A stretch of DNA of 64,000 nt, from contig CAZTJK010000001.1 in NCBI GenBank assembly GCA_964613715.1, forward strand, positions 9,990 through 73,989, read 5' to 3'. How positions within the stretch are numbered: the first letter of the stretch is position 1; each line of letters starts with the position of its first letter. The position numbers and the translations under genes were made by a program. Positions 1 to 64,000 of the stretch are shown piece by piece. The notes below the pieces were generated by a model. The model was given only the letters and a program-made list of their open reading frames with translations, had not been told where the DNA came from and did no database searches. The DNA comes from an uncultured Candidatus Saccharibacteria bacterium. GTDB taxonomy: Bacteria > Patescibacteriota > Minisyncoccia > Phycocordibacterales > GWA1-40-21.

Positions 1-309
1 GCAAAGGCACAGGAGTCTGGCTTTGACGGCATCATGATTGGCCGCGGTATATTCGGCAATCCGTGGCTATTCGATGAAAAAAGAAACGTGGAACCAAGCG
101 TACCGGAAAAATTGACTGTACTCTTTGAGCACGCAAAGCTTTTTGAAAAGCTGGTGCACTATCGCAACTTTGCCATCATGAAAAAGCATTTCAAGGCATA
201 CGTGTCCGGTTTTGACGGCGCAAAAGAGCTGCGTGTGAAGCTCATGGAAACGAATAATTCAAAAGAAGTGGGGAAGATCGTGAAGGAATTCCTGAAAAGC
301 TATAAATAG
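1..309 (+). CDS. tRNA-dihydrouridine synthase, C-terminal fragment (5' end lies outside the window)
   Basis: Frame 1 reads ...AKAQESGFDGIMIGRGIFGNPWLF... from nt 1. The (A/G)DG(V/I)MIGRG...NPW motif and helical C-terminal tail are typical of the Dus family. No start codon is present in the window. Confidence 0.75.
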   Translation, partial: AKAQESGFDGIMIGRGIFGNPWLFDEKRNVEPSVPEKLTVLFEHAKLFEKLVHYRNFAIMKKHFKAYVSGFDGAKELRVKLMETNNSKEVGKIVKEFLKSYK

Positions 310-318
310 AGAAAATAC

Positions 319-346
319 TTGACATATTTTTGAGGTATGTTAAACT
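319..346 (+). promoter_or_regulatory. Sigma-70-type promoter: TTGACA (319-324), 16-nt spacer, extended -10 TGtTAAACT (338-346)
   Basis: The -35 hexamer is a perfect consensus and TGn precedes the TAAACT hexamer. A near-identical promoter occurs at 59909-59937. Confidence 0.6.
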
Positions 347-354
347 GATTTGGT

Positions 355-826
355 CGGAAGTTGTTCAATACAAGTTAAGGAGAAGAACATGAGGAAAACC
401 TTCAGGACAACCCTGAAATCCCTCTCGCTCAACCTGATCGCCGACCTGGCCACCGCGCCCGCCCGTTAGGGCCACCTTTCGCGGAGGCATTCGAAGTTCT
501 TTCGCAGACCAACAGAAAAATCCCGTGTCGGGAGAAAGGATAAGAAGATCACTCGGAACCTGAATGTTTGCTTGGTAGATTACTGACCACGTATTCAGGC
601 TAGTCGAATTAGTTCGAACCGCTGGTAGCATCTCTACCGTGCGCTGTATCAAGTCTTGGAGGTAAAATCCCAACGACCCACCAGCGCACATGATTTTCTT
701 GTTCTCCGAAGCGACCGAGATAAGTTAGGTGCCAACGCACCGAGTCACTAAGTGAGGTACGTCCCTCACACGGCTCATCTCGCGTCGCATTCTGGGACGG
801 CAGTAATAACTGCCGTTTTTTTATTG
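355..826 (+). ncRNA. Candidate structured non-coding RNA or dual-function transcript of unknown family, between a strong promoter and an intrinsic terminator, immediately upstream of dnaX
   Basis: No ORF longer than 26 aa lies in the promoter-defined orientation. The ORFs on the track (365..691 and 609..830, minus strand) overlap each other and have no recognisable similarity. There are many local hairpins, for example ggtgcCAACgcacc, ggtagCATCTctacc and gtgaggTACGTCcctcac, and a long-range cctgaat...attcagg pairing. The region ends in an intrinsic terminator at 797-823, 19 nt before the dnaX start. SRP RNA lies upstream of dnaX in many bacteria, but the GGAAGGAAGCAGC helix-8 motif was not found. 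Confidence 0.35.
797..823 (+). terminator. Intrinsic terminator: acggcag-taataa-ctgccgt followed by T6
   Basis: A 7-bp GC-rich stem is followed by tttttt at 817-822. Confidence 0.7.
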
Positions 827-841
827 CCAAAAAATGCTAGA

Positions 842-1891
842 ATGGCAGGCATGTCAGATACCGCGCTCTACAGAAAATACCGCCCGCAAAAATTTTCAGA
901 TGTCTTCGGCCAGGATCATGTAGTAAAAGTCCTCGAGTCTTCCATCAAGCTCGACCACATCGCCCATGCATATATCTTTTCTGGTTCACGCGGTACCGGC
1001 AAGACATCCATTGCACGTATATTCGCCCGCGAGCTTGGCACCAAAGACACTGATATCCATGAGATAGATGCAGCATCGAATACCGGCGTCGATGATATCC
1101 GCGCGCTCAATGAATCCGTGAGCACCCTGCCATTCGAATCGAAATATAAGGTCTATATCCTCGACGAGGCCCACATGCTCTCGAAATCCGCCTGGAATGC
1201 GCTCCTGAAAACGCTCGAGGAGCCACCAAAGCATGTAATTTTCATCCTTGCCACGACCGAGTTCAATAAGATCCCGGAAACCGTCGTCTCGCGCTGCCAG
1301 ACATTTTCCTTCAAGAAGCCGTCGCAAAAAATCTTGAAAGAAGTGATCGCGGCGATCGCGAAGAAGGAGAAATTCACCCTCGCACCCGCATCGCTCGAGC
1401 TTGTCGCTCTGCTTGGCGATGGCTCGTTCCGCGATGCGCAGAGCATCCTCCAGAAAGTGATGAGCGCCTCAAAAGATAACAAGATTACTCATGAGGAGGT
1501 GGAGCTCGTCACCGGCGCGCCGAAAGCAAGCCTGGTGAATGACTTTATCCACGCCATAGATGAAGGCAATCTCTCGCTCGGCCTTGGTGCAGTGGGGCAG
1601 GCAAGCGAAGCGAATATCGACATGCTTCTTTACTTCAGGTTGATTCTCGCAAAGATGCGCTCAATATTGCTTTTACGAACACTCAAAGGCTCGGAAGAGA
1701 AGCTTGCCGAGGAAATGACCGATACAGATTTTGCATTCATCAAAGCCCTGTCAGAAAAGAAAGACTCGAAAATAAATTCAGATACATTGCTCACCCTGCT
1801 GTCGTATTATGATATGGTGGCAAAAGCCGCCATCGCCGAGCTGCCGCTCGAGCTTGCACTTGCAAAACTTATCCCTGCAAAACAAGGATAA
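842..1891 (+). CDS. dnaX: DNA polymerase III subunit gamma/tau (short form, domains I-III only)
   Basis: MAGMSDTALYRKYRPQKFSDVFGQ, a Walker A motif GSRGTGKTS, DEAHML and SRCQ motifs. The ORF-track start at 752 would lie inside the upstream terminator, so the in-frame ATG at 842 (or 851) was used. At about 350 aa the protein lacks the tau-specific C-terminal domains. Confidence 0.9.
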   Translation: MAGMSDTALYRKYRPQKFSDVFGQDHVVKVLESSIKLDHIAHAYIFSGSRGTGKTSIARIFARELGTKDTDIHEIDAASNTGVDDIRALNESVSTLPFESKYKVYILDEAHMLSKSAWNALLKTLEEPPKHVIFILATTEFNKIPETVVSRCQTFSFKKPSQKILKEVIAAIAKKEKFTLAPASLELVALLGDGSFRDAQSILQKVMSASKDNKITHEEVELVTGAPKASLVNDFIHAIDEGNLSLGLGAVGQASEANIDMLLYFRLILAKMRSILLLRTLKGSEEKLAEEMTDTDFAFIKALSEKKDSKINSDTLLTLLSYYDMVAKAAIAELPLELALAKLIPAKQG

Positions 1892-1940
1892 GTTGAAAAA
1901 ACACTTTTTTTCGCGTATTCTTGAGGAGTTTTATCGATAT

Positions 1941-2011
1941 TGGGGGATCGTCTAATGGTAGGACACGGCCCTTTGAAGGCTGTTATCTTGGTTCGAATCC
2001 AAGTCCCCCAG
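1941..2011 (+). tRNA. tRNA-Gln (anticodon UUG)
   Basis: Cloverleaf folded by hand. Acceptor stem tggggga/tccccca. Anticodon stem cggcc/ggctg (one G-U pair) with loop cuUUGaa. T-arm cttgg-TTCGAAT-ccaag. Discriminator G. CCA is not encoded. Confidence 0.85.
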
Positions 2012-2021
2012 CAAAAAATCT

Positions 2022-2459
2022 ATGTCTGAACCGAAAACAAAAGTGAATACGGCGAGCGTCGAGAAATTTTTGAATGGGATCAAAGATCGAGAGAAGCGCG
2101 AAGATTGTTTATCAATCTCTCATATGATGGAAAAAGCGACAAGATCAAAGCCTGAAATGTGGGGCGCATCGATCGTCGGATTTGGCCGCAGAAAATATAC
2201 ATATGCAAATGGTAAAGAAGGGGAATGGATGATGATCGGTTTTTCCCCACGCAAGCAGAATATCACCCTCTACGGCTTGAAGATTTTCAAAATGACACAC
2301 GGCAAATTAAAAGAAAACAAGAAAGAGAATGCTTTTCTTGTACCATTGGGCAAATACAAAGAGAGCGGAGGCTGCATTTACATTAATAAACTTTCTGATG
2401 TTAATACAAAAGAACTTGAAAAAATCATTAGACTTGCGGTACAACGCAAGAAGAAATAA
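2022..2459 (+). CDS. DUF1801 (YdhG-like) domain protein
   Basis: ASVEKFLNGIKDREKREDCLSISHMM... resembles the DUF1801/YdhG family. It is the first of several small accessory-type genes downstream of the tRNA. Confidence 0.6.
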   Translation: MSEPKTKVNTASVEKFLNGIKDREKREDCLSISHMMEKATRSKPEMWGASIVGFGRRKYTYANGKEGEWMMIGFSPRKQNITLYGLKIFKMTHGKLKENKKENAFLVPLGKYKESGGCIYINKLSDVNTKELEKIIRLAVQRKKK

Positions 2460-2518
2460 GAGTTTGCCATTCGCGCCAGATCGTCAGTAAAAATTGATCG
2501 GTGTGGTACTATAGAAGT

Positions 2519-3121
2519 ATGAGAAAAATAGTTGTTTTTATGATGATGAGCCTCGATGGTGTCATGCAAGCGCCCGGTGCTCCGAAAGAAGATACTGCAG
2601 GAGGCTTTCAATTCGGAGGCTGGACTGCTCCCTTTGCAGACAAATCTTTCAGTGCAATCATCAATAAAGAGCTAGGTGTCCCATTTGATTTACTGCTCGG
2701 CAGGAAAACCTACGATATATGGAATGCATACTGGCCACAGCAGAAAGGCCCGATTGCCGACCCATTTAATAGAGCGAAGAAATATGTCGTATCGAGCAGC
2801 GGCACAGGCCTTACTTGGAAAAAATCGATTCTCATCGCAGGAGATGTTGCAGCAAAAATCAAAGCATTGAAAAAAGAGAGCGGTCCGGTGCTCCATGTAT
2901 GGGGCAGCAGCGTCCTGATCCAAACGCTCCTGAAGGAAGACCTGATCGATGAGTTGCGCCTCAGAATATACCCGGTTACGCTTGGCAGCGGAAAACGTTT
3001 ATTCGGGGAGGGGACAATTCCTGCCGCATATACATTGATAGATTCCCAAACACTGCAAAGCGGCGTCATACTGGCAAACTATGCAAGAGCCGGCAGCGTA
3101 CAGACAGGGTCAATGGTGTAG
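2519..3121 (+). CDS. Dihydrofolate reductase-like protein (RibD C-terminal domain family)
   Basis: MRKIVVFMMMSLDGV...GRKTYD...VVSSSG. The track ORF begins at a GTG at 2501; the ATG at 2519 was used. Confidence 0.7.
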   Translation: MRKIVVFMMMSLDGVMQAPGAPKEDTAGGFQFGGWTAPFADKSFSAIINKELGVPFDLLLGRKTYDIWNAYWPQQKGPIADPFNRAKKYVVSSSGTGLTWKKSILIAGDVAAKIKALKKESGPVLHVWGSSVLIQTLLKEDLIDELRLRIYPVTLGSGKRLFGEGTIPAAYTLIDSQTLQSGVILANYARAGSVQTGSMV

Positions 3122-3162
3122 AGTAATCGTTATTACATAGTTTCATTTGCTATACTAAACCC

Positions 3163-3375
3163 ATGCAAAAACTAGCCACAAAAATATTCGTCTATTCATC
3201 GATTGTTTTCGGGATTATCGGGATGGCAGTAGTGCTGACATTGCCGAGCACTCAAGGGACGCAAACTTCAGATCTGCATATCGCCTTGATGAAGCTTTTG
3301 TTTGCGACAGTCTTCATCATATTGCCTTCATTCGCACTGAGTATTGCTGGTAAATATTTGAATAACAATCATTAG
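3163..3375 (+). CDS. Small two-helix membrane protein, hypothetical
   Basis: 70 aa with two hydrophobic helices. Leaderless architecture: TATACT at 3151-3156 lies 7 nt before the ATG. Confidence 0.45.
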   Translation: MQKLATKIFVYSSIVFGIIGMAVVLTLPSTQGTQTSDLHIALMKLLFATVFIILPSFALSIAGKYLNNNH

Positions 3376-3381
3376 GTTGGC

Positions 3382-3615
3382 ATGCCGCACGCAATCCCGG
3401 CAGATTTGAAAAAAGCTCTTGCTATCGACAAGGCTGCACAAACGGCATGGAAAAGTATCACCCCGCTTGCGCGCAATGAATGGATTTGCTGGACTGTTTC
3501 CGTCAAAAAGCCGGAAACGAGGCGCGACCATGTGCGGCGCGTCTGTTCAGAATTAAAAGAGGGGATGCGCCGGCCATGCTGCTGGGCTGGTTGCCCGCAC
3601 CGGAGAAAGGGTTAA
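3382..3615 (+). CDS. YdeI/OmpD-associated family protein (small, helical)
   Basis: ADLKKALAIDKAAQTAWKSITPLARNEWICWTVSVKKPETRRDHV is the typical signature of this family. Confidence 0.6.
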   Translation: MPHAIPADLKKALAIDKAAQTAWKSITPLARNEWICWTVSVKKPETRRDHVRRVCSELKEGMRRPCCWAGCPHRRKG

Positions 3616-3624
3616 AATATTCAT

Positions 3625-4227
3625 ATGGCACAATACACATGCCCAATGCATCCAGAAATATTGAGCGACAAGCCTGGCCGCTGCCCGAAATGCGGCATGG
3701 CGCTTGTACTGAAAGAGGATAAAAAACCTGCAGTACAGGCCAATGACCGCGGTCTCGGCATAATCACCTGGAAAAGCTATGTTCCGCTCATAGTCATTAT
3801 CGGGATTATCATGACTGCTTCAGCAATCACTTCGTCTTCACTCCCAGCCTTTCTGCTCTCATTCATGACAGGTTTCTTCATCGTCTTTTCAGGATTCAAG
3901 CTGATGGATCTGAGAGGCTTTGCAGAAGGGTATTCGACCTATGATCTGTTGGCTCAGAAATGGTTCGGATACGGCTATTGCTATCCCTTCATTGAGCTTG
4001 CGTTTGGTCTTCTTATGCTTGCTGGCTATCATCCGATCTGGCTCTTGTGGACAGAATTTGCCGTGATGACATTCAGTGGGATCGGCGTTGCGATCAAACT
4101 TGCAAAGCGAGAACCCTTCATGTGCGCATGCCTCGGCACATTTTTGAAAGTACCGCTCACCTCTATCACGCTTATGGAAGATTTTGGCATGGCTGTTTTA
4201 GCGCTCGTACTTATCTTTTTAAGATAA
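3625..4227 (+). CDS. Heavy-metal-binding-domain (YTCPMHP...CPKCGM) protein fused to a MauE/DoxX-type membrane domain
   Basis: N-terminus MAQYTCPMHPEILSDKPGRCPKCGMAL, followed by 4-5 transmembrane helices. Confidence 0.6.
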   Translation: MAQYTCPMHPEILSDKPGRCPKCGMALVLKEDKKPAVQANDRGLGIITWKSYVPLIVIIGIIMTASAITSSSLPAFLLSFMTGFFIVFSGFKLMDLRGFAEGYSTYDLLAQKWFGYGYCYPFIELAFGLLMLAGYHPIWLLWTEFAVMTFSGIGVAIKLAKREPFMCACLGTFLKVPLTSITLMEDFGMAVLALVLIFLR

Positions 4228-4253
4228 GAAATTTAGATTAGTTCAGGCAATCA

Positions 4254-4282
4254 TTGACAAAATACGAATTTTTCTATATGAT
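4254..4282 (+). promoter_or_regulatory. Promoter TTGACA-17nt-TATGAT ahead of a ~95-nt 5' UTR of the DEAD-box helicase gene
   Basis: Consensus -35 hexamer. Long leaders are common for cold-shock DEAD-box helicase genes. Confidence 0.5.
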
Positions 4283-4380
4283 GGGTGTGTTAGGTATTTC
4301 TCCTTGGTTTTTGGACGCTATCGAAACTGAAGAGATCGCTCATCGCCCTATACTTTTATTTTAAATGAGCCAGTTTCATT

Positions 4381-5607
4381 ATGTATCATTCGCATAGCAA
4401 TAATTTTCATGGGCGGCCGTTTCGTGCTGCCAAGCCAGGCTTCAAGCGGAGTTTCGGCCATAGACGCGGGGGCAGTACTAAAAGCCGTTTTGCAGACAAG
4501 GCATTTTCTGATATCTCGAAATTCGTGAATAAGGTTTCCGTCACTGAAGAGGCGGACGTATTTACACCTGAACATCTGTTCAGTGATTTTGCCGTTGTGG
4601 AGAAGCTCAAGCAGAATATCGTCGCCAAGGGATATGTCACACCGACGCCGATCCAGGACAAAGCCATTCCGCATATCCTGAAAAGCCAGGATGTCGTCGG
4701 CATTGCAAATACCGGCACCGGCAAGACAGCCGCATTCCTGATCCCGCTCATCGACAAGGTGCTGCGCGACCCGAAGCAAAATATCCTAATCATGGTCCCA
4801 ACGCGCGAGCTCGCCGGACAGATTCGCGATGAACTGTCTGCCTTTACCCGCGGCATGGGTATTTGGTCAGTAGTCTGCGTCGGCGGCACATCGATCGTGC
4901 CGCAGATTCGCGCGCTTCGCCATAAGAATAATTTCATCATTGGCACGCCAGGCCGCCTCAAGGACCTCGTCGAGCACAAGAATCTTCGCCTCAATGAATT
5001 TGGCACGATCGTGCTCGATGAAGCTGATCGCATGCTTGATATGGGCTTTATCAATGACGTGAAATCCATGATGGCTCAAATGCCGACGGAGCGCCATACG
5101 CTTTTCTTTTCAGCGACGACCACTCCGGAAATCAATGGCCTGATCGCAAAATTCCTCAAGAATCCGGTAACAGTTTCGGTGAAGACCCGTGATACCTCGA
5201 AATCTATCGACCAGGATGTCGTGAGAGTCAGCCGCGCTGAAGACAAGATACACAAGCTCGCCGAGCTCTTGCGCACGGATGGCTTTTCGAAAGTACTCGT
5301 ATTCGGCAAGACAAAGCATGGCGCGGAAAAGCTCGCGGATGCCCTGAATGCGATGGGTCTTGCCGCTGAATCGATTCATGGCAATAAGAATTTCAACAAG
5401 CGCCAACAGGCTCTCGGAAAATTCAAGGATAACAAGGTCAAAGTGCTCGTAGCGACCGATGTGGCTGCGCGCGGCCTCGATATCGCAGACGTCTCCCATG
5501 TCATCAACTATGACTTGCCAGCAACCTATGAAGACTATATCCACCGCATCGGCCGAACAGGCCGCGGCGGCAAGAAAGGGAAGGCGCTGACATTTATTCA
5601 AGGGTAA
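4381..5607 (+). CDS. DEAD-box ATP-dependent RNA helicase
   Basis: Q-motif TPIQ, Walker A ANTGTGKTAAF, DEAD as VLDEAD, SAT as FSAT, and HRIGRTGRGG. The Arg/Gly-rich N-terminal extension leaves the exact start uncertain. Confidence 0.9.
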   Translation: MYHSHSNNFHGRPFRAAKPGFKRSFGHRRGGSTKSRFADKAFSDISKFVNKVSVTEEADVFTPEHLFSDFAVVEKLKQNIVAKGYVTPTPIQDKAIPHILKSQDVVGIANTGTGKTAAFLIPLIDKVLRDPKQNILIMVPTRELAGQIRDELSAFTRGMGIWSVVCVGGTSIVPQIRALRHKNNFIIGTPGRLKDLVEHKNLRLNEFGTIVLDEADRMLDMGFINDVKSMMAQMPTERHTLFFSATTTPEINGLIAKFLKNPVTVSVKTRDTSKSIDQDVVRVSRAEDKIHKLAELLRTDGFSKVLVFGKTKHGAEKLADALNAMGLAAESIHGNKNFNKRQQALGKFKDNKVKVLVATDVAARGLDIADVSHVINYDLPATYEDYIHRIGRTGRGGKKGKALTFIQG

Positions 5608-5616
5608 AAAAATAAA

Positions 5617-5643
5617 AAGAACGGTTCTACCGTTCTTTTTTTA
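5617..5643 (+). terminator. Intrinsic terminator: agaacggt-tct-accgttct followed by T7
   Basis: Hairpin followed by a U-run directly after the helicase stop. Confidence 0.7.
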
Positions 5644-5659
5644 TTGCTATACTATCTGC

Positions 5660-6967
5660 ATGCAAAAACAAAATTCCGGCTTCGTGCTGCCATTTATCGT
5701 CCTTCTGCTCGCGATCGTAAGTGGCGGCGTGTATTACTATCTACGCACCCAGGATATCGCACAGCAAAGCGTTCGCGTGGAGGAAAGCCTCGGTGTGCAA
5801 GATAACGCTGGAAATAATCCGGGACAAAATCCTTTGAATACAAATACTGAGCCTGCTTCGGAGAATCAGCCGGCGCAATCAAGCAATACTTCATCGCAGG
5901 CTTCTGCCTACGGCCCAGTCCTTTCTGAAAATGATCTGCTTGCTCTTGCTGATGACAAATACTCGTCCGGATTAGTGCCGCTCGGCGATTATAAATATGT
6001 GACGAGCGGCCCGAAGAAAGGATATATCTATCTCTGCAATGTGCGGAAAGACAATCCGGGTTCAGCCGTAAACGGCCCGTGGATGCATGGCACGGCATGG
6101 AATTTCCTCGAAAAGATATCAATACAAGGATCTGTCAGCTGGCCGAATGCTATTTTCTCGAATGTGATTTCTGGCATCATGCGCCTCTTGAAAGGCAATG
6201 ACTTGCCGATAAGCCACAATACCGGCACTTTCCCGGTACAATCGAGCGATCCTGCGCATGCATATGATGCGAATCCGAACAACATTTCCGCGCAATCATA
6301 TTCGCTTTCTATTCCTGCAAATCCGACGTATTCGGCGACGCCCTACTGCATGGGCATGGAAGTCGGCGTGATGCTTTCCGGCGTGCCGATATTCAATGGT
6401 TTCGATGCGGGACTTCGCGATGCACAAGCGCATGAGCTGCAGGATTCCTGCGAAGGGCATCCGCAAGGCGACGGCGAATACCATTATCACGGCCTTTCAA
6501 GCTGCATGAAGGATACAAGCGAGGCGACCGTGCTCGGTTATGCATTCGATGGCTTTCCGATCACCGGCCCGAAAGTAGCGGACAAGAAATATCTGACGAC
6601 CGAAGACCTTGATGAATGCCATGGCATTACGAGCGAGATCATTATGGACGGTAAGAAAAAAGTTACTTATCACTATGTCATGACGCAGGATTTCCCATAT
6701 TCAGCAAGCTGTTTCCGTGGAAAAGCAGTCGTGATGAAGCTTGATACTGGGACGACAGGCGGAACCCAAAGCGGTCAAAGCAGTGGCATGCAAACCCAGA
6801 ACCAAGTGCAGGGAAGCGGCGATCATGCGAGCCCACCACAACAAGCTATCGATGCTTGTTCCGGCAAGTACAGCGGTGCAAGTTGTTCGTTCAGCACGCC
6901 AAACGGTACAATATCAGGTTCCTGCGATACCCCGCCAGGCTCATCGCTTGCTTGTATTCCGCAATAA
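5660..6967 (+). CDS. Secreted or membrane-anchored YHYH-motif protein with N/Q/S/T-rich low-complexity segments
   Basis: N-terminal TM/signal region LPFIVLLLAIVSGGVYYYL. Motifs EYHYHG and DLDECHG. The Cys-rich C-terminus contains CSGKYSGASCSF...SGSCD...LAC. Leaderless architecture: TATACT lies 7 nt before the ATG. Confidence 0.55.
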   Translation: MQKQNSGFVLPFIVLLLAIVSGGVYYYLRTQDIAQQSVRVEESLGVQDNAGNNPGQNPLNTNTEPASENQPAQSSNTSSQASAYGPVLSENDLLALADDKYSSGLVPLGDYKYVTSGPKKGYIYLCNVRKDNPGSAVNGPWMHGTAWNFLEKISIQGSVSWPNAIFSNVISGIMRLLKGNDLPISHNTGTFPVQSSDPAHAYDANPNNISAQSYSLSIPANPTYSATPYCMGMEVGVMLSGVPIFNGFDAGLRDAQAHELQDSCEGHPQGDGEYHYHGLSSCMKDTSEATVLGYAFDGFPITGPKVADKKYLTTEDLDECHGITSEIIMDGKKKVTYHYVMTQDFPYSASCFRGKAVVMKLDTGTTGGTQSGQSSGMQTQNQVQGSGDHASPPQQAIDACSGKYSGASCSFSTPNGTISGSCDTPPGSSLACIPQ

Positions 6968-7037
6968 ATATTGTTTGGAAAAAGAAATAGTTCTTTGTCA
7001 ATTGTGCACTAAGCCTATCAAGGAGTAAAATGAACTA

Positions 7038-7655
7038 ATGACATACGACACACTCGCAACAGAAATAAGCATTAACAAAGCTGTGGGGGCACTGGCAGCG
7101 AAAAATTTTCATCCGCTTGTCGTCGCAAGCGGCGCTGAAGCCCTCGCAGAAATCAAGAAACTGATTCCATCAGGAAAATCAGTCATGAACGGAGCTTCGG
7201 TTACTCTCGAAGAGATTGGCTTTTTCGATTATTTGAAGACTGGAACACATGGTTGGAAGAACATGCATGCCCTGATCACCGCTGAACCCGATGCAGTCAA
7301 GCGCATGGAGCTGCGCAAGCAGGGAATTACCTCGGATTTTTATCTGGGTAGCGCCCATGCACTCACGGAAGCAGGTGATCTTGTCTTTGCATCAAATACT
7401 GGCAGCCAGCTGCCGCATCTGGCATTCACTTCGCCGAATATCATTCTGGTGGTCAGCACGCAAAAAATCGTGCCAGATCTCGACGAAGCCATGAAGCGCA
7501 TCCGGGAGCATATCATCCCGCTCGAGGATGAGCGCATGATGCATGCGTACAAAGCGCATACCGCGCAAAATAAAACCTTGATCCTTCATGGCGAAAGCCC
7601 GATCATGGGCAGAACGATCCATGTTATCATCGTCAAGGAAAAGCTTGGCTTCTAA
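7038..7655 (+). CDS. LUD-domain protein (LutC/YkgG-like)
   Basis: About 200 aa with a sequence pattern typical of the LutC family. A Shine-Dalgarno AAGGAG lies 12 nt upstream. Confidence 0.55.
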   Translation: MTYDTLATEISINKAVGALAAKNFHPLVVASGAEALAEIKKLIPSGKSVMNGASVTLEEIGFFDYLKTGTHGWKNMHALITAEPDAVKRMELRKQGITSDFYLGSAHALTEAGDLVFASNTGSQLPHLAFTSPNIILVVSTQKIVPDLDEAMKRIREHIIPLEDERMMHAYKAHTAQNKTLILHGESPIMGRTIHVIIVKEKLGF

Positions 7656-7656
7656 C

Positions 7657-7911
7657 ATGACTGAATTCCAAAAACGCATTTATGCTATCGTGCGGAAAAT
7701 TCCAAAAGGTTCGGTATTGACCTACAAGCAAGTCGCAAAAAAAGCTGGCAGCCCGAATGCATTCCGTGCTGTCGGCACTTTACTGTCAAAAAATTTCAAC
7801 CCGCGTATTCCATGCCATCGGGTGATCCGCTCGGATGGAAATATAGGAGCATACAATCGCGGCACTCGAAATAAGATAAAAATCCTGCGACAGGAAGGCG
7901 CGATCGCTTGA
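7657..7911 (+). CDS. Minimal MGMT-family protein (methylated-DNA-protein-cysteine methyltransferase active-site/DNA-binding domain only)
   Basis: VLTYKQVAKKAGSPNAFRAVGTLLSKNFNPRIPCHRVIRSDGNIGAY carries the PCHR active-site motif. The start was set at the ATG 1 nt after the upstream stop. Confidence 0.75.
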   Translation: MTEFQKRIYAIVRKIPKGSVLTYKQVAKKAGSPNAFRAVGTLLSKNFNPRIPCHRVIRSDGNIGAYNRGTRNKIKILRQEGAIA

Positions 7912-7933
7912 AATCTGGCCCTAATATGCTACT

Positions 7934-8497
7934 ATGCTTTTTCTTTTGAAATCGCATATGCATAAATCCTTATTTCACAATATCAAGCAAGATCGCGCGC
8001 CGGACATGCTCTCCCTTATCGTCGAGATCAGCGAAGGCGATTACAATAAATACGAATACGATCATGCGCTCGGCGTGCTTGCGCTCAACCGCGTACTCTA
8101 TGGCCCGCTCTTTTATCCAGTTAATTATTGCGATGTACCAGGTACTTGGAACGAGCATGATAATGACCCGCTCGATGCGATCCTTTTTTCTTCGCGGCCG
8201 ATCATTCCGGGTGCACTCGTCCATGGCCGCGTGATCGGCGCGCTTGAGATGGTAGACAATGGCAAGATCGACCACAAGATTGTCTGCGTCAATGCGAAAG
8301 ATCCGCGCTTCGAATATGTGAAGTCGATTGACGATCTGACTCCGTACCAGAAAAAAGACGTTACGACCTTCTTCGAGCTCTACAAAATTCCGGAAACCGG
8401 CGCAGATTCGGTGAAAATCGGGAAATACATGAATGCGAAGCAGGCTGGCGCTTTCATTACTCTATGTATCAAGGCCTACGAGAAAAAATTCTCCTAG
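7934..8497 (+). CDS. ppa: Inorganic pyrophosphatase (family I)
   Basis: YNKYEYDHALGVLALNRVLY...DPLDAILF...HKIVCV. TAATAT lies 7 nt before the ATG (leaderless). Confidence 0.9.
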   Translation: MLFLLKSHMHKSLFHNIKQDRAPDMLSLIVEISEGDYNKYEYDHALGVLALNRVLYGPLFYPVNYCDVPGTWNEHDNDPLDAILFSSRPIIPGALVHGRVIGALEMVDNGKIDHKIVCVNAKDPRFEYVKSIDDLTPYQKKDVTTFFELYKIPETGADSVKIGKYMNAKQAGAFITLCIKAYEKKFS

Positions 8498-8533
8498 CTT
8501 GTCTTTCAGGAAAGCGCCATTTATAATAGGCGC

Positions 8534-8962
8534 ATGGAACCGACTGCCGAAGAAAAGATAAAAAATATCCTCAATAAGAATGCTGCTCGCGAATTACCGA
8601 TGATGCATTATCATGGCGACACCGTGCGCGTCATATACCTCCTCATGGCGGTCATTCTCGTTATCACGACACCGTTTTTCAAATATAAGCTCCTGACACA
8701 GTCTTTCGGTGCTATCGTCGCCGTTATCGGCTTTTCAGTGTTCGGAGGGCTGACGAATCCGCGATCGCGAGCAGTCATCGTCATCGATTTCCTGATATCC
8801 ATCGCATCAGCTGTTATATTTGGATATCAAACCATCGTCACGTATGCCGGCTCATATGCAGATCTATTCTTCCTCACAAACGTCTTGTTGTTTGCCCTTG
8901 CCGTATTTTCATTGTATTTCAGCAGCAAGACGCTCCGGGGGAATCTCTTGTATCAGAAATAA
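8534..8962 (+). CDS. Hypothetical polytopic membrane protein
   Basis: Four predicted transmembrane helices. TATAAT lies 7 nt before the ATG. Confidence 0.45.
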   Translation: MEPTAEEKIKNILNKNAARELPMMHYHGDTVRVIYLLMAVILVITTPFFKYKLLTQSFGAIVAVIGFSVFGGLTNPRSRAVIVIDFLISIASAVIFGYQTIVTYAGSYADLFFLTNVLLFALAVFSLYFSSKTLRGNLLYQK

Positions 8963-8964
8963 AT

Positions 8965-9192
8965 ATGAGAAAGCTTAAAATCATCGCTTCGATTCTGGCG
9001 GGCATCGCATGTATTGCCCTTGCATTTGTATATTTCACGACCGAAGCGGGGAATCTGCCTCATATCATCCCAGGATTCGAAGCGGGAGCTGTCAAAATCC
9101 ATTTCAAGCATGGCATCGCATCGCTTGTCCTCGGCCTCGGACTCTTCGCATATGCCTGGTTTGCATCAGCTCCAAAATCAGCGGATCAATAA
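8965..9192 (+). CDS. Small membrane protein, hypothetical
   Basis: 75 aa with two hydrophobic helices. The 3' end overlaps convergent uppP by 15 nt. Confidence 0.4.
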   Translation: MRKLKIIASILAGIACIALAFVYFTTEAGNLPHIIPGFEAGAVKIHFKHGIASLVLGLGLFAYAWFASAPKSADQ

Positions 9193-10026
9193 GAGGAAAA
9201 AGGCGATGACGCCACCTGCCATGCAATATGCTGAAAACGGCAGAAGGGTTTTTTTCATGAAATATTTTTCAAGGAATTTCACGGAAAAGTAAGCGCTTGT
9301 GCCCGAAGCGACAGCGCCAATAAGAATCGGTAGGGTATTAAATGATGCGGCCGCCAAAAGAGGCAATTTCAAAGCAGAAGCGGCAAAAATAACCGGTGTA
9401 GCTAAGAGGAATGAAAAGCGGGCAGCGGCTGCATGATCAAGCCCGGCAAATAAGCCAGCACCGAGCGTCAGGCCGGTACGGGAAAAGCCTGGCAACAGTG
9501 CGACGCATTCCGCAAGTCCGATTTTCACTGCCTGCTTCCAAGTAAGCCTCGCGGCAGCCTGATCAGGATCAGTAGAAAGAGAATCTTGAGTCTTCATTCG
9601 GGCGCGTTCGAACACATCGAGCAGAATGCCGTTACCAATAAGAAACAAGGAAACGATAATCCCTGAAGAAAAGAGAAGCTTAAGCTTTTCCTCAAGCAAA
9701 AGGCCAAGCATGCCGACCGGCACTGTTGCAACAACGATGAGCCAGCCGAGCTTTGCGTAAGTATCGGCAGGATCAATCATGCGATTTTTAAGCGAACGAA
9801 ATATTCCTTTGAGAATAAGCAGCCAATCCTTCCGGAAAAACCACAGCAGCACGAGCGCTGTCGCAAAATGCGTTGCAACAACAAACACGAGGAAATAATC
9901 ACTTGATTGATCGATATGCCAGCCCAAAAGCTGCGGCAAGATGACTGAGTGGCCAAGGCTCGAAATGGGGAAAAGCTCGGTAAAGCCCTGCAGCGCGCCC
10001 ATGATGATGGTCTGAAGAAAGTCCAT
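9178..10026 (-). CDS. uppP: Undecaprenyl-diphosphatase
   Basis: MDFLQTIIMGALQGFTELFPISSLGHSV... is the BacA/UppP signature. Confidence 0.9.
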   Translation of the reverse strand: MDFLQTIIMGALQGFTELFPISSLGHSVILPQLLGWHIDQSSDYFLVFVVATHFATALVLLWFFRKDWLLILKGIFRSLKNRMIDPADTYAKLGWLIVVATVPVGMLGLLLEEKLKLLFSSGIIVSLFLIGNGILLDVFERARMKTQDSLSTDPDQAAARLTWKQAVKIGLAECVALLPGFSRTGLTLGAGLFAGLDHAAAARFSFLLATPVIFAASALKLPLLAAASFNTLPILIGAVASGTSAYFSVKFLEKYFMKKTLLPFSAYCMAGGVIAFFLLLIR

Positions 10027-10034
10027 AGAGTTTA

Positions 10035-11390
10035 TTAAATGCCTTGCAGCTTATTGATCTCCGTCGTCTGGATGGTATTGGCAAGCGCCATTACGCTTCG
10101 GCCATAGCTTGCGACAAACGAGGATTTGCTGCATGAGCTGCCGGAATAATATTTGCATGCAGCGTTCATCTCTGCGGTATAGCTTGATTTGTTTGCGCCA
10201 AGATCCCCAAGATAAATCGCCGCCGCCATGAATGCATGCTGTGGGTTCCACGGGTTCGGAATGCCTGAAATGCCGAGCGCTGAAGCAATGCGGGTTGCAA
10301 ACAGCATCCAGGTCGAGGCAATGAATTGCGCCGGGCCCATAGCGCCGCCCCAGCCGATCGCCTGCGGGCATGATACGACAGTCTTGTACGGGTCGACATT
10401 GATCGAGCTTGTGATGGTCAAAAACGGCGGCACATCGCGGGTCGGATTCATCACATTATCGAAATACTTCCCGGATTTGACGCTGAGGCCCGCGCCACTC
10501 TGGCTCGAGAGATAACAGGTGCCTTGATTGCTGCCGAGATTCGTCTCCTGGGTAAGGACCGCGAGCAGGAAGGCTGGATCAACGCCCGTGCGAGCATAGG
10601 CAGTCTTTGCATAGAGATATGCAGTACCGAATGGAATCGGGTTGGAGCCTCCTGCAAGCGAGAAGAGCTGCGCACTGATGGCATCCGCCTCCTTCTTTTT
10701 CTGGGCAAGCAGGGTGCCATATGCTTTTTCATTTTGCTTGCTGATGGACAAAAGCTGTTGACGAGCAGCCTGATCGCTCTTGATCTTTGCCTGCTCCTGC
10801 TGGATGACATAGCGCGCGTCGATTTCCGCATTGCGCTTTTCCACGAGGGTGTTCTTCGCATCGGTCGTATTCTTCTTATCCACGCCAAGCTGTGCTGAAA
10901 GATCGGAAAGCTGCGATTGGAGCATCTCGATCGTATTTGTATCATCGATAAATCCGGAAATGGTCGTGTTCGACAAGAGAACCTCGAGCAGGGAATTCGT
11001 CTCGGCTTTCGAAAGGGTGCGGAACATGCTTTCGATATCTTTTGTGTTGGCACTAATACGGTCTTCAAGATCATTGATCTGATTTTGCTTGTCGACGATA
11101 TTGTCGCCGAGCGTCTTGATGAGGAGGTTTTTCGCCTTTATATTGAGCTCTGCCGCCTTGATGCGCGCAGTCAACACATCGATATCACGCTGAATGGAAG
11201 CTGATTGAGATTGGGCCTTCGTGAGGTCTGCCTGCGCCTGTGCGGCTTCCGCTTGTACCGCTGCAAGCTGCGCTTCAAGCGCGGCGCGATCAGCAGGAGA
11301 TAGCGCTTGAGCCCCGGCAGGCTGGCATGGGGAAAGAAAAAAAATGCCGAAGACGGCAAGGGCGAATGTCCTGAAGAACCAAGATTTCAT
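10035..11390 (-). CDS. Secreted coiled-coil protein with a C-terminal lytic transglycosylase-like (MltB/SLT_2-type) domain
   Basis: Signal peptide, then a ~200-aa coiled coil, then ...DPAFLLAVLTQETNLG...GWGGAMGPAQFIASTW... Confidence 0.6.
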   Translation of the reverse strand: MKSWFFRTFALAVFGIFFLSPCQPAGAQALSPADRAALEAQLAAVQAEAAQAQADLTKAQSQSASIQRDIDVLTARIKAAELNIKAKNLLIKTLGDNIVDKQNQINDLEDRISANTKDIESMFRTLSKAETNSLLEVLLSNTTISGFIDDTNTIEMLQSQLSDLSAQLGVDKKNTTDAKNTLVEKRNAEIDARYVIQQEQAKIKSDQAARQQLLSISKQNEKAYGTLLAQKKKEADAISAQLFSLAGGSNPIPFGTAYLYAKTAYARTGVDPAFLLAVLTQETNLGSNQGTCYLSSQSGAGLSVKSGKYFDNVMNPTRDVPPFLTITSSINVDPYKTVVSCPQAIGWGGAMGPAQFIASTWMLFATRIASALGISGIPNPWNPQHAFMAAAIYLGDLGANKSSYTAEMNAACKYYSGSSCSKSSFVASYGRSVMALANTIQTTEINKLQGI

Positions 11391-11496
11391 AAGGCTATTA
11401 TAGCAAAGACGGAGCGTCTGTGTACTCTGACTTGTTGCAATAGAGTAAGAAGGGTTATAATAGTGAAGGTACGTTTATTCATTAATCTTTTGATTT

Positions 11497-11733
11497 ATGT
11501 CACAAACAACAAAAACCATCGTGATTCTCATCGTGCTTGCTGCAGCAGCCTATATCGGCTGGTCAGTCATGAGCAAGACCGGCTCAAGCATGCAGCCTGA
11601 TCAATCCGGCTATACGACCTCTGCATCCGATACGTCGGATGCCGCGATCAATCAGGATATGTCGAATATCGACACCCAGATGAAGCAGCTCAATACTGAT
11701 GCAAACGACCTTGACTCATCAATGAACCAATAA
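11497..11733 (+). CDS. Small secreted or membrane-anchored protein, hypothetical
   Basis: N-terminal TM helix followed by an S/T/D/N-rich tail. A TATAAT box lies about 35 nt upstream. Confidence 0.4.
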   Translation: MSQTTKTIVILIVLAAAAYIGWSVMSKTGSSMQPDQSGYTTSASDTSDAAINQDMSNIDTQMKQLNTDANDLDSSMNQ

Positions 11734-11750
11734 TCAGCATAATCCTACAC

Positions 11751-12644
11751 ATGACTATGAACACATTGAAATCATATCTTTTGGCAGCAACGACAGCATA
11801 CGCGGCTCTCTTCGCCCTGCCGGCGCTTGCTCAGGATGTAAGCGCAAGCGGTAATGTCCAGGTAGAAACGAGCGCAGGGACTCAAGACGCCGGCTTGCGC
11901 GCTGCGCTTCAGGCGAAGATAGCAGCTCATGCAAGCACGACGGCAGCAATGAAAGCCGAGCATCAGGAAACTATGAGCACGAATGCAAAAGCGATGGCCG
12001 ACACCCAGATCGACAATCGCATCGCATCCTTGAATGCCCTTCTTCTGCGTATCAAGGGCATGAAGCATGTGTCTGACAGCTATATGACAAGCGCTACGGC
12101 AGCAGTACAGGGCGAAATCGGAAAACTGACCGATCTCAAAGCTAAAATAGATGCTGATGCGGATATCACGGTGTTGAAGACCGATGTGAAATCGATCGCG
12201 CCGTCCCTGCGCATCTACATGCTCGTAGAGCCGCAGCTGCGGATTCAGACGACTGCTGAAAAAATAAAGGAAATCGGCACGAATATGACAACGACGCTCG
12301 CGAAAATCTCCGCACGAATGTCAGCTATCGCAGCAAGCAGCACCGTGGATACGTCCGGAGTCGTCGCAGCCATTGCTGATGCAAATACGAAAATCGCTGA
12401 TGCGAATGTCCAGGCGACGGCTGCGGAGACTGCTGTCGCATCGCTTTCAGCAGACAATGGTGATAAGACTGCCGAATCTGCAAACCACGATGCGCTCGTG
12501 AAAGCGCGAGCGGATCTGAAAGTCGCGATGACTGATCTCGAATCCGCACGCAAGGAAGTTATGGCAGCGCTGCAGACACTCCGTTCCATCCATGTGAAAG
12601 CGAAAGTCAGCGCCACTACGACTGCGACGACAAACGTTCAATAG
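11751..12644 (+). CDS. Secreted Ala-rich alpha-helical protein, hypothetical
   Basis: Signal peptide ...ALPALAQD, then a low-complexity Ala/Thr-rich body of about 270 aa. Confidence 0.5.
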   Translation: MTMNTLKSYLLAATTAYAALFALPALAQDVSASGNVQVETSAGTQDAGLRAALQAKIAAHASTTAAMKAEHQETMSTNAKAMADTQIDNRIASLNALLLRIKGMKHVSDSYMTSATAAVQGEIGKLTDLKAKIDADADITVLKTDVKSIAPSLRIYMLVEPQLRIQTTAEKIKEIGTNMTTTLAKISARMSAIAASSTVDTSGVVAAIADANTKIADANVQATAAETAVASLSADNGDKTAESANHDALVKARADLKVAMTDLESARKEVMAALQTLRSIHVKAKVSATTTATTNVQ

Positions 12645-12660
12645 CTTCATAAGTAGTACA

Positions 12661-12692
12661 AAAACAGCCGGAAAGAATATCCGGCTGTTTTG
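12661..12692. terminator. Bidirectional intrinsic terminator: acagccgg-aaagaatat-ccggctgt flanked by A4 and T4
   Basis: Serves convergent genes 11751..12644 (+) and 12700..13020 (-). Confidence 0.6.
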
Positions 12693-12699
12693 ATGCCTG

Positions 12700-13020
12700 T
12701 TAGAAATGCGGAGGACGGAAATGTATAGCTCCATCGTCTCCTCCGCCACCCCCTGAAAACAAAGGACGCAGAAGAAGAAAAAGAAGATAATATCCGAACA
12801 GACATATCCCTATTTCCCAGGCGAGGCTCTTGGCCTTCTTCATAAATTTTAATTCGATGAAAATGAGCAGCAGCCAGACTGCAAATACTGACAGGCTGCG
12901 AATGAGGTGCTCGAATCCGAATAAAAACCCAAGAACGAGCACCACAACGGCAATCATCAGGCCATATACGAAGATAGAGCCTATGATGGTCCAGAACCAA
13001 TCCTTCACTGACTTAGCCAT
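12700..13020 (-). CDS. Membrane protein, hypothetical (Gly5 tract at C-terminus)
   Basis: Start set at MAKSVKDW..., which has a strong Shine-Dalgarno AAGGAG 6 nt upstream. Three transmembrane helices. Confidence 0.5.
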   Translation of the reverse strand: MAKSVKDWFWTIIGSIFVYGLMIAVVVLVLGFLFGFEHLIRSLSVFAVWLLLIFIELKFMKKAKSLAWEIGICLFGYYLLFLLLRPLFSGGGGGDDGAIHFRPPHF

Positions 13021-13089
13021 TCCATGCTCCTTCACGTATGATTTTGAATCTGCCTTGAGCGTAGTAAAATAGGCACATATTGTCAAACC

Positions 13090-13632
13090 ATGAAAAAGCT
13101 TATTATCGCCGAAGTGAAGACGGAATCGCCGTTCGGATTCAAATCCGAAAAGGCCTGGGATGAGCTATTTGCTATCGCAGACAGGGTGGGTGACATGATA
13201 TCGATCCATACCGATTCCCGCTGGGGCGGGTCATTCGACTTGATCCGAAAAGCAAGAAGACTGACGAAAAAGCCGATACTAGCAAAAGGAATCCATCCGG
13301 CTGATGCGGATATTGAAAAAGCGATCGAGGCAGGAGCAGATTATGTGCTCGTCGTCGGCCGCATTCCGAAGATCCATCTTGAGAAGTGCCTTATCGAGCC
13401 GCGTTCGCTTGCCGAACTTGCCAAGATTCCGGCAAATCTGAAAGCTGTCTGGAATAGCCGGGATCTTGCGACCGGCGGCCTGAAAAAAGAGACATTTGCC
13501 AAAGCACGAAAGCTCTTTTCCGGCTGGCTCTGCCAGGCAAGCAATATACGAACGAAGGCTGATATCGAGCCTGGGGCGGATGCGGTGCTTGTCGGCAGCA
13601 ATCTTGAAACGTTCGCGCAATCCGTCGCATAA
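13090..13632 (+). CDS. Minimal indole-3-glycerol-phosphate synthase-like (TrpC family) TIM-barrel protein
   Basis: IAEVKTESPFGF...ISIHTDSRWGGSFDLIRKARRLTKKPILAKGI...GADYVLVV...WNSRDLATG...GADAVLVGSNL tracks the TrpC motifs but in only 180 aa. No other trp genes are present in the window. Confidence 0.55.
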   Translation: MKKLIIAEVKTESPFGFKSEKAWDELFAIADRVGDMISIHTDSRWGGSFDLIRKARRLTKKPILAKGIHPADADIEKAIEAGADYVLVVGRIPKIHLEKCLIEPRSLAELAKIPANLKAVWNSRDLATGGLKKETFAKARKLFSGWLCQASNIRTKADIEPGADAVLVGSNLETFAQSVA

Positions 13633-13649
13633 GAGTATATAATCACCAT

Positions 13650-14150
13650 ATGCTTACGATATTCAATGTCATATCGAAAGATGGATTCATCGCTGATACA
13701 GAGGGCAGGGAAGATTTCATCCCTGAAGCGATTTGGGAATATGATATCGAGCTCTATCAGCGCTACGACACGCTCATCATGGGAAAACATACTTATGCAG
13801 CAATACAGGCATATGATGATGCAGCAAAAAAACTTCTCGAGGATTTGCCGATACGGAAAATCGTGCTATCGCATGATCAGGATCTGAAATTAAAAAACGG
13901 CTATGAAGCATGCATCTCGCTTGAAGCGGCCCTTTTGAAAGGGAAACAGTGTCTTCTTTCGAGCGGGCCAAGTACGAATGACAGAGCAATGAAGCAAAAG
14001 CTTGTTGATACGGTGATCCAATATGAGCTTTCGGAACAAATCGGTAATGGCATTCGCCCGTTCACATTTGATGTGACGAATATGATGCAGGTGGTCTCTC
14101 ACGTTAAAATGCCGTATGGCATCCTCTCGGAATATATCGTCAAGAAGTAA
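13650..14150 (+). CDS. Dihydrofolate reductase-like protein (RibD_C family), second paralogue
   Basis: MLTIFNVISKDGFIA...GKHTY... TATAAT lies 7 nt before the ATG. Confidence 0.6.
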   Translation: MLTIFNVISKDGFIADTEGREDFIPEAIWEYDIELYQRYDTLIMGKHTYAAIQAYDDAAKKLLEDLPIRKIVLSHDQDLKLKNGYEACISLEAALLKGKQCLLSSGPSTNDRAMKQKLVDTVIQYELSEQIGNGIRPFTFDVTNMMQVVSHVKMPYGILSEYIVKK

Positions 14151-14199
14151 ATCCGTCTCGGAAGAGAAGGTGGCGGCATAAACGTGCTAGTATTTTTAT

Positions 14200-14802
14200 A
14201 TGGAGTATTCCGAATACAAGGATGAGGAGCTTATCAGGCTATCGAGCCGCGACGAGCAGGCATTCAATGAGATCGTCCGGCGATACTTGTCACCGCTCTA
14301 TAATTTCATATATCGCATACTCAAAAACAACCTCGATGTGGAAGATATCGTCCAGGATGCATTCCTGAAGGCATGGAAGCATGCCCATACCTTCCGCCCG
14401 CCGCAAAAATTCAAGACATGGCTCTATGCGATCGGGCATCATGCTGCAATCGATCATGCGCGCAAAAAGCGCCCGCTGCTGTTCTCTGACTTTGAGACAG
14501 ATGATTCGCCTGTCTCGTTTGCAGACACCATTGCCGATACGGAAGCGCTTGCTGACGAAATTTTTGAGCGCGCCGAACTAAAAACAGCCGTTGAAACGCT
14601 GCTTGGCAAACTCCCGGCACCGTATCGGGAAGTGATACTCCTGCGCTATCATGAAGAGCTCGGGTTCGAGGATATTGCATCAATACTCGGCAAACCTGCA
14701 AATACGGTCAAAAGCCAACATCGCCGGGCCCTTCTTTTCCTGAAGAAAGAGATTGATGCTGCACCGAAACAGCCGCTTCGCACGTATAAGAAAGCGATAT
14801 GA
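14200..14802 (+). CDS. ECF-type RNA polymerase sigma factor
   Basis: Region 2 is DIVQDAFLKAWKHAHTF...WLYAIGHHAAIDHARKK. Region 4 is YREVILLRYHEELGFEDIASILGKPANTVKSQHRRAL. Confidence 0.85.
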   Translation: MEYSEYKDEELIRLSSRDEQAFNEIVRRYLSPLYNFIYRILKNNLDVEDIVQDAFLKAWKHAHTFRPPQKFKTWLYAIGHHAAIDHARKKRPLLFSDFETDDSPVSFADTIADTEALADEIFERAELKTAVETLLGKLPAPYREVILLRYHEELGFEDIASILGKPANTVKSQHRRALLFLKKEIDAAPKQPLRTYKKAI

Positions 14803-15194
14803 GACATTTGCACGTACAAGAACAACTGCCATCGCCGTTCCTAGAGAATCGGATCATGGCTACAATACAGCGTGCCATGGTAGAAAGAAAATCAGCTCGA
14901 AAAAGAATCGGGGTGCTTTTTGCGGCAATATCATCCGCGATCGGTGTATATTTCCTGACGTATGCAATCAACGCATTCCAGGCATCGGGATTCGGCACCT
15001 ATTTGTCGCTTGCGTTCAGTGATAGCAGGATCGTATTCGGAAATTTCAGTACCTTCCTGCTTTCGCTTGTCGATTCGGCACCGTTATTCGCCCTGACTCT
15101 CTGCTTGGTCGCTGTGACCGCGATCCTCGCATCAGTGCGATATGTGGCTACCGCAATGCGGGAATATAGGTATCAGCCATCATTATTCAATTAA
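14799..15194 (+). CDS. Putative anti-sigma factor (single-pass membrane protein translationally coupled to the ECF sigma factor)
   Basis: ATGA start/stop overlap with the sigma gene. A short cytoplasmic N-terminus is followed by a TM helix. The call rests on position only. Confidence 0.45.
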   Translation: MRHLHVQEQLPSPFLENRIMATIQRAMVERKSARKRIGVLFAAISSAIGVYFLTYAINAFQASGFGTYLSLAFSDSRIVFGNFSTFLLSLVDSAPLFALTLCLVAVTAILASVRYVATAMREYRYQPSLFN

Positions 15195-15199
15195 AAAAT

Positions 15200-15658
15200 A
15201 TGAAAACAACCTGGAAAGATTTTTTTGCATCAAATAAAGTCCAGAAAGCTATTTGGATCATTTTGGCACTAGTAGCGCTGCTCGTCGCATTCCAGGCTGG
15301 CATCTTCGTCGGATTTGAAAAGGCGCGTTTCTCGAACCGCATCGGCGAGCGGTATTTCATGCAGGTGGGCTCACGCAGAAATGTTGGCCTGTTTCCAGGC
15401 GAAGGGTTCGGCGGCCCGCATGGCTCTTTCGGCAGGATCGTCGAGATCAAGCTGCCTTTTGTTGTGATCGCTGATCGGGATGGGAATGATAAGACTATCA
15501 TGGTTTCAAGCTCCACGAATATCCGGGATGCTGATGGCGATGAGCGCGTGAATATCCTTGCTGCAAACCAAACAGTCGTCGTGTTCGGGGATGCATCGAG
15601 CTCGGACGCCATCATTGACGCGCGCCTGATCAGGATTTTGCCGGCTCCGCAGCAATAA
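15200..15658 (+). CDS. Hypothetical exported or membrane-anchored protein
   Basis: N-terminal TM helix followed by a beta-rich domain. Lies in the operon between the anti-sigma and the efflux adaptor. Confidence 0.45.
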   Translation: MKTTWKDFFASNKVQKAIWIILALVALLVAFQAGIFVGFEKARFSNRIGERYFMQVGSRRNVGLFPGEGFGGPHGSFGRIVEIKLPFVVIADRDGNDKTIMVSSSTNIRDADGDERVNILAANQTVVVFGDASSSDAIIDARLIRILPAPQQ

Positions 15659-15664
15659 TCCTCT

Positions 15665-17608
15665 ATGAAAAACTATCTGAAAAAGATCCTGGCGAAAGAA
15701 TTCTGGCGGCAGGCCGGAGCATGGGCAAGCATGCATAAGACTCTGTCGGTCATCATCGCGCTCGCAACCCTTTCCACTGCCCATTGGGGAATTTCGAAAA
15801 TCTTGACACCTGTCGCAGGAACGCAATATGTATTCGGCAGAGTCGAGCGCGGAGACCTTGTCGTTTCAGTCAATGGATCAGGACAAGTGGCAACGGCAAG
15901 CGAAGTTGATATCAAACCGAAAACGACCGGTCAAACGCAGACGCTCGGACAGATCATCGCTGTCAAAGTGCAAAACGGCGACACCGTCAAAGCGGGCCAG
16001 GTCATCGCGATTCTCGATGGCAAGAATACTCTGCAGGCGCTCAATCAAGCAAGGGCAAGCGTTGCAAGCGCGCAGGCAAGCTATGACAAACTCGTGAACG
16101 GTCCGACTACATCTGACCTTTCATCAATCAATAACTCCATACAATCTTCACAGCTTGCTCTTTCCAATCTCCAACAGAATATCGTTATCAAGATACGGAG
16201 TGCATACACATCAGTAGCAAAATCAGTCTACAGCGACACTGATTCATTCTTCAATGGCCCGATGAGCCAGAGCCCGGTACTTTCTCTTGCTGATGTGAAT
16301 TTCCTCAATCAGCAGCTGAAAACGGCTGTAGAAGCGAAACGAAGCAGCATCGGCGCAACCCTTACAAACTGGAAAGTAAGTGTGGATGCTCTGACGAGTG
16401 CAAGCGACCTCGTGACAAGCCTGAATGATGCGATTACAAATCTCAATATAGTACGGAGCTATTTCGACGACATGGCAACGCTTTTCGCTTCATACACTAC
16501 GTCAAACACGAGCTCGGGACAATCCTCAATCAGCTCAGACAAGAGTGCTGCGGCAAGCGCGCGCTCCGGCATTGATTCGTCGATCAATGATCTGGTATCT
16601 GCACTGCAATCGTATCAAAGCGATCAAATAGGGCTCGAACAAGACCAGAATTCGCTTGCGCTCAAGACTGCGCCGCCGTCTGCCGAAGATGTAACCGTCG
16701 CTAAAGCCCAGCTCGACAATGCAACAGCAAGTCTCGCCAATGCCGAGGAGGCCTATGCATCACGCATCATCACTGCGCCGTTCGATGGACAGATTGGGGG
16801 ATTGAACGCGCAGATCGGCCAACAAGTCTTATCAAGCGACTCCCTCGGCAAGATCATCACTGCGGAAAAGGTGGTCAATATCAGCCTTAATGAAGTCGAT
16901 GCAGCAAAAATTGCAGCCGACGATGCCGTAACGCTCACATTCGATGCGATACCCGGCATTTCAATCAAAGGCCATGTGGTCTATATTGACCCGCTCGGTA
17001 CCGTAAACCAAGGCGTGGTGAGCTATGCCGTCGAGATTAAGATGGATGAATCAAATGATGCGATCAAAACCGGCATGACCGCGTCAGCGACTATCGGCAC
17101 TGAAAGCCATACAGGCGTGCTTATCGTGCCAAGCTCGGCCATTATGACGCAAAATGGCAGGAAATATGTGCTCATCGCAGATATGGCAAGCTCGACATTC
17201 GGACAAATGGCAGGATTCGGCTCATCGACACGTATACGTGGATTTGCAAGCACGACCGACCGGGGAAATTTCAGGTACAGTTCATCAACATTCACAAATG
17301 GCTCAAGCACGCGCAGATTCCGCCTCGCATCGAGCACGAGAGGGAACGTGCCTTTAGCAGGGCAGGTGGGATTGCAATTCCCGGTTACAAGCATCGAAGT
17401 GACGACCGGTATCTCGAATAATACGCAGACAGAAATCATTGCCGGCCTTTCAGAAGGTGAATTAATTGTCACACGGACGATCACGAATACAGCGGCAAAT
17501 ACGAAGACGGCTGCGGCACAGGCAACGACGCGCACGGTCGGCGCAGGAGCTGCCACGAGAGGATTCGGCGGAGGCCTCGGCGGCGGATCGGTGTTCATCA
17601 GCAGATGA
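15665..17608 (+). CDS. HlyD/MacA-family periplasmic adaptor with a ~60-aa S/T/R/G/F-rich disordered insertion
   Basis: N-terminal TM helix. Biotinyl-lipoyl-like segment VKAGQVIAILD, a long coiled-coil hairpin, and the C-terminal beta-domain GLQFPVTSIEVTTGISNNTQTEIIAGLSEGELIV. The insertion is SSTFGQMAGFGSSTRIRGFASTTDRGNFRYSSSTFTNGSSTRRFRLASSTRGN. Confidence 0.75.
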   Translation: MKNYLKKILAKEFWRQAGAWASMHKTLSVIIALATLSTAHWGISKILTPVAGTQYVFGRVERGDLVVSVNGSGQVATASEVDIKPKTTGQTQTLGQIIAVKVQNGDTVKAGQVIAILDGKNTLQALNQARASVASAQASYDKLVNGPTTSDLSSINNSIQSSQLALSNLQQNIVIKIRSAYTSVAKSVYSDTDSFFNGPMSQSPVLSLADVNFLNQQLKTAVEAKRSSIGATLTNWKVSVDALTSASDLVTSLNDAITNLNIVRSYFDDMATLFASYTTSNTSSGQSSISSDKSAAASARSGIDSSINDLVSALQSYQSDQIGLEQDQNSLALKTAPPSAEDVTVAKAQLDNATASLANAEEAYASRIITAPFDGQIGGLNAQIGQQVLSSDSLGKIITAEKVVNISLNEVDAAKIAADDAVTLTFDAIPGISIKGHVVYIDPLGTVNQGVVSYAVEIKMDESNDAIKTGMTASATIGTESHTGVLIVPSSAIMTQNGRKYVLIADMASSTFGQMAGFGSSTRIRGFASTTDRGNFRYSSSTFTNGSSTRRFRLASSTRGNVPLAGQVGLQFPVTSIEVTTGISNNTQTEIIAGLSEGELIVTRTITNTAANTKTAAAQATTRTVGAGAATRGFGGGLGGGSVFISR

Positions 17609-18330
17609 TCATGATCGAATGCAAAAATATCACGAAAACCTATATTAATGGCGAATCAGAAACAGAGGCCCTGAAGGGAGTTTCATTCACCATCAATGAC
17701 GGCGAGTTCGTCGCCATTATGGGGCCATCCGGATCGGGCAAATCGACTCTGATGCATATTCTTGGCGCGCTCGACACGCCGACATCTGGCATGTACAAGC
17801 TCGACGGGGAAGACGTATCGAAGCTGGCTGATGATGAGCTGGCGGATATCCGCGGCAGAAAGATCGGCTTTGTTTTCCAAGCATTCAACCTGCTCCGCCG
17901 TACAACCGTGCTGCGTAATGTCATCCTGCCACTCGTATATTCCAATGTCGTCCCCGGCGAGCGGGAAGCCCGAGCGAAAGCCGCATTACGCTCGGCAAGC
18001 CTCGAAGAAAACCGCTGGCTGCACCTGTCGAATCAGCTCTCGGGCGGACAAATCCAGCGCGTGGCCATCGCTCGTGCGCTCGTTAATAATCCGTCGCTTA
18101 TCATGGCTGATGAACCGACAGGAAATCTTGATACGAAAACCGGAGAGATTGTGCTCGATACGTTCCAGGAACTCAATAGGAAAGAAGGACGCACGATCGT
18201 CCTCATCACCCATGAGCTTGATGTCGCCGAGCATGCTGATCGCATCATCCATATCCGCGATGGCGTAATCGTGAGCGACGAACCAAATCATAAAAAACGA
18301 GCGACTCATCACGCACATCAAACCATATGA
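17605..18330 (+). CDS. ABC transporter ATP-binding protein (MacB/LolD-type)
   Basis: Walker A GPSGSGKST, ABC signature LSGGQIQRVAIARAL, Walker B IMADEPTGNLD. Overlaps the adaptor stop. Confidence 0.9.
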   Translation: MIMIECKNITKTYINGESETEALKGVSFTINDGEFVAIMGPSGSGKSTLMHILGALDTPTSGMYKLDGEDVSKLADDELADIRGRKIGFVFQAFNLLRRTTVLRNVILPLVYSNVVPGEREARAKAALRSASLEENRWLHLSNQLSGGQIQRVAIARALVNNPSLIMADEPTGNLDTKTGEIVLDTFQELNRKEGRTIVLITHELDVAEHADRIIHIRDGVIVSDEPNHKKRATHHAHQTI

Positions 18331-19550
18331 CAATCCAAGACCTCATGCATGAGACATCATCAGCCTTGCTTGCGAACAAAGTCCGTACCATCCTTACCAT
18401 GCTCGGTATCATCATCGGCATCGCATCGGTCATTGCTATGCTTGCGATCGGTCGTGGCGCCGCAAACTCGATCCAGTCATCAATACAGTCGATCGGCTCG
18501 AATCTTGTGGTCATCACGCCGGGGACACAACGGACTCCGGGTAGCCAGATCAATGTCGGCCGGGGCACCGCCAATACCCTGACAGCTGATGATGCAAATG
18601 CTATCGCAACAGAAGTGACGAGCGCCGAAGCGGTAGCGCCTGATGTCACGACGCGAAAGCAGGTGGTTGCCGCAGGAACAAATACCAATACATCGATCAT
18701 CGGCACAGTGCCCGCATATATGACTGTCCGCAATGTCACGGTGGAAGATGGTCAGTTCTTCACAGATGATCAGGTAGCTGGTCTTGCCCGGGTGGCAGTG
18801 CTCGGCCCCACCACACGGGACGATCTCTTCGGTGCGGATGCCGATGCGATCGGGCAAGTCATCCGCATCAACAGCAATCAGTTCACGGTGATCGGTATCA
18901 CGAAAGCGAAAGGAGGATCGGGATTCAATAACGGTGATGATGCCGTATATATCCCGATTTCGGTCGCACGGCAATTTCTGACTGGAAATCATTACGTATC
19001 GACGATCAGTGTGAAGGCGACAAGCGCCGATCTCGTCACCGATGTACAAAATCAGACAACGAGCATCTTGCTGGCGCGCCATAATATCAGCGACCCTACA
19101 AAAGCAGATTTCAGCACGCTCAATCAATCCGACATACTCTCGACCGCATCGACCGTCACGTCCACCCTCACATACCTCCTTGCAGCGATTGCCGGCATTT
19201 CGCTTGTCGTCGGCGGCATCGGCATCATGAACATGATGCTCACGACAGTGACAGAACGCACGCGCGAAATCGGCCTGCGCAAAGCGATCGGCGCGAAAAA
19301 GCACGATATCCGGCTACAGTTTCTCGTTGAATCCATAGCGCTGACGGTCATTGGCGGCATTCTCGGAGTCATCTTCGGCTTTCTCATCGCGACGATACTA
19401 TCAATCACTGGTATCATTGCCGCACAGGTGACGCTCGGCCCGGTACTCTTATCATTTGGAGTATCTGCACTCATCGGCATCGCTTTCGGCTACTATCCGG
19501 CAGCCCGCGCATCAAATTTCAACCCGATCGACGCCTTGCGCTACGAATAA
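18327..19550 (+). CDS. ABC transporter permease (MacB/FtsX family)
   Basis: N-terminal TM helix, a large periplasmic domain, and a C-terminal FtsX-type 3-TM bundle. Confidence 0.85.
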   Translation: MTIQDLMHETSSALLANKVRTILTMLGIIIGIASVIAMLAIGRGAANSIQSSIQSIGSNLVVITPGTQRTPGSQINVGRGTANTLTADDANAIATEVTSAEAVAPDVTTRKQVVAAGTNTNTSIIGTVPAYMTVRNVTVEDGQFFTDDQVAGLARVAVLGPTTRDDLFGADADAIGQVIRINSNQFTVIGITKAKGGSGFNNGDDAVYIPISVARQFLTGNHYVSTISVKATSADLVTDVQNQTTSILLARHNISDPTKADFSTLNQSDILSTASTVTSTLTYLLAAIAGISLVVGGIGIMNMMLTTVTERTREIGLRKAIGAKKHDIRLQFLVESIALTVIGGILGVIFGFLIATILSITGIIAAQVTLGPVLLSFGVSALIGIAFGYYPAARASNFNPIDALRYE

Positions 19551-19552
19551 TA

Positions 19553-20404
19553 TTATTTGAAAAGATCGAAAAATTTGACCGGATCGATCGAAATGCCACC
19601 GATCCGGACGCTCACATGCAGATGTGGTGCATTTGCATAGCCTGTTTCGCCGGAAAGGCCAATACGCTGTCCCGGAAGGACAAGCTGTCCCTGATTGACG
19701 AATATCTTCGACAAGTGCATATAAAACGTCTCGAGCCCGAGCCCATGATCGACAACTACCGTCTTGCCATAGACAGTGAAATTTTTCACGAGCCGCGCAA
19801 CGCCGCGATTTGCAGCATAGACTGGTGTACCGATTGCCGCCTGAAAATCAGTACCCTTATGAACGATAGTATACGCGCCGGTCTGACGATCGTATCCATA
19901 AGGATCGGTAACAGTCGCATATGACAGAGGATACGAAAACGACTTTGTCCAAAAAGCTTTCGCGCCGGTTGTAAGCGATGCAAGAATCATATTTTCTATG
20001 CTGAGCGTATCAACTACCTTCGCCTGATTTGCCGGGGCATTGCCGCCGAGTTTTTCGGGAATACCAAGCGGCGCTCGATACATCTGGCGTTCTTGTACTG
20101 CAAGCGTCGTGCTGCTTTCCCGTCCATCAGTAAGGCGCACAAAAATAGGGAATGTGCCTGTCGCATGGCGTATATCGATGCCGAGGAGCACAGACGGCTC
20201 TGCATGATATATGAATATAGGAAGTATTTTTCCATCGAACACTATGCGCTGTATTTCAGCTTTGGTAACGCCCTGCACATGAATGAATGCTGGTTCGCCT
20301 TGCAGCACCGTATCCGGCGTGACGGATACCGAAAAAATTCCTTGGGCACTGGCACAGAGGGGGAGGAAAAAACCGATTGCGAATAGGGAAAAGCGAAGGT
20401 TCAT
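19553..20404 (-). CDS. M23 family metallopeptidase (secreted)
   Basis: Signal peptide. HKGTDF...VDHGLGLETFYMHL...HLHVSV are the M23 zinc-ligand motifs. Confidence 0.85.
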   Translation of the reverse strand: MNLRFSLFAIGFFLPLCASAQGIFSVSVTPDTVLQGEPAFIHVQGVTKAEIQRIVFDGKILPIFIYHAEPSVLLGIDIRHATGTFPIFVRLTDGRESSTTLAVQERQMYRAPLGIPEKLGGNAPANQAKVVDTLSIENMILASLTTGAKAFWTKSFSYPLSYATVTDPYGYDRQTGAYTIVHKGTDFQAAIGTPVYAANRGVARLVKNFTVYGKTVVVDHGLGLETFYMHLSKIFVNQGQLVLPGQRIGLSGETGYANAPHLHVSVRIGGISIDPVKFFDLFK

Positions 20405-20442
20405 AAGCTTATTCTACCATGGCACAGAGGCTTATTTGACAA

Positions 20443-20471
20443 ATATGGTTTCAACCTATATGATGCAAGGG
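20443..20471 (+). promoter_or_regulatory. Promoter TTGACA-17nt-TATGAT for the RRM-protein gene (85-nt leader)
   Basis: Consensus -35 hexamer and a good -10. Confidence 0.5.
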
Positions 20472-20556
20472 ATTAAGAAGTATCTGCGAATGCAAGGATA
20501 GTCGTCTTTCGTTTCAAAAGAACTCTTAAGTTTATTAGTTCGTAACGAAGTTCAGA

Positions 20557-20823
20557 ATGAAGAAATTGTACGTTGGTGGCATTGCATATGCTACTAAGGA
20601 ACAGGCGTTGGCAGACGCTTTCGCGAAAGCGGGAGAAGTCGCATCAGCTGTTATTATCATGGATAAGATGACCGGCCGCTCAAAGGGCTTTGGTTTCGTC
20701 GAAATGGCGACCGAAGACGGAGCAAAAGCTGCCATCGACATGTGGAACGGCAAGGAGCTCGATGGCCGCAAATTGACGGTCAACGAAGCCCGCCCACGCG
20801 AAGAAAGACCAAGCAGATACTAA
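20557..20823 (+). CDS. RNA-binding protein with an RRM domain
   Basis: RNP2 LYVGGI and RNP1 KGFGFVEM. Confidence 0.85.
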   Translation: MKKLYVGGIAYATKEQALADAFAKAGEVASAVIIMDKMTGRSKGFGFVEMATEDGAKAAIDMWNGKELDGRKLTVNEARPREERPSRY

Positions 20824-20837
20824 ATCTCGCTTAAAAC

Positions 20838-20867
20838 AAAAAAGACCTCGAGAGGGGTCTTTTTTGT
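20838..20867 (+). terminator. Intrinsic terminator: agacctc-gaga-ggggtct followed by T6
   Basis: Lies immediately before the TATACT -10 of the next gene. Confidence 0.7.
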
Positions 20868-20883
20868 TTGCTATACTATTTCC

Positions 20884-21630
20884 ATGTCCGAATACTACAA
20901 AGGCACGCGAGGTGCGGCATGGAATTATGGCGGAGGTAATTGGAAGTTAAGCCGGTCGAAAATCGACCTGTTTCTCGAGTGTCGGCGCTGTTTCTACTTG
21001 GATAATAAGCTCGGGGTCAAGCGCGTCCCGGGTTTCCCGTTCTCGATCAACTCATCGGTGGACCATCTGCTGAAGCAGGAGTTTGATACGCATCGGGCAA
21101 AAGGCGAGAAACACCCGATCCAGAAGGAATACGGCATAGATGCCAAGCCTGCGCCGCATGCAGAACTCGATGAATGGCGCAGGAATTTCGGCGGCGTGCG
21201 ATACATGCATGCGCCGACCGGGTTCGTCGTGACCGGCGCGATCGACGATCTCTGGGTGAATAGCAAAGGGGAATATATCGTCGTCGACTATAAAGCGACA
21301 GCAAAAGAAGAGGCGGTGAAAGAGCTCGACAAGGAGTGGCAGGATGGGTACAAGCGACAGATGGAAGTGTATCAGTGGCTCTTGCGCAAAAACGGACTTA
21401 CGGTCTCGGATACCGGATACTTCGTCTACTGCACGGGCAGGATGGATCGCCAGGCTTTTGACAAGCGGATAGATTTTGACGTCAATCTCATCGCATATAG
21501 GGGCAATGACGCATGGGTGGAAAAGACTCTGACAGATATTAAGAAGTGTCTGGACGGCGCCATGCCGAAATCAAATGAAAATTGCGACTGGTGCGCATAC
21601 CGCGCCGCTGCTGAAAAAGCCGAGAACTAA
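20884..21630 (+). CDS. Cas4/RecB-like PD-(D/E)XK nuclease with putative Fe-S cysteines, stand-alone
   Basis: D...EYIVVDYKAT is a D-x(n)-E-x-K core. Cys residues occur at the N-terminus (CRRC) and C-terminus (C...CDWC), as in Cas4 and AddB. No cas genes or CRISPR repeats are nearby. Confidence 0.6.
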   Translation: MSEYYKGTRGAAWNYGGGNWKLSRSKIDLFLECRRCFYLDNKLGVKRVPGFPFSINSSVDHLLKQEFDTHRAKGEKHPIQKEYGIDAKPAPHAELDEWRRNFGGVRYMHAPTGFVVTGAIDDLWVNSKGEYIVVDYKATAKEEAVKELDKEWQDGYKRQMEVYQWLLRKNGLTVSDTGYFVYCTGRMDRQAFDKRIDFDVNLIAYRGNDAWVEKTLTDIKKCLDGAMPKSNENCDWCAYRAAAEKAEN

Positions 21631-21851
21631 CGATATTCCTGTTTGCTGTAGCGAATACTCGTAGCGTGAGCCATTGCTTCTTCCGGAGAAACTTCATTTT
21701 TATCAAGGCGAGCAAGAAGCTTTTGGAGTGCGGGCAGTTCGGAATCATTCGTACCCATGACGCTGCATTCCTGCATCATCAGGCCGATATGATTTTTGGC
21801 AGCTTCTTTTTCCTTTCCGGTATCAATAAGAGTCGATATATGCTCATGCAT
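21627..21851 (-). CDS. Small hypothetical protein
   Basis: 74-aa ORF convergent with the nuclease gene. No Shine-Dalgarno sequence and no recognisable similarity. Confidence 0.3.
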   Translation of the reverse strand: MHEHISTLIDTGKEKEAAKNHIGLMMQECSVMGTNDSELPALQKLLARLDKNEVSPEEAMAHATSIRYSKQEYR

Positions 21852-22164
21852 GCGACCATAATATCATAAGGAAAACTTTGTTGATAACGAGTAATTTGAC
21901 TTTTTGCGGCCTGTCAGCTACACTGTCTGCAGCTTAAGAGAGGAATGAGTTGCGGGCGAAAGCGGCCAAAAAGTAAGCTGGTTAAAGTCTTGCTTAAAAA
22001 AATAAGATAAATTTTGAGAGAGGAATAAGATACCTTGATGGGAGAGGTGTCTTTTTGTGTTGTGTATAGGCTTCCTCGAATCGAACCTGGCATTTTTCTT
22101 ACTTTTTTACGCAGGAACGGCTGGCAAGCGGGACATTATTATTAGCAATCAGCATTCAGCAACT

Positions 22165-25100
22165 ATGAAGACGATGAAACGGCCGGCAAATATCCTCACC
22201 GAGGGCGTGACCGGCGGAAAGTTCGAGAAGAAGTATTTCGGCAGATTCAAGGAACCCCTCGTGGATATCCCAAATCTCGTCGATCACCAGGTCCGCTCAT
22301 ACGAGTGGCTCTTGAAGGATGGCATCAAGGAAGTCTTGAAGGAATTCTCGCCGATCAAGGACTATGCCGAAAAGAAATTCGAGCTCTCATTCACCGGCTT
22401 TGATGTTACGCCACCATCATATGACGAGTTCCAGGCAAAGGAAAAGAAAATCTCCTATGAAGGCCAGCTCAAAGCGAAGGTGAAGCTCAAGAACCGCTCT
22501 CTCGGCTCAGACATCGAACAGGAAATCTTCCTCTCGGATATTCCTATGATGACCGGCCACGGCACCTTCATCGTCAACGGCATCGAGCGTGTCATCGTCC
22601 CGCAGCTTGCCCGTTCATATGGCATTTTCTTCACCTTGAATGACGCCAAGGGCAAGAACTTCTTCGGTGCAAAAGTCATCCCGGCACGCGGCGCATGGCT
22701 TGAGATCGAATCCGAAGCCGACGGTGCGATCTATGTGAAAATCGACAAGAAGCGCAAATTCGCGATCTCTTCGCTCTTGCGCATTTTCGGCGTGAAAACT
22801 GAAAAGGAGATTCGCGATCTCTTCAAGGGAAATGAAGCTGTCGTCAAAGCGATCGAGAATACGCTCCTGAAGGATCATGCAAAGACGCAAGATGATTCCT
22901 ATATCGAAATCTACAAGCGCCTGCGTGATGGCGACCTTGCCGCAGTTGAAAACGCCAAGGAATTCATCAAATCGATTTTCAGCGCCGAGCGCTATGACAT
23001 CTCGAAAGTCGGCCGCTTCAAATTCAACAAGCGCTTCGGCAAGCCGATGGATGAGAAATCCCTCGAGCAGAAAGCGATCACGCTTGATGACCTGGTCACC
23101 ATTATCGGCAAGATCGTCGAGCTCAACAATGATCCGGAAGCCGTTGAAGACGATATCGATCATCTTGGCAGCCGCCGCGTCAGATTCGTCGGCGAGCTCC
23201 TGCAGGCAAAGATCCGCGTCGGTATGGCACAAATGAAGCGCAATATCCAGGACCGCATGTCGACCATTGATCCGGACATCAAGATGCCGGTGCAGTTCGT
23301 TTCCGCACGCCCGCTCCAGGCCCGCATCAAGGAATTCTTCACCACGAACCAGCTGTCGCAGTTCATGCAGCAGACCAATATCCTCGAAGAAATCGAGCAT
23401 CTGCGCACACTCTCCGCGCTTGGCCCAGGCGGTCTGACCAAAGAGCGCGCCGGCTTCGAAGTGCGCGATGTCCACCCATCGCACTACGGCCGCGTCTGCC
23501 CGATCCACACGCCAGAAGGCCAGAACATCGGCCTTATCTTGCGCTTGTCTACGTACGCCCGCGTCAATGATTTCGGCATGATCGAAACGCCGTATGCGAA
23601 AGTGAAAAACGGCATCGTTACGAAGGAAATCAAGTACTTCAACGCCCTTGAGGAGGAAAACTTCAAGATTGCGCACGGTGCCACCGCATATGATGAATCA
23701 GGAAAAATCACCGAAAAGGAAGTCGAGGTCCGCGTCAATGGCACGCCACAGATCGCCCGCCGCGAAGATGTCGAGCTCATTGACGTTTCCGCAAACCAGG
23801 CATTCTCGATTGCGACGAACATGATGCCGTTCTTGAACCACGACGACGCGAACCGCGCGCTCATGGGCACGAACATGCAGAAGCAGGCTGTCCCGTGCGT
23901 GGTGCCTGAAGCGCCGCTCGTTGCCACCGGCATCGAAATGGAAGCAGCGCGCGACACCGGCCGCATTATCTATGCAGAAGAAGAGGGAACGGTCAGCGCA
24001 GTCGATGCATCGAAAGTCATCGTCAAAAGCGCGAAAAACGGTAAGGAGAAGGAGTACAAGCTTGTCAGCTTCTCGCGCACGAACGGCTTTACACCGTTCC
24101 ATCAGCGCCCATCCGTTTCACTTGGAAAAAAAATAAAGAATGGTGATTTGCTTGCGTACACGTCTTCGTCCGTCGGCGGAAAGATGTCCATCGGCCAGAA
24201 CGCGATCGTCGCATTCATGACCTGGAAAGGCGCGAACTTTGAAGACGCAATCATCCTCTCTGAGCGCCTCGTGAAAGACAGCAAATTCTCATCAGTGCAT
24301 ATCGAGGAATTCATCGTGAATGTCCGCGATACCAAGCTTGGCCCTGAAGTCACGACACATGACATCCCGAATGTCGGCGAAGGCAAGCTGAAAGACCTGG
24401 ATGAAGACGGCATTGTACGCATCGGTGCGGAAGTCATGCCGGGCGATATCCTCGTCGGAAAGATCACCCCGAAAGGCGAGACGCAGCTCACGCCTGAAGA
24501 GCGCCTGCTCCGTTCCATCTTCGGTGAAAAAGCACGCGACGTGAAAGATACGTCAAAACGCCTCGAGTCCGGCAAGCGTGGCCGCGTCATTTCAGTCAAG
24601 ATCTTCTCTCGCGAAAGCGGCGACAAACTCGAAAGCGGCATCATCAAGCGCATCCATATCGAGGTCGCGCAGCTCAGAAATATCTCAGTCGGCGACAAGC
24701 TTGCCGGCCGCCACGGCAATAAGGGTGTTATTTCGCGCATTTTGCCTGTCGAAGACATGCCATATATGGAAGACGGCACGCCAGTCGATATTATTCTTAC
24801 TCCGCTCGGCATCCCGAGCCGTATGAATCTTGGCCAAATTCTTGAATTGCATCTCGGCCTTGCGGCAAATACGCTCAATTATCAGGCGGTTGTTCCACCA
24901 TTCATGGGTGCAAGCGAAACTGAAATCAAGGAAGAGCTCGTCAAAGCCGGCTACAAAGAGAATGGCAAAGTAAAGCTCTTCGACGGACGCGATGGTCAGT
25001 CCTATGACCAGGAAATTTCCGTCGGCTACATGTATATCCTGAAGCTGCATCATGAAGTGGAAGACAAGATCCATATGCGCTCGATTGGTCCGTACTCGAT

Positions 25101-25392
25101 GATCACGCAGCAGCCGCTTGGCGGACGCGCGCAAGGAGGCGGCCAGCGCTTCGGCGAAATGGAAGTCTGGGCATTGCTCGGCTATGGCGCGGCATATACG
25201 CTCCGCGAAATGCTTACGATCAAGTCCGACGATATCGTCGGCCGCTCGGCAGCATTCGATTCGATCGTCAAAGGCGAACGGATCAAACAACCAAATATTC
25301 CCGCATCGTTTAATGTGCTTCTGAACAGCTTGAGGGGTCTCGCACTTGACGTCGAACTCAAGAACGAAAAGAAAGACGAAGACAAGGCATAA
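22165..25392 (+). CDS. rpoB: DNA-directed RNA polymerase subunit beta
   Basis: Start set at MKTMKRPANIL...FGRFKEPLVDIPNLVDHQ. Conserved motifs include GRHGNKGVISRI and DGRDGQSYD. A ~310-nt leader lies upstream. Confidence 0.95.
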   Translation: MKTMKRPANILTEGVTGGKFEKKYFGRFKEPLVDIPNLVDHQVRSYEWLLKDGIKEVLKEFSPIKDYAEKKFELSFTGFDVTPPSYDEFQAKEKKISYEGQLKAKVKLKNRSLGSDIEQEIFLSDIPMMTGHGTFIVNGIERVIVPQLARSYGIFFTLNDAKGKNFFGAKVIPARGAWLEIESEADGAIYVKIDKKRKFAISSLLRIFGVKTEKEIRDLFKGNEAVVKAIENTLLKDHAKTQDDSYIEIYKRLRDGDLAAVENAKEFIKSIFSAERYDISKVGRFKFNKRFGKPMDEKSLEQKAITLDDLVTIIGKIVELNNDPEAVEDDIDHLGSRRVRFVGELLQAKIRVGMAQMKRNIQDRMSTIDPDIKMPVQFVSARPLQARIKEFFTTNQLSQFMQQTNILEEIEHLRTLSALGPGGLTKERAGFEVRDVHPSHYGRVCPIHTPEGQNIGLILRLSTYARVNDFGMIETPYAKVKNGIVTKEIKYFNALEEENFKIAHGATAYDESGKITEKEVEVRVNGTPQIARREDVELIDVSANQAFSIATNMMPFLNHDDANRALMGTNMQKQAVPCVVPEAPLVATGIEMEAARDTGRIIYAEEEGTVSAVDASKVIVKSAKNGKEKEYKLVSFSRTNGFTPFHQRPSVSLGKKIKNGDLLAYTSSSVGGKMSIGQNAIVAFMTWKGANFEDAIILSERLVKDSKFSSVHIEEFIVNVRDTKLGPEVTTHDIPNVGEGKLKDLDEDGIVRIGAEVMPGDILVGKITPKGETQLTPEERLLRSIFGEKARDVKDTSKRLESGKRGRVISVKIFSRESGDKLESGIIKRIHIEVAQLRNISVGDKLAGRHGNKGVISRILPVEDMPYMEDGTPVDIILTPLGIPSRMNLGQILELHLGLAANTLNYQAVVPPFMGASETEIKEELVKAGYKENGKVKLFDGRDGQSYDQEISVGYMYILKLHHEVEDKIHMRSIGPYSMITQQPLGGRAQGGGQRFGEMEVWALLGYGAAYTLREMLTIKSDDIVGRSAAFDSIVKGERIKQPNIPASFNVLLNSLRGLALDVELKNEKKDEDKA

Positions 25393-25410
25393 ATCAGAAC
25401 GAACAAACAT

Positions 25411-28400
25411 ATGAACATCAACACAACAAAAGGAAAAGAAACGAAAGGGGAGTTCAATATTGTCTCTCTCGGCCTTGCTTCTCCGGAAATCATCGCAAAG
25501 TGGTCCTTCGGCGAGATCACCAAGCCGGAAACGATCAATTACCGCACGCAGCGCTCCGAGCGCGGCGGCCTCTTCGACGAGAAGATATTCGGTCCAGACA
25601 AAGATTATGAATGCTATTGCGGCAAATACCGTGGCATCCGCTACAAGGGCATCGTCTGCGAAAAGTGCGGCGTCGAAATCACCCGTTCCATTGTGCGCCG
25701 TGAGCGCATGGGTCATATCGAGCTTTCAAGCCCGGTATCGCATATTTGGTTTTTGCGCGGCACACCGTCGCGCCTCGGCCAGGTGCTCGGCATGTCGGTC
25801 GCTGATCTTGAAAAGGTGATCTATTTTGCTGGCTATATTATCACGAAGATGTATCCTGCAGAAAAAGAGCGTATCCTGAAGGAAATCGAAAATGAATTCA
25901 AGAACAAGGTCAAGAATGTCGGCGACGACAAGACCAAGGAAGCATTGAAGGAAATGGCGCTCACTGCGAAAAAGGAAGTCGAGGGCATCAATGAAGGCAA
26001 GGTGCTCGACGAAGTCGCCTATCACAAATTCTCCATGAAATACGGTGCTGCGTTCGAAGCAGGTATCGGCGGAGAAGTCATTTATGAAATACTCAAGAAG
26101 GTCAATCTGCATGATCTTGAAAAGAAAATCGTCGCCGGCCTCGAGAAGGCAAACGCGATCGACAGCGAGAAGTTGAACAAGCGTCTCTCGCTCATCCGCT
26201 CGCTCATCGCATCGAATGAGCGCCCAGAATGGATGTTCCTGACCAAGATCCCGGTTATCCCGCCGGCGCTTCGCCCGATGGTACCGCTTGATGGCGGACG
26301 CTTCGCGACTTCGGATGTCAACGACCTGTACCGCCGCGTCATCAACCGCAATAACCGCTTGCTGAAACTCAAGGAAATCAATGCGCCGGATGTCATTCTG
26401 CGCAATGAGAAAAGAATCTTGCAGGAAGCCGTCGATGCACTCATCGACAACAATATCCGCCATGGCAATACGCTCTTCTCGGCACTCGGCAATGCGGCCC
26501 AGAAGCGCCCACTCAAATCCCTCGCTGAAAACCTGAAAGGCAAGCGTGGCCTTTTCCGCTCGAACCTCTTGGGTAAGCGCGTGGACTATTCCGGCCGCTC
26601 GGTCATCGTCGTCGGTCCGGAACTCAAGCTCAATGAATGCGGTCTGCCGAAGCATATGGCACTCGAGCTTTTCCGCCCGTTCGTCATCTCGCAACTCTTG
26701 AAAAAGGAGCTTGCATACAATATCCGTGGCGCAGGACGCCTGATCGACGACGGCGTGCCACAGGTATGGGCAATCCTCGAAGAGGTCATTAAAGACAAAT
26801 ATGTGCTCTTGAACCGCGCACCGACCTTGCACCGCCTCGGCATCCAGGCATTCCGCCCGATCCTCATTGAAGGCAATGCTATCCAGGTGCATCCGCTTGT
26901 CTGTACCGCATTCAATGCGGACTTCGACGGCGACCAGATGGCTGTGCACGTGCCGCTTTCCGAGGAGGCGCAGCTTGAAGCACATGAGATCATGGCTTCC
27001 GACAAGAACATCATGAAACCGGGCGACGGCGATCCGACGATTTCTTCGAAATTGCTCGATATCGTCCTCGGCTGCTATTGGATGACCAAGATCATCGAGG
27101 GTGAGAAAGGCGAAGGAAAATATTTCCAATCCGCGAACGCGGCGATCACTGCGCACGATTTCGGCATTGTCGGCTTCAGAACGAAAATAAAAGTGCTGCC
27201 GTCAGACAAACCAAAATACAAGCAGTTCAATGGCGAGCTGTTCGAAACGACCGTCGGCCGTCTCCTGTTCAATAGCGTTCTGCCGGACAATTATCCGTTC
27301 GTGAACAAGGAAATCGACAAGAAAGCGATGGTGAAGATCATCGACGATCTCATCATCGAGCACGGCCCGAACAAGATCGGCCCGATCATGGACAAGATCA
27401 AGAACTTCGGATTCAAATATGCGACCCATTCGGGTGTCACCTGGAGCCTTGACGATATCAAGGTGCCGGCAAAGAAGGAATCTATCATTGCAACTGCAAG
27501 ACAGAAATCCATCGAGGTCATGAGCGAATTCAGCGAAGGTCTCCTCTCGGAGGAAGAGCGCATCCGCCTCAATATCGAAATCTGGCAGAATGCCAAGGGC
27601 GAACTCGAAAAGATCATGCCATCGACCCTCGACACCAACGGCTCGGTATACGACATGTGGAAATCAGGCGCCCGCGGCTCCCTCGGCTCCATCGTCCAGA
27701 TGGCGGGTATGAAAGGCCTCATTCAGAACGTTTTGGGCGACACAATCGAGCATCCGGTCATCAATTCTTATAAAGAAGGTCTGACCCCGATCGAATACTT
27801 CATCACCACGAACGGTTCACGCAAAGGTCTTACCGATACCGCGCTGAATACCGCAAAGGCAGGCTATCTGACCCGCCGCCTCTTCGACGTTGCTCAAGAC
27901 ATCATCATCACCGAGGCCGATTGCGGCACGAAAGATGGCATTACCATCGATCGCGCGACCGGTATGGAAACCGGCTCATCGATCGCCAAAAAGATCCGTG
28001 GCAGGATTCTTGCCGAAGACTGCGCAAGTGCGGATGGCAAAGTAGCATTCAAGAAAGGCGCACTGCTGACCAAGGATGATGCGCAGAAAATCGACGATGC
28101 TGCCATCGAGAAAATCATCATCCGTTCGCCGCTTTCCTGCAAGACGCTCCATGGCATCTGCTCGAAATGCTACGGCATGGATCTCGGCAAAGGAATGCTG
28201 ATTGACCTTGGCGAAGCAGTCGGTACGATCGCTGCCCAGGCTATCGGCGAACCGGGCACCCAGCTCACTATGCGTACCTTCCACGCTGGTGGTACGGCAT
28301 CGGTCGGCGGCGACATCACTCAGGGTCTTCCACGCGTCGATGAAATCTTTGAAAAGCGCCGCCCGAAGAATCCGGCAGTCGTCGCAACCGTCAACGGCCA

Positions 28401-29100
28401 TGTGACCTCCGTCAAGGATTTCGGCAAGGAAAAGATCATTACCGTCATTCCGGATCTCGAAGATAAGGGCAAATCAAAGAAATCAGGCGAGATTGAATAT
28501 GTCTTCAATCCGAAGCGTGTCGCGTTCGTGAAATCCGGCGACAAAATCGTCAAAGGCCAACTCCTCACCGATGGCTCCGCCGATATCGATGAGATCTTCG
28601 AATACGCTGGACGCGACAAGGCGATGGAATACATCATCAGCGAAGTTTCCAAGCCGTACGAGCTCCAGGGTGCAGCAGTGGACCGCAAACACATCGAGAT
28701 CATCGTGAAGCAGATGTTCTCGAAAAAAGTGGTCACCGATCCGGGATCGTCGAATTATTGCAAAGGCGATATCATTGACGAACTCGACTTGGTACTTGAA
28801 AACAAGAAAATCAAGGAAACGAAGGGCGATACGCTTGCCGCAGAGCTCCTCGTCATGGGCATCACCGAGTCATCGCTCTCACGCCGCTCATTCTTGTCGG
28901 CTGCATCATTCCAGCACACAGTGCGCATCCTCATCAATGCAGCGATCCGCGGCACCAAGGATGATCTCAAAGGTCTCAAGGAAAACGTCATCATCGGCCG
29001 TATCATTCCGGCAGGCACCGGCTTCGCCAAGAGCAAGAAGCATGAAATGATTGAAGCGCTCCAGAAATCATACGCGGATACGAATACAATAGGCGAATAG
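25411..29100 (+). CDS. rpoC: DNA-directed RNA polymerase subunit beta'
   Basis: Zinc-binding [20 protein letters not shown] and the catalytic [12 protein letters not shown] motif. Confidence 0.95.
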   Translation: [1229 protein letters not shown]

Positions 29101-29124
29101 AATACGGGCTCTGTTTGGACAGGT

Positions 29125-30858
29125 TTGATTCTCACAAGCATGTCATCATCCGTAGAACAAATAAAAGAACGCTTGCGCATCGAGGACGTCATTGGCTCGT
29201 ATCTCAAGCTCGAACGGGCAGGCAATAGCCTCAAGGCGCGCTGCCCGTTCCACAACGAGAAGACACCGTCCTTTTTCGTCTCGCCTGATCGCGGCGGCTA
29301 CTATTGCTTCGGCTGCGGAGAGAAAGGGGATATGTTCACATTCGTAGAAAAATTCGAAGGTATCGATTTCTTGGGCGCTCTGAAGCTTCTCGCGGATCGC
29401 GCGGGAGTGACGCTCGAAAAATTCTCGGCAAAGACAAGCGACAAGAAAGAGCGCCTCTTTGCGCTGCTTGAAGCAACAACGGCCTTCCTGCAAAAAAATC
29501 TTGATGGGGAAGAGATTCCGCATAGCTATCTCACAAAACGCGGTCTCGTGGATGCAACGATCGCCGAGTGGCGTATCGGCTATGTCCGTGACGAATGGCG
29601 CTCGATATCCGACCATCTGAAGGCAAAAGGATTCACGGACGACGAAATAGAGCGTGCTGGCATCACGAAAACGGAAGGGAAAAATACCTATGACCGCTTT
29701 CGCGGCCGCATCATGTTTCCGATAGCTGATCCTGCCGGCCGCATCATCGCATTTTCCGGGCGTATATTGCCAGGGCTCGATGATGGCAAAGTCGGCAAAT
29801 ATCTCAACAGTCCGCAAACAGAGCTTTTCGACAAATCAAAAGTCCTCTATGGCTTTGATCGGGCAAAGCAATCCATCCGAAAATTTGATTATTCGATACT
29901 CGTGGAAGGGCAGATGGACTTGCTCATGGCCCATCAGGCGGGATTCACCAATACAGTCGCATCAAGTGGCACGGCGCTCACTGCAGAGCATCTTGCCCTC
30001 TTGAAGCGAATATCAAACCGCATCATCATGTCCTTCGATTCGGACAATGCCGGCGCAAAGGCGGCCGAGCGCGCATGGGCCTTGGCCCTTGCCGCAGGCA
30101 TGGATGTAAAGATCGCCGAGATACCGAAAGGATTCGATCCGGCCGATCTCATCCTGAAAGACAAGAATCTATTCAAAGAGGTGCTGAAAAACTCCGTGCA
30201 CCTTATCGATTTCCTGCTTGCACGCATTAGGGCGGAAATAAGCGATGCAAAAAAACTCTGGTCAGCAATCAAGACGACAGTATTGCCGTACATTTATCTG
30301 CTCGAATCGGATACTGATAAAAGCCGCTATGTGTCCCGCATTGCTGAGCTTGTCGGGACAAAGGAAGCATTCGTCTGGGATGATCTGAAAAAAGTGAAGC
30401 TTGATGACGAATTCCGATCCGTACAGAAAGAGGAGAACAAGGCAATCGAGCGGCAGATGGAAGAAGGAATGCTCAAACGCGGATCGATCGAACGGAGTCT
30501 GGCAAGCATTGCGGTCAAGGAAGGGAAGCATGAGCAACATATCCTGAAACGCATTCAAGCAGAAATCGGCAAAGGGGCATATGAAAAGTTCGAGCAGGAA
30601 ATGAAGGAAAAGGAACATGAGCTTGGATTCGAGGCAGAAGGGTACTACGGCAGCTTCTCCAAGCAGAAATTGGAACAGGAGATTGAGGGGCTCTTCCTCG
30701 GATTAAAAGAAGAAACATTAAATAAGGAACGAGGCGAGATAGCAAGCGAGATAGCACGAACGAAGGATGACGAGAAAAAGAAACATTTACTGGTGCGCAG
30801 CATGGATCTCTCGCGGCAGATAGAGCGGATCAAGGCGGACAAGAAGAAATTTTTATAA
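29125..30858 (+). CDS. dnaG: DNA primase
   Basis: Zinc ribbon [30 protein letters not shown] and the TOPRIM motif EGQMDLL. Confidence 0.9.
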
Positions 30859-30881
30859 GCGATAAACATTACACAGGACAT

Positions 30882-32060
<1,179 letters not shown>

Positions 32061-32063
32061 CTG

Positions 32064-32090
32064 AAAGCCCGCTCAAAGCGGGCTTTTTGT
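32064..32090 (+). terminator. Intrinsic terminator: agcccgct-caa-agcgggct followed by T5
   Basis: Ends the rpoB-rpoC-dnaG-rpoD block. Confidence 0.75.
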
Positions 32091-32111
32091 ATGCTAAAAT
32101 AACCGCTACTT

Positions 32112-34982
32112 ATGACCTTCGAGGAACGCTATAAAAGCCTCAATTTGAGCCAAAAACGGGCTGTAGACGCCATTGAGGGGCCAGTCATGGTCATTGCCGG
32201 TCCGGGCACGGGCAAAACAACTATATTGACTATGCGCATAGCCAATATCCTGAAGCGTACGGACACTCCGGCACATGGCATTCTTGCTATCACCTACACT
32301 TCTGCGGGTGTAAGAGCAATGCGCGAGAACCTGCGCACTATCATAGGCAGCCGAGCGGATGAAGTGGCAATACACACCTTCCATGATTTTGCTTCCGCGA
32401 TGATCGCCGAATATCAGGATCATTTCTTGCATTTGAAAGACATGCGTCTCATTTCGGATGTTGAACAAGAATCGCTCGTGCGTACGATTCTTCTCGACCC
32501 GGCATTCGCAGCGCTGCGACCAGCCGGAAGACCGGATACCTTCGTGGAAGGCATCTTACGCGCCATTGATAACGCCAAGCGCGATGCGCTCACGCCAGAT
32601 ATGGTCGTTGCATACGCGAAAAGCGAAATCGAACGGATCGAACACGATGAAGTATCGCGTTCGACAAGGGGAGCGAGCAAAGGAAAGCTCAAGGCCGAGG
32701 CTCTTGAAGCGATCGGAAAATGCGAGCGGACCCTGCTCTTTGCCAAGGTCTATGCTGAATACGAAAAGCGAAAATCTGCAGAACACATGATGGATTTCAA
32801 CGACCTTATCATGGAGTTCCTGCTCGCGCTCAAGCATGACGAGCTCTTCCTCCGGCTCATCCAGGAGCGCTTCCTCTATGTTCATGTCGACGAGCATCAG
32901 GATACAAACGACGCGCAGAATCTCATCATCGGCATGATCGCCGAATTCTTCGATGTGCCGAACATATTCATCGTCGGCGACGAGAAGCAGGCCATCTATC
33001 GTTTCCAGGGCGCATCAGTGGAAAATTTTATGCTCCTGCAGAAACGCTATCCCGCAATGCAGATCATATCCCTCGATACGAATTACCGATCGCATCAGGG
33101 GATTCTCGACACGAGCTTTTCCATGATTGAGCACAACTACGCCGAAGGAGAGCACACGGACCTGCGCATACCCCTAGCATCCGGCAAAAAAGAAGCAGCG
33201 GCCCCTATCGTGATCGCAATGGGAGAAAATACCGCTGCAGCGGATGCATATCTCGTAGAAGAATTGAAGCGCCTGAGAACAAGAGAGCCAGCTTCGACTA
33301 TTGCTATCATCACCAGACGGAACCGCGAGCTCGAACGGGTATTGCGGCTTTTGGAATCGAACGGTATCCCAGTATCTTCGGAACGGAGCATCGATATTTT
33401 CAAGCATCCCCTTGGCGTAGTATTCTTCGACCTTATCGAATACCTTGCCGATCCTGCGCGCACCGATGCACTAGGAAAAACGATGGCGGCAGGGCTCTGG
33501 CATTTGACGCTTGCAGAAACGGCGGAACTCTCGCGCCTGCTGCGAAGCGGCAAAGACGCCAACCTGGAAACGCGGCTCTCGGGCCTATCGAATATCCTGA
33601 AGCAGAAAGCGGCTGATGATCCGCTCGGCTTTCTTATCACTGCCTGCCGGGAATCAGGCTTTGCGGATATTGCATCGCGCGATCCTGCATATGTGTATGT
33701 TTGGCGGGGCATCATGACGCTTGCAGAATCGCTCGTACGCGATCGCGGACTCAAAAGCCCGATTACGCTCATGGAGGCCCTCTTGGAATATCGGCGTTCG
33801 GCTGAATCAAAAATGATAAAAGTATCTGTCGGCGCGCCTGATTTTCCAATACGAGCCATGACGGCTCATGGCAGCAAAGGCCTCGAGTTCGACTATGTAT
33901 TCCTCCCATACGCGACCGAGGAAGCGTGGGTGAGTAGGCCGCGCGGTGCTTATTTCGTATTGCCGAAAAAACAGGTCTCGCACGATGATATCCGCGATAC
34001 TCGGCGCCTCTTTTATGTAGCGCTGACCCGCGCACGGACTGGCCTGACGATACTCACTGCGAGAGAGGAATCTGACGGATCAGCACTTACGCCCCTGCGA
34101 TTCCTCGATGAGCTCGGCAGCAAGCATATATCTCATGCACGATTGCCGCGCCTTGAAACTGTGCTCCCGGCCTTGGAAATGCAAGATGCGAAAAAAAAAT
34201 CAGCCAATGCCCTTACAGATCTTGCCAAGCATGTGCTTCTCTCATCAGGCCTGTCGCCGACTGCACTCAATCATTTTCTCGAAAGCCCGCTCGTGTTCCT
34301 CCAGGAAAGTATCCTGAAGCTCCCACAAGCTCCATCCGTATCCGCAGAAAAGGGTAGGGCTATGCATTTCGCCCTTGAATCTGCTTGGCGCCTTGCAGAA
34401 AAGACCCCTGCAACGCTCGCGGCGACCATTCAGGAGAAGACCGCGGAATATCTTGATGAATCATTCCTGCCATCACGCGAAAAAGAAATAGTGAGGCAAG
34501 AGCTTGCTGAAAATGCGGTGGCGGTAGCACACGCTTTGATAGGCCATTTCAATACTGCCGGCCTCGCACGCAGCGAATATATGCTTGAATCAATATTCGA
34601 AGGGTCATATGAAGGAATGCCGGTGCGGATCCCGATACGCGGAAAGCTCGATCTTATCATCGACAACGGCAATGTGATTTCAATCTTCGATTATAAGACG
34701 CGGCAGGGAATGTCAGTCGCTGAAATAAAAGGCGAGACAAAAAGCTCGAACGGCGACTATTTCCGGCAGCTTGTATTCTACGCACTCCTTGCCGGCAATG
34801 AGTCGCGGTGGAAGATGAAACGAAAGGAGGTATCCCTGGTATTTGTTTCGCCCGACACGAAAGGCCGCTGCCCGGTAATAACGCTCGATATCCGCGAAAA
34901 AGACATGGAAAAGCTCCGCGCTGAAATCCAGTCACTGATCGACTGCGTCTGGGGCGGTTCGCTGCCGGAATCCCTGTTCTAG
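32112..34982 (+). CDS. UvrD-family helicase fused to a C-terminal PD-(D/E)XK (RecB-like) nuclease domain (AddA/PcrA-like)
   Basis: Walker A AGPGTGKTT. UvrD motifs VDEHQDTN and VGDEKQAIYRFQGA. The C-terminal segment GKLDLIIDNGNVISIFDYKT is the nuclease core. Confidence 0.8.
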   Translation: MTFEERYKSLNLSQKRAVDAIEGPVMVIAGPGTGKTTILTMRIANILKRTDTPAHGILAITYTSAGVRAMRENLRTIIGSRADEVAIHTFHDFASAMIAEYQDHFLHLKDMRLISDVEQESLVRTILLDPAFAALRPAGRPDTFVEGILRAIDNAKRDALTPDMVVAYAKSEIERIEHDEVSRSTRGASKGKLKAEALEAIGKCERTLLFAKVYAEYEKRKSAEHMMDFNDLIMEFLLALKHDELFLRLIQERFLYVHVDEHQDTNDAQNLIIGMIAEFFDVPNIFIVGDEKQAIYRFQGASVENFMLLQKRYPAMQIISLDTNYRSHQGILDTSFSMIEHNYAEGEHTDLRIPLASGKKEAAAPIVIAMGENTAAADAYLVEELKRLRTREPASTIAIITRRNRELERVLRLLESNGIPVSSERSIDIFKHPLGVVFFDLIEYLADPARTDALGKTMAAGLWHLTLAETAELSRLLRSGKDANLETRLSGLSNILKQKAADDPLGFLITACRESGFADIASRDPAYVYVWRGIMTLAESLVRDRGLKSPITLMEALLEYRRSAESKMIKVSVGAPDFPIRAMTAHGSKGLEFDYVFLPYATEEAWVSRPRGAYFVLPKKQVSHDDIRDTRRLFYVALTRARTGLTILTAREESDGSALTPLRFLDELGSKHISHARLPRLETVLPALEMQDAKKKSANALTDLAKHVLLSSGLSPTALNHFLESPLVFLQESILKLPQAPSVSAEKGRAMHFALESAWRLAEKTPATLAATIQEKTAEYLDESFLPSREKEIVRQELAENAVAVAHALIGHFNTAGLARSEYMLESIFEGSYEGMPVRIPIRGKLDLIIDNGNVISIFDYKTRQGMSVAEIKGETKSSNGDYFRQLVFYALLAGNESRWKMKRKEVSLVFVSPDTKGRCPVITLDIREKDMEKLRAEIQSLIDCVWGGSLPESLF

Positions 34983-35780
34983 CTATTGCAGTACTGTATC
35001 GAGTATTTTTGTAACAATGCTCGACGGCAATGCGCCCGATAAAGCTACTGCGGCATTATTGGAAGACAAGAATACGTTCGCACCGAGACCATTCGTCGCG
35101 ATATAGGCTTTTAAGGAATCGGAGGTTGCTGACGAAAGGGGCGTCGTGAGAATCAAAAGACTGAATGGCGTTCCTTGTGCGCCGGCATTTTCCGCTTCGG
35201 CGATCTGGGACTGTATCTTATCTGCATATTTGCCGCTTGCAACACAGGTATTAAATGCAGTCACATCAAGACCGACGTCTTTTGCGATGACCGGTAGCTT
35301 TGCCGGGTCGAGCGTATTGTTCGATGTGGTCGTCGTGAAGACTTCATTGATATATTTCCAGAAAGCCTCATTGCCGCCAAGCTCTGCTGCGCATTCCGAT
35401 GCTTCCGCTTCCTTTTCAGCGCGCGAGTGAAGACTTGCGATCGGGAACTGGCGATACACCCATGCCACCTTGCCATTCTTGCCATACGTATTCATGATCG
35501 AATTGAGCGTGCTTTGAAAAACCTTGCAGTACGGGCATTCGAGATCAGAAAATTCGACGATCGTGACTGGCGCATTCGGGTTGCCGAGGATATGCTCTTT
35601 CGGGCTGACTGCAGCAAAGGTGATGTCAGCGGTCTTCACATCCGATGCGCTGCCCTGGGCCGGCGTATGTGTCCTGCCGGAAAGGTAGATCGCTCCGGCG
35701 ATGAAAAGCCCGGCAACGATGATGGCGCCTGGTATTGAGAGATTGCTTTTTGCTGCTGTTTGTCCTGTCGTCTGGTCCAT
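34983..35780 (-). CDS. DsbA-family thiol:disulfide oxidoreductase (membrane-anchored)
   Basis: N-terminal TM helix and the thioredoxin motif EFSDLECPYCKVF. Confidence 0.8.
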   Translation of the reverse strand: MDQTTGQTAAKSNLSIPGAIIVAGLFIAGAIYLSGRTHTPAQGSASDVKTADITFAAVSPKEHILGNPNAPVTIVEFSDLECPYCKVFQSTLNSIMNTYGKNGKVAWVYRQFPIASLHSRAEKEAEASECAAELGGNEAFWKYINEVFTTTTSNNTLDPAKLPVIAKDVGLDVTAFNTCVASGKYADKIQSQIAEAENAGAQGTPFSLLILTTPLSSATSDSLKAYIATNGLGANVFLSSNNAAVALSGALPSSIVTKILDTVLQ

Positions 35781-35873
35781 GAGAATGCGTGATTATGCTG
35801 ATAACTTCAGGCAATTGTATCATGGGGAAATGGAGTTGCAAAAAAGGCCTTTTTCAGGTAGTATAAGCGGTCT

Positions 35874-36191
35874 ATGGAATTCGCAGTCATCAAAACGGGC
35901 GGCAAGCAGTATACGGTCTCCAAGGGCTCATCCATCAAGGTGGAAAAGCTTTCCGATACCGCAAAAGTCGGCGACAAGGTCACCTTTGACCAGGTGCTTC
36001 TCGTCGACGACGGCAAGAACGCCACTATCGGCACGCCGTATATCAAGGGTGCAAAAGTGGAGGCGAAAATCGAGGAAATTGGCCGCAACAAGAAAATCAT
36101 GGTCATGCATTACAAGCAGAAGAGCCGCTATTTCAAGAAAAATGGCCACCGCCAGCCATTCTTCAAGGTAAAGATCGACTCGATCAAATAA
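35874..36191 (+). CDS. rplU: 50S ribosomal protein L21
   Basis: MEFAVIKTGGKQYTVSKG.... TATAAG lies 7 nt before the ATG. The gene is solitary; rpmA is not adjacent. Confidence 0.9.
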   Translation: MEFAVIKTGGKQYTVSKGSSIKVEKLSDTAKVGDKVTFDQVLLVDDGKNATIGTPYIKGAKVEAKIEEIGRNKKIMVMHYKQKSRYFKKNGHRQPFFKVKIDSIK

Positions 36192-36198
36192 ATATCAA

Positions 36199-36228
36199 AA
36201 AGCCGCGCCCTTCGGGCGCGGCTTTTTC
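36199..36228. terminator. Bidirectional intrinsic terminator: agccgcgccc-ttcg-ggcgcggct
   Basis: Flanked by an A-run and a T-run. Shared by rplU (+) and recR (-). Confidence 0.75.
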
Positions 36229-36845
36229 TATCCTCTATTCTTCAGCGCATTCTTGATCGTCTCCGGATCGGAATATTCAAGTTCTGTACCAGTTGAAAGG
36301 CCGCGGCCGAGCTCTGAAACTTTTATGGAATGCTTTACAAGCAGGGGAGTAAGCGCATTCTTCAGAAGTTCCGCGGTATATTCGCCTTCAGCATTCGCAT
36401 CAAGACCGAGAATGATCTCGGTCAATCCCGCGTCCGCGATTTTACCAGCAAAGGCCAGGAATTCCTTGAGCCTGATCCTTTGCTCTGGATTCTTATCGAG
36501 AATCGGCACGAGGCCGCCGAGCACAAAGTATCGTCCGTTCATCACATGGCTTTTCTCAATATTGTCGAGATCGATATCGCGTCCGACTACCATGAGCGTA
36601 CTGGTATCACGCGTACCATCTGCGCAGATAGTGCAGAGATTCTTCATGCCGCTGCTTTTGACGAAATATCTTCGGCATTCACCGCATGATGTAATGTCGG
36701 ATTTCAGCTCGCTGATTTCCTTCTTGAGCTCCTCGATATAGCTTGGGCTCTTGGTGATCAGGAAATACACGAAGCGGCGCGCCTGCTTCGGGCCGATACC
36801 GGGAAATTCTGAGAATATCTTGATGAGTTTGTCGATCGAGTTCAT
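36228..36845 (-). CDS. recR: Recombination protein RecR
   Basis: Zinc finger CGECRRYFVKSSGMKNLCTIC and a TOPRIM domain. Confidence 0.9.
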   Translation of the reverse strand: MNSIDKLIKIFSEFPGIGPKQARRFVYFLITKSPSYIEELKKEISELKSDITSCGECRRYFVKSSGMKNLCTICADGTRDTSTLMVVGRDIDLDNIEKSHVMNGRYFVLGGLVPILDKNPEQRIRLKEFLAFAGKIADAGLTEIILGLDANAEGEYTAELLKNALTPLLVKHSIKVSELGRGLSTGTELEYSDPETIKNALKNRG

Positions 36846-36847
36846 AG

Positions 36848-38227
36848 CTAGAATGCGCCGCTTGATTTGCCATAATCGCCATAATCGGCCTTGTCGAGTG
36901 TGGTGAAAGATGATTTGTCCTGGTCGAAATAAAGCTCGATCTTTCCAGTCGGGCCATTCCTATGCTTTTCGATGAGGATCTCCGCTATCTGCTTCTTGCC
37001 ACCGCCATCGTCATTCTGCTCACGATGGATGAACATGACCACGTCTGCATCCTGCTCGATAGAGCCGGAGTCGCGCAGGTCTGAGAGGCGCGGACGGCCA
37101 CCGCGTGACTCCACGGCACGCGAGAGCTGCGAAAGCGCGATGACCGGAATATCGAATTCCTTTGCAAGCTGCTTGAGCGAATGCGAGATTTCGGTGATCT
37201 GCTGTACGACATTGTCACCGCCCTTGGTCTGCACCGGCGCCATGAGCTGGAGATAGTCCACGATGATGAGGCCGAGATTTTTCTCATGCTTGAGGCGGCG
37301 CACGACGGAGCGCATCTTCAATATATTATTCGCAGCCTGATCATCGATAAAGAGCGGCGCTTTGGAAAGGGGATCCAGGGCCTCGGTGATGCGGCTGAAT
37401 TCCTCCTCAAGATTGAGCTTGCCGGTGCGTAATTTCCACGCATCGACGCGGCTTTCTGCGGCAAGCATACGATCCACAAGCTGCTGGGTCGACATTTCAA
37501 GCGAGAAAATCATTGTCGGGATATTGTGGCGGATCGCGGCATTGCGCGCTATATCGAGCGCAAGTGATGTCTTACCCATTGAAGGACGCGCGGCAAGGAT
37601 GACCAGATCGCTATTTTGCAAGCCCGAAAGCTTGAAATCAAGGTCCTTGAATCCGGTCGGCACGCCGCGGATTTCGTCTTTTGAATTATGTAAGCGATCG
37701 AGGCGCTCCATGGCGGTCGGAATGACCTGCTTCATTTCCACGTATTTGCCGGAAAGGGTTTTCGACGTCACGTCATAGAGCTTCTTCTCAGCGCGATCGA
37801 GGAGCTCTTCGAGCATTGCTTCTTCCTCATAGCCGAGGTTGCCGATATGCTCTGCTGCTTCGATAAGCTTGCGCATGACATATTTCTTTTGCACGATCGT
37901 CGCATAATGCTCGGCATTCGACGAAGAGGGGACGGAGTTGACGATTTCCGTCAGATAGCTGAGGCCGCCAATACGATCAAGATCGCCAGATTCCTTGAGT
38001 TTCGAGGAAAGGGTCAGGAGGTCGATCGGTTCCTGGCGTTGGTAAAGAGCCATCATCGCTCGGAAAATCGTGCGATGCTTCTCACTGTAAAACGCCTCTG
38101 GCACGAGCATGTCCATGATTTCCGGCAATGCCTCCGGACGCACCATGATAGAGCCGAGTAGGGCGATTTCGGAATCGATATTCTGCGGCGGGATCCTGAT
38201 TTGTATTTTCCGTGCTTCTGTCGCCAT
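36848..38227 (-). CDS. dnaB: Replicative DNA helicase
   Basis: Walker A AARPSMGKTS, and IIVDYLQLM... in the RecA-fold C-terminal domain. Confidence 0.9.
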   Translation of the reverse strand: MATEARKIQIRIPPQNIDSEIALLGSIMVRPEALPEIMDMLVPEAFYSEKHRTIFRAMMALYQRQEPIDLLTLSSKLKESGDLDRIGGLSYLTEIVNSVPSSSNAEHYATIVQKKYVMRKLIEAAEHIGNLGYEEEAMLEELLDRAEKKLYDVTSKTLSGKYVEMKQVIPTAMERLDRLHNSKDEIRGVPTGFKDLDFKLSGLQNSDLVILAARPSMGKTSLALDIARNAAIRHNIPTMIFSLEMSTQQLVDRMLAAESRVDAWKLRTGKLNLEEEFSRITEALDPLSKAPLFIDDQAANNILKMRSVVRRLKHEKNLGLIIVDYLQLMAPVQTKGGDNVVQQITEISHSLKQLAKEFDIPVIALSQLSRAVESRGGRPRLSDLRDSGSIEQDADVVMFIHREQNDDGGGKKQIAEILIEKHRNGPTGKIELYFDQDKSSFTTLDKADYGDYGKSSGAF

Positions 38228-38312
38228 AGTTTTGATATTTCCATTCTAACAGCGCCATTTTCAGCCCGCAACGCGAAAGTTCCGCATAAGGTGTGGGGAA
38301 TGTGTGGAAATC

Positions 38313-38338
38313 AAAAAGCCCATCTTTCGATGGGCTTT
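38313..38338 (-). terminator. Intrinsic terminator on the minus strand: aagcccatcg-aaag-atgggctt followed by T5
   Basis: Lies about 185 nt downstream of the cysS stop, leaving an unusually long 3' region. Confidence 0.6.
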
Positions 38339-38523
38339 ATCTGGATTATGTATGGAGCTTTTGGCCCCAACGATGCGTGCGCGTCGCGCCAGCAATGCGC
38401 AACAGCTCCTTATTGATGCTGCTTTTCTTTTTCTTCCGCCTGCGATGCTTCCGTTTTCGCATGCCGTGCTCCTTTGCACAAAAATATCCTCTAGAAAAAG
38501 AATAGGGAAAAACACAGCAAAAG

Positions 38524-39957
38524 TCAAAGCTTTCGTACCTCTTGCCCTTCTGTAGTATCTTTCACTTCAAAACCAAGTGATTGTATTTTATCTCGCAATT
38601 CGTCTGATTTTTTCCATTCTTTTGCAACACGTGCTGTCTTACGCTCATTGAGAAGCTTTTGCACGTCAGCCGGGATGTGGATTGGCATCTGCTTTTTTAT
38701 TGTGCCTAACTCAAGGCCAAGCACGAGATCAAAGTTCAACGCAGTAGCACGCTTATCAGCAGCCGACAGATTCGATTTCAGCATTTCATTCAGAATACCC
38801 ATCGCTTGCGGCATATTCAAATCATCGTTGATCGCTGCAAAAAACTTCTCCTTCCATTCAGCATTTACATGACCGTTTGCGCTTCCAAGATGGGTGATTT
38901 TTTCATAAAGATTTTCTAAACCATGTTTCGCAGCGGTCAAAATCTCCTCATTCCATTCCATCTGCTTACGATAATGAACCGAGAGCGCAGCAAAGCGGTA
39001 GGCGAGCGGGCTGATCCCTTTTTTCACAAATTCGCTCTCAACCGTGATGAAATCTCCTGCGCTTTTCGCCATCTTGCCGCCATCCTTCACGTTCAGGAAT
39101 TCGCCGTGGATCCAGAAATTCACCCATGGCTTTGTGCCGGTCGCTGCTTCCGTCTGGGCGATTTCGTTCGTATGGTGCACATTCACATGGTCAACGCCGC
39201 CGCAGTGCAGGTCGAAATGCTCGCCGAGATACTTGAGCGCCATCGCCGAGCATTCGATATGCCAGCCGGGAAAGCCGATGCCCCACGGGCTTTGCCACTC
39301 CATTTGCCGCTTTGCGCCAACGGCCGAGAATTTCCAGAGTGCGAAATCAGTGTGATTTTTCTTCTCATTATTCGCTTCCACGCGGGCGCCTTCTTTCAAG
39401 CTTTCGAGCTTCTGGCCGGAAAATTTTGCATAATCCGGGAATTTCGCCGTATCAAAATAGATGCCGTCTGATGTACGGTAGGTAAAGCCTTTCTTTTCGA
39501 GCTCTTCGATAAGGGCAATCTGCTCGTCGATGGTATCCGTTGCCTTGCAGACGATAGTCGGCCGCTCGATGTTCAAAAGCTCCTCATCCTTGAAAAAGGC
39601 CTTCGTATAAAAATCCGCGATCTGCCAGGCAGTCTTGCCCTCTTTTTTCGCTTCCATCTCCACCTTGTCCTCACCCATGTCACGATCATTCGTCATGTGG
39701 CCGACATCAGTGATATTCATCACATGGCGGACCTTGTAGCCATTGTATTCAAGCGTGCGGCGCAAGAGATCCTCGAATATATACGTGCGCATATTGCCAA
39801 GATGCGGATAGTTGTACACGGTCGGCCCACAGGTGTACATACCTGCCTTGCCAGGCTTTATCGGCACGAACAGCTCCTTTTTCCGCGATCGAGTATTATA
39901 GAGGAAGAGGGGAGCGGCGGGGCTCTTTCCAAATAGCGATAGAAGGGAAGAGAGCAT
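38524..39957 (-). CDS. cysS: Cysteinyl-tRNA synthetase
   Basis: MYTCGPTVYNYPHLGNMRTY is the class I HIGH region, and KMAKS is the KMSKS variant. Confidence 0.9.
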   Translation of the reverse strand: MLSSLLSLFGKSPAAPLFLYNTRSRKKELFVPIKPGKAGMYTCGPTVYNYPHLGNMRTYIFEDLLRRTLEYNGYKVRHVMNITDVGHMTNDRDMGEDKVEMEAKKEGKTAWQIADFYTKAFFKDEELLNIERPTIVCKATDTIDEQIALIEELEKKGFTYRTSDGIYFDTAKFPDYAKFSGQKLESLKEGARVEANNEKKNHTDFALWKFSAVGAKRQMEWQSPWGIGFPGWHIECSAMALKYLGEHFDLHCGGVDHVNVHHTNEIAQTEAATGTKPWVNFWIHGEFLNVKDGGKMAKSAGDFITVESEFVKKGISPLAYRFAALSVHYRKQMEWNEEILTAAKHGLENLYEKITHLGSANGHVNAEWKEKFFAAINDDLNMPQAMGILNEMLKSNLSAADKRATALNFDLVLGLELGTIKKQMPIHIPADVQKLLNERKTARVAKEWKKSDELRDKIQSLGFEVKDTTEGQEVRKL

Positions 39958-39964
39958 GGCAAAC

Positions 39965-40480
39965 TTATCTTATCGTTTTCGTTTCTGCCCGAGGCGACGC
40001 TCGGCGCTCTGTCCGCTTGTCGAGCTGGTCGAGAATCTTCAGGATCTTTTCATTCTGATTTTCCAGATGAATCAAAATGGTGTCAATTTCCTTCTCGGCA
40101 ATGAGATTCAGCTCGAAATCCGCCTGAGCCCGGGTCTCGGAATGCTCGCCCTGCAGATTCTGCCCGATCATCACGATCGGCATGAGAAAAAGCTGCATCA
40201 TGTTCGAAATGAAAAGCCAGAGGACGAATGCCGGGAACGGATCGAAACGCAAACCTGCAGGCATCACCACATTCCAGCCGAGCCAGAATACCGTCCAAAT
40301 GACGAGGAGATAGAAGAATCCCATCGTGCCGACTTTCTCAGTGATCCACGCAGCGATCTTTTCAGTTTTCGTCAAATGCTCCTTTTGAAGGATGTACATG
40401 TTGCGCACCGACGGGCGCATGCGCCTCAATTCGTCGCGCGATAACGGTTCTTCTGGCTTCATATGGTCCGATTTTATCAT
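39965..40480 (-). CDS. DUF1003-family membrane protein
   Basis: The C-terminal 170 aa carries two TM helices and the conserved RFDPFPAFVLWLFISNMMQLFLMPIVMIGQN block. The track ORF reaches 40753 but would overlap the divergent ctpA gene, so the start was set at an internal ATG. The start is uncertain. Confidence 0.55.
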   Translation of the reverse strand: MIKSDHMKPEEPLSRDELRRMRPSVRNMYILQKEHLTKTEKIAAWITEKVGTMGFFYLLVIWTVFWLGWNVVMPAGLRFDPFPAFVLWLFISNMMQLFLMPIVMIGQNLQGEHSETRAQADFELNLIAEKEIDTILIHLENQNEKILKILDQLDKRTERRASPRAETKTIR

Positions 40481-40529
40481 ACGCGCCTCGACAATAAAAG
40501 CCGCTTTTGAGATAATAGGCGGACAAACC

Positions 40530-41771
40530 ATGAAAGAGCATATCCATCGGCATAAGGCAGCGGGCATTATCGGCATCATCGTACTTGCGGCATTCTTCGG
40601 CGGTCTGTATCTTGGCAAGACAGTCCGGGCAGATTCGTCAGGAGAGCCGCTTGGCCTGCAAAGCTCATCCCAGGCGCTTTCAGTTGCCTCATCGAGTATC
40701 AATCTCGATCCGTTTTGGGCTGTCTGGAAAATTCTCGATTCGCGCTTCGTCATGACCCATAAGAATCAGAAGGCGGTCACCAATCAGGATAAAATATGGG
40801 GTGCCATCGAAGGCCTCACCGCCGCATACGGAGATCCATATACCGTATTCATGCCGCCAGCAGAAAGCACTGATTTCAAGACCAATATCAGCGGCGATTT
40901 CGAAGGCGTCGGCATGGAGCTTGCTATCAAGGATAATGCCATCGTCGTGGTCGCGCCGCTCAAAAATACGCCGGCATATAATGCAGGCATCAAGACAGGC
41001 GACATGCTGCTCTCTATCGACGGCAAAACTGCCGCTGGCATGTCCGTCGACAGCGCTGTGGGGCTCATCCGCGGCAAGGCAGGCACGGTTGTTGATCTCA
41101 AGTTCCTGCGCAACAACGTATCTGATCCGCTCGAGTTCAAAGTAACCCGCAGCGTCATTAATATCCCGACGCTCGAAACGAGCACAAAAGGCGATGTATT
41201 CATCATGCGCTTGTACAACTTCTATGCGCCGTCGGCTGATCAGTTCCGCATGGGCCTGCGCGAATTCGCCGAGTCAAACAAGCATAAGCTCATTCTCGAC
41301 CTGCGCGGCAACCCAGGCGGCTATCTCGATGCGGCCGTCGACATGGCAAGCTGGTTTTTGCCGATGGGGGAGGTCGTCGTGCGCGAGAATTTCGGTCCCA
41401 ATGTCGATGAAGATGTACATCGCAGCAAGGGGTATGACGTATTCAATAAAAGCTTGCATATGATGATTTTAGTCAATCAAGGATCTGCTTCTGCTGCAGA
41501 GATCCTCTCCGGCGCGCTCCAGGAGCATGGTATTGCAAAGCTTGTCGGCACGCGGACATTCGGCAAAGGATCCGTCCAAGAGCTCTTACCGATTACTTCA
41601 GACACCTCGCTTAAGATCACGATCGCGCGCTGGCTGACCCCAAATGGAATCTCCATTTCAGAAAACGGTCTGACGCCGGATTACAATGTCGAGATCACCG
41701 ATGCTGATTTCAAGGCCGGCAAGGACCCGCAGCTCGATAAGGCGATGCAATTGCTCGATCAACAGCCCTAA
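40530..41771 (+). CDS. ctpA: Carboxyl-terminal processing protease (peptidase S41)
   Basis: Start set at MKEHIHRHKAAGIIGIIVLAAFF, a membrane anchor. A PDZ domain is followed by DLRGNPGGYLDAAVDMASWF and an S/K catalytic dyad. Confidence 0.85.
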   Translation: MKEHIHRHKAAGIIGIIVLAAFFGGLYLGKTVRADSSGEPLGLQSSSQALSVASSSINLDPFWAVWKILDSRFVMTHKNQKAVTNQDKIWGAIEGLTAAYGDPYTVFMPPAESTDFKTNISGDFEGVGMELAIKDNAIVVVAPLKNTPAYNAGIKTGDMLLSIDGKTAAGMSVDSAVGLIRGKAGTVVDLKFLRNNVSDPLEFKVTRSVINIPTLETSTKGDVFIMRLYNFYAPSADQFRMGLREFAESNKHKLILDLRGNPGGYLDAAVDMASWFLPMGEVVVRENFGPNVDEDVHRSKGYDVFNKSLHMMILVNQGSASAAEILSGALQEHGIAKLVGTRTFGKGSVQELLPITSDTSLKITIARWLTPNGISISENGLTPDYNVEITDADFKAGKDPQLDKAMQLLDQQP

Positions 41772-41783
41772 CCAAACACAATT

Positions 41784-42233
41784 ATGAAAATCATTCTTCT
41801 CAAGGACGCAAAGAAAATCGGCAGGAAATATGAGATCAAGGATGTCGCAGACGGCTATGCGATCAATTCGCTCATTCCGCAGGGTATCGCTGTGCCGGCA
41901 ACCGCAAGCTATGTGAAGCTGATCGAGGCAAAGAAAAAGCAGGACCTCATCATGCAGGAAGAATTCAAGAAAGCATTCGAATTCGGCGTAAGCAAGCTCA
42001 AAGGTGGTAAGCTGCATGTCAGTGGCAAAGCAAGCGAAAAAGGGCATCTCTTCGCGAGCATCACCAAGGATCGGATCATTGAGGAATTCAAGAAAGAAAC
42101 CGGGATCGTGCTCGACTCGGAACATTTCGAGCTTGAGAAGCCGATCAAGGAAGTTGGGGAGCATGTAGTGCCCGTTTCGATCACCGGAACGAAATACAAA
42201 CTCATTATTTTCGTACAGCCGGAAGGGAAATAA
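41784..42233 (+). CDS. rplI: 50S ribosomal protein L9
   Basis: MKIILLKDAKKIGRKYEIKDVADGYAINSLIP... Confidence 0.9.
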   Translation: MKIILLKDAKKIGRKYEIKDVADGYAINSLIPQGIAVPATASYVKLIEAKKKQDLIMQEEFKKAFEFGVSKLKGGKLHVSGKASEKGHLFASITKDRIIEEFKKETGIVLDSEHFELEKPIKEVGEHVVPVSITGTKYKLIIFVQPEGK

Positions 42234-42263
42234 AAAAATCCCCCGATCGGGGGATTTTTTTAT
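42234..42263. terminator. Bidirectional intrinsic terminator: aaaaaaatcccccgatcgggggattttttt
   Basis: A perfect 8-bp GC-rich stem flanked by A7 and T7. Shared by rplI (+) and rpmA (-). Confidence 0.8.
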
Positions 42264-42532
42264 TTGATGTTGACGATATTGCGTCGAGTCATCGTCGAAT
42301 CGAAATTATTCTTTCGCTTCGTTCTGAATTCGACGATACCATCCTTGAGAGCAAAGAGAGTGTGATCCTTTCCTTTGCCGACGCCCGCGCCTGCGAGCGT
42401 ATCAGTGCCTTTTTGGCGGAGGATGATCTGGCCTGTGCGGATAGCCTGACCATCGTTCACCTTCACGCCAAGGTATCGCGGATTCGAATCTCGGCCGTTT
42501 TTAGATGAGCCTGCTGCCTTTTTATGTGCCAT
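42260..42532 (-). CDS. rpmA: 50S ribosomal protein L27
   Basis: [24 protein letters not shown]... Confidence 0.9.
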
Positions 42533-42565
42533 GGGATTGGGTTATTACGTGCTATAATCAGCCGA

Positions 42566-42997
42566 ATGAGTATAAAAGATTTTGGCCGAAAAATCAAGCC
42601 TCTGATAGGCAAGCTCACTGCTCGGATACGAAACCTCAAAGCTACCCCCGATATCCAGGATGATATCTCGATCGTTGTCCTCATCATCCTTGTGGGCCTG
42701 TCCTCCTTCGGCCTTGGCAGGCTTTCCAGCCTGGAAAAAGAGCAGCCGCCGATCGTCGTGGAAAAAACCGCCACAGCAGCTCTGGCAGGGGATACTACCC
42801 CAATGATAACCCGAGTAGGGGGAGCTCCGAACCAAAAAGGCCTCGTATTCGCTTCAAAATCAGGCACAAAATACTACTATCCCTGGTGTTCGGGGGCTGC
42901 CCGGGTCAAGGAAGAGAATAGGAAATGGTTCCCGAGCGTAGCACTCGCCAAAGCAGCAGGCCTGACCCCAGCAGCCAATTGTCCTGGGCTAGAATAA
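42566..42997 (+). CDS. Membrane-anchored protein with a degenerate Ada-like metal-binding domain
   Basis: Start set at MSIKDFG, with TATAAT 8 nt upstream. After a TM helix, YYYPWCSGAARVKEENRKWFPSVALAKAAGLTPAANCP aligns to N-Ada (CRPSCRARHALRENVSFYANASEALAAGFRPCKRC) but keeps only 2 of its 4 Cys residues. Confidence 0.5.
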   Translation: MSIKDFGRKIKPLIGKLTARIRNLKATPDIQDDISIVVLIILVGLSSFGLGRLSSLEKEQPPIVVEKTATAALAGDTTPMITRVGGAPNQKGLVFASKSGTKYYYPWCSGAARVKEENRKWFPSVALAKAAGLTPAANCPGLE

Positions 42998-43125
42998 GTA
43001 TTATCAAATTTTCTATCTTATGGCTCTATAGAGCCATATTATTCGTATCAGGACCTGCTAGACTATTGACATAAATAATTTACTATGCTATCATAGTATC
43101 AAATCCGTTTCGACGGGTTTTTATT

Positions 43126-43599
43126 ATGATAGAAATCATCACCACATCAATCTTCGTTTTTTCATCGATTTACAGCGCTCCGGTAACGGACGGGACTGAT
43201 ACTACGCCAATTGTGCCTCAGGTCCTTGCACCAAAGGCAGCAACGACCACTGCAGACATTCCGACAAACAAGGGAATTGAGGAGCAGGTTCGCAATTACT
43301 TCAAGGATGAACCGATCCTTGCGGACATTGCCCGCTGCGAATCAACCTTCCGTCAGTATGATGAGAATGGCAATATTCTTCGTGGCACAGTCAACAAGGG
43401 CGATATCGGCGTCATGCAGATCAACAAGTATTATCATGCCGATAAGGCGAAAAGCCTCGGCTATGACCTTGAGACGGTCGAAGGCAATATGGCCTATGCT
43501 CGATACCTCTACAACAAGGAAGGCGGCCAGCCATGGATCTCGTCATCGAAATGCTGGAGCAAGAGTACTGCTTCGTCAAATCAAGTAGCGATGAAGTAA
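43126..43599 (+). CDS. Secreted small lysozyme-like/SLT-like protein
   Basis: Signal peptide. ARCESTFRQY...GDIGVMQINKYYH matches the catalytic-Glu 'ES' and 'G-MQI' motifs of soluble lytic transglycosylases. Confidence 0.5.
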   Translation: MIEIITTSIFVFSSIYSAPVTDGTDTTPIVPQVLAPKAATTTADIPTNKGIEEQVRNYFKDEPILADIARCESTFRQYDENGNILRGTVNKGDIGVMQINKYYHADKAKSLGYDLETVEGNMAYARYLYNKEGGQPWISSSKCWSKSTASSNQVAMK

Positions 43600-43630
43600 C
43601 AAAAGCCCGCACAAGCGGGCTTTTGTTTTG
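43600..43630 (+). terminator. Intrinsic terminator: aagcccgc-acaa-gcgggctt followed by T-rich tract
   Basis: Hairpin followed by ttttgttttg. Confidence 0.7.
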
Positions 43631-43775
43631 TGTAAAGACATGAGGGAATAGTGGTGTTTGAAATAGTATATATGTCGCACAATATATCTTTGCGACACTA
43701 TATACTAGAGGATTCTAGCCATTCTTGAAAGACAAGACTTTCCTTGTCATGGCAAGCTTTTGGTATAATTATGCT

Positions 43776-43889
43776 ATGAAAAAGGTCAAAGTCACGCGCA
43801 GCGCAGTCAGCGGAAAATTCGTCACAAACAAATACGCGAAGCGCAAACCGAAAGTTACCGTCCGCGAGACGGTGCGCAAAAGAAAATAA
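43776..43889 (+). CDS. Small very basic protein (37 aa), leaderless
   Basis: MKKVKVTRSAVSGKFVTNKYAKRKPKVTVRETVRKRK. An extended -10 tgGTATAAT ends 7 nt before the ATG. Below the length cut-off of the ORF track. Confidence 0.35.
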   Translation: MKKVKVTRSAVSGKFVTNKYAKRKPKVTVRETVRKRK

Positions 43890-43924
43890 CCGCTGAATTC
43901 TCCCCCTCCTATAGATACCGAACT

Positions 43925-44173
43925 TTAGTTGCTCGGTATATTGTTCACGCCCGCCTGAAAGAGGCTAACGGCCAAATGCCAAAGATAAATGATCGGCGCG
44001 GAGATCCATGACCAGATCGTCAAAAGAATGTTCCAAAGCCACTGAAGGTTTGTCTGCACGGTACCGGAGCTGATGATGTTATTAATATTGAAGCCGAAAT
44101 AACCGAGCACGATGAGAATGATAATGATAATCAATATTTCCTTGATGAATCCTTTTTGATAGTTTGATCGCAT
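43925..44173 (-). CDS. Small Ile-rich membrane protein, hypothetical
   Basis: 82 aa with two TM helices, in an AT-rich segment. Would be the last gene of the minus-strand string. Confidence 0.35.
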   Translation of the reverse strand: MRSNYQKGFIKEILIIIIILIVLGYFGFNINNIISSGTVQTNLQWLWNILLTIWSWISAPIIYLWHLAVSLFQAGVNNIPSN

Positions 44174-44210
44174 ATGTTTTTAATTAATCTTGTTGCAAGT
44201 ATACCATAAA

Positions 44211-45476
44211 CTACAAATATTGCAGTGGGTCAAGATAGGCCTGAAGATCGGCAACCGGTACCGTATAGGTGCCATTGCAGACCCGGCTCTTCAGGCTCAG
44301 GATGCGGGTTCCTTGGCTGACATAGACGCCGAAATGAAGGTGTGGGCCGGTCGTAAAGCCCGTCAGGCCGGTATAGCCGATGATATCCCCTGTTGATACC
44401 GTGTCCCCTGCCCGCACCTTTATCAGGGAAAGGTGGGCATAAATAGTAGAAAGGCCGTTTCCATGCTGAATGAAAATCCAACGGCCGAATGATGCGCCCG
44501 GGCATACGGTATCAGTATCGCCAGTGCCAAGGATGGTACCGGAAAGCGCAGCTTTCACGGGCGTGCCGATCGGCGCCCCAAAATCGACACCATTATGACC
44601 CTTGCCATTGTAGGCATTCGTCGTTTTCGAGAAATCAGTCACACCGAATTTCTGGGTGATCTTGATCACGTCAAGCGGCCAGTGCAGGATGCCGGCATGA
44701 TATGCCGGATAGCTATTCGGATCGATGGCAAACTTGAGCTGCGACTGGAAATCCACGAGCTCATTGTCGAGCGCGAGGCTAAGGGCTTTTTTCTGCGCGA
44801 GGATTTTCTCGTAATTGGACTGCTTGTTCTTGGTATCGGCGAGCAATTTCTGCTTTTCTTTCTTCGACAGTTCGAGGACTGTTTTCTGGTCCTCGAGGCT
44901 TGCCTTGAGAGACATGAGCTCCTTGCGCTTTGCTTCAGTCGCTTTTTTATTGGTCTCGAGACGTGTCTTGGTATCTTTCGTTTCTTCGGTCTTCTGGCGG
45001 ATTTGATTTTCGACCTGGGAGATGGTTTCGATCTGATTCCAAAAATCGGAAATGCTGCGATATTTGAGCAGGTTCTCGACGAGGCTCACGGTATCGGTGC
45101 GATTGAGTTCGGCGATAAGCCCGGCAAGCGCTCGGTCATTTGCATCGATGAGCGCGATATTCTGATCGATCTGATTGGAAAGATCCTCGATCTGAAGTTC
45201 TGCCGCTTGGATCTTATTTTCAGTCAATTTGATATTCAGGGTATTTTTTTGAATAGTCACATCAAGCACTTTGAGCGCCACAGAAAGGCTGGTGGCCTGG
45301 CTCGAGACATCGGCAATCTGCGCCTCATAGCTTGCGATTTCCTTTTCAAGCGCCTCCTTTTGGGCGGTCGTGTCAGCTATTTTTGCCTGCAGATCATCGA
45401 TAGTCGATGCAATGGCGGTCGGGATATTTGCAAGCAGGAGGAAACCGGCAACGATACTGACCGATTTAGAGTACAT
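44211..45476 (-). CDS. EnvC-like murein hydrolase activator / M23 peptidase with an N-terminal coiled coil
   Basis: Signal peptide, a ~230-aa coiled coil, then an M23 domain HNGVDFGAPIGTPV...HLHFGV. Confidence 0.8.
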   Translation of the reverse strand: MYSKSVSIVAGFLLLANIPTAIASTIDDLQAKIADTTAQKEALEKEIASYEAQIADVSSQATSLSVALKVLDVTIQKNTLNIKLTENKIQAAELQIEDLSNQIDQNIALIDANDRALAGLIAELNRTDTVSLVENLLKYRSISDFWNQIETISQVENQIRQKTEETKDTKTRLETNKKATEAKRKELMSLKASLEDQKTVLELSKKEKQKLLADTKNKQSNYEKILAQKKALSLALDNELVDFQSQLKFAIDPNSYPAYHAGILHWPLDVIKITQKFGVTDFSKTTNAYNGKGHNGVDFGAPIGTPVKAALSGTILGTGDTDTVCPGASFGRWIFIQHGNGLSTIYAHLSLIKVRAGDTVSTGDIIGYTGLTGFTTGPHLHFGVYVSQGTRILSLKSRVCNGTYTVPVADLQAYLDPLQYL

Positions 45477-46806
45477 GAATGGCTCCTGTTATTCTCGCAA
45501 GCGATTCCTCTTTGCCGAATATGGAAAGCAGGGTGAATGGATCCGGTGACTTTTCCTTTCCGGAAAGGGCTACGCGCAGCGGCCAGAGCACATTTCCCTT
45601 TCCTTTCTCTTCGGCAAGCGGCATGAGCAAGCCTTTCAGCGATTCAGGATTAAAATCAGTCAGGGTTGAAAGCATGTCGGATATAGCACGAAGATTCGCC
45701 TGTGCCTCTGCTTTGGTGCCTCCTTTTTTCCATACGAGCATTTCCGGAGCAAGAGTTGGCCGGAGAGCGAAATAATCAAGCTCACCGAGTGCAAGCATGC
45801 TATCGATGTCGGACCAGACCTGGATGCGATCAAGGACGATCGGCGCCAGCTTTTCGAGCATTCCCCTATCGGAAATCTTGGATGCGATTCTCTTCCCTAT
45901 CTCATGCTGGACCGTTTTGGGCGGAAGACGCTTCATGTATTCCTTGTTATACCAGAGCAGCTTCTCTTTATTGAAAATGGCGCCGGCTTTCTGCACTTTC
46001 ATAATATCGAACCGATCGATGATCTCCGCTATAGAAAAAATTTCCTCGGTGCCGCCGGGATTCCAGCCAAGGAATGCGAGATAATTGACCATAGCTTCTG
46101 GCAAGTAGCCGTGTTCCCGATAATATTTAAGGGATACGAGCTCGCCTTCCTTGCGCTTGGATAGCTTAGACCGGTCGGCGTTCAAGATAAATGGCATATG
46201 GGCATAGACCGGCCGCGGCGCACCGATTGCTTCCTGGATGAGGATCTGCCGCGGCGTATTGTAAATGCCGTCTTCGCCGCGAATGATATGATTGACCCCC
46301 ATTTCGAAATCGTCGATAACGACGGCAAGATGATAGATCGGCTCGTCGAGGGATTTTGCAATCACGAAATCACCGAGCTCTGCGGTATCAACCGTTACTT
46401 CGCCGCGGATCATATCTGTAAAGGTGACTTTTTTGCCTGGGTTTTTCAGACGAATAACCTCGCTGCGCTGGCCTTCTTCCTTCGCTTCCTCTTTCGAGAT
46501 ATAGGCTTTGCCGCTTGCGATAAGCTCTTCAAGATATTTCCGGTATGTGGCCGCATGTTCGGACTGCTTGTAGACATGGGCAAAATCAAGCTTAAGACCA
46601 AGCCACTCTAAGCCTTCGACGATATCATCGGCATATTCTTGTTTTGAGCGCTCGCGATCAGTATCTTCAAGACGAAAGAGAAGCTTGCCGCCATTCTTCT
46701 TCACGAAAAAATAATTAAAAAGTGCGGTGCGGGCATTACCGATATGAAACCATCCCGTCGGCGACGGCGGAAAACGCGCAATGATGCTGTTGGTATTATT
46801 GCTCAT
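45466..46806 (-). CDS. gltX: Glutamyl-tRNA synthetase
   Basis: Start set at MSNNTNSIIARFPPSPTGWFHIGNARTALFNY, which contains the HIGH motif. KLSKR is the KMSKS variant. Confidence 0.9.
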   Translation of the reverse strand: MSNNTNSIIARFPPSPTGWFHIGNARTALFNYFFVKKNGGKLLFRLEDTDRERSKQEYADDIVEGLEWLGLKLDFAHVYKQSEHAATYRKYLEELIASGKAYISKEEAKEEGQRSEVIRLKNPGKKVTFTDMIRGEVTVDTAELGDFVIAKSLDEPIYHLAVVIDDFEMGVNHIIRGEDGIYNTPRQILIQEAIGAPRPVYAHMPFILNADRSKLSKRKEGELVSLKYYREHGYLPEAMVNYLAFLGWNPGGTEEIFSIAEIIDRFDIMKVQKAGAIFNKEKLLWYNKEYMKRLPPKTVQHEIGKRIASKISDRGMLEKLAPIVLDRIQVWSDIDSMLALGELDYFALRPTLAPEMLVWKKGGTKAEAQANLRAISDMLSTLTDFNPESLKGLLMPLAEEKGKGNVLWPLRVALSGKEKSPDPFTLLSIFGKEESLARITGAIHVL

Positions 46807-47926
46807 GTTCGAGGCCAAGATGCAGGATCTCCTTCGCGATGACACGCGCAGCATCCGGCTTTACAAAGCGCTTAGCGCCATCGGACATTTTTGCGGCAAT
46901 ATTCGGATTATCGGTGATCCTTGTAATCTCGGAGAGAAGAATGTTCGGCGAAAGATTTGATTCTTCAATAACGATTGCCGCGCCGGATTCGGCATACGCA
47001 TAGGCATTCTGCCGTTGGTGGTCGCCATTCGTATCCGTAATCGGCACAATAATGCTCGGGATACCCCAGTATGCAATCTCAAATATGGTAGAACCGGCGC
47101 GGGAAATGACGAGATCCGCGGCGCCTGCAGCCATGCTCATATTGAGGCTGTCGAGATAGTCAAATGGGCGGTAGCGGAAGCGGTGCACATTGTCGCCAAG
47201 GACGATATTGGCAGCACCGATAGCTTCTGCCATATTGTTTTTTCCGATCTGGTGAATGACATAATATTTTTCGACAAGCTGCGGCAAGATGCTCTGGAGC
47301 GTTTCGTTCAAGAGCTTTGCACCAAGTGATCCTCCGAGAATGAGCAGTACGGGCAATGATTCAGTCAGATTCAGGAATTGACGCGCGGCGTCTTTCCGCT
47401 GCGGCATGGCAATATCAGCTCGGACAGGATTGCCAGTCACGGCGACTTTCTTGGCATCGAAAAAGCGCGCCGCATTCGGATACGATACGGCAATGCGTTT
47501 GGCGAACTTCCCTGCCCATACATTCGTGCGTCCCGGCGCGGAATCAGATTCATGGATGAATACAGGAATTTTCAAAAACCGTGCCGCAAAAAGAACCGGG
47601 AAACTAGTATACGCCCCTTTGCTGAACACCACATCAGGATAGATGCGGAACAATCTCACGAAAGCGACGAGGATGCCTGAAATGGTCTTGAATATGTCGA
47701 AAATATTGAGAAGCGAAAAATAGCGGCGCGCTTTCCCGGCAGGTATCCCGATGAACTGTATATTGTTCTCGAGCAGCATCGCGGCATCATGGGGCGCATC
47801 TGACATATAGAAAAGCTCGACCGGAAGCAGCTTTTCCTCTTTGACTATCTTATTGATTTCTTCCGCGACCGCGATAAGGGGGTAAAAATGACCGCCGGAG
47901 CCGCCGCCCGTTAAAAGTATTTTCAT
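46796..47926 (-). CDS. murG: UDP-N-acetylglucosamine--N-acetylmuramyl-(pentapeptide) pyrophosphoryl-undecaprenol N-acetylglucosamine transferase
   Basis: MKILLTGGGSGGHFYPLIAV and a GT-B fold. Confidence 0.9.
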   Translation of the reverse strand: MKILLTGGGSGGHFYPLIAVAEEINKIVKEEKLLPVELFYMSDAPHDAAMLLENNIQFIGIPAGKARRYFSLLNIFDIFKTISGILVAFVRLFRIYPDVVFSKGAYTSFPVLFAARFLKIPVFIHESDSAPGRTNVWAGKFAKRIAVSYPNAARFFDAKKVAVTGNPVRADIAMPQRKDAARQFLNLTESLPVLLILGGSLGAKLLNETLQSILPQLVEKYYVIHQIGKNNMAEAIGAANIVLGDNVHRFRYRPFDYLDSLNMSMAAGAADLVISRAGSTIFEIAYWGIPSIIVPITDTNGDHQRQNAYAYAESGAAIVIEESNLSPNILLSEITRITDNPNIAAKMSDGAKRFVKPDAARVIAKEILHLGLEHEQ

Positions 47927-49026
47927 TGCTTGGTGAATCGTGAAATATTCAGGATAATGCCGATTTCAACGAGCGTCATGAGCATTGCCGTGCCTCCTTG
48001 GCTGAAAAAAGCCAGCGGAATGCCGGAAAAAGGCACGACGCCGAGCGTTGAACCGATATTAATAAAGGACTGTACGCTGATAATTATAACAATTCCAACG
48101 ACGAAAAGTCCACTGAATGCGTCGGGCGCGCGGACAGCGATCCGAAAGCCGCGGAAAATGAAGAATAGGAAGAGGATAATCACGCCGGCAGCGCCGACAA
48201 AGCCGAGCTCCTCGCCGAGCACTGCAAAAATAGAATCGCTGACCGATTCGGGAAGGAATTTGTATTTCTGTATACTTTGTCCGAGCCCGCGGCCGAAAAA
48301 TCCTCCCGAGCCGATGGCGATGAGCGATTGCTGGACCTGGTAGCCGGATGTCAGGGCATTATCCGCCGGATTGAAAAAGGTATGAATGCGCGACATCACG
48401 TATGGTCGCGCAAGCGCAATGACCGCAATGCCGATGATGCCGACAAGCCCCAAAAAAAATACGTGGCGGAACTGTCCGCCGGCGACAAGAAGCATGCCGA
48501 CGCCCGCGGTACACAGAATGAGGAATGAGTCAGTATCAGGCTGGGCGAGCAGGAGAATACCCATGACCCCGAGCATGAGCGTCAGCGGCGCCAAGCCGTG
48601 CCGGAGCGTCGCGGCTTTCTCTTTGACATAAGAAAGCCACGCAGCAAAATAAGCGACGAATGCGATATTCAGGAGCGCGACCGGCTGAAATGAAAGACCG
48701 AAGAGCATGATCCAGCGCCGGGCACCGTTTATCTTGGCGCCGATTCCTGGTAGAAAGACAGCGCACATGAGAAGAAGCGACGCAAGAAACAGGAAAAATG
48801 CGTATTTCTTGAAGAACACATAGCGGACTTTCGAAAGGAAAAAACAGGCCAGCAAGCCGAGCAGAATCCCGAAAAATGCCTGCTTGAAAGCGATCGACCC
48901 GAATGCAGCGCTCGATGATGTGGCAAGGATACCGAGCGATGCCGACACGAATACGGTAAAGCCGATAATGACAAGAGCAATGGTCAGCGAGAGAAATACT
49001 TTGTCGACGCCCCGCTCCTTGCTCAT
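47923..49026 (-). CDS. ftsW: Peptidoglycan glycosyltransferase FtsW/RodA (SEDS family)
   Basis: Ten TM helices, with GSGGFFGRGLGQSIQKYKFLPE..DSIFAV. Position between mraY and murG. Confidence 0.85.
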   Translation of the reverse strand: MSKERGVDKVFLSLTIALVIIGFTVFVSASLGILATSSSAAFGSIAFKQAFFGILLGLLACFFLSKVRYVFFKKYAFFLFLASLLLMCAVFLPGIGAKINGARRWIMLFGLSFQPVALLNIAFVAYFAAWLSYVKEKAATLRHGLAPLTLMLGVMGILLLAQPDTDSFLILCTAGVGMLLVAGGQFRHVFFLGLVGIIGIAVIALARPYVMSRIHTFFNPADNALTSGYQVQQSLIAIGSGGFFGRGLGQSIQKYKFLPESVSDSIFAVLGEELGFVGAAGVIILFLFFIFRGFRIAVRAPDAFSGLFVVGIVIIISVQSFINIGSTLGVVPFSGIPLAFFSQGGTAMLMTLVEIGIILNISRFTKQ

Positions 49027-49028
49027 AG

Positions 49029-50108
49029 CTAGAATTTAATGAGTGCGAGAATAATGCCGAAAATCGCGCACACAAGGCTCACGATCCAATAGCGCATGGT
49101 TACCTTGTATGCCGGCCAGCCAATCGCCTCGAAATGGTGGTGGATCGGAGCGATGAGGAATATTTTTTTCTTCCGGAATTTTTTCGATACTGATTGCACA
49201 ATAACCGATGCGGTGGTGACGAGAAGCGGCAACGCGATAATCGGCAAGACGGTAATCCCCCGCCCTTTGCCAAGCGCATCAGTCATGAATGCGACGACGG
49301 AAATAGTAAGCGTGATGGCCATACTGCCGGTTTCCGACATATAAAAGCGAGCCGGCGGAATATTGAACCAGAGAAACGCAAGGAGAGAGCCGATGACCAC
49401 CGTACAGAATGCAGCAAGATTTATTTGGTTCTGGAAAAATGCGATGACGGCATATGCGCCGAAAATCGCGGAGAAAACGCCGGCAGACAAGCCATCAATG
49501 CCGTCGATGATACCGCCGGAATAAATAAGCAAGGTTACCAATATGAAAATCGGTATGAACCACATGCCTGCATCAAGCGTCCCAAGAAACGGAATGCTTA
49601 CCGTATGGACCTCAAGCTTGAAATAAAACCAAAGTGCGATCGCACAGGATATGAATGCCACGAGCAAAAGCCTTTTCTTGAGCGATAAGCCTCCCGCATG
49701 ATGATCCCCTGCTCCACGAATCTCCAAGAGATCATCTGCCAGGCCCACGCATGCGCCAAATAAGAGAACAAAGAGTGGAATCCATGTTTGCCCACGAGAG
49801 AGGAAATCAAGCTTGGTGAATGACCCGCCGGCTATATGTCCGAGTATCCAAAATAAGAGTATCGTGACAGACGCAGAAACCCAGATAACAATACCGCCAA
49901 GCCGCGGCGTCGATACTTCCCGCTCGGCATGCAGGCTGTTGAATATCGGGGTCGCAGAACCATCGAGCGCTGCCGATTTCACCTTCTTTTTCCACATTTT
50001 ATGGCGATACAGATAGCCGGCAAGCACGGGGGTGAATGCCATTCCGACGAGAAATGCGATGATCGACGGCAGTATGACCTTGATGAGATTAATATCCATT
50101 CCAAGCAT
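49029..50108 (-). CDS. mraY: Phospho-N-acetylmuramoyl-pentapeptide transferase
   Basis: Polytopic membrane protein with DDxxD-type motifs (GLADDLLEI) and a HHH motif. Confidence 0.9.
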   Translation of the reverse strand: MLGMDINLIKVILPSIIAFLVGMAFTPVLAGYLYRHKMWKKKVKSAALDGSATPIFNSLHAEREVSTPRLGGIVIWVSASVTILLFWILGHIAGGSFTKLDFLSRGQTWIPLFVLLFGACVGLADDLLEIRGAGDHHAGGLSLKKRLLLVAFISCAIALWFYFKLEVHTVSIPFLGTLDAGMWFIPIFILVTLLIYSGGIIDGIDGLSAGVFSAIFGAYAVIAFFQNQINLAAFCTVVIGSLLAFLWFNIPPARFYMSETGSMAITLTISVVAFMTDALGKGRGITVLPIIALPLLVTTASVIVQSVSKKFRKKKIFLIAPIHHHFEAIGWPAYKVTMRYWIVSLVCAIFGIILALIKF

Positions 50109-50132
50109 TATAGGGCTTTTCAGGGCAAAAAA

Positions 50133-51041
50133 CTAGCGCAGCGGGGTCGTGGTCGAGAGCTTCTTGAGTGATTCAGTGATCAGCAGGTCGACGTCTGAAA
50201 AACGTCCGTTTTCAGTCGATCCGAGCACGGCAATGACGACCGGATGTGCAAAGCCTGCATCATAGGCGATGACGAGATTGCCGCCGGCAAGGTCCGTAAA
50301 ACCGGTTTTCGATGCGATCAGGTTTGGAATCCTGGCGATCAGCTTATCGGTATTGACCGCAATATGCTTGATGCCGCTTTCCGAGATGAATAGTGCTGCA
50401 GGTTCCGCCGTCCGCAGGACGATATCAGGATGGGCGATAAGAATATGCGCAAGCAGAAGGGCCGCATCATGTGCGGAGCTGTATGCACCGCTTACAAAAG
50501 TATCTATATCAAGCCCTGTTTCATTCACGAAAAACGTATCAGTGAGGCCGAGCTGTTTCGCCTCCGCATTCATGAGCGCGATCGTGCTTGTGGCATAGAC
50601 AGCGTTCAGTGTGCGAGCGATCGCATGCATGCCGTCATTCGACGAACTGATAAGACTGAAATTCAAGAGATCAGGCAGCTTCCATGTTTCCCCAAGAAGC
50701 AGCTTGCTGTCCCCTTCTTGTGCTAGATCTTCCCGAGTAATAGAAATGATTGTGGTGCTGGCTAACCGGTCGGATGCGACAAGCGCAGTCATAAGCTTGG
50801 TCACGGAAGCAAGCGGCAGCTGCCGATCTGCGGATCTAGCAAAAAGTGCCTGGTGGTCGGCGATATCGTATACATATAAAGACTTCGCTTGAATATGCTC
50901 GAGTATAGTCGGGTTCACACCGGTATCAAGCGCAGGAATCCGAGCAGGCTCTTCATTGATGCGCAGCAAGAAAAAAACGCATGCGCCGATCAATACATAG
51001 AACGCGATGCGTATATGCGAACGCTTCAGGACTATCGTCAT
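50133..51041 (-). CDS. D-alanyl-D-alanine carboxypeptidase (peptidase S11, low-MW PBP)
   Basis: SxxK as SVTKL, SxN as SSSND, KTG as SKTGFT. N-terminal membrane anchor. Confidence 0.85.
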   Translation of the reverse strand: MTIVLKRSHIRIAFYVLIGACVFFLLRINEEPARIPALDTGVNPTILEHIQAKSLYVYDIADHQALFARSADRQLPLASVTKLMTALVASDRLASTTIISITREDLAQEGDSKLLLGETWKLPDLLNFSLISSSNDGMHAIARTLNAVYATSTIALMNAEAKQLGLTDTFFVNETGLDIDTFVSGAYSSAHDAALLLAHILIAHPDIVLRTAEPAALFISESGIKHIAVNTDKLIARIPNLIASKTGFTDLAGGNLVIAYDAGFAHPVVIAVLGSTENGRFSDVDLLITESLKKLSTTTPLR

Positions 51042-51045
51042 GGAT

Positions 51046-51687
51046 TTACGCAGCAGCCGTTTCAGCCTCTTCGGTCGGCTGAGCCTCAGCGACTCTCGCT
51101 ACGGCAGTCTTGTAGGATTCGATTTCCGCACGCGCTTCAGCAAATTGCGGCATCTCTTCGATCTTCGTCACGCCCATATACGAAAGCAGCTTGAAGGTCG
51201 GCTTGTAGAGGAAGCTGCGCTGATCTTTCGGATTCGGTACTTTCTCGATCAGGCCGCGGATGGCGAGATTACGTAAAATGAAATTGGACTGCACGCCACG
51301 GATATAGTCGATCTCCGCACGCGAGATCGGGCCCTGGTAAATGATGATGGAAAGCGTCTCAAGGCCTGCCTTACCGAGATCGCGCACGAGCTCTTCTTTC
51401 GTCAGCTTCTCGATAAGCTCGGATGTTTCTTTCGATGTGCTCAAAGCCACCTCGTCGTCTTTCGTGATGAGCGCGACGCCTCGGCCTGCGAGGCTTGCTT
51501 CGAGCGTGGAAAGCGCTGCGGAAATCTCCTCTTCGCTTGTGCCGAACATCTGCGCGAGCTTCTTTTTCGCCACCGGCTCACCTTTCCAGAAAAGGACCGC
51601 TTCTATCTGTTGTTCAAGATTTTTCTGCATATGATTATGAATAGCTCGGCACGCCCACGGATTTCGTTTCCATGTGTATGTCAGCAA
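51046..51687 (-). CDS. scpB: Segregation and condensation protein B
   Basis: EQQIEAVLFWKGEPVAKKKLAQMFG and tandem winged-helix domains. Confidence 0.85.
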   Translation of the reverse strand: MLTYTWKRNPWACRAIHNHMQKNLEQQIEAVLFWKGEPVAKKKLAQMFGTSEEEISAALSTLEASLAGRGVALITKDDEVALSTSKETSELIEKLTKEELVRDLGKAGLETLSIIIYQGPISRAEIDYIRGVQSNFILRNLAIRGLIEKVPNPKDQRSFLYKPTFKLLSYMGVTKIEEMPQFAEARAEIESYKTAVARVAEAQPTEEAETAAA

Positions 51688-52381
51688 ATTTCTCTTCCTG
51701 ATTGACCTCTATTATACCCTGCTTTACGAGCTCGAGCATGGCCAAAAATGAGACAATGATATTCACCTTTTCAGCCTTGCCCATGCCGGCGAAATCCTTG
51801 AAGCTCATCTTCATCGAGCTTTTGACCCGCTCCGTGAGGTGAGTAATCATCTCTTCGAGCGAAATCGTTTTTGCAACCTTTACCTTCGGCTTCAGATCAA
51901 GCTTCGGCAAGTTTTGAATGACCGTAAAGATGGCGCTCGCGATGTTTTCCTTCGTCATCGAGGCGTCCGGCGAGAATACCGGCTCGGCTTTGCGGGCATT
52001 CGGGAAAAAGAGGATGCGCGCGCCGAAAGCACTTTTCACGCCAAGGGATAGCTCTTTGATCTTCTTATAGATCTTCAGCTTGAGCTCAAGATCATAGATA
52101 TCGCTCTTCTCTTCCTCAGAAAGATCGAGTGTCGGCAAGAGGGACTTGGACTTGATAAGCAAGAGTGTCGCCGCGATGACGAGGAATTCCGAAGTATCCT
52201 TGATCGAATATGCTTCCCTATTTTGAATATGGGAAATAAAATCATCCGTCACCTTCGCAAGCGAGATATCATTGATCAGAAGCTTGCGCTTCTCGATAAG
52301 CGAGAGTAGCAAGTCGAGCGGCCCTTGGAATACTTCAGTTTTGATTTGAAATTGATTATCGGTCATTGCGGAGTTTGCCAT
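51635..52381 (-). CDS. scpA: Segregation and condensation protein A
   Basis: FQGPLDLLLSLIEKRKLLINDISLAKVTDDF. Confidence 0.85.
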   Translation of the reverse strand: MANSAMTDNQFQIKTEVFQGPLDLLLSLIEKRKLLINDISLAKVTDDFISHIQNREAYSIKDTSEFLVIAATLLLIKSKSLLPTLDLSEEEKSDIYDLELKLKIYKKIKELSLGVKSAFGARILFFPNARKAEPVFSPDASMTKENIASAIFTVIQNLPKLDLKPKVKVAKTISLEEMITHLTERVKSSMKMSFKDFAGMGKAEKVNIIVSFLAMLELVKQGIIEVNQEEKFADIHMETKSVGVPSYS

Positions 52382-52892
52382 AATAATACTCGTCGATCAT
52401 TTTACCATCTTTAAAGTAAGCTTTACGGAAAAGACCTTCCTGTGTAAAGCCATTCTTTTCTAATATCCGCTTTGAAGCTGTATTCCGAAGAAATACATGG
52501 GCAATCAGTTTTTCAGCCTTATGGACCTTAAATAAATAACGTGTAAAAAGCTTCACTGCTTCTGTCGTAATTCCTTTATTCCAAAATCTTTCACCGAGAA
52601 AATAACCGAATGTTACTTGGCGATGATCCCCTATTCTTGCTCCCATATTCCCGACAGCGAGACCATTGACATCGATAACAAATTTGATAGGAAATTTTTC
52701 TTTTTTATTTTCACGCAAACGTTCAGTAACAAATCTTTTTCCATCTTTCAATGTATACGGATAATGCCAATGATTTCCAAGATTCTTTATAACCTTTTTG
52801 TTATTTACATTTTTAGTCAAGGAAACTTCATCCCCTTTCCGGTATGGGCGTAAAATAAATCCTGTTCCTTTGAGGATGATCTCCTTTTTCAT
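52356..52892 (-). CDS. GNAT-family N-acetyltransferase (RimJ/RimL-like)
   Basis: Acetyl-CoA-binding motif RFWNKGITTEAVKL. Confidence 0.75.
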   Translation of the reverse strand: MKKEIILKGTGFILRPYRKGDEVSLTKNVNNKKVIKNLGNHWHYPYTLKDGKRFVTERLRENKKEKFPIKFVIDVNGLAVGNMGARIGDHRQVTFGYFLGERFWNKGITTEAVKLFTRYLFKVHKAEKLIAHVFLRNTASKRILEKNGFTQEGLFRKAYFKDGKMIDEYYYGKLRNDR

Positions 52893-53278
52893 TGCTCGAT
52901 AAGCATTTTCGCTATCCTTTCCAGTTCCCCATCGAGAGCCGGCCGGGCATCGAGTGGATTGAGCTCCGCGCCATGGTTGATCGGCACGAGATGCACATGC
53001 ACATGCGCGACGCCGAACCCTTCGACCGCCATTCCCACGCGCTTCGGTGCAAGCTTCGCCTTGAGCTTCTTCGCGATCGCTTTCGATTTCAAAAGGAGCG
53101 TCTCGTATTCGCCATCAGACAGGTCGAAAATATAATCCGTATGCTTCTTCGGGATGACGAGCGTGTGGCCCGGCTTTATCGGCTGATTGTCGAGGAAGGC
53201 GAAATGCGTCTCGTTCTCCCAGATCTTTGCGCTCGGCACTTGCCCGCTCGATATCTTGCAAAAGATGCAGTCCGGCAT
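52889..53278 (-). CDS. HIT-family (histidine triad) protein
   Basis: CIFCKI...HVHVHLVP is the HxHxHxx triad. Confidence 0.85.
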   Translation of the reverse strand: MPDCIFCKISSGQVPSAKIWENETHFAFLDNQPIKPGHTLVIPKKHTDYIFDLSDGEYETLLLKSKAIAKKLKAKLAPKRVGMAVEGFGVAHVHVHLVPINHGAELNPLDARPALDGELERIAKMLIEQ

Positions 53279-53279
53279 G

Positions 53280-54677
53280 TTATTTCTTCTTTTTGATTTC
53301 GATCTGCAGATCGCGCAGCTGCTCGGCAGATACCGGGCCCGGCGCGCCGATCATCAGATCCTTGCCCTCGCCCGTCTTGGCGAAGGCGATCACCTCGCGG
53401 ATATTCGGCTCATTCTCGAGGATCATGATGAGCCTGTCGAGGCCCCAAGCGATGCCGCCGTGCGGCGGGGTGCCCGTCGCGAGCGCTTTGAGCATATGGC
53501 CGTACTGCGCCTCGATTTTCTCTTCCGAGAAGCCCATAATCTCGAGCGTCTTGCGAAGCGCCTCCGGCCGGTGATTGCGAACGCTGCCGCCGCCGATCTC
53601 GTTGCCGTTGAGCGTCAGGTCGTACTGCGCAGCCATGATGCCCTCGATATTCTTCTTGGCCATGAGGTCATCGAATGATTCGGGCTTCGTGCCAGAAAAT
53701 GGATTATGCGTGAAGGTCCACTTGCCATCGTCTCCTTTCTCGAACATCGGAAAATCGACGACCCAGGCGAATGCGAGCAGATTCTCATCATCCTTGTCTG
53801 TGCGGATATCCGGCTTGTCAGAGCCATACTTCGCCATCGCTTCGGCATACGGGATGCGCGGGAACGGAATGGCTTGGATCTTCTTATGCGGATAGAGCTT
53901 CGTCACGAGCTCGATCATGGCTTTCTCGTTGACCTGCATCACGTCGTCCTCCGTCGCGAAGCTCATTTCGAGATCCATCTGCGTGAACTCCGGCTGGCGG
54001 TCGCCACGGCTGTCCTCGTCGCGGAAGCAGCGAGCAAACTGGAAATATTTCTCGAAACCCGCGGCCATGAGAAGCTGCTTGTACTGCTGCGGAGACTGCG
54101 GCAAGGCATAAAAATTGCCCGGCTCGAGGCGCGACGGCACGATGAAGTCGCGCGATCCTTCCGCGGTCGCGTTCGTCAGATTTGGCGTCTCAATCTCGGT
54201 AAAGCCCTCCTCAGCAAGCAGTCTGCGCACAAGCGTCATCACCTTGCCGCGATTCCTGATATTCTTCTGCAGGCGCGGACGGCGCAAATCGAGATAGCGA
54301 TGTGTCAGGCGCGCATCCTCGCCGATATCCTTGCCATCGCCGCGCACGTCGATAGCTGGCGTCACCGCTTCATTGAGCACCGTTACACCAAGCATCTCGA
54401 TTTCTACCGCGCCATTCGCCTCATCCTTGTTTACCATCCTTTCCGGGCGAGCATTCACTTTACCGGTCACTTCGATCACCCATTCCGGGCGAACAGTGTT
54501 CGCAAGCGCATGGGCCTCTTTGTGATTCGGCAATGCGACCATCTGTACCTTGCCCGACATGTCGCGCAGGTCGATGAAAATGAGCTTGCCATGGTCGCGG
54601 CGCACGTCCACCCAGCCGGCAATTTTCACCTCCTGTCCTACTTTGCTATTGAGTTCCCCGATATATGTTCTTTGCAT
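53280..54677 (-). CDS. aspS: Aspartyl-tRNA synthetase lacking the GAD insertion domain
   Basis: N-terminal OB-fold KIAGWVDVRRDHGKLIFIDLRD, then class II motifs 1-3 (FRDEDSRGDRQPEFTQMDLE; GGGSVRNH). Only about 45 aa separate motifs 2 and 3, where bacterial enzymes carry about 130 aa. Confidence 0.9.
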   Translation of the reverse strand: MQRTYIGELNSKVGQEVKIAGWVDVRRDHGKLIFIDLRDMSGKVQMVALPNHKEAHALANTVRPEWVIEVTGKVNARPERMVNKDEANGAVEIEMLGVTVLNEAVTPAIDVRGDGKDIGEDARLTHRYLDLRRPRLQKNIRNRGKVMTLVRRLLAEEGFTEIETPNLTNATAEGSRDFIVPSRLEPGNFYALPQSPQQYKQLLMAAGFEKYFQFARCFRDEDSRGDRQPEFTQMDLEMSFATEDDVMQVNEKAMIELVTKLYPHKKIQAIPFPRIPYAEAMAKYGSDKPDIRTDKDDENLLAFAWVVDFPMFEKGDDGKWTFTHNPFSGTKPESFDDLMAKKNIEGIMAAQYDLTLNGNEIGGGSVRNHRPEALRKTLEIMGFSEEKIEAQYGHMLKALATGTPPHGGIAWGLDRLIMILENEPNIREVIAFAKTGEGKDLMIGAPGPVSAEQLRDLQIEIKKKK

Positions 54678-54683
54678 AAAAAA

Positions 54684-55670
54684 TTAATATATTTCCAGTC
54701 CTACTTTCTCCCGCACTTCTTTCATCTTCTTCTCCGCATGGGCGGCGGCGCGCTTGCCGCCTTCTTTGAGGATATCGAAGACATGCTCCATATCCTTGGC
54801 GAGCATTTCGCGCTTTTCGCGGAGTGGGCTGATGAATGCGGTCAAGTCTTTGATAAGCAGCTCTTTGGCTTCCTTGTAGCCCATGCCGCCTTTCTCATAT
54901 TTCTGGCGGAGTGACTTTGCCGCTGATTCAGCGAGAAACAGCTTGTGAATAGAGAAAAGCACTGACTCGTCAGGATTTTTCGGCTCATCGACACCTTTTG
55001 AATCCGTCGGAATACTCATCACGGCCTTCTTTATCTCGGCATCGGTCGCAAAAAGAGGAATGACATTGTTATAGCTTTTCGACATTTTCTTGCCATCCGT
55101 GCCCGGCACCGTCTCGACATGCGAGAGGATAAGCGGTTCCGGCATTTTGAATGTCTCGCCATATTTATTATTGAATTTCTGTGCAGTATCGCGGGCGTAT
55201 TCGACATGCTGCTTCTGATCCTGCCCTACTGGCACGATGTCAGCATCTTGAATAAGAATATCCGCCGCCATGAGCATCGGATAATTGAAGAGTCCTACAT
55301 TCGGCTCTTGGTGCTTGGCAATCGCGTCTTTGTAGGCATGCGCGCGCTCAAGATACGGCACTGTCGTAAGACAGTCAAACATCCAGGTAAGTTCGGCCAC
55401 TTGCGGCACGTCGGACTGCTTGAAGAGCGTCACTTTCTTCGGGTCAAGGCCGACGGCAAGATAATCGAGTGCGATATCGATGATATTCTGCTTGAGCTCC
55501 GCGCCGTTCTGCACCGTTGTCATCGCATGATAGTCGGCGATGAATATATAGCAGTCATACTTATCTTGCAGGTCGACGAATTGCTTCATCGCGCCGAAAT
55601 AGTTGCCGATATGGAGGCGTCCGGTCGGCTTCACGCCGGAAAGGAGTATCTTCTTCGATTCTTTTGTCAT
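54684..55670 (-). CDS. trpS: Tryptophanyl-tRNA synthetase
   Basis: SGVKPTGRLHIGNY is the HIGH region, and KMSKS is present. Confidence 0.9.
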   Translation of the reverse strand: MTKESKKILLSGVKPTGRLHIGNYFGAMKQFVDLQDKYDCYIFIADYHAMTTVQNGAELKQNIIDIALDYLAVGLDPKKVTLFKQSDVPQVAELTWMFDCLTTVPYLERAHAYKDAIAKHQEPNVGLFNYPMLMAADILIQDADIVPVGQDQKQHVEYARDTAQKFNNKYGETFKMPEPLILSHVETVPGTDGKKMSKSYNNVIPLFATDAEIKKAVMSIPTDSKGVDEPKNPDESVLFSIHKLFLAESAAKSLRQKYEKGGMGYKEAKELLIKDLTAFISPLREKREMLAKDMEHVFDILKEGGKRAAAHAEKKMKEVREKVGLEIY

Positions 55671-55803
55671 GAACTGATGATAGCAAAATAAGCCTGTTTT
55701 TCAAAGCAATACAGCATATTTATTGACAAAAATATATTTCGTGTTACCTTATGAAATGGCAGTAGAGGGATAATTTATCTCTCATGTAAATTAAGGAGGT
55801 TCT

Positions 55804-56091
55804 ATGATAGGACAATTCACTGCATACGTACAAAGAAATAAATTGGGGACTCTGGCCTTAACGCTCTGCTTGAGCTATATGTTCCTGGGACTGCCGGCAC
55901 AGATCATACAAATCTGGCAGACCCATGATGTGAAAAGTATCTCGGGCATTATGTTTTCCCTGCTCACTGCCCAATCGATCGGATGGGTCGCGTACGGAAT
56001 ACAGAAGAAAGATTGGTTCGTAACCATTCCCAATATTTTTGGGACATTGTTCATTGGAACCATCGTGGTGGAATGGCTGATGTTCCGGTAA
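55804..56091 (+). CDS. Putative SemiSWEET/PQ-loop-like 3-TM membrane protein
   Basis: 95 aa with three TM helices and a P(A)Q motif in TM1 (GLPAQIIQIWQT). Strong Shine-Dalgarno AAGGAGG. Confidence 0.4.
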   Translation: MIGQFTAYVQRNKLGTLALTLCLSYMFLGLPAQIIQIWQTHDVKSISGIMFSLLTAQSIGWVAYGIQKKDWFVTIPNIFGTLFIGTIVVEWLMFR

Positions 56092-56102
56092 TATGCGCAT
56101 GC

Positions 56103-56131
56103 AAAAACGCGACTCAATGAGTCGCGTTTTT
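56103..56131. terminator. Bidirectional intrinsic terminator: aaaaacgcgactc-aatg-agtcgcgttttt
   Basis: The dnaJ stop codon (TAA, minus strand) is embedded in the T-run. Confidence 0.75.
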
Positions 56132-56999
56132 ATATTCCCTCCCTCTTCAATTCTTCGAATGCTTTTCTGGCTTGCTTCGAAAGCTTTGCCGGCATTCTGA
56201 TGCCGATCTGTACGAGCAAGTCTCCCCGTTTTCCATTGCCATACGGGATACCTTTACCTTTCACGCGCAAAGTCTCGCCGAAGCCCGTGCCTTCTGGCAC
56301 TACGAGCTCGATGTCGCCATCAAGCGTCTTCACATGATAGCTCGCGCCAAGGAGCGCATCAGTAAGCCGTACGGAAAGCTCGGTCACGAGATCCTTGCCA
56401 TCTTTCCGAAAGAGCGGATCAGGTCTGACATGCAAGCGGATATGCAGGTCGCCGCTCGCGCTGCCAGGAAGCTCTTCGCCGGCATTCGGCAAGCGGAGCG
56501 TCTGTCCATCGTCGACATCCACGGGAATCGTCACGGTAAAACGCTGTTCTTTCATCTTGCCGCCGACATTCTTGCTGAAGCGTATCTCTTTCTGCGCGCC
56601 GAATACCGATTCAGAAAAAGAGAGCTCGAGATCAATGGCAATATTGCGCCCGCGGCGCATGCGGCCACCGAAGATATCGCCAAATATGTCGCCGAGATCG
56701 AAATCGAAATTCTGCCCGCCGCCAAAGCCGGAGAAATCGAATCCGAAATCCTGCGCATTGAAGCCGCCCTGCGAGCCACCGGAAAAGCCAGAGCCTGCCG
56801 AGCCGAACTGGTCGTATTGGGCGCGCTTCTTTTCATCCGAGAGCACGCTGTACGCCTCGCTCACCTCCTTGAACTTGTCAGCATTGCCACCTTTGTCCGG
56901 GTGATGCTCATGCGCAAGCTTTCTGAACGACTTTTTGATATCGTCCGCGGATGCATTTTTCTCGACGCCGAGAATCTTGTAATAATCCTTGCCTGCCAT
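56130..56999 (-). CDS. dnaJ: DnaJ-class co-chaperone lacking the zinc-finger domain (type II, CbpA-like)
   Basis: J-domain DYYKILGV...HPDK, a G/F-rich linker and C-terminal domains. No CxxCxGxG repeats. Confidence 0.85.
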
Positions 57000-57017
57000 G
57001 TGAAGAGTCAGGAGCGA

Positions 57018-58895
57018 TTATTTGCCGGTTTCCTTATACTCTGCGTCCTTTACATTGCCTTTGTCATCGCCTGGCTGCGGACCTTGCTGCGGTGCAGCCT
57101 TTGCCATTGCCTCGCCGATTTTCTGCATTTCGGCAGAGAGCGCTTCCGTCGCTGTCTTGATTGCGGCTACATCGCTCGCAGCATTTGCTGTCTTCGCTGC
57201 GGCAATCTTGTCTTCAACTCCCTTGGCAATATCAGCCGATACCTTGTCTTTGTTTTCTTTAAGAGCTTTTTCCGCGCTGTAGATGAGCTGCTCCGCGATA
57301 TTCTTCGCTTCGATCTCTTCGCGCTTCTTCTTGTCTTCTTCCGCATTCATTTCAGCATCTTTTTTCATCTTCTCGATATCTTCTTTCTTAAGGCCAGACG
57401 ATGCTTCAATGCGAATAGACTGTTCTTTACCGCTTGTCTTATCCTTCGCTTTGACGTTCAGGATGCCATTTGCATCGATGTCAAAAGTGACTTCGACTTG
57501 CGGAAGCCCTCGCGGCGCTGGCGGTATGCCATCGAGAATGAATTTGCCCAAGCTTTTGTTGTCTTTTGCCATTGGCCGCTCACCCTGCACGATATGGATT
57601 TCTACCGAGGTCTGATTATCTGCAGCGGTCGAGAATACCTGGCTGCGGGACGTCGGAATGGTCGTATTCTTTTCCACAAGATGCGTTGCGACGCCGCCCA
57701 TGGTTTCGATGCCCATCGAAAGCGGAATGACATCAAGCAAAAGCACATCCTTGACGTCTCCGCGCAAGATGCCACCCTGTACTGCCGCGCCGAGCGCTAC
57801 TACTTCGTCGGGATTTACCGAGAGATTCGGCTCTTTACCGAACAGATTCTTTACTGCTGCGATAATAGCCGGCATTCTCGTCTGTCCACCGACCATGATG
57901 ACTTCATTGATGTCAGCGATCTTGAATGGCGATGCGGCAATTGCGCGCTTTGCGATCTCGATCGAGCGGTCGATGAATTCCTTGACGAGATTCTCGAGCG
58001 TCGCGCGAGACAGCTTCATAAGCAAATGCTTCGGCCCTGAAGCGTCTGAAGTGACGAACGGGATATTGATTTCCGTCTCAAGCGCAGTCGAAAGCTCAAT
58101 CTTCGCCTTTTCCGCAGCTTCATCGAGTCGCTGGAGCGACAATGCATCCTTGCGCAGATCGATGCCGTTTTCCTTCATGAATCCGTCGGCCATCCAATCC
58201 ACGATTTTCTTGTCGATATCCCGGCCGCCAAGGTGGCTATCGCCATCCGTCGAGCGCACTTCCACGACTGCGTCCCCGATCTCGAGGATAGACACATCAA
58301 ACGTACCACCACCGAAGTCGTACACGGCAATTTTTTCATTCTTATTCTTGTTCAAGCCATAGGCAAGTGCTGCTGCCGTCGGCTCATTGATGATACGAAG
58401 GACATTGAGTCCCGCAATCTGCCCGGCATCTTTCGTGGCCTGGCGCTGCGAGTCGTTGAAGTATGCCGGCACGGTGATCACCGCATCGGTAATCTTCTCG
58501 CCGAGGCGCACTTCAGCGTCATTCTTCATCTTCTGCAATATCATCGCGGACACTTCTTCCGGGCGATAATTCTTGCCGCCCATGGCTACTTCTACGCCGC
58601 CATTTGCAGATTTGAGCACGTCGAACGAGACAGAACCTTTATCCTTCTGTACGCCCGGATCATCATACTGATGGCCCATGAAGCGCTTCACCTGGAAGAT
58701 CGTGTTCTTCGGATTCGTGACCGCTTGCCTGCGGGCAAGGAGGCCGACGAGACGCTCGCCGGTCTTCGTCGTGGCGACGATAGACGGCGTGGTGCGGGCG
58801 CCTTCTGCATTCTCAATAATTTTCGGCGCATTCCCTTCCATGACGGACATTGCCGAGAAGGTGGTACCGAGATCGATTCCTAATATCTTTGACAT
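57018..58895 (-). CDS. dnaK: Chaperone DnaK (Hsp70)
   Basis: [29 protein letters not shown] and other motifs. Confidence 0.95.
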
Positions 58896-58962
58896 AATTT
58901 TTACAAATGAAAATTAAAGTACGTGATAATACCTGCGAATGCCAAAGAATATCTTTGGCGAT

Positions 58963-59271
58963 TTATGCAAATGACGGCGCGCGGGATGGTTGCGAAACAA
59001 TAAATGAGAAATCCTTCACGAGTGCGGACACATAGGAGAAGAATGGACTCGCGATCGGCGCGATATGCTCGGAGACAGAAAATACCGGCAGCGCGACAAT
59101 CGATTCTTGTGCTGGAACGCCTGATTCAATACGTTCACCATAGACCGCCTTAGCAACCATGCGGCCATTTACTTCGACAAGCTCGAATACGACAAGAGCA
59201 AGAGACCCGTCCGGCAATCGGACCGCCTTTTTGAAGAATGTATTCTGCTTTCGGAGGGTTAACATAGTCAT
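58963..59271 (-). CDS. Hypothetical protein encoded between grpE and dnaK
   Basis: 102-aa ORF lying 30 nt after the grpE stop. No recognisable similarity. Confidence 0.35.
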   Translation of the reverse strand: MTMLTLRKQNTFFKKAVRLPDGSLALVVFELVEVNGRMVAKAVYGERIESGVPAQESIVALPVFSVSEHIAPIASPFFSYVSALVKDFSFIVSQPSRAPSFA

Positions 59272-59301
59272 AATTATAATAGAAGCAAAAATGATTTCAA
59301 G

Positions 59302-59850
59302 TTATGCTTTTGTATATTCTGCCACAACAACCTTCGGCGCAACGATCACCCGGCCGGCAAGCATATATCCTTTCTTTTTCACTGCAACGATTTTTCCATC
59401 TTCGGATTCCTTGTTAGTCGCGATATGTTCATCGGCCACATGAAATTTCGGATCAAATACTTCGCCCACTGGGTTCATTTCCGCAAAGCCGTTTTCCGAA
59501 AGAATCTTCACAAGCTGCGAGTGTATATACTCGACGCCGATGCGCCAATTCTTGTCTACCTTTTCCCATGCTTCCTTGTTGGCAAATGCCATCTCAAATG
59601 AGTCGAGTACCGGCAAGAGCTCGCCAAGCAGGTTCTCATTGGCATACTTCACCACTTCGAGCTTTTCGCTTTCCATGCGCTTCTTATAGTTTGCAAAGTC
59701 AGCGCGTTCACGCTGCCAACCGGCAAGATTTTCCTGCTTTTCCTGCTCAAGGAGCTTCACTTTTTCTCGAAGCTTCTTCACCAGCTCTTCGGAATTAACA
59801 GTTTCTTCCTCTGTGACAATATCGTCTGTTGTGGTCTCTTTCGGATCCAT
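59302..59850 (-). CDS. grpE: Nucleotide exchange factor GrpE
   Basis: A coiled-coil N-terminus, then ...AEMNPVGEVFDPKFHVADEH.... An extended -10 tgTTATAAT lies upstream on the minus strand. Confidence 0.9.
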   Translation of the reverse strand: MDPKETTTDDIVTEEETVNSEELVKKLREKVKLLEQEKQENLAGWQRERADFANYKKRMESEKLEVVKYANENLLGELLPVLDSFEMAFANKEAWEKVDKNWRIGVEYIHSQLVKILSENGFAEMNPVGEVFDPKFHVADEHIATNKESEDGKIVAVKKKGYMLAGRVIVAPKVVVAEYTKA

Positions 59851-59908
59851 ATTTCAGCCTTATTTTAAGCCATTATAACAGATTTTGATAAAAAAGCAAG
59901 AAAAGTAC

Positions 59909-59937
59909 TTGACAAAAATAATATAGTATGTTAAATT
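59909..59937 (+). promoter_or_regulatory. Sigma-70-type promoter: TTGACA, 16/17-nt spacer, extended -10 TGtTAAATT
   Basis: Near-identical to the promoter at 319-346, sharing aTACTTGACA ... gTATGTTAAA. Confidence 0.6.
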
Positions 59938-59978
59938 TTAAGCAGTTCAGCGGTACTCTATCAAGAAAGGAAAAGGCA

Positions 59979-60095
59979 ATGGACGAAACGTTGACCTTAA
60001 TTGAGAAAGCTGCCCAAGGGGACGACCTCGCTCTCATTGCGCTCGGAATGGAAAAGCCGAACGTCAGTGAGTCTAAGGAAACAACCCCTGGGTGA
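59979..60095 (+). CDS. Small ORF (38 aa) with Shine-Dalgarno sequence; alternatively the coding-like part of a small RNA
   Basis: AGGAAAAGG-n5-ATG. The peptide is MDETLTLIEKAAQGDDLALIALGMEKPNVSESKETTPG. It is flanked by the strong promoter upstream and two tandem terminators downstream. Confidence 0.3.
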   Translation: MDETLTLIEKAAQGDDLALIALGMEKPNVSESKETTPG

Positions 60096-60100
60096 AAACG

Positions 60101-60172
60101 AACCGCATCCCTGCAAGGAGCGGTTTTTTGTTTGCTAAAAAATAAAAACATCCGCTTTTGGCGGGTGTTTTT
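60101..60172. terminator. Two tandem intrinsic terminators (aaccgc...gcggtt-T6, and catccgc-ttttg-gcgggtg-T5); the second is bidirectional and also serves rpsI
   Basis: Hairpins followed by U-runs. The second is flanked by A-rich sequence on the plus strand, which gives a T-run on the minus strand. Confidence 0.65.
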
Positions 60173-60240
60173 CGTATGAGCGTTTGGTCAGGATTTGAAT
60201 TCTCGCCGTCGCTCGAATTCAGCCCCGACCCTGCCTCGCA

Positions 60241-60262
60241 ATCGCATGCAGCTGCATGCGAT
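60241..60262. repeat. Perfect 22-bp palindrome atcgcatgcagctgcatgcgat in the rpsI 3' region
   Basis: Its reverse complement is identical. Imperfect symmetry extends to about 30 bp. A second perfect 8-bp-stem hairpin, cgagcaaa-gtag-tttgctcg, sits at 60291-60310. Confidence 0.8.
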
Positions 60263-60313
60263 ATTGCTGCGGCCATCGAAATGGCTCGCACGAGCAAAGT
60301 AGTTTGCTCGTAC

Positions 60314-60730
60314 TTAGCGTTTCGACCACTGCGGAGCCTTGCGGGCTTTCTTGAGGCCGAATTTGCGGCGCTCCTTGGCGCGCGGGTCGCGCTTCAGATA
60401 GCCTTCCTTCTTGAGCGTTTTGCGGAGCTCTGGATCCATCTCGATCAGGATGCGGGCGATGCCGTGGCGGAGCGCTTCTGCCTGGGAATTCACGCCACCG
60501 CCAGTAATGACTGCGGTAATGGCAAGCGGAGATGGATTTGCCTTGGCAAGGGATTCAAGCGCAGCGATCTGCTGTGCTTCCACCTTGAAATAGTCGCTGA
60601 CACTCTTCCCACCATTGATGGTGACCGACTGCTTTGCAGCTGGCGTTGCGCGCACGCGGGCAACGGAGGTCTTGCGGCGTCCGACTGCTTCGACATATCT
60701 TCCTTCTGATTTTTTCGCGGTTTTTTCCAT
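60314..60730 (-). CDS. rpsI: 30S ribosomal protein S9
   Basis: ...GGGVNSQAEALRHGIARIL...ARKAPQWSKR. Confidence 0.9.
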   Translation of the reverse strand: MEKTAKKSEGRYVEAVGRRKTSVARVRATPAAKQSVTINGGKSVSDYFKVEAQQIAALESLAKANPSPLAITAVITGGGVNSQAEALRHGIARILIEMDPELRKTLKKEGYLKRDPRAKERRKFGLKKARKAPQWSKR

Positions 60731-60737
60731 GGCAGTA

Positions 60738-61091
60738 TTAGTCTTTGATGACGAGATTCTTGATAATGCGGCTCTTCAGCTTGTTGTGCGGGATCATACC
60801 GGAGACAGCGAGCTTGAGGACTGCACCCTTCCCTTTCTTTTCCACAATCTGCTGCATGCTCTTTTCATAGAGACCACCCGGGTAACCGGAATAGCGCTTG
60901 TAGATCTTCTCGGTCATTTTCTTTTCCGGCAAATCGAGCTTTGCGACATTTTCGACAATGACGGATACCGGGAAGACCTTATTGCGCGCATAGTCGGTGC
61001 GGTTCTTGCCGGTAAGAATCACCACGGCTTGTGCCGCGATTCTGCCGAGTTTGCCGCCTGTCGCATCGATGGTATAGGTTTTCTTTTCCAT
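60738..61091 (-). CDS. rplM: 50S ribosomal protein L13
   Basis: MEKKTYTIDATGGKLGRIAAQAV... Confidence 0.9.
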   Translation of the reverse strand: MEKKTYTIDATGGKLGRIAAQAVVILTGKNRTDYARNKVFPVSVIVENVAKLDLPEKKMTEKIYKRYSGYPGGLYEKSMQQIVEKKGKGAVLKLAVSGMIPHNKLKSRIIKNLVIKD

Positions 61092-61101
61092 GGTGATTGT
61101 A

Positions 61102-61449
61102 TTATACGAATTCTATCTGGGCCATTCTCGCGCCGTCGGACAAGCGGGTATTGACCTTTGTCACGCGGGTATAGCCGCCCATGCGGTCCTTGTACTTCGG
61201 CGAGATCGATTTGACGATCTTTGATGCCGCGACCGGGCCAACATATGAAGCAACGAGTCTTGTAGCCGCAAGCGTGCCTGGCTTGCCCTTCGTGACAAGC
61301 TTCTCGACGAATGACTTCAAAACTTTCGCCTTGACCTCGGTCGTCGTGATCTTCTCGTCGCGGATAAGGGAAACAGCGAGCGACTTCACGAGCGCATTCC
61401 GCTGATTTCTCTCTCTGCCCAACTGCTTGATTTTGTTGCCGTGTAACAT
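61102..61449 (-). CDS. rplQ: 50S ribosomal protein L17
   Basis: MLHGNKIKQLGRERNQRNALVKSLA... Confidence 0.9.
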   Translation of the reverse strand: MLHGNKIKQLGRERNQRNALVKSLAVSLIRDEKITTTEVKAKVLKSFVEKLVTKGKPGTLAATRLVASYVGPVAASKIVKSISPKYKDRMGGYTRVTKVNTRLSDGARMAQIEFV

Positions 61450-61458
61450 GGTGATTCG

Positions 61459-62415
61459 TTATTTGAGGGCGATACCTACGTTTGCAAGCGCCTTCTTGAT
61501 TTCCTGAATGCCTTTCGCACCGAGACCGTCGATATCGGTGAGGTCCTTTTCCTTCTTCTTGGCAAGGCCGCCAACCGTGCGGATATTGGCATTTGAAAGC
61601 GCATTGACCGTTCTGACGGAAAGGTCGAGCGTTTCGATGCGCGTCTTCAGGAATTCGGCATCGACTTCCTTTTCATCCGAAGCCTTGTCTGCCTTGGCGA
61701 CCTGCTTTTCCTCTGCCGGCTCTTCGAAGCCGACGACTGCCTTAAGCTGTTCTATCATAATGAAGATGGACTTTTCAAGGGTGTCTTTCGGCGTGATCGA
61801 TCCATCGGTCTCGATCGAGATCTTGAGCTTGTTGAAATCAGTGCGGTCGCCGACGCGCATGTTTTCCACCTCGTAATTGACGCGGCGAATCGGTGTGAAG
61901 ATCGCATCGAGCGCGATGGTGCCGATTTCCACCTTATCCTTCTGGATGATTTCCTTCGGCACGAAACCGAGGCCTTTCTGGATCTTCATTTCAATCGAAA
62001 GGTCAGTCGCCTTGTCGGTAACTGAAGCGATATACTGCTCAGGGTTCAGGACTTCTACTTGGCCCGGCACCTTGATATCAGCTGCGCTGACTTCCTTGAT
62101 TCCCTTTACTTTGAGCTCAACAGTGTATTCTGAATCAGTGGTCACCTTGAAGCGAACTTTCTTCAGATTGAGGATGATATTGATGACATCTTCCTTAACG
62201 CCTTTCAGGGTCGAGAACTCATGATCGACGCCGCCGATTTTTACTGCCGTGATCGCAACGCCGGGAATGGATGAGAGGATGATCCTGCGGAGCGAATTAC
62301 CGAGGGTGTGGCCATAGCCAGGATAGAGGCCGTCGATCTCATAGACGCCGGACATGCCGTCTTCCGAGACGATCTTTGGCTTTGAAGGCAACAATATTTT
62401 GTATGACTCAGACAT
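61459..62415 (-). CDS. rpoA: DNA-directed RNA polymerase subunit alpha
   Basis: N-terminal domain LKPSKPKIV-like (MSESYKILLPSKPKIVSE) and a C-terminal domain with an HhH motif. Confidence 0.9.
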   Translation of the reverse strand: MSESYKILLPSKPKIVSEDGMSGVYEIDGLYPGYGHTLGNSLRRIILSSIPGVAITAVKIGGVDHEFSTLKGVKEDVINIILNLKKVRFKVTTDSEYTVELKVKGIKEVSAADIKVPGQVEVLNPEQYIASVTDKATDLSIEMKIQKGLGFVPKEIIQKDKVEIGTIALDAIFTPIRRVNYEVENMRVGDRTDFNKLKISIETDGSITPKDTLEKSIFIMIEQLKAVVGFEEPAEEKQVAKADKASDEKEVDAEFLKTRIETLDLSVRTVNALSNANIRTVGGLAKKKEKDLTDIDGLGAKGIQEIKKALANVGIALK

Positions 62416-62475
62416 ATGTATTATGTTATTTATAGTATGAAAAGTTTACGCGACGACGAAACTTCTTTTAATAAT

Positions 62476-63078
62476 TTATCTGCTGTAATACTGGAAAATC
62501 TGCGATACATCGAATGACACTTCGTTTGCGGCCATTTTCGGCATACCCTGCACTTTCGCCTCCCGCTTCGCCATGTCAAATGACAGCCATGACGGCACCT
62601 TATGTTCCTTCATCTTTTCTTCGAGATTATTGAATAATGCTTTCTGCTTGCTCGAATCGCGGATAGTGATGACATCGCCAATGGAAACGACGGATGACGG
62701 AATGGTCTGGCGCTTGCCGTTGACATTGATATGACCGTGGCTGACCATCTGGCGCGCTGCCTGGCGGGTCGATGCGAGGCCGAGGCGGTACATGACATTG
62801 TCGAGGCGGGTTTCAAGACGTGCAATGAGTGCTTCGGTCATATTGGCCGATTTGCTGTTGATGACGCGCTCGACGATGTTCTTGAACTGGCGCTCGCCGA
62901 TGCCGTAGGTGGCGCGGGCGCGCTGCTTTTCAATGAGCTTCATGCCGAAATCAGATCCTGGGCGGCGTGGCTTTGCCTTGCCGGTCTCGCTGCGCAGGGC
63001 GAATTTCTTGCCTTGCGTCTTTTCAAAAACGCTTGCTCCCAGTCTGCGTGCTATTTTGTATCGTTTTCCTGTTATCAT
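62476..63078 (-). CDS. rpsD: 30S ribosomal protein S4
   Basis: MITGKRYKIARRLGASV... and an S4 RNA-binding domain. Confidence 0.9.
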   Translation of the reverse strand: MITGKRYKIARRLGASVFEKTQGKKFALRSETGKAKPRRPGSDFGMKLIEKQRARATYGIGERQFKNIVERVINSKSANMTEALIARLETRLDNVMYRLGLASTRQAARQMVSHGHINVNGKRQTIPSSVVSIGDVITIRDSSKQKALFNNLEEKMKEHKVPSWLSFDMAKREAKVQGMPKMAANEVSFDVSQIFQYYSR

Positions 63079-63083
63079 ATGTT

Positions 63084-63515
63084 TTATACTCTGCGAGGCT
63101 TCTTCGGCTGCGGACCATTGTGCGGCACTGGCGTCTCATCCTTTATATTCGTAATATTGACCGGCACTTTCGAAATGAAACCGCGGATCGCCGACTCGCG
63201 GCCGGAGCCAACGCCTTTGACCACTACGTCGAGCTCCTTCATGCCGAAATCCATGGCCTTCTCGCCAAGGACTTCGCCGACTTTCGCAGCTGCAAATGGC
63301 GTGCCTTTCTTTGCACCCTTGAAGCCGAGCGCGCCTGCGCTTGATGCTAGAAGCACATTGCCATGCTTGTCAGCCACGGAAACCATCGTGTTGTTATATG
63401 TCGATTGCACGAACAAGATGCCCGCTTCGACGCGCTTTTTCGACGACTTCTTTTCCGGAGCAGCCTTTGCCGCTTCGTTCTTTTCGTCTGTTTTTACTAT
63501 TCGTTTCTTACCCAT
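63084..63515 (-). CDS. rpsK: 30S ribosomal protein S11
   Basis: ...GILFVQSTYNNTMVSVADKHGNVLLASSAGALGFKG... Confidence 0.9.
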   Translation of the reverse strand: MGKKRIVKTDEKNEAAKAAPEKKSSKKRVEAGILFVQSTYNNTMVSVADKHGNVLLASSAGALGFKGAKKGTPFAAAKVGEVLGEKAMDFGMKELDVVVKGVGSGRESAIRGFISKVPVNITNIKDETPVPHNGPQPKKPRRV

Positions 63516-63536
63516 TGGTCGTTTGAATATTAAATT

Positions 63537-63917
63537 TTATTTCTTTTCTGCCGCCTTGCGTCCCGTGCCCATCGTCTTTCTGGTATTGCCGCGGAGGGTG
63601 CGGGAGTTTGTCTTTGTCCGCTGGCCGCGCGACGGGAGCTTTCTGATATGCCGGATACCGCGGTAGCTCTTGATATCCTTGAGGCGCTTGATATTGGCGC
63701 CGACTTCACGCTTGAGATCGCCTTCGATCTTACGGCTTTCGACGATTTTTCTGATTTTTGCCTCTTCGTCGGCATTGATCTCGCCCGGCTTCTTGTCCGG
63801 ATTCACTTTCGCCTGGACGAGGATATTGTAAGCAAGCGGAAGGCCGATGCCGTAGAGCACCGTGAGGCCGACTTTGAGTCTTTTATTTTCTGGGATGGTG
63901 ATACCTGCTATACGCAT
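63537..63917 (-). CDS. rpsM: 30S ribosomal protein S13
   Basis: Start set at MRIAGITIPENKR. The track ORF extends to a TTG at 63935. Confidence 0.9.
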   Translation of the reverse strand: MRIAGITIPENKRLKVGLTVLYGIGLPLAYNILVQAKVNPDKKPGEINADEEAKIRKIVESRKIEGDLKREVGANIKRLKDIKSYRGIRHIRKLPSRGQRTKTNSRTLRGNTRKTMGTGRKAAEKK

Positions 63918-63974
63918 ACAAAATTCACAAGACAATTACATTAGCATTTCTTCCCCATAAAATCAAGGGGATAA

Positions 63975-64000
63975 CTAGCCCTGGCGCTGCTTATGGCGCG
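63975..64000 (-). CDS. rpmJ: 50S ribosomal protein L36, C-terminal 8 codons only (gene continues beyond the window edge)
   Basis: The minus-strand frame reads ...RHKQRQG-stop, which is the invariant L36 C-terminus, and sits at the expected position upstream of rpsM. Confidence 0.55.

Follow-up and report, generated by a model that had tools for sequence, protein, structure and literature searches.

Staphylococcus aureus RNAIII is 514 nt long and carries the 26-codon hld near its 5′ end. The STAB-SD (GAAAGGAGG) of Bacillus thuringiensis cry3A is a 5′ stabiliser found in the leader of a long mRNA that encodes a protein. SRP RNA lies upstream of dnaX in many phyla, and 6S RNA is a rod-like, irregular long hairpin of about 150-200 nt with a central bubble. 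The RAPP-type arrest motif is defined as a C-terminal RAPP, RGPP, RAGP or RAPG (PMC12992588). In the literature, we found no paper on regulatory RNAs in CPR/Patescibacteria.

Here we describe a unit of ~470 nt in the gap between dus and dnaX of a 64-kb stretch of DNA (the window) from a tiny uncultured bacterium of the Paceibacterota. Like RNAIII/hld and Bacillus subtilis SR1/SR1P, the unit has its own strong promoter, an intrinsic terminator and a length of a few hundred nucleotides; a short transcript with a promoter and a terminator to itself is a criterion for dual-function sRNAs, and this arrangement is present here. As in RNAIII, there is a 26-codon small ORF (sORF), here with its start ~37 nt into the predicted transcript, and a long multi-hairpin 3′ body, which in this unit is predicted. 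The unit differs from RNAIII and SR1 in that it has no sequence or Rfam relationship to them and its peptide appears unconstrained in related units. When duplexes with the start regions of 61 window genes were scanned, no base-pairing target beat those of shuffled RNA. The window peptide is also non-amphipathic, unlike delta-hemolysin. With an amphipathicity p of 0.58 versus 0.001-0.004 for controls (0.001 for delta-hemolysin), a PSM- or delta-hemolysin-like peptide was rejected.

The unit shares with transcripts that carry STAB-SD and other 5′ stabilisers a hairpin near the 5′ end and, in some cases, strong Shine-Dalgarno (SD) sequences without a usable ORF. The STAB-SD word recurs exactly within the units of relatives. 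The window has AGAAAGGAU (533-541), which has no usable start codon behind it and, at an unpaired probability of 0.36, is predicted to be partly sequestered. In contrast to cry3A, nothing sizeable is encoded downstream in the unit, and a stabiliser role would be assigned here by analogy. The RAPP/RAGP arrest leaders (SecM, ApdA, ApdP and CruR) resemble the unit in having short SD-led ORFs upstream of structured RNA. In two relatives, L005 and L043, the second mini-ORF carries ...KARAPP at or near its C-terminus, with synonymous codon differences. However, the window peptide ends in ...TAPAR with no RAPP-like motif, and the unit transcript lacks a downstream gene, whereas RAPP leaders regulate a downstream ORF. 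Finally, the unit is positioned like the SRP RNA (ffs/scr) of Firmicutes and Actinobacteria, just upstream of dnaX and as an independent promoter-terminator unit, but it is hypervariable, occurs in zero to three copies and appears dispensable.

Results

A promoter close to consensus (319-346) opens the unit and a strong intrinsic terminator (797-823) closes it; unless noted, all features lie on the plus strand. The sigma-70-type promoter consists of TTGACA (319-324), a 16-nt spacer, TG (338-339) and TAAACT (341-346). It scores 10/12 plus the TG and places the predicted transcription start near G352/G353. When both strands of the window were scanned (128 kb), seven promoter-like sites scored at least 12, and three of these seven, including 319-346, combine a perfect TTGACA with an extended -10. 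The terminator has a perfect 8-bp stem (ACGGCAGT at 797-804 with ACTGCCGT at 809-816), a 4-nt AATA loop and seven U, encoded by a T-run at 816-822. The promoter, SD and terminator of the unit are real, and they are rare in the host genome. The dus stop codon is at 307-309, and because no terminator lies between it and the promoter, the terminator at 797-823 must also end read-through from dus. The promoter scan found no promoter-like site on the minus strand of the interval, and a repeat search found no other copy of the interval within the window.

These results agree with the preliminary description, which had proposed a discrete unit between these two signals. It had also described the interval as containing a single SD-led ORF of 26 aa, no real protein gene and featureless minus-strand ORFs. 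This is borne out by Pfam and NCBIfam, which returned no match to the peptide or to two overlapping minus-strand ORFs, and by gene callers, which placed zero genes in the interval on an independent Logan contig identical in sequence to the window. The minus-strand ORF of 108 aa was rejected as a gene, with no Pfam match and zero homologues among 5.8 billion proteins. The ~325 nt without an ORF form a long non-coding stretch when set beside other large gaps in the window, which is compact; by eye, several of those gaps seem to contain small ORFs.

The dnaX start is most likely ATG 851 and not 842, judging from dnaX homologues, all of which align from ATG 851. The T-run of the terminator therefore ends 28 nt before the dnaX ATG, instead of the 19 nt given previously. 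An extended -10 element, TGCTAGAAT (835-843, within a feature that spans 835-853 with the start codon), ends 7 nt 5′ of this ATG, and the dnaX mRNA is thus predicted to be leaderless. The pattern TGnTAnnnT, ending 6-7 nt before the start codon, recurs at no fewer than 10 other genes in the window and also at dnaX in relatives. No SD is visible ahead of the dnaX ATG when the sequence is read by eye. Since dnaX has no visible SD and has its own putative leaderless promoter, read-through transcripts should translate dnaX poorly. The same start, at 851 from its own promoter, argues that the unit is autonomous. In short, these features suggest that the unit is neither part of dnaX nor its leader.

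Near the 5′ end of the transcript, the minimum free energy (MFE) structure contains a hairpin, AAGUUGU-UCAAU-ACAAGUU (357-376), just 5′ of the SD AAGGAG (377-382). The SD lies 6 nt ahead of ATG 389, which opens the only credible ORF in the unit (389-469), 26 codons encoding MRKTFRTTLKSLSLNLIADLATAPAR and ending at TAG 467-469. The SD and the AUG are predicted to be more open than the RNA as a whole (mean unpaired probability 0.55 and 0.64, respectively, against 0.37), and the SD-AUG region gives the top-scoring local alignments between the window and its relatives (z 3-4.5 against shuffles). These data suggest that the sORF is probably translated.

The peptide itself is a different matter and shows no sign of constraint. 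It has a mean hydrophobicity of -0.07, no transmembrane segment and no other signature, and 26 codons is about the chance expectation for an ORF (~21 codons). The preliminary description had held that a conserved homologue of the peptide would make the unit a simple small-protein mRNA. No such homologue appeared in Pfam or NCBIfam, and homology to a peptide of the same length in relative L069 was rejected, with no alignment and no similarity. The sORF stop codon is overlapped by a predicted GC hairpin, GCCC-GUUA-GGGC (461-472). Across the locus family, a hairpin loop holds 23% of the stops of SD-led ORFs, versus 12% of control stop triplets (p 0.024). Because the trend is weak and the strict criterion excludes the window copy, a stop in a hairpin loop was rejected as a defining trait of the unit.

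Between 470 and the terminator, the ORF listing and structure prediction give no SD-led ORF. MFE and centroid structures predict a central multi-hairpin domain (536-707, with inverted repeat I1) closed by a long-range helix of ~537-551 with 692-707. This helix encloses hairpins at 559-599, 604-617 and 624-638 and a two-stem module at 639-690, to which alone the comparative support in the domain applies. The 3′ domain (708-790, with inverted repeats I7 and I8) is likewise predicted, with the closing stem GCGACCGAGAU/AUCUCGCGUCGC and the inner hairpins GGUGC-CAAC-GCACC and GUGAGG-UACGUC-CCUCAC. The interval had been called hairpin-rich, and this stands against dinucleotide shuffles (z -4.9; 0/100 shuffles equally stable) but not against the genome's own sequence. 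Compared with 848 GC-corrected 445-nt windows from the same genome, folding of the plus strand is ordinary (z -1.1); the minus strand, which is not transcribed, does better (z -2.6). The transcript is rich in C and A. An ordinary GC-corrected fold, a better antisense fold and C/A-richness are not hallmarks of an RNA selected for structure.

The order dus, spacer, dnaX is maintained in relatives. In the 32 relatives with a measured spacer, the gap ranges from 15 to 1557 nt, reaches at least 240 nt in 27 and is not alignable to the window. Searches of the interval with blastn and nhmmer against all fetched loci found no homologue among ~40 relatives with dnaX 72-84% identical; the closest dnaX to that of the source genome in the collections searched is 84% identical, and no close relative is present there. 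Because the window unit is unalignable to any relative, most of it allows no real covariation test, and MAFFT alignments of whole units are meaningless at such divergence.

What recurs is the design. Most relatives carry one to three units in the slot, each with a strong promoter, a 5′ hairpin, a strong SD with an sORF, a variable tail and a terminator, often with a second GAAAGGAGG and mini-ORF added. The promoters are equivalent to that of the window (TTGACA or TTGACT, 16 nt, TGnTAnAnT), the 5′ hairpin before the SD is also found in L005, L006, L011, L015, L032 and L001, and each unit of a tandem has a promoter and a terminator to itself. L033, L037, L038 and L009 lack the unit. The spacer is 15 nt in L033, L037 and L038, and relatives without the interval include some with spacers of 15 or 100 nt. 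Since some relatives lack it, the unit appears to be dispensable, at zero to three copies. Besides promoter and terminator words, the most recurrent k-mers in the spacers of relatives are AGAAAGGA, AAGAAAGGA and GAAAGGAG. The only widely shared k-mers are promoter, terminator and AAGAAAGGAG-type SD words, which suggests that selection acts on the expression signals.

Three relatives (L007, L008 and L039) are close enough to compare rates, with dnaX at 96-97% amino acid identity and third-position identity of 0.65-0.66. Nucleotide identity of their sORFs is 0.62-0.71, which is the neutral rate, and indels are in frame. From the stop codon to the second SD, identity rises to 0.78-0.83 and includes ~60 almost invariant nt. 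This comparison places the constraint in the trio at the level of the RNA and not the peptide. Window 497-526 (CUUUCGCAGACC..AAAAAUCCCG) was rejected as a counterpart of the trio's conserved core, as an HMM of the core has no match in the interval. Elsewhere, short peptide motifs are kept through synonymous codon changes: KSRYGP in L005, L032 and L044, IRGPTK* in L001 and L062, and KARAPP in L005 and L043. Relative L004 encodes a clearly transmembrane peptide of 49 aa. Overall, at 10-49 codons the sORFs are about as long as chance would make them.

The window and two relatives, L001 (3799-3838) and L029 (1954-1994), have in common a two-stem module of ~45 nt. In the window it lies at 639-690 and reads GUGCGCUG, UAU, CAAGUC, (UUGG-AGGUAAAAUC-CCAA), CGAC, CCCAC, CAGCGCAC. 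The L001 and L029 copies are 85% identical over 46 nt (E 1e-7) within otherwise unalignable tails. When a covariance model was built from these two sequences alone, 641-687 was the top match in the whole window at 13.5 bits (E 0.33), and the same model restricted to 310-850 gave E 0.0028. In the module alignment, 31/31 pair cells hold standard pairs and three pairs are changed on both sides, a count that 17/500 shuffles also reach; the alignment is itself fitted to the model. A phage origin of the shared module was rejected, as viral contigs have no match. The preliminary description had named a lack of conservation in relatives as grounds for rejection, and on that measure its proposal of a conserved structured RNA comes close to failing, as the interval as such is unconserved. 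The unit design that recurs at this locus and the module in two relatives rescue part of the proposal.

The position upstream of dnaX, where many phyla carry SRP RNA, had led to the expectation of a stable housekeeping RNA here, and the length suits RNase P RNA or tmRNA. CPR RNase P RNAs can score below Rfam thresholds (PMC8172020). The searches do not support the expectation of a housekeeping RNA. At the gathering threshold, Rfam finds tRNAs only in the whole window and 16 relatives. At E<=10, window 250-900 (651 nt) gives no RNase P, SRP, tmRNA or 6S match and nothing credible beyond noise, and the L001 and L008 spacers give noise only. A tmRNA, which combines a tRNA-like domain of acceptor stem and T-arm with a tag reading frame, was rejected on the missing Rfam match and on ARAGORN, which finds only tRNA-Gln at 1941-2012. 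Bacterial RNase P RNA (RF00010/RF00011), an essential single-copy gene with a conserved core of P4 strands and CR-I to CR-V, was rejected because no model matches at E<=10 and the locus is variable (zero to three units). A by-eye RNase P reading built on GAGGAAAACC, GAGAAAGGAUAAG, GGUAAAAUCCC..CCCACC and CACACGGCUCAU in CR-I to CR-V order failed likewise, with no model score and a dispensable locus. SRP RNA was rejected for want of a helix-8 motif, which has a GNRA tetraloop and conserved symmetric and asymmetric loops, and of any Rfam SRP family at E<=10, and 6S RNA because MFE and centroid structures of the ~470 nt are multibranched and not rod-like and no Rfam 6S model matches. The interval is also unconserved, and sometimes absent, among relatives with dnaX ~80% identical. 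That the unit is any of these four RNAs in a highly diverged form is already close to refuted. The other half of the earlier view, that no known RNA family fits and the unit may be something else, is in keeping with the silence of Rfam.

Discussion

The unit appears to be a fast-evolving RNA with a 26-codon mini-gene that matches no known housekeeping RNA. On these comparisons, its host slot, between dus and a leaderless dnaX, is itself fast-evolving in one clade of Candidatus Paceibacterota. The near-consensus transcription signals, the accessible canonical SD-AUG and the like unit design at the locus in most relatives are the observed part. Our tentative preference, held at somewhat less than even confidence, is that the unit would be a lineage-specific translated sRNA gene of the dual-function type, autonomous and, by prediction, highly transcribed. 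We counted for it the rare strong signals, the leaderless dnaX, the recurring design, the RNA-level constraint in the trio, the shared module and the length of the stretch that lacks an ORF. Counted against it were the unalignable unit, a module at 13.5 bits and E 0.33, the negative trio-core HMM, a fold at z -1.1 and the lack of a duplex target.

The main rival is a plain small-protein gene, with a cationic peptide of 26 aa as the product and the 3′ 325 nt as a long drifting 3′ UTR with a terminator. The SD-AUG has canonical, accessible geometry and is where the window and its relatives are most alike, indels in the trio sORFs are in frame, and some relatives keep the short motifs named above through synonymous changes. 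However, the window peptide has no homologue or family and no amphipathic, transmembrane or other signature, ORF lengths follow chance, and in the trio it is the downstream RNA that is conserved while the sORF changes at the neutral rate. A functionless UTR of 325-900 nt would also be surprising in a compact genome. We regard this explanation as rather unlikely. It is unlikely, too, that the unit is cargo gathered by a hypervariable dus-dnaX hotspot and now without function or in decay, a remnant that is still transcribed but has a body under neutral drift. Such an origin would account for spacers of 15 to 1557 nt with unrelated content, for the four relatives without a unit, for the orphan state of the window copy and for its ordinary folding energy. 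Yet without selection a consensus promoter with an extended -10 would soon be lost, as would a strong SD and a perfect terminator, and these signals are retained across the clade, along with conserved RNA islands in related units.

Two further explanations can be given very little weight. A cis-acting leader or attenuator, in which translation of the sORF controls terminator read-through into dnaX, would fit the position directly upstream of dnaX and the leader-peptide-like sORFs of relatives, with RAPP-type motifs in L005 and L043 (PMC12992588). Against this, 325 nt separate the sORF stop from the terminator, a by-eye reading found no upstream copy of the terminator's 3′ stem strand (ACUGCCGU) as an antiterminator partner, and dnaX, with its leaderless promoter and no visible SD, would be poorly translated from read-through RNA. 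Tandem units carry separate promoters and terminators, and dnaX manages without the unit in several relatives. Equally improbable is a type I toxin-antitoxin-like system, which would make a small toxic peptide from a highly structured, stable mRNA. The small structured mRNA with a 5′ sORF, the transmembrane peptide of L004 and the variable, dispensable locus are compatible with it, but the window peptide lacks both hydrophobicity and a transmembrane segment, no promoter-like site is found on the minus strand, and the SD is accessible instead of sequestered.

If the unit is a translated sRNA, as we tentatively prefer, ribosomes would load on the 5′ sORF, and the act of translation would matter while the peptide would not. 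Translation may protect or gate the RNA, by analogy with the 5′ hairpins and SD-type stabilisers that protect Gram-positive transcripts. The functional part would then be the multi-hairpin 3′ body of ~325 nt, to which the 639-690 module belongs, and this body would work in trans, either in regulation or by binding protein. A more speculative proposal, to which we assign a low probability, is that the slot houses an undescribed class of translated structured RNAs. In this class, ribosomes that load or stall on very short ORFs free to evolve would gate the folding or stability of a trans-acting body; its members could occur in tandem, some with RAPP-type motifs, and would serve as sensors of translation status, with the window unit as a divergent member.

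The rule of thumb that a stable RNA lies upstream of dnaX fails in this clade, which is useful to know when genome completeness is judged from RNase P, SRP or tmRNA calls. Should the unit be merely a drifting small-ORF gene, it could be struck, as a false lead, from the candidates for divergent housekeeping RNAs. If the translated sRNA is real, it comes with a recognisable search site, the gap from dus to a leaderless dnaX, marked by a strong promoter, a mini-ORF behind an SD, and a terminator. If the proposed class is true, organisms whose regulatory repertoires are minimal would use RNA to sense the status of translation.

The dus-dnaX spacer contains a predicted expression unit

The window's genome belongs to Candidatus Paceibacterota (CPR/Patescibacteria), and a dnaX homologue search found its nearest relatives among Paceibacterota MAGs. 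At the window's left end, on the + strand, the 3' part of dus (dihydrouridine synthase, Pfam PF01207; stop codon 307-309) is followed by a 541-nt spacer, dnaX and a tRNA-Gln at 1941-2012 (Rfam, ARAGORN). The preliminary description had reported a promoter, an SD-led sORF and a terminator here, and sequence inspection with promoter and terminator scans recovered all three on the + strand: TTGACA at 319-324, a 16-nt gap, TG at 338-339 and TAAACT at 341-346; AAGGAG at 377-382 and a 26-codon sORF (ATG 389, TAG 467-469); and an intrinsic terminator (stem 797-804/809-816, then seven T). Across both strands of the window, seven promoter-like sites are this strong, three of which, including 319-346, combine a perfect TTGACA with an extended -10. 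The other two are at 59909-59937 (+) and 43066-43094 (+), the latter with a short hairpin and T-run (…CCGTTTCGACGGGTTTTTATT) downstream, directly ahead of an ORF at 43126. ORFs of the interval had no Pfam or NCBIfam match on either strand, and a 108-aa minus-strand ORF had zero homologues among 5.8 billion proteins. In an independent Logan assembly, this organism's spacer is identical and has no gene called in it.

The dnaX start had been placed at 842, but homologues align from ATG 851 instead. Because an extended -10, TGCTAGAAT (835-843, +), ends 7 nt before this ATG, the dnaX mRNA would be leaderless. TGnTAnnnT ends 6-7 nt ahead of the start codon in dnaX (835-853) and at least 10 other window genes, with such starts at 3163, 5660, 11390(-), 14200, 20404(-), 20884, 21851(-), 42566 and 55670(-). 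Leaderless genes thus appear common in this genome, and the relatives' dnaX genes have the same geometry (TGTTATACT or TGCTATAAT, then 6 nt, ATG). By eye, no SD for dnaX is visible in the window sequence on a read-through RNA. Since dnaX has its own leaderless promoter, the upstream unit would be autonomous. In relatives' spacers, TTTTTGTCTAAATTTT recurs directly 3' of terminators (e.g. L004, L006, L012, L034 and L044; L numbers denote dnaX-anchored loci of related genomes). TTGTCT lies 16-17 nt 5' of the dnaX -10 in these spacers, and the terminator tail therefore appears to double as a -35/UP region of the dnaX promoter.

No known stable RNA is found upstream of dnaX

A housekeeping stable RNA had been expected at this site. 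At gathering thresholds, Rfam returned only tRNA in the window; at E<=10, the search of 250-900, which included RNase P, tmRNA and SRP as had been proposed, gave two noise matches, with RNase P, SRP, tmRNA and 6S all absent. ARAGORN found no tmRNA in the window, and the L001 and L008 spacers likewise contain no known Rfam family. Divergence of CPR RNase P RNAs can call for sub-threshold searches (PMC8172020); in the unit, a sub-threshold signal is wholly absent.

We compared about 40 loci anchored on dnaX (72-84% aa identity), the collections searched containing no relative closer than 84%. The order dus-spacer-dnaX is conserved. The proposal had been tied to conservation of the interval, and spacer length proved to range from 15 nt (L033, L037, L038) and 100 nt (L009) to 1557 nt; neither blastn nor nhmmer aligned these spacers with the window. 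A spacer this variable and unalignable is incompatible with an essential housekeeping RNA, and the expectation of one is unsupported.

Relatives share a unit design rather than a sequence

Read from the relatives' spacers, a recurrent design runs 5' to 3': a promoter close to consensus (TTGACA or TTGACT, 16 nt, TGnTAnAnT); a small hairpin ahead of the SD; an sORF of 10-49 codons with a strong SD; frequently a second SD, GAAAGGAGG, with a mini-ORF 1-14 codons long behind it; a tail varying between 100 and 800 nt; an intrinsic terminator; and the dnaX promoter. Two or three complete promoter/SD-sORF/terminator units stand in tandem in L005, L013, L015/L041, L029 and L030, and the slot acts like a hotspot whose copy number varies. 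If words from the promoter, the terminator and the dnaX promoter are set aside, no k-mers are shared more widely than AGAAAGGA, AAGAAAGGA and GAAAGGAG. Two relatives (L062 771-962; L064 1368-1574) also hold a gene for a 63-68-aa protein ending …TADPS[LQ]W*, with no Pfam family, in the same hotspot but on opposite sides of an sRNA-like unit in the two genomes. A 3' hairpin module, GGAAGAUAACCCCGAAnUGGUUUCnUCCGUC, is conserved directly 5' of the terminator in L005 (~425-470), L032 (~500-545), L043 (~275-320) and L034 (~290-335; spacer coordinates), in a sub-family with sORFs starting MKSRYGP.

Constraint was best measured in L007, L008 and L039, whose dnaX genes share 96-97% aa identity and whose third codon positions (0.65-0.66 identical) served as a near-neutral yardstick. 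Nucleotide identity of the sORFs (0.62-0.71) is no better than neutral, their lengths (23, 24 and 25 codons) differ by in-frame indels, and identity from stop codon to second SD rises to 0.78-0.83, including about 60 almost invariant nt (GCCGGCCUGCGCUUUACGGUCCAAAAAUCCCGACAAGGUAACUACGACCGUGACGGCCAA) just 3' of the stop (approximately L007 3641-3720, L008 3726-3816, L039 1964-2050; no Rfam match). These patterns suggest that in this trio the peptide sequence does not matter, that translation may, and that the RNA directly 3' of the sORF is constrained. Weak echoes of the stretch occur in L062, L064 and L068; an HMM of the trio core gave no match in the window. A rule placing the stop codon in a hairpin loop amounts to a weak trend (23% vs 12% in controls, p 0.024) that the window copy does not follow.

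Some other relatives preserve short peptide motifs despite synonymous codon differences: KSRYGP (L005, L032, L044), IRGPTK-stop (L001, L062) and KARAPP in the second mini-ORF (L005, L043), the last with four synonymous differences, including CGC versus AGA. RAPP, a ribosome-arrest motif strongly avoided in proteomes (PMC12992588), closes or nears the end of these mini-ORFs (L005 3085-3129, MRKTRPSRKARAPP; L043 152-187, MPDKARAPPCC), with no regulated ORF evident downstream of either.

The window copy shares local features with relatives

The interval had been called hairpin-rich. This held against dinucleotide shuffles (z -4.9) but not against 848 windows of 445 nt from this genome, corrected for GC, where the sense fold is unremarkable (z -1.1) and is outdone by that of the untranscribed strand (z -2.6). 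Over 352-826 the minus strand is predicted to reach -182.5 kcal/mol, vs -167.3 for sense, and after GC correction few stretches of the 64 kb rank lower. As no minus-strand promoter was detected there, this stability probably reflects C/A-rich sense composition. Folding thermodynamics alone would be insufficient to label the unit a structured RNA.

The best local alignments to relatives fall around the SD-AUG (z 3-4.5 against shuffles), whose predicted unpaired probability is 0.55-0.64 vs 0.37 for the whole RNA. A candidate two-stem module at 639-690 (+) has counterparts in L001 and L029, where a 46-nt island (85% identical between the two, E 1e-7) stands within otherwise unalignable tails. A covariance model built from these two alone ranked window 641-687 first in the 64 kb (13.5 bits, E 0.33; E 0.0028 for the syntenic 541 nt only). 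In the three-sequence alignment, which is fitted to the model, every pair cell holds a standard pair and three pairs differ on both sides; 17 of 500 shuffles did equally well. The common module is suggestive, not proof.

Discussion

Clearly, selection across the clade maintains expression signals and, in the units of relatives, short RNA islands; peptide sequences are not maintained. The window copy is an orphan among relatives, as expected for a weakly constrained RNA whose nearest relative's dnaX is 84% identical. Our tentative preference is for a lineage-specific translated small RNA. In such a stable transcript, the 5' hairpin, SD and sORF would engage ribosomes, as stabiliser or gate, and a structured 3' body would be the functional moiety. 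The architecture resembles that of the dual-function sRNAs RNAIII and SR1, although there is no homology with either.

A plain small-protein gene would also account for the SD and sORF, and we consider it unlikely, if the nearest competitor: the 26-codon length is about that expected by chance, and the peptide has no Pfam or NCBIfam match and shows no similarity to the equal-length L069 peptide. KSRYGP, IRGPTK and KARAPP are all absent from it. A functionless insert drifting in a cargo hotspot, as the variable slot might allow, is more doubtful still. The peptide has no amphipathic or hydrophobic signature, for which delta-hemolysin and PSM-alpha3 controls were clearly positive, and a type I toxin-antitoxin is very improbable. 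We give equally little credence to a dnaX attenuator, which the position upstream of dnaX could suggest: this reading is weak because dnaX is leaderless with its own promoter, the terminator stem has no antiterminator partner by eye in the unit, 325 nt separate the sORF stop from the terminator, and some relatives lack the unit altogether. A divergent housekeeping RNA is barely conceivable; another kind of structured RNA is possible and unproven.

In kind, the unit is ordinary, an sRNA or sORF gene specific to its lineage. Its clade-level context is moderately interesting, with a conserved slot, tandem units and, in relatives, arrest-like mini-ORFs.

Follow-up and report, generated by a model that had tools for sequence, protein, structure and literature searches.

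Predicted leaderless genes behind fixed-distance -10 elements in a Patescibacteria lineage

The window, meaning the whole stretch of 64,000 nucleotides that was analysed, carries among its 72 curated genes those for the primary sigma-70 factor RpoD, an ECF sigma factor, ribosomal protein uL13 and rplU, together with a series of short AT-rich elements placed closely upstream of start codons (Table 1). In 17 of the 72 genes, all of them starting with ATG, the start codon is preceded by a TAnnnT hexamer whose last base lies exactly 7 nt upstream, and 10 of the 17 hexamers are extended by a TG one base before them. Fifteen of the 17 are convincing, the weak cases being 13090 and 49026(-). An earlier sequence-only reading had described this geometry for at least 10 genes, and the hexamer can be read as described at 3163, 5660, 7934, 8534, 13650, 14200, 20884 and 43776, as can the TATAAT at 8 nt before 42566. 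The pattern is more frequent than that reading had it, since seven convincing cases were absent from its list: 7038, which it had treated otherwise, and 2519, 3625, 11390(-), 20404(-), 21851(-) and 55670(-), which it had missed. The sequence that it saw recurring three times is TTGCTATACTA, which has exactly three occurrences in the window (3147, 5644 and 20868; 0.33 expected), with TTGCTATAATA at 11396(-) as a further occurrence beside this set; the prefix 'tttgc' is exact in only two of the three, the site of 5660 carrying 'attgc'.

Table 1. Candidate promoter elements of the window, their distance from the start codon, and the genes concerned.
Element	Position	Strand	Features	Gene
tggTACTATagaagtATG	2504-2521	+	7 nt; extended -10	RibD_C-domain gene, 2519-3121
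tgcTATACTaaacccATG	3148-3165	+	7 nt; extended -10	70-aa membrane protein, 3163-3375
ggtTAAAATattcatATG	3610-3627	+	7 nt; TTGCCC 16 nt upstream	HMBD/MauE-domain gene, 3625-4227
tgcTATACTatctgcATG	5645-5662	+	7 nt; right after terminator hairpin 5614-5640	YHYH-domain protein, 5660-6967
gagTAAAATgaactaATG	7023-7040	+	7 nt; TAAAAT exactly at -12 to -7	LUD-domain gene, 7038-7655
cccTAATATgctactATG	7919-7936	+	7 nt; without TG	inorganic pyrophosphatase (PPase) gene, 7934-8497
attTATAATaggcgcATG	8519-8536	+	7 nt; TTGTCT 17 nt upstream	142-aa hypothetical protein, 8534-8962
tgcTATAATagccttATG	11388-11405	-	7 nt	SLT_2 transglycosylase with signal peptide, 11390-10035
gtaTATAATcaccatATG	13635-13652	+	7 nt; 17 nt after upstream gene's stop	166-aa protein, 13650-14150
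tgcTAGTATttttatATG	14185-14202	+	7 nt	ECF sigma factor gene, 14200-14802
tggTAGAATaagcttATG	20402-20419	-	7 nt	M23 peptidase with signal peptide, 20404-19553
tgcTATACTatttccATG	20869-20886	+	7 nt; after hairpin and T-run	PD-(D/E)XK/Cas4-like nuclease gene, 20884-21630
tgaTATTATggtcgcATG	21849-21866	-	7 nt	74-aa hypothetical protein, 21851-21627
rpoD	30882-32060	+	Pfam regions 1.1-4 present	primary sigma-70 factor
tgcTAAAATaaccgctacttATG	32092-32114	+	12 nt; after terminator	UvrD/PD-(D/E)XK helicase-nuclease gene, start 32112
rplU promoter	35836-35876	+	TTGCAA (35836-35841), 17 nt, TAGTAT (35859-35864), 9 nt, ATG; hexamer ends 10 nt before ATG	rplU, start 35874
tgcTATAATcagccgaATG	42550-42568	+	8 nt; extended -10	143-aa protein, 42566-42997
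tggTATAATtatgctATG	43761-43778	+	7 nt; extended -10	putative 37-aa very basic ORF, 43776-43889
tgcTATCATcagttcATG	55668-55685	-	7 nt; TTGAAA 16 nt upstream	class-Ib (Trp/Tyr) tRNA synthetase gene, 55670-54684
tcgTATAATacaatcaccATG	61089-61109	-	10 nt; TATAAT; near-leaderless candidate	uL13, 61091-60738

A peak of this kind could in principle be an artefact of composition or bookkeeping, produced by AT-rich intergenic DNA, by upstream stop codons or by starts picked by eye. The bare pattern TANNNTNNNNNNATG is indeed only marginally in excess in the window (33 matches versus 24.0 +/- 5.3 in shuffles). However, when the first ATG, GTG or TTG of each coding ORF was taken blindly as its start (longest-ORF starts; 63 window genes), with the neighbouring offsets as an internal control, 14 of 63 genes had TAnnnT at offset 7, whereas offsets 13-40 averaged 1.6 each (binomial P = 5.7e-10), and 7 genes had TGnTAnnnT at offset 7 against 0.25. 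The extended pattern TGnTAnnnT-N6-ATG (TGNTANNNTNNNNNNATG) has 11 matches in the window, 10 of them gene starts, versus 1.54 +/- 1.28 in shuffles, and none of 100 shuffles reached 11. Of the 33 matches of TANNNTNNNNNNATG, 23 are starts of ORFs with 60 aa or more, compared with 2-14 for other spacings. No peak was found in a 50-kb E. coli control run through the same pipeline (2 of 66 genes at offset 7). A generic -35/-10 consensus scanner returned no promoter excess over 1-40 kb (26 versus 24.3; 17 versus 16.9).

The same peak is present in 80 related Patescibacteria/Paceibacteria loci, where 129 of 876 genes have the motif at offset 7 against a background of 30.8 (P = 3e-42) and 51 against 2.6 have the TGn-extended form, with a shoulder at 8-11 nt. 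As every one of these loci surrounds rpoC and many orthologues recur among them, the 876 genes are not independent and a cluster-collapsed count is fairer; with one member per protein cluster the signal persists (61 of 380), and 89 distinct protein clusters contain at least one motif-bearing member. Among genes separated by 0-11 nt in the relatives, nearly all matches fall at gaps of 4 or 9 nt, at which the upstream stop codon supplies the T or TA of the hexamer, as an artefact would have it; the peak nevertheless stays at 14-18% at gaps of at least 12 nt and for divergent genes. We regard the artefact as effectively refuted by the offset controls.

The distribution of the motif over transcription units bears on a second alternative, in which TAnnnT would be a translation signal of a non-Shine-Dalgarno kind, such as an AT-rich ribosome- or S1-binding site on leadered mRNAs resembling those of GeneMarkS-2 group B, and not a promoter. 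In the curated window the offset-7 motif marks 15 of 36 transcription-unit heads (about 42%) versus 2 of 33 internal genes (Fisher P = 6.5e-4), and the share of heads rises to about 53% when hexamers ending 8-12 nt upstream (predicted leaders of 1-5 nt) are included. Several motifs directly follow terminator hairpins, namely those before 5660, 20884 and 32112. The relatives give a less sharp picture: every gap class from 0 nt upwards shows the motif at 14-20%, closely spaced same-strand genes (14-20%) having it about as often as separated or divergent ones (14-18%), and among their roughly called genes the frequency at same-strand gaps of 12-39 nt (14%) is about that of well separated genes, which is what a translational signal would give as well. 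These apparently internal cases are explicable by the rough gene calls and the very compact intergenic regions, and at overlapping genes, by contrast, the motif is essentially absent (2 of 53).

The fine structure of the motif points to promoters. In the pooled offset-7 class of 143 genes (window plus related loci), the frequencies of T at -15 and of G at -14 are 0.55 and 0.51, where the background for G is about 0.15, the interior consensus of the hexamer is TA(T/A)AAT, and T, T and G are enriched at -35, -34 and -33, where a 17-bp spacer would put a -35 element, although this -35 signal is weak. Start codons are ATG in 124 of the 143 genes (87%), GTG in 11 and TTG in 8. With a pyrimidine at -1 in 75% and G there in 5%, the predicted start sites show the Y-R-Y triplet that PMC12641261 describes; the same study finds start sites in 49 bacteria to centre 7 bp downstream of the -10 box. 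Taken together, the TG, the TTG at -35 and the pyrimidine at -1 indicate sigma-70 promoters rather than ribosome-binding sites; a translational signal offers no reason for TG and TTG at the exact sigma-70 positions.

The sigma factor encoded in the window agrees with this assignment. RpoD shares 48% identity with E. coli RpoD over regions 2-4, and in the alignment the residues for -10, TG and -35 contact are kept, including PVHMVET with H455 and E458. We take H455 and E458 (region 3.0) of the E. coli protein to be the TG contacts, and residues of region 2.4 to contact the -10 element. In addition, the gene of an RRM protein has an invariant TTGACA-17-TATAAT-type promoter in nine genomes, with TATGAT in the window. 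By this promoter and by the contact residues of RpoD, the lineage follows the sigma-70 consensus.

Shine-Dalgarno sequences were searched for with a pipeline that was validated on E. coli, where core 4-mers are found in 40 of 66 genes versus 3 in the control. With the same pipeline the core 4-mers between -17 and -4 are not enriched in the window (6 of 63 versus 5) or in the relatives (58 of 876 versus 67; 5-mers 19 versus 15), and inspection of the 6-nt spacers between hexamer and start codon found them free of Shine-Dalgarno sequences. A well-spaced Shine-Dalgarno-like motif occurs in the window only at 55804, 13020(-) and 45476(-). The proposal of the sequence-only reading that leaderless and Shine-Dalgarno initiation coexist is therefore left with no statistical support, the cores being at control level in both data sets. 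In one of the genes it had taken as Shine-Dalgarno-led, 7038, the AGGAG stands 12 nt away from the ATG and a TAAAAT ends exactly at -7, so that the leaderless class is the better assignment. The window genes outside the leaderless class are mostly operon-internal, with A-rich, G-poor upstream sequence and no Shine-Dalgarno signal. A missing Shine-Dalgarno site would call for some other translational signal, and all genes, those without the motif included, are A-rich and G-poor from -16 to -2 with T at -1. Even with these points in its favour, we consider it improbable that the hexamer itself is this signal, in view of its position at transcription-unit heads and its sigma-70 features.

A further alternative accepts the promoters and places the true start codons at downstream in-frame codons, so that the mRNAs would be leadered. 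It draws on a few genes: codons 5 and 9 of 7934 are TTG and ATG, alternative in-frame starts, and its PPase homology begins near residue 20; a search for homologues of the 37-aa ORF at 43776 detected none; and no domain supports the N-terminus of 13650 or of 8534. Elsewhere the annotated starts are well placed. Pfam or NCBIfam models begin at residues 2-5 for 2519 (RibD_C, residue 2), 3625 (HMBD, residue 4), 14200 (NCBIfam models, residue 5), 35874 (TIGR00061, residue 3) and 55670 (tRNA-synt_1b, residue 5), and for uL13 (61091) the family model starts at residue 4. A later start would remove the signal peptides or TM helices that begin at residues 1-5 of 3163, 5660, 11390 and 20404; in 3163 the TM helix runs from the N-terminus, as does the TM/signal segment of 5660. 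No upstream in-frame start was found at 15 of 18 starts checked, 3163 among them. Orthologues of 20884, 35874 and 42566 share the same first residues while the DNA upstream diverges at once, and an irrelevant first in-frame start codon would not yield a sharp peak at a single spacing. A general shift to downstream starts thus appears even less probable than a translational role of the hexamer. The earlier claim that the spacing confirms the start codons is reasonable for most genes, where N-terminal alignments and signal peptides back it, and is weak for 7934 and 43776.

The spacing was also said to be invariant, but hexamers end at 8-12 nt for rplU, 42566, 61091 and 32112. At rplU, the TATAAG at 7 nt that had been proposed as the -10 element is probably not one: it has G at the most conserved -10 position and lacks the final T, so that it is not a TAnnnT, and 3 nt upstream of it there is a TTGCAA-17-TAGTAT promoter. 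This promoter is conserved as TTGCAA-17-TAGTAT/TAATAT in three related loci (L010, L009 and L003), where it ends 8-9 nt before the ATG, and rplU probably either carries a leader no longer than 3 nt or starts at an off-modal site. The orthologue of 42566 in L021 has the same MSIKD start, with tgaTACAAT ending 10 nt upstream. For 32112 the predicted leader is some 4-5 nt long, while at least 14 of 24 orthologues, whose upstream sequences were read by eye, have TAnnnT exactly 7 nt before ATG or GTG; the spacing is kept as the spacer sequence diverges. Likewise, the orthologues of 20884 in L006 (TATACT-N6-ATG) and L003 (tgaTATAAT-N6-ATG) keep the spacing with a different spacer sequence.

We therefore favour, with a probability of roughly 80%, the reading that the hexamers are sigma-70 -10 elements placed for predicted leaderless mRNAs whose first base is the A of the ATG. 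The elements would belong to housekeeping promoters read by RpoD, and most of these would be extended -10 promoters (TGnTAnnnT) whose -35 is weak or missing. RNA polymerase would begin at the A of the ATG, yielding mRNAs with neither a 5' untranslated region nor a ribosome-binding site. From this geometry and its conservation we infer translation by the leaderless route, in which a ribosome loaded with initiator tRNA would bind the 5'-terminal AUG directly. The overall proposal of the sequence-only reading, promoter -10 geometry without Shine-Dalgarno sequences, thus stands, and its statements on rplU, on two initiation modes and on start-codon confirmation need correction.

The components of this arrangement have precedents. 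In E. coli, extended -10 ('TGn') promoters have TG separated from the hexamer by a single base and can dispense with the -35 element, as is also the case for the -16 region (TRTG) in Gram-positive bacteria. The position of TG is the same here, and the present RpoD conserves H455 and E458, but those promoters usually drive leadered transcripts whereas here the hexamer lies 7 nt from the start codon. Leaderless transcriptomes are known from the Actinobacteria Mycobacterium tuberculosis, M. smegmatis, Corynebacterium and Streptomyces, in which, as in the window, a TANNNT-type -10 element lies 6-8 nt before the starts of first genes, with a weak -35 and no Shine-Dalgarno sequence, and a quarter to half of transcripts are affected (PMC6028130). 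Actinobacteria differ in their GC content (57-72% versus about 50% in the present CPR/Patescibacteria lineage), in the extended -10 TG, which is found in about half of cases here, and in the use of Shine-Dalgarno sequences by leadered genes (PMC6028130, Fig. 3C), for which no gene class here has any enrichment. Of 262 Deinococcus deserti genes whose starts have been mapped, 167 are leaderless (de Groot et al. 2014, as cited in PMC6028130); there the proof comes from RNA-seq and proteogenomics, whereas here the architecture is predicted from sequence geometry and comparative genomics. Bacteroidota (Flavobacterium johnsoniae, PMC6847099; group B) share the genome-wide lack of Shine-Dalgarno sequences and the A-rich, G-poor sequence upstream of leadered and internal genes. 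Their mRNAs are, however, leadered, with an upstream motif at first and internal genes alike, while the fixed-distance motif described here has TG and the -35 TTG and is confined to transcription-unit heads within the window.

By its predicted features the architecture is of the GeneMarkS-2 'group C' type, known from Actinobacteria and Deinococcus and here extended to a new lineage. Group C is dominated by Actinobacteria (773 of 859) and Deinococcus-Thermus (37 of 38), and Parcubacteria are unmentioned in the main text of that study (PMC6028130). The group C model provides internal genes with a ribosome-binding site, whereas internal genes here are only A-rich and G-poor upstream. We found no published description of a leaderless architecture in the present CPR lineage, and the only CPR set of transcription start sites that we found cited, in Table 1 of PMC12641261, is that of Nanosynbacter lyticus. 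As judged from the related loci, the predicted leaderless architecture characterizes the lineage (Patescibacteria, class Paceibacteria) rather than the window alone.

The fixed spacing between a -10 hexamer and the start codon was borne out by our analysis and extended with further cases. Among the ten genes (named here by start-codon position in the window, with (-) for the minus strand) for which the sequence-only reading had reported such a hexamer, eight, namely 3163, 5660, 7934, 8534, 13650, 14200, 20884 and 43776, carry TAnnnT ending exactly 7 nt before the A of the ATG (offset 7). Gene 42566 has TATAAT at 8 nt, in agreement with that reading, and rplU (35874) departs from it. At least seven further good cases had been missed: 2519, 3625, 7038, 11390(-), 20404(-), 21851(-) and 55670(-). 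The proposed recurrence of TTGCTATACTA amounts to three exact copies and one with a single mismatch, against 0.33 expected. Two other hexamers, likewise at exactly 7 nt, were regarded as weak: TAAATT of 49026(-) lies within a 2-nt gene junction, and TATTGT of 13090 is in part the reverse complement of the TTGACA serving as -35 element of the divergent gene 13020(-), which is leadered and bears a Shine-Dalgarno (SD) sequence.

Features of the window discussed in the text (window coordinates)
Feature	Position	Strand	Description
Short ORF, coding status putative	389-469	+	26 aa; AAGGAG, 6-nt spacer
Start of a DNA polymerase III clamp-loader-like gene	831-844		TAGAAT, preceded by TGC, overlaps first ATG (842); alternative GTG 752
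tRNA gene	1941-2011		only Rfam tRNA hit in the window
Hairpin upstream of 5660	5614-5640	both	perfect 12-bp hairpin flanked by A-runs and T-runs
Divergent starts 13020(-)/13090(+)	13014-13092	both	overlapping signals
RRM-gene promoter/leader region	20436-20560		TATGAT as -10 hexamer here
RRM_1 RNA-binding protein gene	20557-20823		88 aa
Hairpin and T-run before rpoB	22027-22053		directly precedes GTG 22057
rpoB-rpoC-dnaG-rpoD array	22057-32060
Short ORF, coding status putative	38462-38346	-	38 aa, very basic (MRKRKHRRRKKKKSS...); AAGGAG, 6-nt spacer
Promoter region of an SLT-like gene (157 aa)	43066-43128		near-consensus TTGACA-17-TATCAT with TG
Terminator-like hairpin and T-run	43101-43120		ends 5 nt before ATG 43126 of the SLT-like gene
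Extremely basic ORF	43776-43889		37 aa (MKKVKVTRSAVSGKFVTNKYAKRKPKVTVRETVRKRK)

The relatives of the RpoC encoded in the window (GC about 50%) are exclusively metagenome-assembled Patescibacteria (CPR) genomes, labelled Paceibacterota, Parcubacteria, Taylorbacteria or Zambryskibacteria, with CAWDSG010000002.1 as the best match at 86% amino-acid identity. The short uL13 of 117 aa fits a Parcubacteria trait (PMC9297842). Besides the RNA polymerase array, the window contains genes for an ECF sigma factor, a MacB/HlyD transporter, a ribosomal-protein/rpoA block and cell-envelope functions that include FtsW and two M23 peptidases. For comparison we used 80 related loci (L003-L082; 1.43 Mb). Both in the window and in most of these loci, rpoB, rpoC, dnaG and rpoD follow one another head-to-tail at distances of 18-24 nt, and most relatives have dnaG (67 loci) and rpoD (63 loci) after rpoC; in well-characterised bacteria, E. 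coli among them, dnaG-rpoD belongs to an operon of its own. For rpoB the start is ambiguous: the longest ORF begins at the GTG directly after a hairpin and T-run, relatives are homologous from residue ~27-40 onwards, and an ATG first occurs at 22165.

Because start choice by eye was to be avoided, genes were called blind with a self-trained codon-usage score, taking the first ATG, GTG or TTG of each ORF. TAnnnT occurs at offset 7 in 14 of the 63 blind starts of the window, compared with a mean of 1.6 at offsets 13-40 (binomial P = 5.7e-10), and the extended form TGnTAnnnT in seven, compared with 0.25. The pattern TGNTANNNTNNNNNNATG has 11 matches in the window, ten of which are gene starts; shuffled sequences gave 1.54 +/- 1.28, and 0 of 100 shuffles reached 11. 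Enrichment of the bare 6-mer pattern is only marginal (33 vs 24); 23 of those 33 matches stand at the head of an ORF of 60 aa or more, for which other spacings give 2-14. An identical pipeline applied to 50 kb of E. coli K-12 placed the hexamer at offset 7 in 2 of 66 starts.

In the 80 related loci, the hexamer stands at offset 7 in 129 of 876 blind starts versus 30.8 per background offset (P = 3e-42), and its TGn-extended form in 51 versus 2.6, with a shoulder at 8-11 nt (20, 16, 9 and 7). The -10-to-ATG distances peak at 7 in both sets. At least one offset-7 case is found in 61 of the 81 sequences formed by these loci and the window. Since the loci share orthologues, the 939 proteins were grouped into 380 families; with a single member drawn at random from each family, 61 genes remain at offset 7, and in 89 families some member bears the motif. 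The geometry is kept where the sequence is not: orthologues of the 20884 nuclease have TATACT-N6-ATG in L006 and tgaTATAAT-N6-ATG in L003, with a changed spacer sequence, and in at least 14 of 24 relatives the UvrD-nuclease (32112) orthologues have TAnnnT exactly 7 nt before the start, as read by eye from their upstream sequences.

Upstream of the 143 offset-7 genes stand features that are specific to sigma-70 promoters. The TG of an extended -10 element is seen as T at -15 (0.55) and G at -14 (0.51, with background G at ~0.15), the hexamer interior reads TA(T/A)AAT, and T, T and G are enriched at -35, -34 and -33, where a 17-bp spacer places the -35 hexamer. Base -1 is a pyrimidine in 75% and G in 5%, so that, with A at +1 and T at +2, a Y-R-Y start triplet is formed. 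This triplet is a conserved start element, and start sites in 49 bacteria are centred 7 bp downstream of the -10 element (PMC12641261). A generic -35/-10 consensus scan of 1-40 kb yielded no excess of promoter-like sites, and is uninformative here because it is the extended -10, not a -35 element, on which the offset-7 promoters rely.

The RpoD of the window keeps the residues known to contact the -10, the TG (PVHMVET, E. coli H455/E458) and the -35. An RRM_1 RNA-binding protein gene has an invariant TTGACA-17-TATAAT-type promoter in nine genomes and, together with the retained RpoD residues, shows the E. coli-type consensus to be valid in this lineage. The 5' leader of this gene (~90 nt) is itself conserved upstream of orthologues in L004, L005, L007-L011 and L021, with a mean column identity of 75% over the nine genomes and long invariant runs such as TAAGAAGTA and TAGTC-TCTTTC. 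We claim no RNA structure for it, the consensus fold being weak (-3.4 kcal/mol, two covarying pairs); instead of a folded element, the leader may contain a binding site for autoregulation.

Position within transcription units was assessed on a curated map of 72 window genes, a gene being taken as a unit head if 35 nt or more separate it from the upstream gene or if its neighbour is divergent. The offset-7 motif precedes 15 of 36 heads versus 2 of 33 internal genes (Fisher P = 6.5e-4), and 19 of the 36 heads have a hexamer at 7 nt or ending 8-12 nt upstream. Several motifs directly follow terminator hairpins, as at 5660, 20884 and 32112. The hairpin upstream of 5660 is flanked by A-runs and T-runs on both strands and so forms a terminator in both directions; it directly adjoins the extended -10 of that gene, and a -35 element has no space there. 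Among the roughly called genes of the relatives, the peak is about as frequent at same-strand gaps of 12-39 nt (14%) as for separated genes, and is lost only in overlapping genes (2 of 53). Where the gap is 0-11 nt, nearly all matches fall at gaps of 4 and 9 nt; there part of the hexamer comes from the stop codon of the upstream gene, and these matches are to be discounted.

For rplU, the previously proposed TATAAG at 7 nt does not end in the T of a -10 box. The window shares with three orthologous loci TTGCAA, 17 nt and TAGTAT (TAATAT in L003), the hexamer ending 10, 9, 9 and 8 nt before the ATG. Judged from this conservation, TTGCAA-17-TAGTAT is more likely to be the rplU promoter, and TATAAG is probably coincidental. 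Spacings of 8-10 nt would predict either a leader of up to 3 nt or an off-modal start at the A. Genes 42566 (8 nt), 61091 (10 nt) and 32112 (12 nt) are near-leaderless in a similar way. Two other starts deserve mention. The hexamer overlapping the first ATG of the clamp-loader-like gene makes its start codon and start site ambiguous, and the hairpin between the promoter and the ATG of the SLT-like gene could be an attenuator, or the start could be mis-called.

It had also been proposed that SD-led initiation coexists as a second mode. SD core 4-mers in the segment from -17 to -4 were found in 6 of 63 window genes versus 5 in a control segment (-45 to -32), and in 58 of 876 genes of the relatives versus 67 (5-mers, 19 vs 15), while the E. 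coli control gave 40 of 66 versus 3. A well-spaced SD-like motif at the real start occurs only at 55804 (SemiSWEET, AAGGAGG), 13020(-) (AAGGAG) and 45476(-) (CAGGAG). The first two had been named as SD-bearing; 7038, named with them, has AGGAG 12 nt from its ATG and TAAAAT exactly at -12 to -7. With SD cores at control level and three well-spaced genes, SD-led initiation is at most rare. The core of the earlier interpretation is supported, without rplU, 7038 and the coexistence of SD-led initiation. Its "two small ORFs" may be the AAGGAG-preceded ORFs of 26 and 38 aa. A search for the 16S rRNA 3' end in the window and 82 loci found no rRNA, nor did an Rfam scan of the window.

Upstream regions of the non-leaderless genes are A-rich (0.40-0.48) and G-poor, with T at -1. 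Over all called genes of the window and the related loci, T is strongly preferred (0.44-0.54) and G avoided (0.05-0.08) at -1; this extends to genes that have no -10 hexamer close by, and the stretch from -16 to -3 is enriched in A. This may represent a Kozak-like context for SD-independent initiation.

The spacing was also said to confirm the start codons. This is reasonable for most of the genes and has independent backing: family models begin at residues 2-5 in 2519 (RibD_C), 3625 (HMBD), 14200 (ECF sigma), 35874 (L21), 55670 (tRNA-synt_1b) and 61091 (uL13), and N-terminal signal peptides or transmembrane helices are found in 3163, 5660, 11390 and 20404. No upstream in-frame start codon exists for 15 of the 18 starts checked. 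Less secure are 7934, with alternative starts at codons 5 and 9, and 43776. The latter opens a 37-aa ORF behind a perfect tggTATAAT-N6-ATG; its 54-aa extended frame found no homologue in an index of 5.8 billion proteins, and tblastn against the 80 related loci gave only low-complexity, lysine-rich matches.

Taken together, we put at about 80% the probability of a joint reading in which the housekeeping sigma-70 holoenzyme would recognise extended -10 promoters and begin transcripts with the A of the ATG, mRNAs with such a 5'-AUG would enter the leaderless translation pathway, and internal genes would be translated by SD-independent initiation on unstructured A-rich RNA or by re-initiation. Of this reading, the geometry of the promoters is shown, as are its enrichment and conservation, and the place where transcription starts and the way translation proceeds are inferred. 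A broader proposal, that the Paceibacteria clade gave up SD/anti-SD start selection altogether, with leaderless heads and A-rich RNA or re-initiation for the rest, is tentative and in our estimate falls slightly short of even odds; its basis is an SD frequency at background level in 939 genes and a strong leaderless signal.

The leaderless mechanism is already known, and the value of the finding lies mainly in extended phylogenetic reach and in practical annotation. The architecture of the window is that of GeneMarkS-2 group C, in which a Pribnow box stands at 6-8 nt from where the first gene of an operon starts; this group, with 25-50% of transcripts, is frequent in Actinobacteria (773/859) and Deinococcus-Thermus (37/38) (PMC6028130). 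Unlike group C, the lineage here belongs to the CPR, the TG extension is prominent, and leadered genes are without any SD signal. Within the literature searched, we found no description of leaderless genes in CPR. Tsurumaki et al. (2022) detected the anti-SD motif of 16S rRNA in no more than 48% of Parcubacteria and did not settle how translation is initiated there (PMC9297842).

If true, the SD-free reading would be the missing mRNA-side counterpart to the reported lack of the anti-SD motif in about half of Parcubacteria (PMC9297842). Gene callers that expect an SD sequence misplace start codons in leaderless or SD-free genomes, and TGnTAnnnT-N6-ATG offers a sequence rule that fixes both start codons and promoters in uncultured, poorly annotated CPR genomes. 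A third major bacterial lineage would also join Actinobacteria and Deinococcus-Thermus in the debate on ancestral leaderless initiation. CPR ribosomes are reduced, and many leaderless units together with no SD use provide a testable answer to how Parcubacteria that reportedly lack the anti-SD sequence choose start codons; if the SD-free reading is true, leaderless initiation would be a core trait of the reduced CPR ribosome.

Follow-up and report, generated by a model that had tools for sequence, protein, structure and literature searches.

Annotation systematically overlooks small proteins or gets them wrong. To our knowledge, hardly anything is known of those in the candidate phyla radiation, and a search of the literature for small proteins or promoters of these organisms found nothing specific. 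The closest described systems are independently transcribed small proteins of bacteria, no longer than 50 residues, such as the stress-induced ones of E. coli and Gram-positive bacteria, which are encoded by monocistronic units with their own promoter, Shine–Dalgarno (SD) sequence and intrinsic terminator, are missed or mis-started by annotation, and are lineage-restricted and fast-evolving (PMC10730256, PMC11429745). Dual-function small RNAs, such as SgrS/SgrT, RNAIII/delta-haemolysin and SR1/SR1P, are terminator-ended transcripts that carry an SD-led open reading frame (ORF; PMC12310071). Bacterial SRP RNA (4.5S; RF00169, RF01854) and divergent regulator/target promoter pairs provide two further points of comparison. 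The unit described here shares the layout, the length below 50 residues and the annotation history of the small proteins. Its product has no homology with the small proteins described so far (PMC10730256, PMC11429745), many of which are membrane helices, and is acidic and, by prediction, soluble; moreover, the host is an uncultured member of the Patescibacteria, of the Paceibacterota (Parcubacteria) group, and the unit is known from sequence alone.

The unit is located in the 463-nt spacer between rpsI and grpE of the window, by which we mean the whole 64-kb stretch of DNA analyzed. It comprises, in this order on the forward strand, a promoter, an SD sequence, a 38-codon ORF and two hairpin-plus-U-run terminators. 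The features of the region are as follows:

59302–59850, reverse strand: grpE (Pfam label)
After grpE, reverse strand: a 102-codon ORF, then dnaK and dnaJ
59872–59899, reverse strand: predicted grpE promoter, read from the sequence, with −35 TTGCTT at 59899–59894, a 16-nt spacer and TGtTATAAT at 59880–59872
59909–59937, forward strand: sigma-70-type promoter, with −35 TTGACA at 59909–59914, a 17-nt spacer and extended −10 TGtTAAATT at 59929–59937
59967–59971, forward strand: SD sequence AAGGA, 7 nt before the ATG, likewise read by inspection
59979–60095, forward strand: 38-codon ORF plus TGA stop, product MDETLTLIEKAAQGDDLALIALGMEKPNVSESKETTPG, net charge −5
60099–60133, forward strand: terminator 1, hairpin AACCGC-AUCCCUGCAAGGA-GCGGUU followed by UUUUUUGUUU, −13.6 kcal/mol
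60144–60172, both strands: terminator 2, a 12-bp stem with arms at 60144–60155 and 60161–60172, between an A-run and a T-run
60170–60290, reverse strand: structured RNA element downstream of rpsI, ended by terminator 2 and outside the forward-strand unit
60314–60730, reverse strand: rpsI (Pfam label)
60314 onward, reverse strand: neighboring genes rpsD-rpoA-rplQ-rplM-rpsI

The anatomy proposed in the initial annotation, a promoter, an SD-led 38-codon ORF and terminators between grpE and rpsI, was thus found in its entirety. Since all neighboring genes lie on the reverse strand, the unit is antisense to them, divergent from grpE and convergent on rpsI. It is self-contained, with promoter, SD sequence, ORF and terminator within ~190 nt on the strand opposite to both neighbors. 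The ORF starts with the ATG at 59979 and stops with the TGA at 60093–60095, giving a coding stretch of 59979–60092. A Logan contig is identical to the window over 2219 nt, and an exact-protein look-up returned only this identical contig; run SRR12313477 contains an identical contig. On the Logan contig, the public gene call for the small ORF is 55 residues long and starts at an ATG corresponding to position 59928. This ATG falls between the −35 and −10 elements, so the call is probably too long and the 38-codon, SD-led version is credible. A 92-codon antisense ORF (59873–60151, reverse strand) was dismissed, as it spans both terminators and the promoter.

The promoter at 59909 is near-consensus, with the TTGACA box, spacer length and TGtTAAATT element of a sigma-70-type promoter with an extended −10. 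It had originally been described as a near copy of a second promoter at 319–346, and the pair had been read as suggesting a class of highly expressed small RNAs or small proteins. The two sites do share identical TACTTGACA and GTATGTTAAA elements, with a spacer of 16 nt, one shorter, at 319–346, and the composite TTGACA-N(10–16)-TATGTTAAA has two occurrences in the 64 kb, where 0.00 would be expected. However, a scan of the window detected ~9 sites of comparable −35 and extended −10 quality, and such promoters precede ordinary protein genes, encoding a DEAD-box helicase, an inorganic pyrophosphatase, an RRM RNA-binding protein, a SWEET-like transporter and a class I tRNA synthetase, as well as the ORF after grpE. 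Furthermore, when 144 related loci were fetched via GrpE, the consensus cTTGACA-N-TATGCTAnnAT was present upstream of grpE, directed away from it, in ~50 of them, and the additional bases common to the two window promoters (TAC before the −35, GTA before the TG) are part of this lineage consensus. Because the consensus is generic, the near-identity of the two sites reflects two near-consensus housekeeping promoters and no special regulon. The site at 59909 is an instance of the strong, generic promoter of this lineage, of the sigma-70 type with an extended −10.

The suggestion that the two promoters feed similar, protein-poor units also did not hold. The unit behind the first promoter spans 353–832 (~480 nt), is strongly structured (z = −5.8 against shuffles) and has no Rfam match, and its 27-codon ORF, at −1.8 bits, resembles non-coding sequence. 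The unit is immediately upstream of dnaX, where the SRP RNA gene is commonly situated. All that the two loci have in common is the generic promoter, and their contents are unlike, the unit near grpE consisting mostly of one coding-like ORF.

The predicted grpE promoter was missed by the promoter scan; an equivalent TGaTAAAAT is conserved in relatives. It stands back-to-back with the forward promoter, the two −35 boxes being only 10 nt apart. This arrangement resembles that of divergent regulator/target promoter pairs, with the grpE-dnaK-dnaJ heat-shock cluster as the partner, and in other relatives an 80-residue protein occupies the same position, its resemblance to a helix-turn-helix domain being weak and below threshold. 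Unlike such pairs, however, the unit has a 38-residue product without a DNA-binding signature, and there is no operator such as CIRCE, which was absent with up to three mismatches allowed. A regulatory link between the small unit and grpE would be a guess.

Both terminators have the stable hairpin and U-run of intrinsic (Rho-independent) terminators. In terminator 1, the hairpin spans 60101–60125 and the T-run 60124–60133. Terminator 2 folds with −16.1 kcal/mol on the forward strand, where it is followed by UUUUU, and with −11.7 kcal/mol on the reverse strand. A simple terminator scan missed both, probably due to a bulge in terminator 1 and to the stem of terminator 2 entering its own T-run. 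The flanking A-run and T-run and the folding on the reverse strand indicate that terminator 2 also serves the convergent rpsI transcript. The two had been presented as consecutive terminators of one transcript; both exist, but the second is bidirectional and shared with the rpsI unit.

We then considered whether the ORF is likely to be coding. Its SD sequence, previously called good, has an appropriate spacing, but is of moderate strength and is weaker than the SD sequences of the units in relatives described below. When the transcript body was shuffled with dinucleotides preserved, 0.32% of the shuffles contained an ATG-started, SD-led ORF of 38 codons or more (P = 0.0032), and the ORF occupies 114 of the ~150 nt that precede the terminator. 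When scored with the window's own coding model, trained on 38 of its long genes, the ORF received 11.8 bits; among 38-codon windows taken in frame from the true genes of this genome (mean 15.0, sd 7.6), it ranks at the 35th percentile. Higher scores were obtained by 0.7% of off-frame or antisense windows and by 2.5% of stop-free non-coding windows, and the two other frames of the ORF scored −28 and −41 bits. The peptide, whose segments include TLTLIEK and AAQGDDLALIALGMEKPNVSESK, is also unusually acidic: when real proteins encoded here are cut into 40-residue windows, only 9.8% of these have a net charge of −4 or lower. AlphaFold, run on the single sequence, predicted a helix at residues 3–12, a turn, a helix at 16–22 and a disordered tail, with a mean pLDDT of 77. 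By this prediction, which is no more than suggestive, the product would be a short hairpin of helices with an acidic, disordered tail. Two specialized roles were rejected. A leader peptide or attenuator would have to precede a structural gene on its own strand, and there is none, rpsI, rplM, rplQ and rpoA all being convergent on the reverse strand; a type I toxin does not fit a peptide with this charge and no membrane-spanning stretch, nor is there an overlapping antisense promoter/terminator pair.

The best GrpE relatives of the window were metagenome-assembled genomes of the Paceibacterota (Parcubacteria), with 71% identity in the best segment, and scans of genomes and metagenomes for closer relatives found none above ~70–78% GrpE identity. 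At three of the related loci, L001, L084 and L090, a promoter–SD–ORF–terminator unit was present in the same place and orientation as in the window, with a nearly identical promoter, a related leader (..CAGAAAUGCAG..) and a strong SD sequence at the same spacing. The four units are listed below; for the relatives, the percentage is that of stop-free non-coding windows of the same genome that score above the ORF in the codon model:

Window: SD AAGGA, 38 codons, shuffle P 0.0032, 11.8 bits, charge −5
L001: SD GGAGG, 38 codons, shuffle P 0.0112, 15.7 bits (0% higher), charge −5
L084: SD AGGAG, 43 codons, shuffle P 0.0036, 18.9 bits (5.9% higher), charge −6
L090: SD AAGGAGG, 42 codons, shuffle P 0.0052, 9.6 bits (23% higher, marginal), charge −4

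The codon scores of L084 and L001 fall well within the coding range of their own genomes, and that of L090 is only marginally separated. All four peptides have net charges of −4 to −6 and lack Cys, Trp and His. The three comparison loci were picked after inspection, so any probability combined over the four units is optimistic.

The four units align only in the promoter, leader and terminators, which are better conserved than the ORF. A hairpin similar to terminator 1 follows the ORF in L090, L084 and L001, and an equivalent of the terminator 2 hairpin is found directly after the rpsI stop codon in L001 and L090. Between terminator 1 and terminator 2, the window and L090 have 79% identity over 70 nt (E = 1e-9), a match that speaks for a shared ancestry of the unit. 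Elsewhere among the relatives, the spacer between rpsI and grpE is highly variable, ranging from 5 to ~3000 nt. Many relatives have no unit in it at all and others have unrelated cargo; some spacers hold other small ORF families, and those of L005, L013, L014, L109 and L127 contain units without an SD-led ORF that look like RNA genes. L063, the closest relative by GrpE, carries a different cargo, as do others, showing that the small ORF is dispensable for the lineage.

The amino acid sequence itself yielded no relatives. The initial annotation had proposed a tblastn search of related genomes; in 160 related loci, the best match covered 26 residues at 35% identity (L084, E ~3) and nothing else was returned. 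Profiles built by leaving out one of the four peptides at a time never retrieved the omitted peptide from 27,855 ORF segments, and we therefore do not claim a sequence family for the four. A profile search of 5.8 billion proteins returned the queries only, and phmmer against 1.84 billion cluster representatives returned the query itself and one repeat-inflated artefact. The latter, an 822-residue match (P0004, E = 7e-8), is a YDG-repeat protein; its score accumulates over eight repeats, each of which matches only weakly. Pfam, NCBIfam and the PDB contained no relative of the 38-residue peptide. A likeness of LIEKAAQGDDLALIALG to HU-beta in the PDB search (E = 1.3) is at chance level, and no profile search supported two further likenesses, one to Sel1 repeats (KAA.QG...A...LG) and one to ECF sigma factors at their N-terminus (GD..AF..L). 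Thus, by these searches, the sequence of the putative small protein is not demonstrably conserved, and only its length, position, SD sequence and acidity recur. A generic promoter together with an unconserved ORF had been named from the start as what would refute the proposal. That refutation came about only by half: the promoter is indeed generic and the peptide sequence unconserved, but the position, length, SD sequence and acidity of the ORF recur in three relatives.

Of the two options originally offered, a small RNA or a small protein, the codon usage, ORF length, charge and recurrence favor the protein. Nevertheless, the ~190-nt transcript might act by base-pairing or protein binding, as a non-coding or dual-function small RNA whose ORF is incidental or secondary. 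We regard this as unlikely, though it is a reading with real points in its favor: the unit is short, strongly promoted and delimited by terminators, its promoter, leader and terminators are better kept than the ORF, the peptide has no detectable conservation, and the five spacer units without an SD-led ORF show that RNA-like cargo occurs at this site. The transcript also folds somewhat better than its shuffles (z = −3.15 with the terminators, −2.0 without), with a long helix in which GCCCAAGGGG pairs with CCCCUGGGU to enclose an inner hairpin. However, the body of the L001 counterpart has z = +0.36, and comparison of these values, the units not aligning outside the promoter, leader and terminators, revealed no conserved secondary structure or seed among the orthologous units. 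Rfam was equally uninformative. At E ≤ 10 on both strands, no family matched the unit or the unit at 353–832; at gathering thresholds, the whole window gave a tRNA-Gln at 1941–2012 and otherwise terminator-driven noise; and 17 related loci (gathering thresholds) and the L009 spacer (E ≤ 10) gave terminator-driven noise only. No tmRNA was found by ARAGORN. Although a terminator-ended transcript of this length with an SD-led ORF is reminiscent of dual-function small RNAs, here the ORF fills most of the transcript, and no conserved structure, seed or target is evident (PMC12310071). A purely RNA role would also leave unexplained the codon usage, the presence of an SD sequence at all four loci, the ORF length and the charge.

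Quite improbable, in our estimation, is that the unit is a functionless by-product, in which a divergent promoter arises because the grpE control region is AT-rich and close to consensus on either strand, or serves to tune grpE by divergent transcription, and the transcript and ORF are transient material in a spacer of high turnover. Such a by-product would be in keeping with the extreme variability of the spacer, including the many relatives without a unit, with a forward −35 box so close to the predicted grpE −35, and with a peptide that is an orphan. Yet a terminator right after the stop codon, a well-spaced SD sequence and coding-like codons are each unlikely in neutral sequence, and three diverged genomes repeat the arrangement, with peptides of the same length and charge. 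The idea of a known housekeeping RNA, specifically SRP RNA through its GGAAGCAGCC-like stretch, or of a remnant of a larger gene, is effectively refuted. It started from the loose, 12-nt likeness of AAGGAAACAACC to the SRP apical motif and from the HU-beta match, and the only other resemblance to SRP RNA (RF00169, RF01854) is a strong promoter and a terminator. The stretch lies within the coding-like ORF, the unit lacks a GNRA-capped domain IV helix, and it does not pass the covariance models at any of the thresholds used, with no SRP family at the gathering threshold or at E ≤ 10 on either strand. The chance level of the HU match, the artefactual nature of the 822-residue match and the empty Pfam and NCBIfam searches also speak against this idea.

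A separate RNA element was found on the opposite strand. The element at 60170–60290 folds with z = −6.7, and an RNAalifold consensus of five homologues showed compensatory changes in 20 of 33 pairs; G-U pairs fix its strand as rpsI-sense. A covariance model of the element matches L086, L013, L041/L157, L114 and L056, and the element is not in Rfam. That it might be a copy of the rpsI 3′ end was rejected, as the similarity was not significant (p = 0.2–0.8); significant similarity to the rpsI 3′ end was seen only for another variant, found in relatives. In 17 other loci, a different hairpin, GYCCCGUAGCUAAC..GUUAUGGUACUGGGRY, which is absent from the window, occupies the same position, with a second, degenerate copy of the rpsI 3′ end beside it. 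This hairpin recurs just upstream of dnaJ, beside a second copy of dnaJ's first codons.

Returning to the forward-strand unit, we consider it to be, with better than even confidence, a monocistronic, fast-evolving orphan gene for an acidic small protein of 38 residues. RNA polymerase with the housekeeping sigma factor would start near 59944, as predicted from the promoter back-to-back with that of grpE. Ribosomes would bind at AAGGA and translate 59979–60092, and transcription would end at terminator 1, at ~60130, with terminator 2 (~60172) catching any read-through as well as stopping the convergent rpsI transcript. By analogy with most characterized cytosolic small proteins, the product probably acts by binding a larger partner. 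That this partner might be linked to the paired chaperone operon is a weak guess from position only. Judging from the four units, length, charge and expression signals have been kept while the sequence has not.

Most likely, then, the unit is modest and ordinary and does not represent a new class of RNA; it fits no described protein or RNA family and would be an orphan small-protein gene. A bolder and improbable proposal is that the rpsI–grpE spacer of this Paceibacterota clade is a dedicated expression site for interchangeable small cargo, with a near-consensus promoter opposite that of the heat-shock genes (grpE-dnaK-dnaJ). In one sub-lineage, the cargo would be a very acidic family of ~40 residues that keeps its charge and length but loses its sequence and acts on the chaperone system or at the host interface of these episymbionts. 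If this were true, it would define a new small-protein family with composition-based conservation. In any case, the lineage promoter consensus, cTTGACA-N16/17-TATGnTAnnAT, helps to annotate other small units. If the ORF is translated, the public 55-residue gene call would be corrected, a strongly expressed orphan small protein would be added to a minimal genome, and the spacer beside the heat-shock operon would be a site at which small genes and RNAs are exchanged in these genomes.

Besides the main unit, the promoter–Shine-Dalgarno–38-codon ORF–terminator unit in the spacer between rpsI and grpE, the window contains several further features:

319-832, +: locus 1, a terminator-ended unit of ~480 nt with a promoter similar to that of the main unit
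43066-43125, +: promoter match TTGACA-17-TGCTATCAT and hairpin
43765-43878, +: small unannotated ORF of 37 codons, just downstream of a TATAAT-like box
58963-59271, -: 102-codon ORF between grpE and dnaK
60170-60290, -: structured RNA identified by folding and covariation, in the region that extends to the rpsI stop codon (60314)

Locus 1 lies directly upstream of dnaX, a position where SRP RNA genes are often found. Its predicted folding was far stronger than that of shuffled sequences (z = -5.8), the codon usage of its 27-codon ORF was non-coding-like, and it had no match in Rfam and none to tmRNA. Locus 1 is probably a structured non-coding RNA.

The RNA at 60170-60290 is encoded on the rpsI strand, downstream of that gene, and its 3' end is the bidirectional terminator shared with the convergent main unit. 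It folded strongly (z = -6.7), and compensatory changes were found in 20 of its 33 pairs when compared with homologues from L086, L013, L041, L114 and L056, which belong to the numbered related loci retrieved through GrpE similarity. There was no match in Rfam. This RNA may act as a regulatory element within the 3' untranslated region, or it may be a 3'-UTR-derived small RNA.

Many relatives carry a conserved hairpin after rpsI, GYCCCGUAGCUAAC-(covarying stem)-GUUAUGGUACUGGGRY, which is absent from the window:

L007 2668-2762; L009 1635-1728; L012, L092, L109, L111, L135 and others: hairpin
L005 7154-7236; L109 5751-5842; L021 8393-8485: further sites

The 3' end of rpsI (..KAPQWSKR stop) is present as a degenerate duplicate in the 3' flank of this hairpin (p ≤ 0.006 in five of eight loci). 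This hairpin is also located a short way upstream of dnaJ, adjoining a second copy of the first six dnaJ codons (MSKDYY). One possibility is that the hairpin is a small mobile element and duplicates its target; another is that it serves as a heat-shock operator.

The 102-codon ORF, with no match in Pfam, has its own near-consensus promoter (TTGAAA-16-TATAAT, 59300-59273, -). Within 43066-43125 lies the promoter match that ranks best in the window; directly after it, ahead of the ATG at 43126, come a hairpin and U-run (aaatccgtttcgacgggttttt), possibly an attenuator or leader structure. The product of the 37-codon ORF at 43765-43878 is very basic (MKKVKVTRSAVSGKFVTNKYAKRKPKVTVRETVRKRK).

Several other promoter-to-terminator units with the appearance of conserved non-coding RNAs occupy the rpsI-grpE spacers of relatives (L005, L098, L109, L127 and L004; L006, L100 and L128; L111 and L112), for example '..aaatgtccccc..', '..ccaccgcacaatggggtg..' and 'accaggttttctttacggtatagg..'; none of them reached an Rfam gathering score. 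The rpsI-grpE spacer looks like a hotspot of small genes and RNAs.
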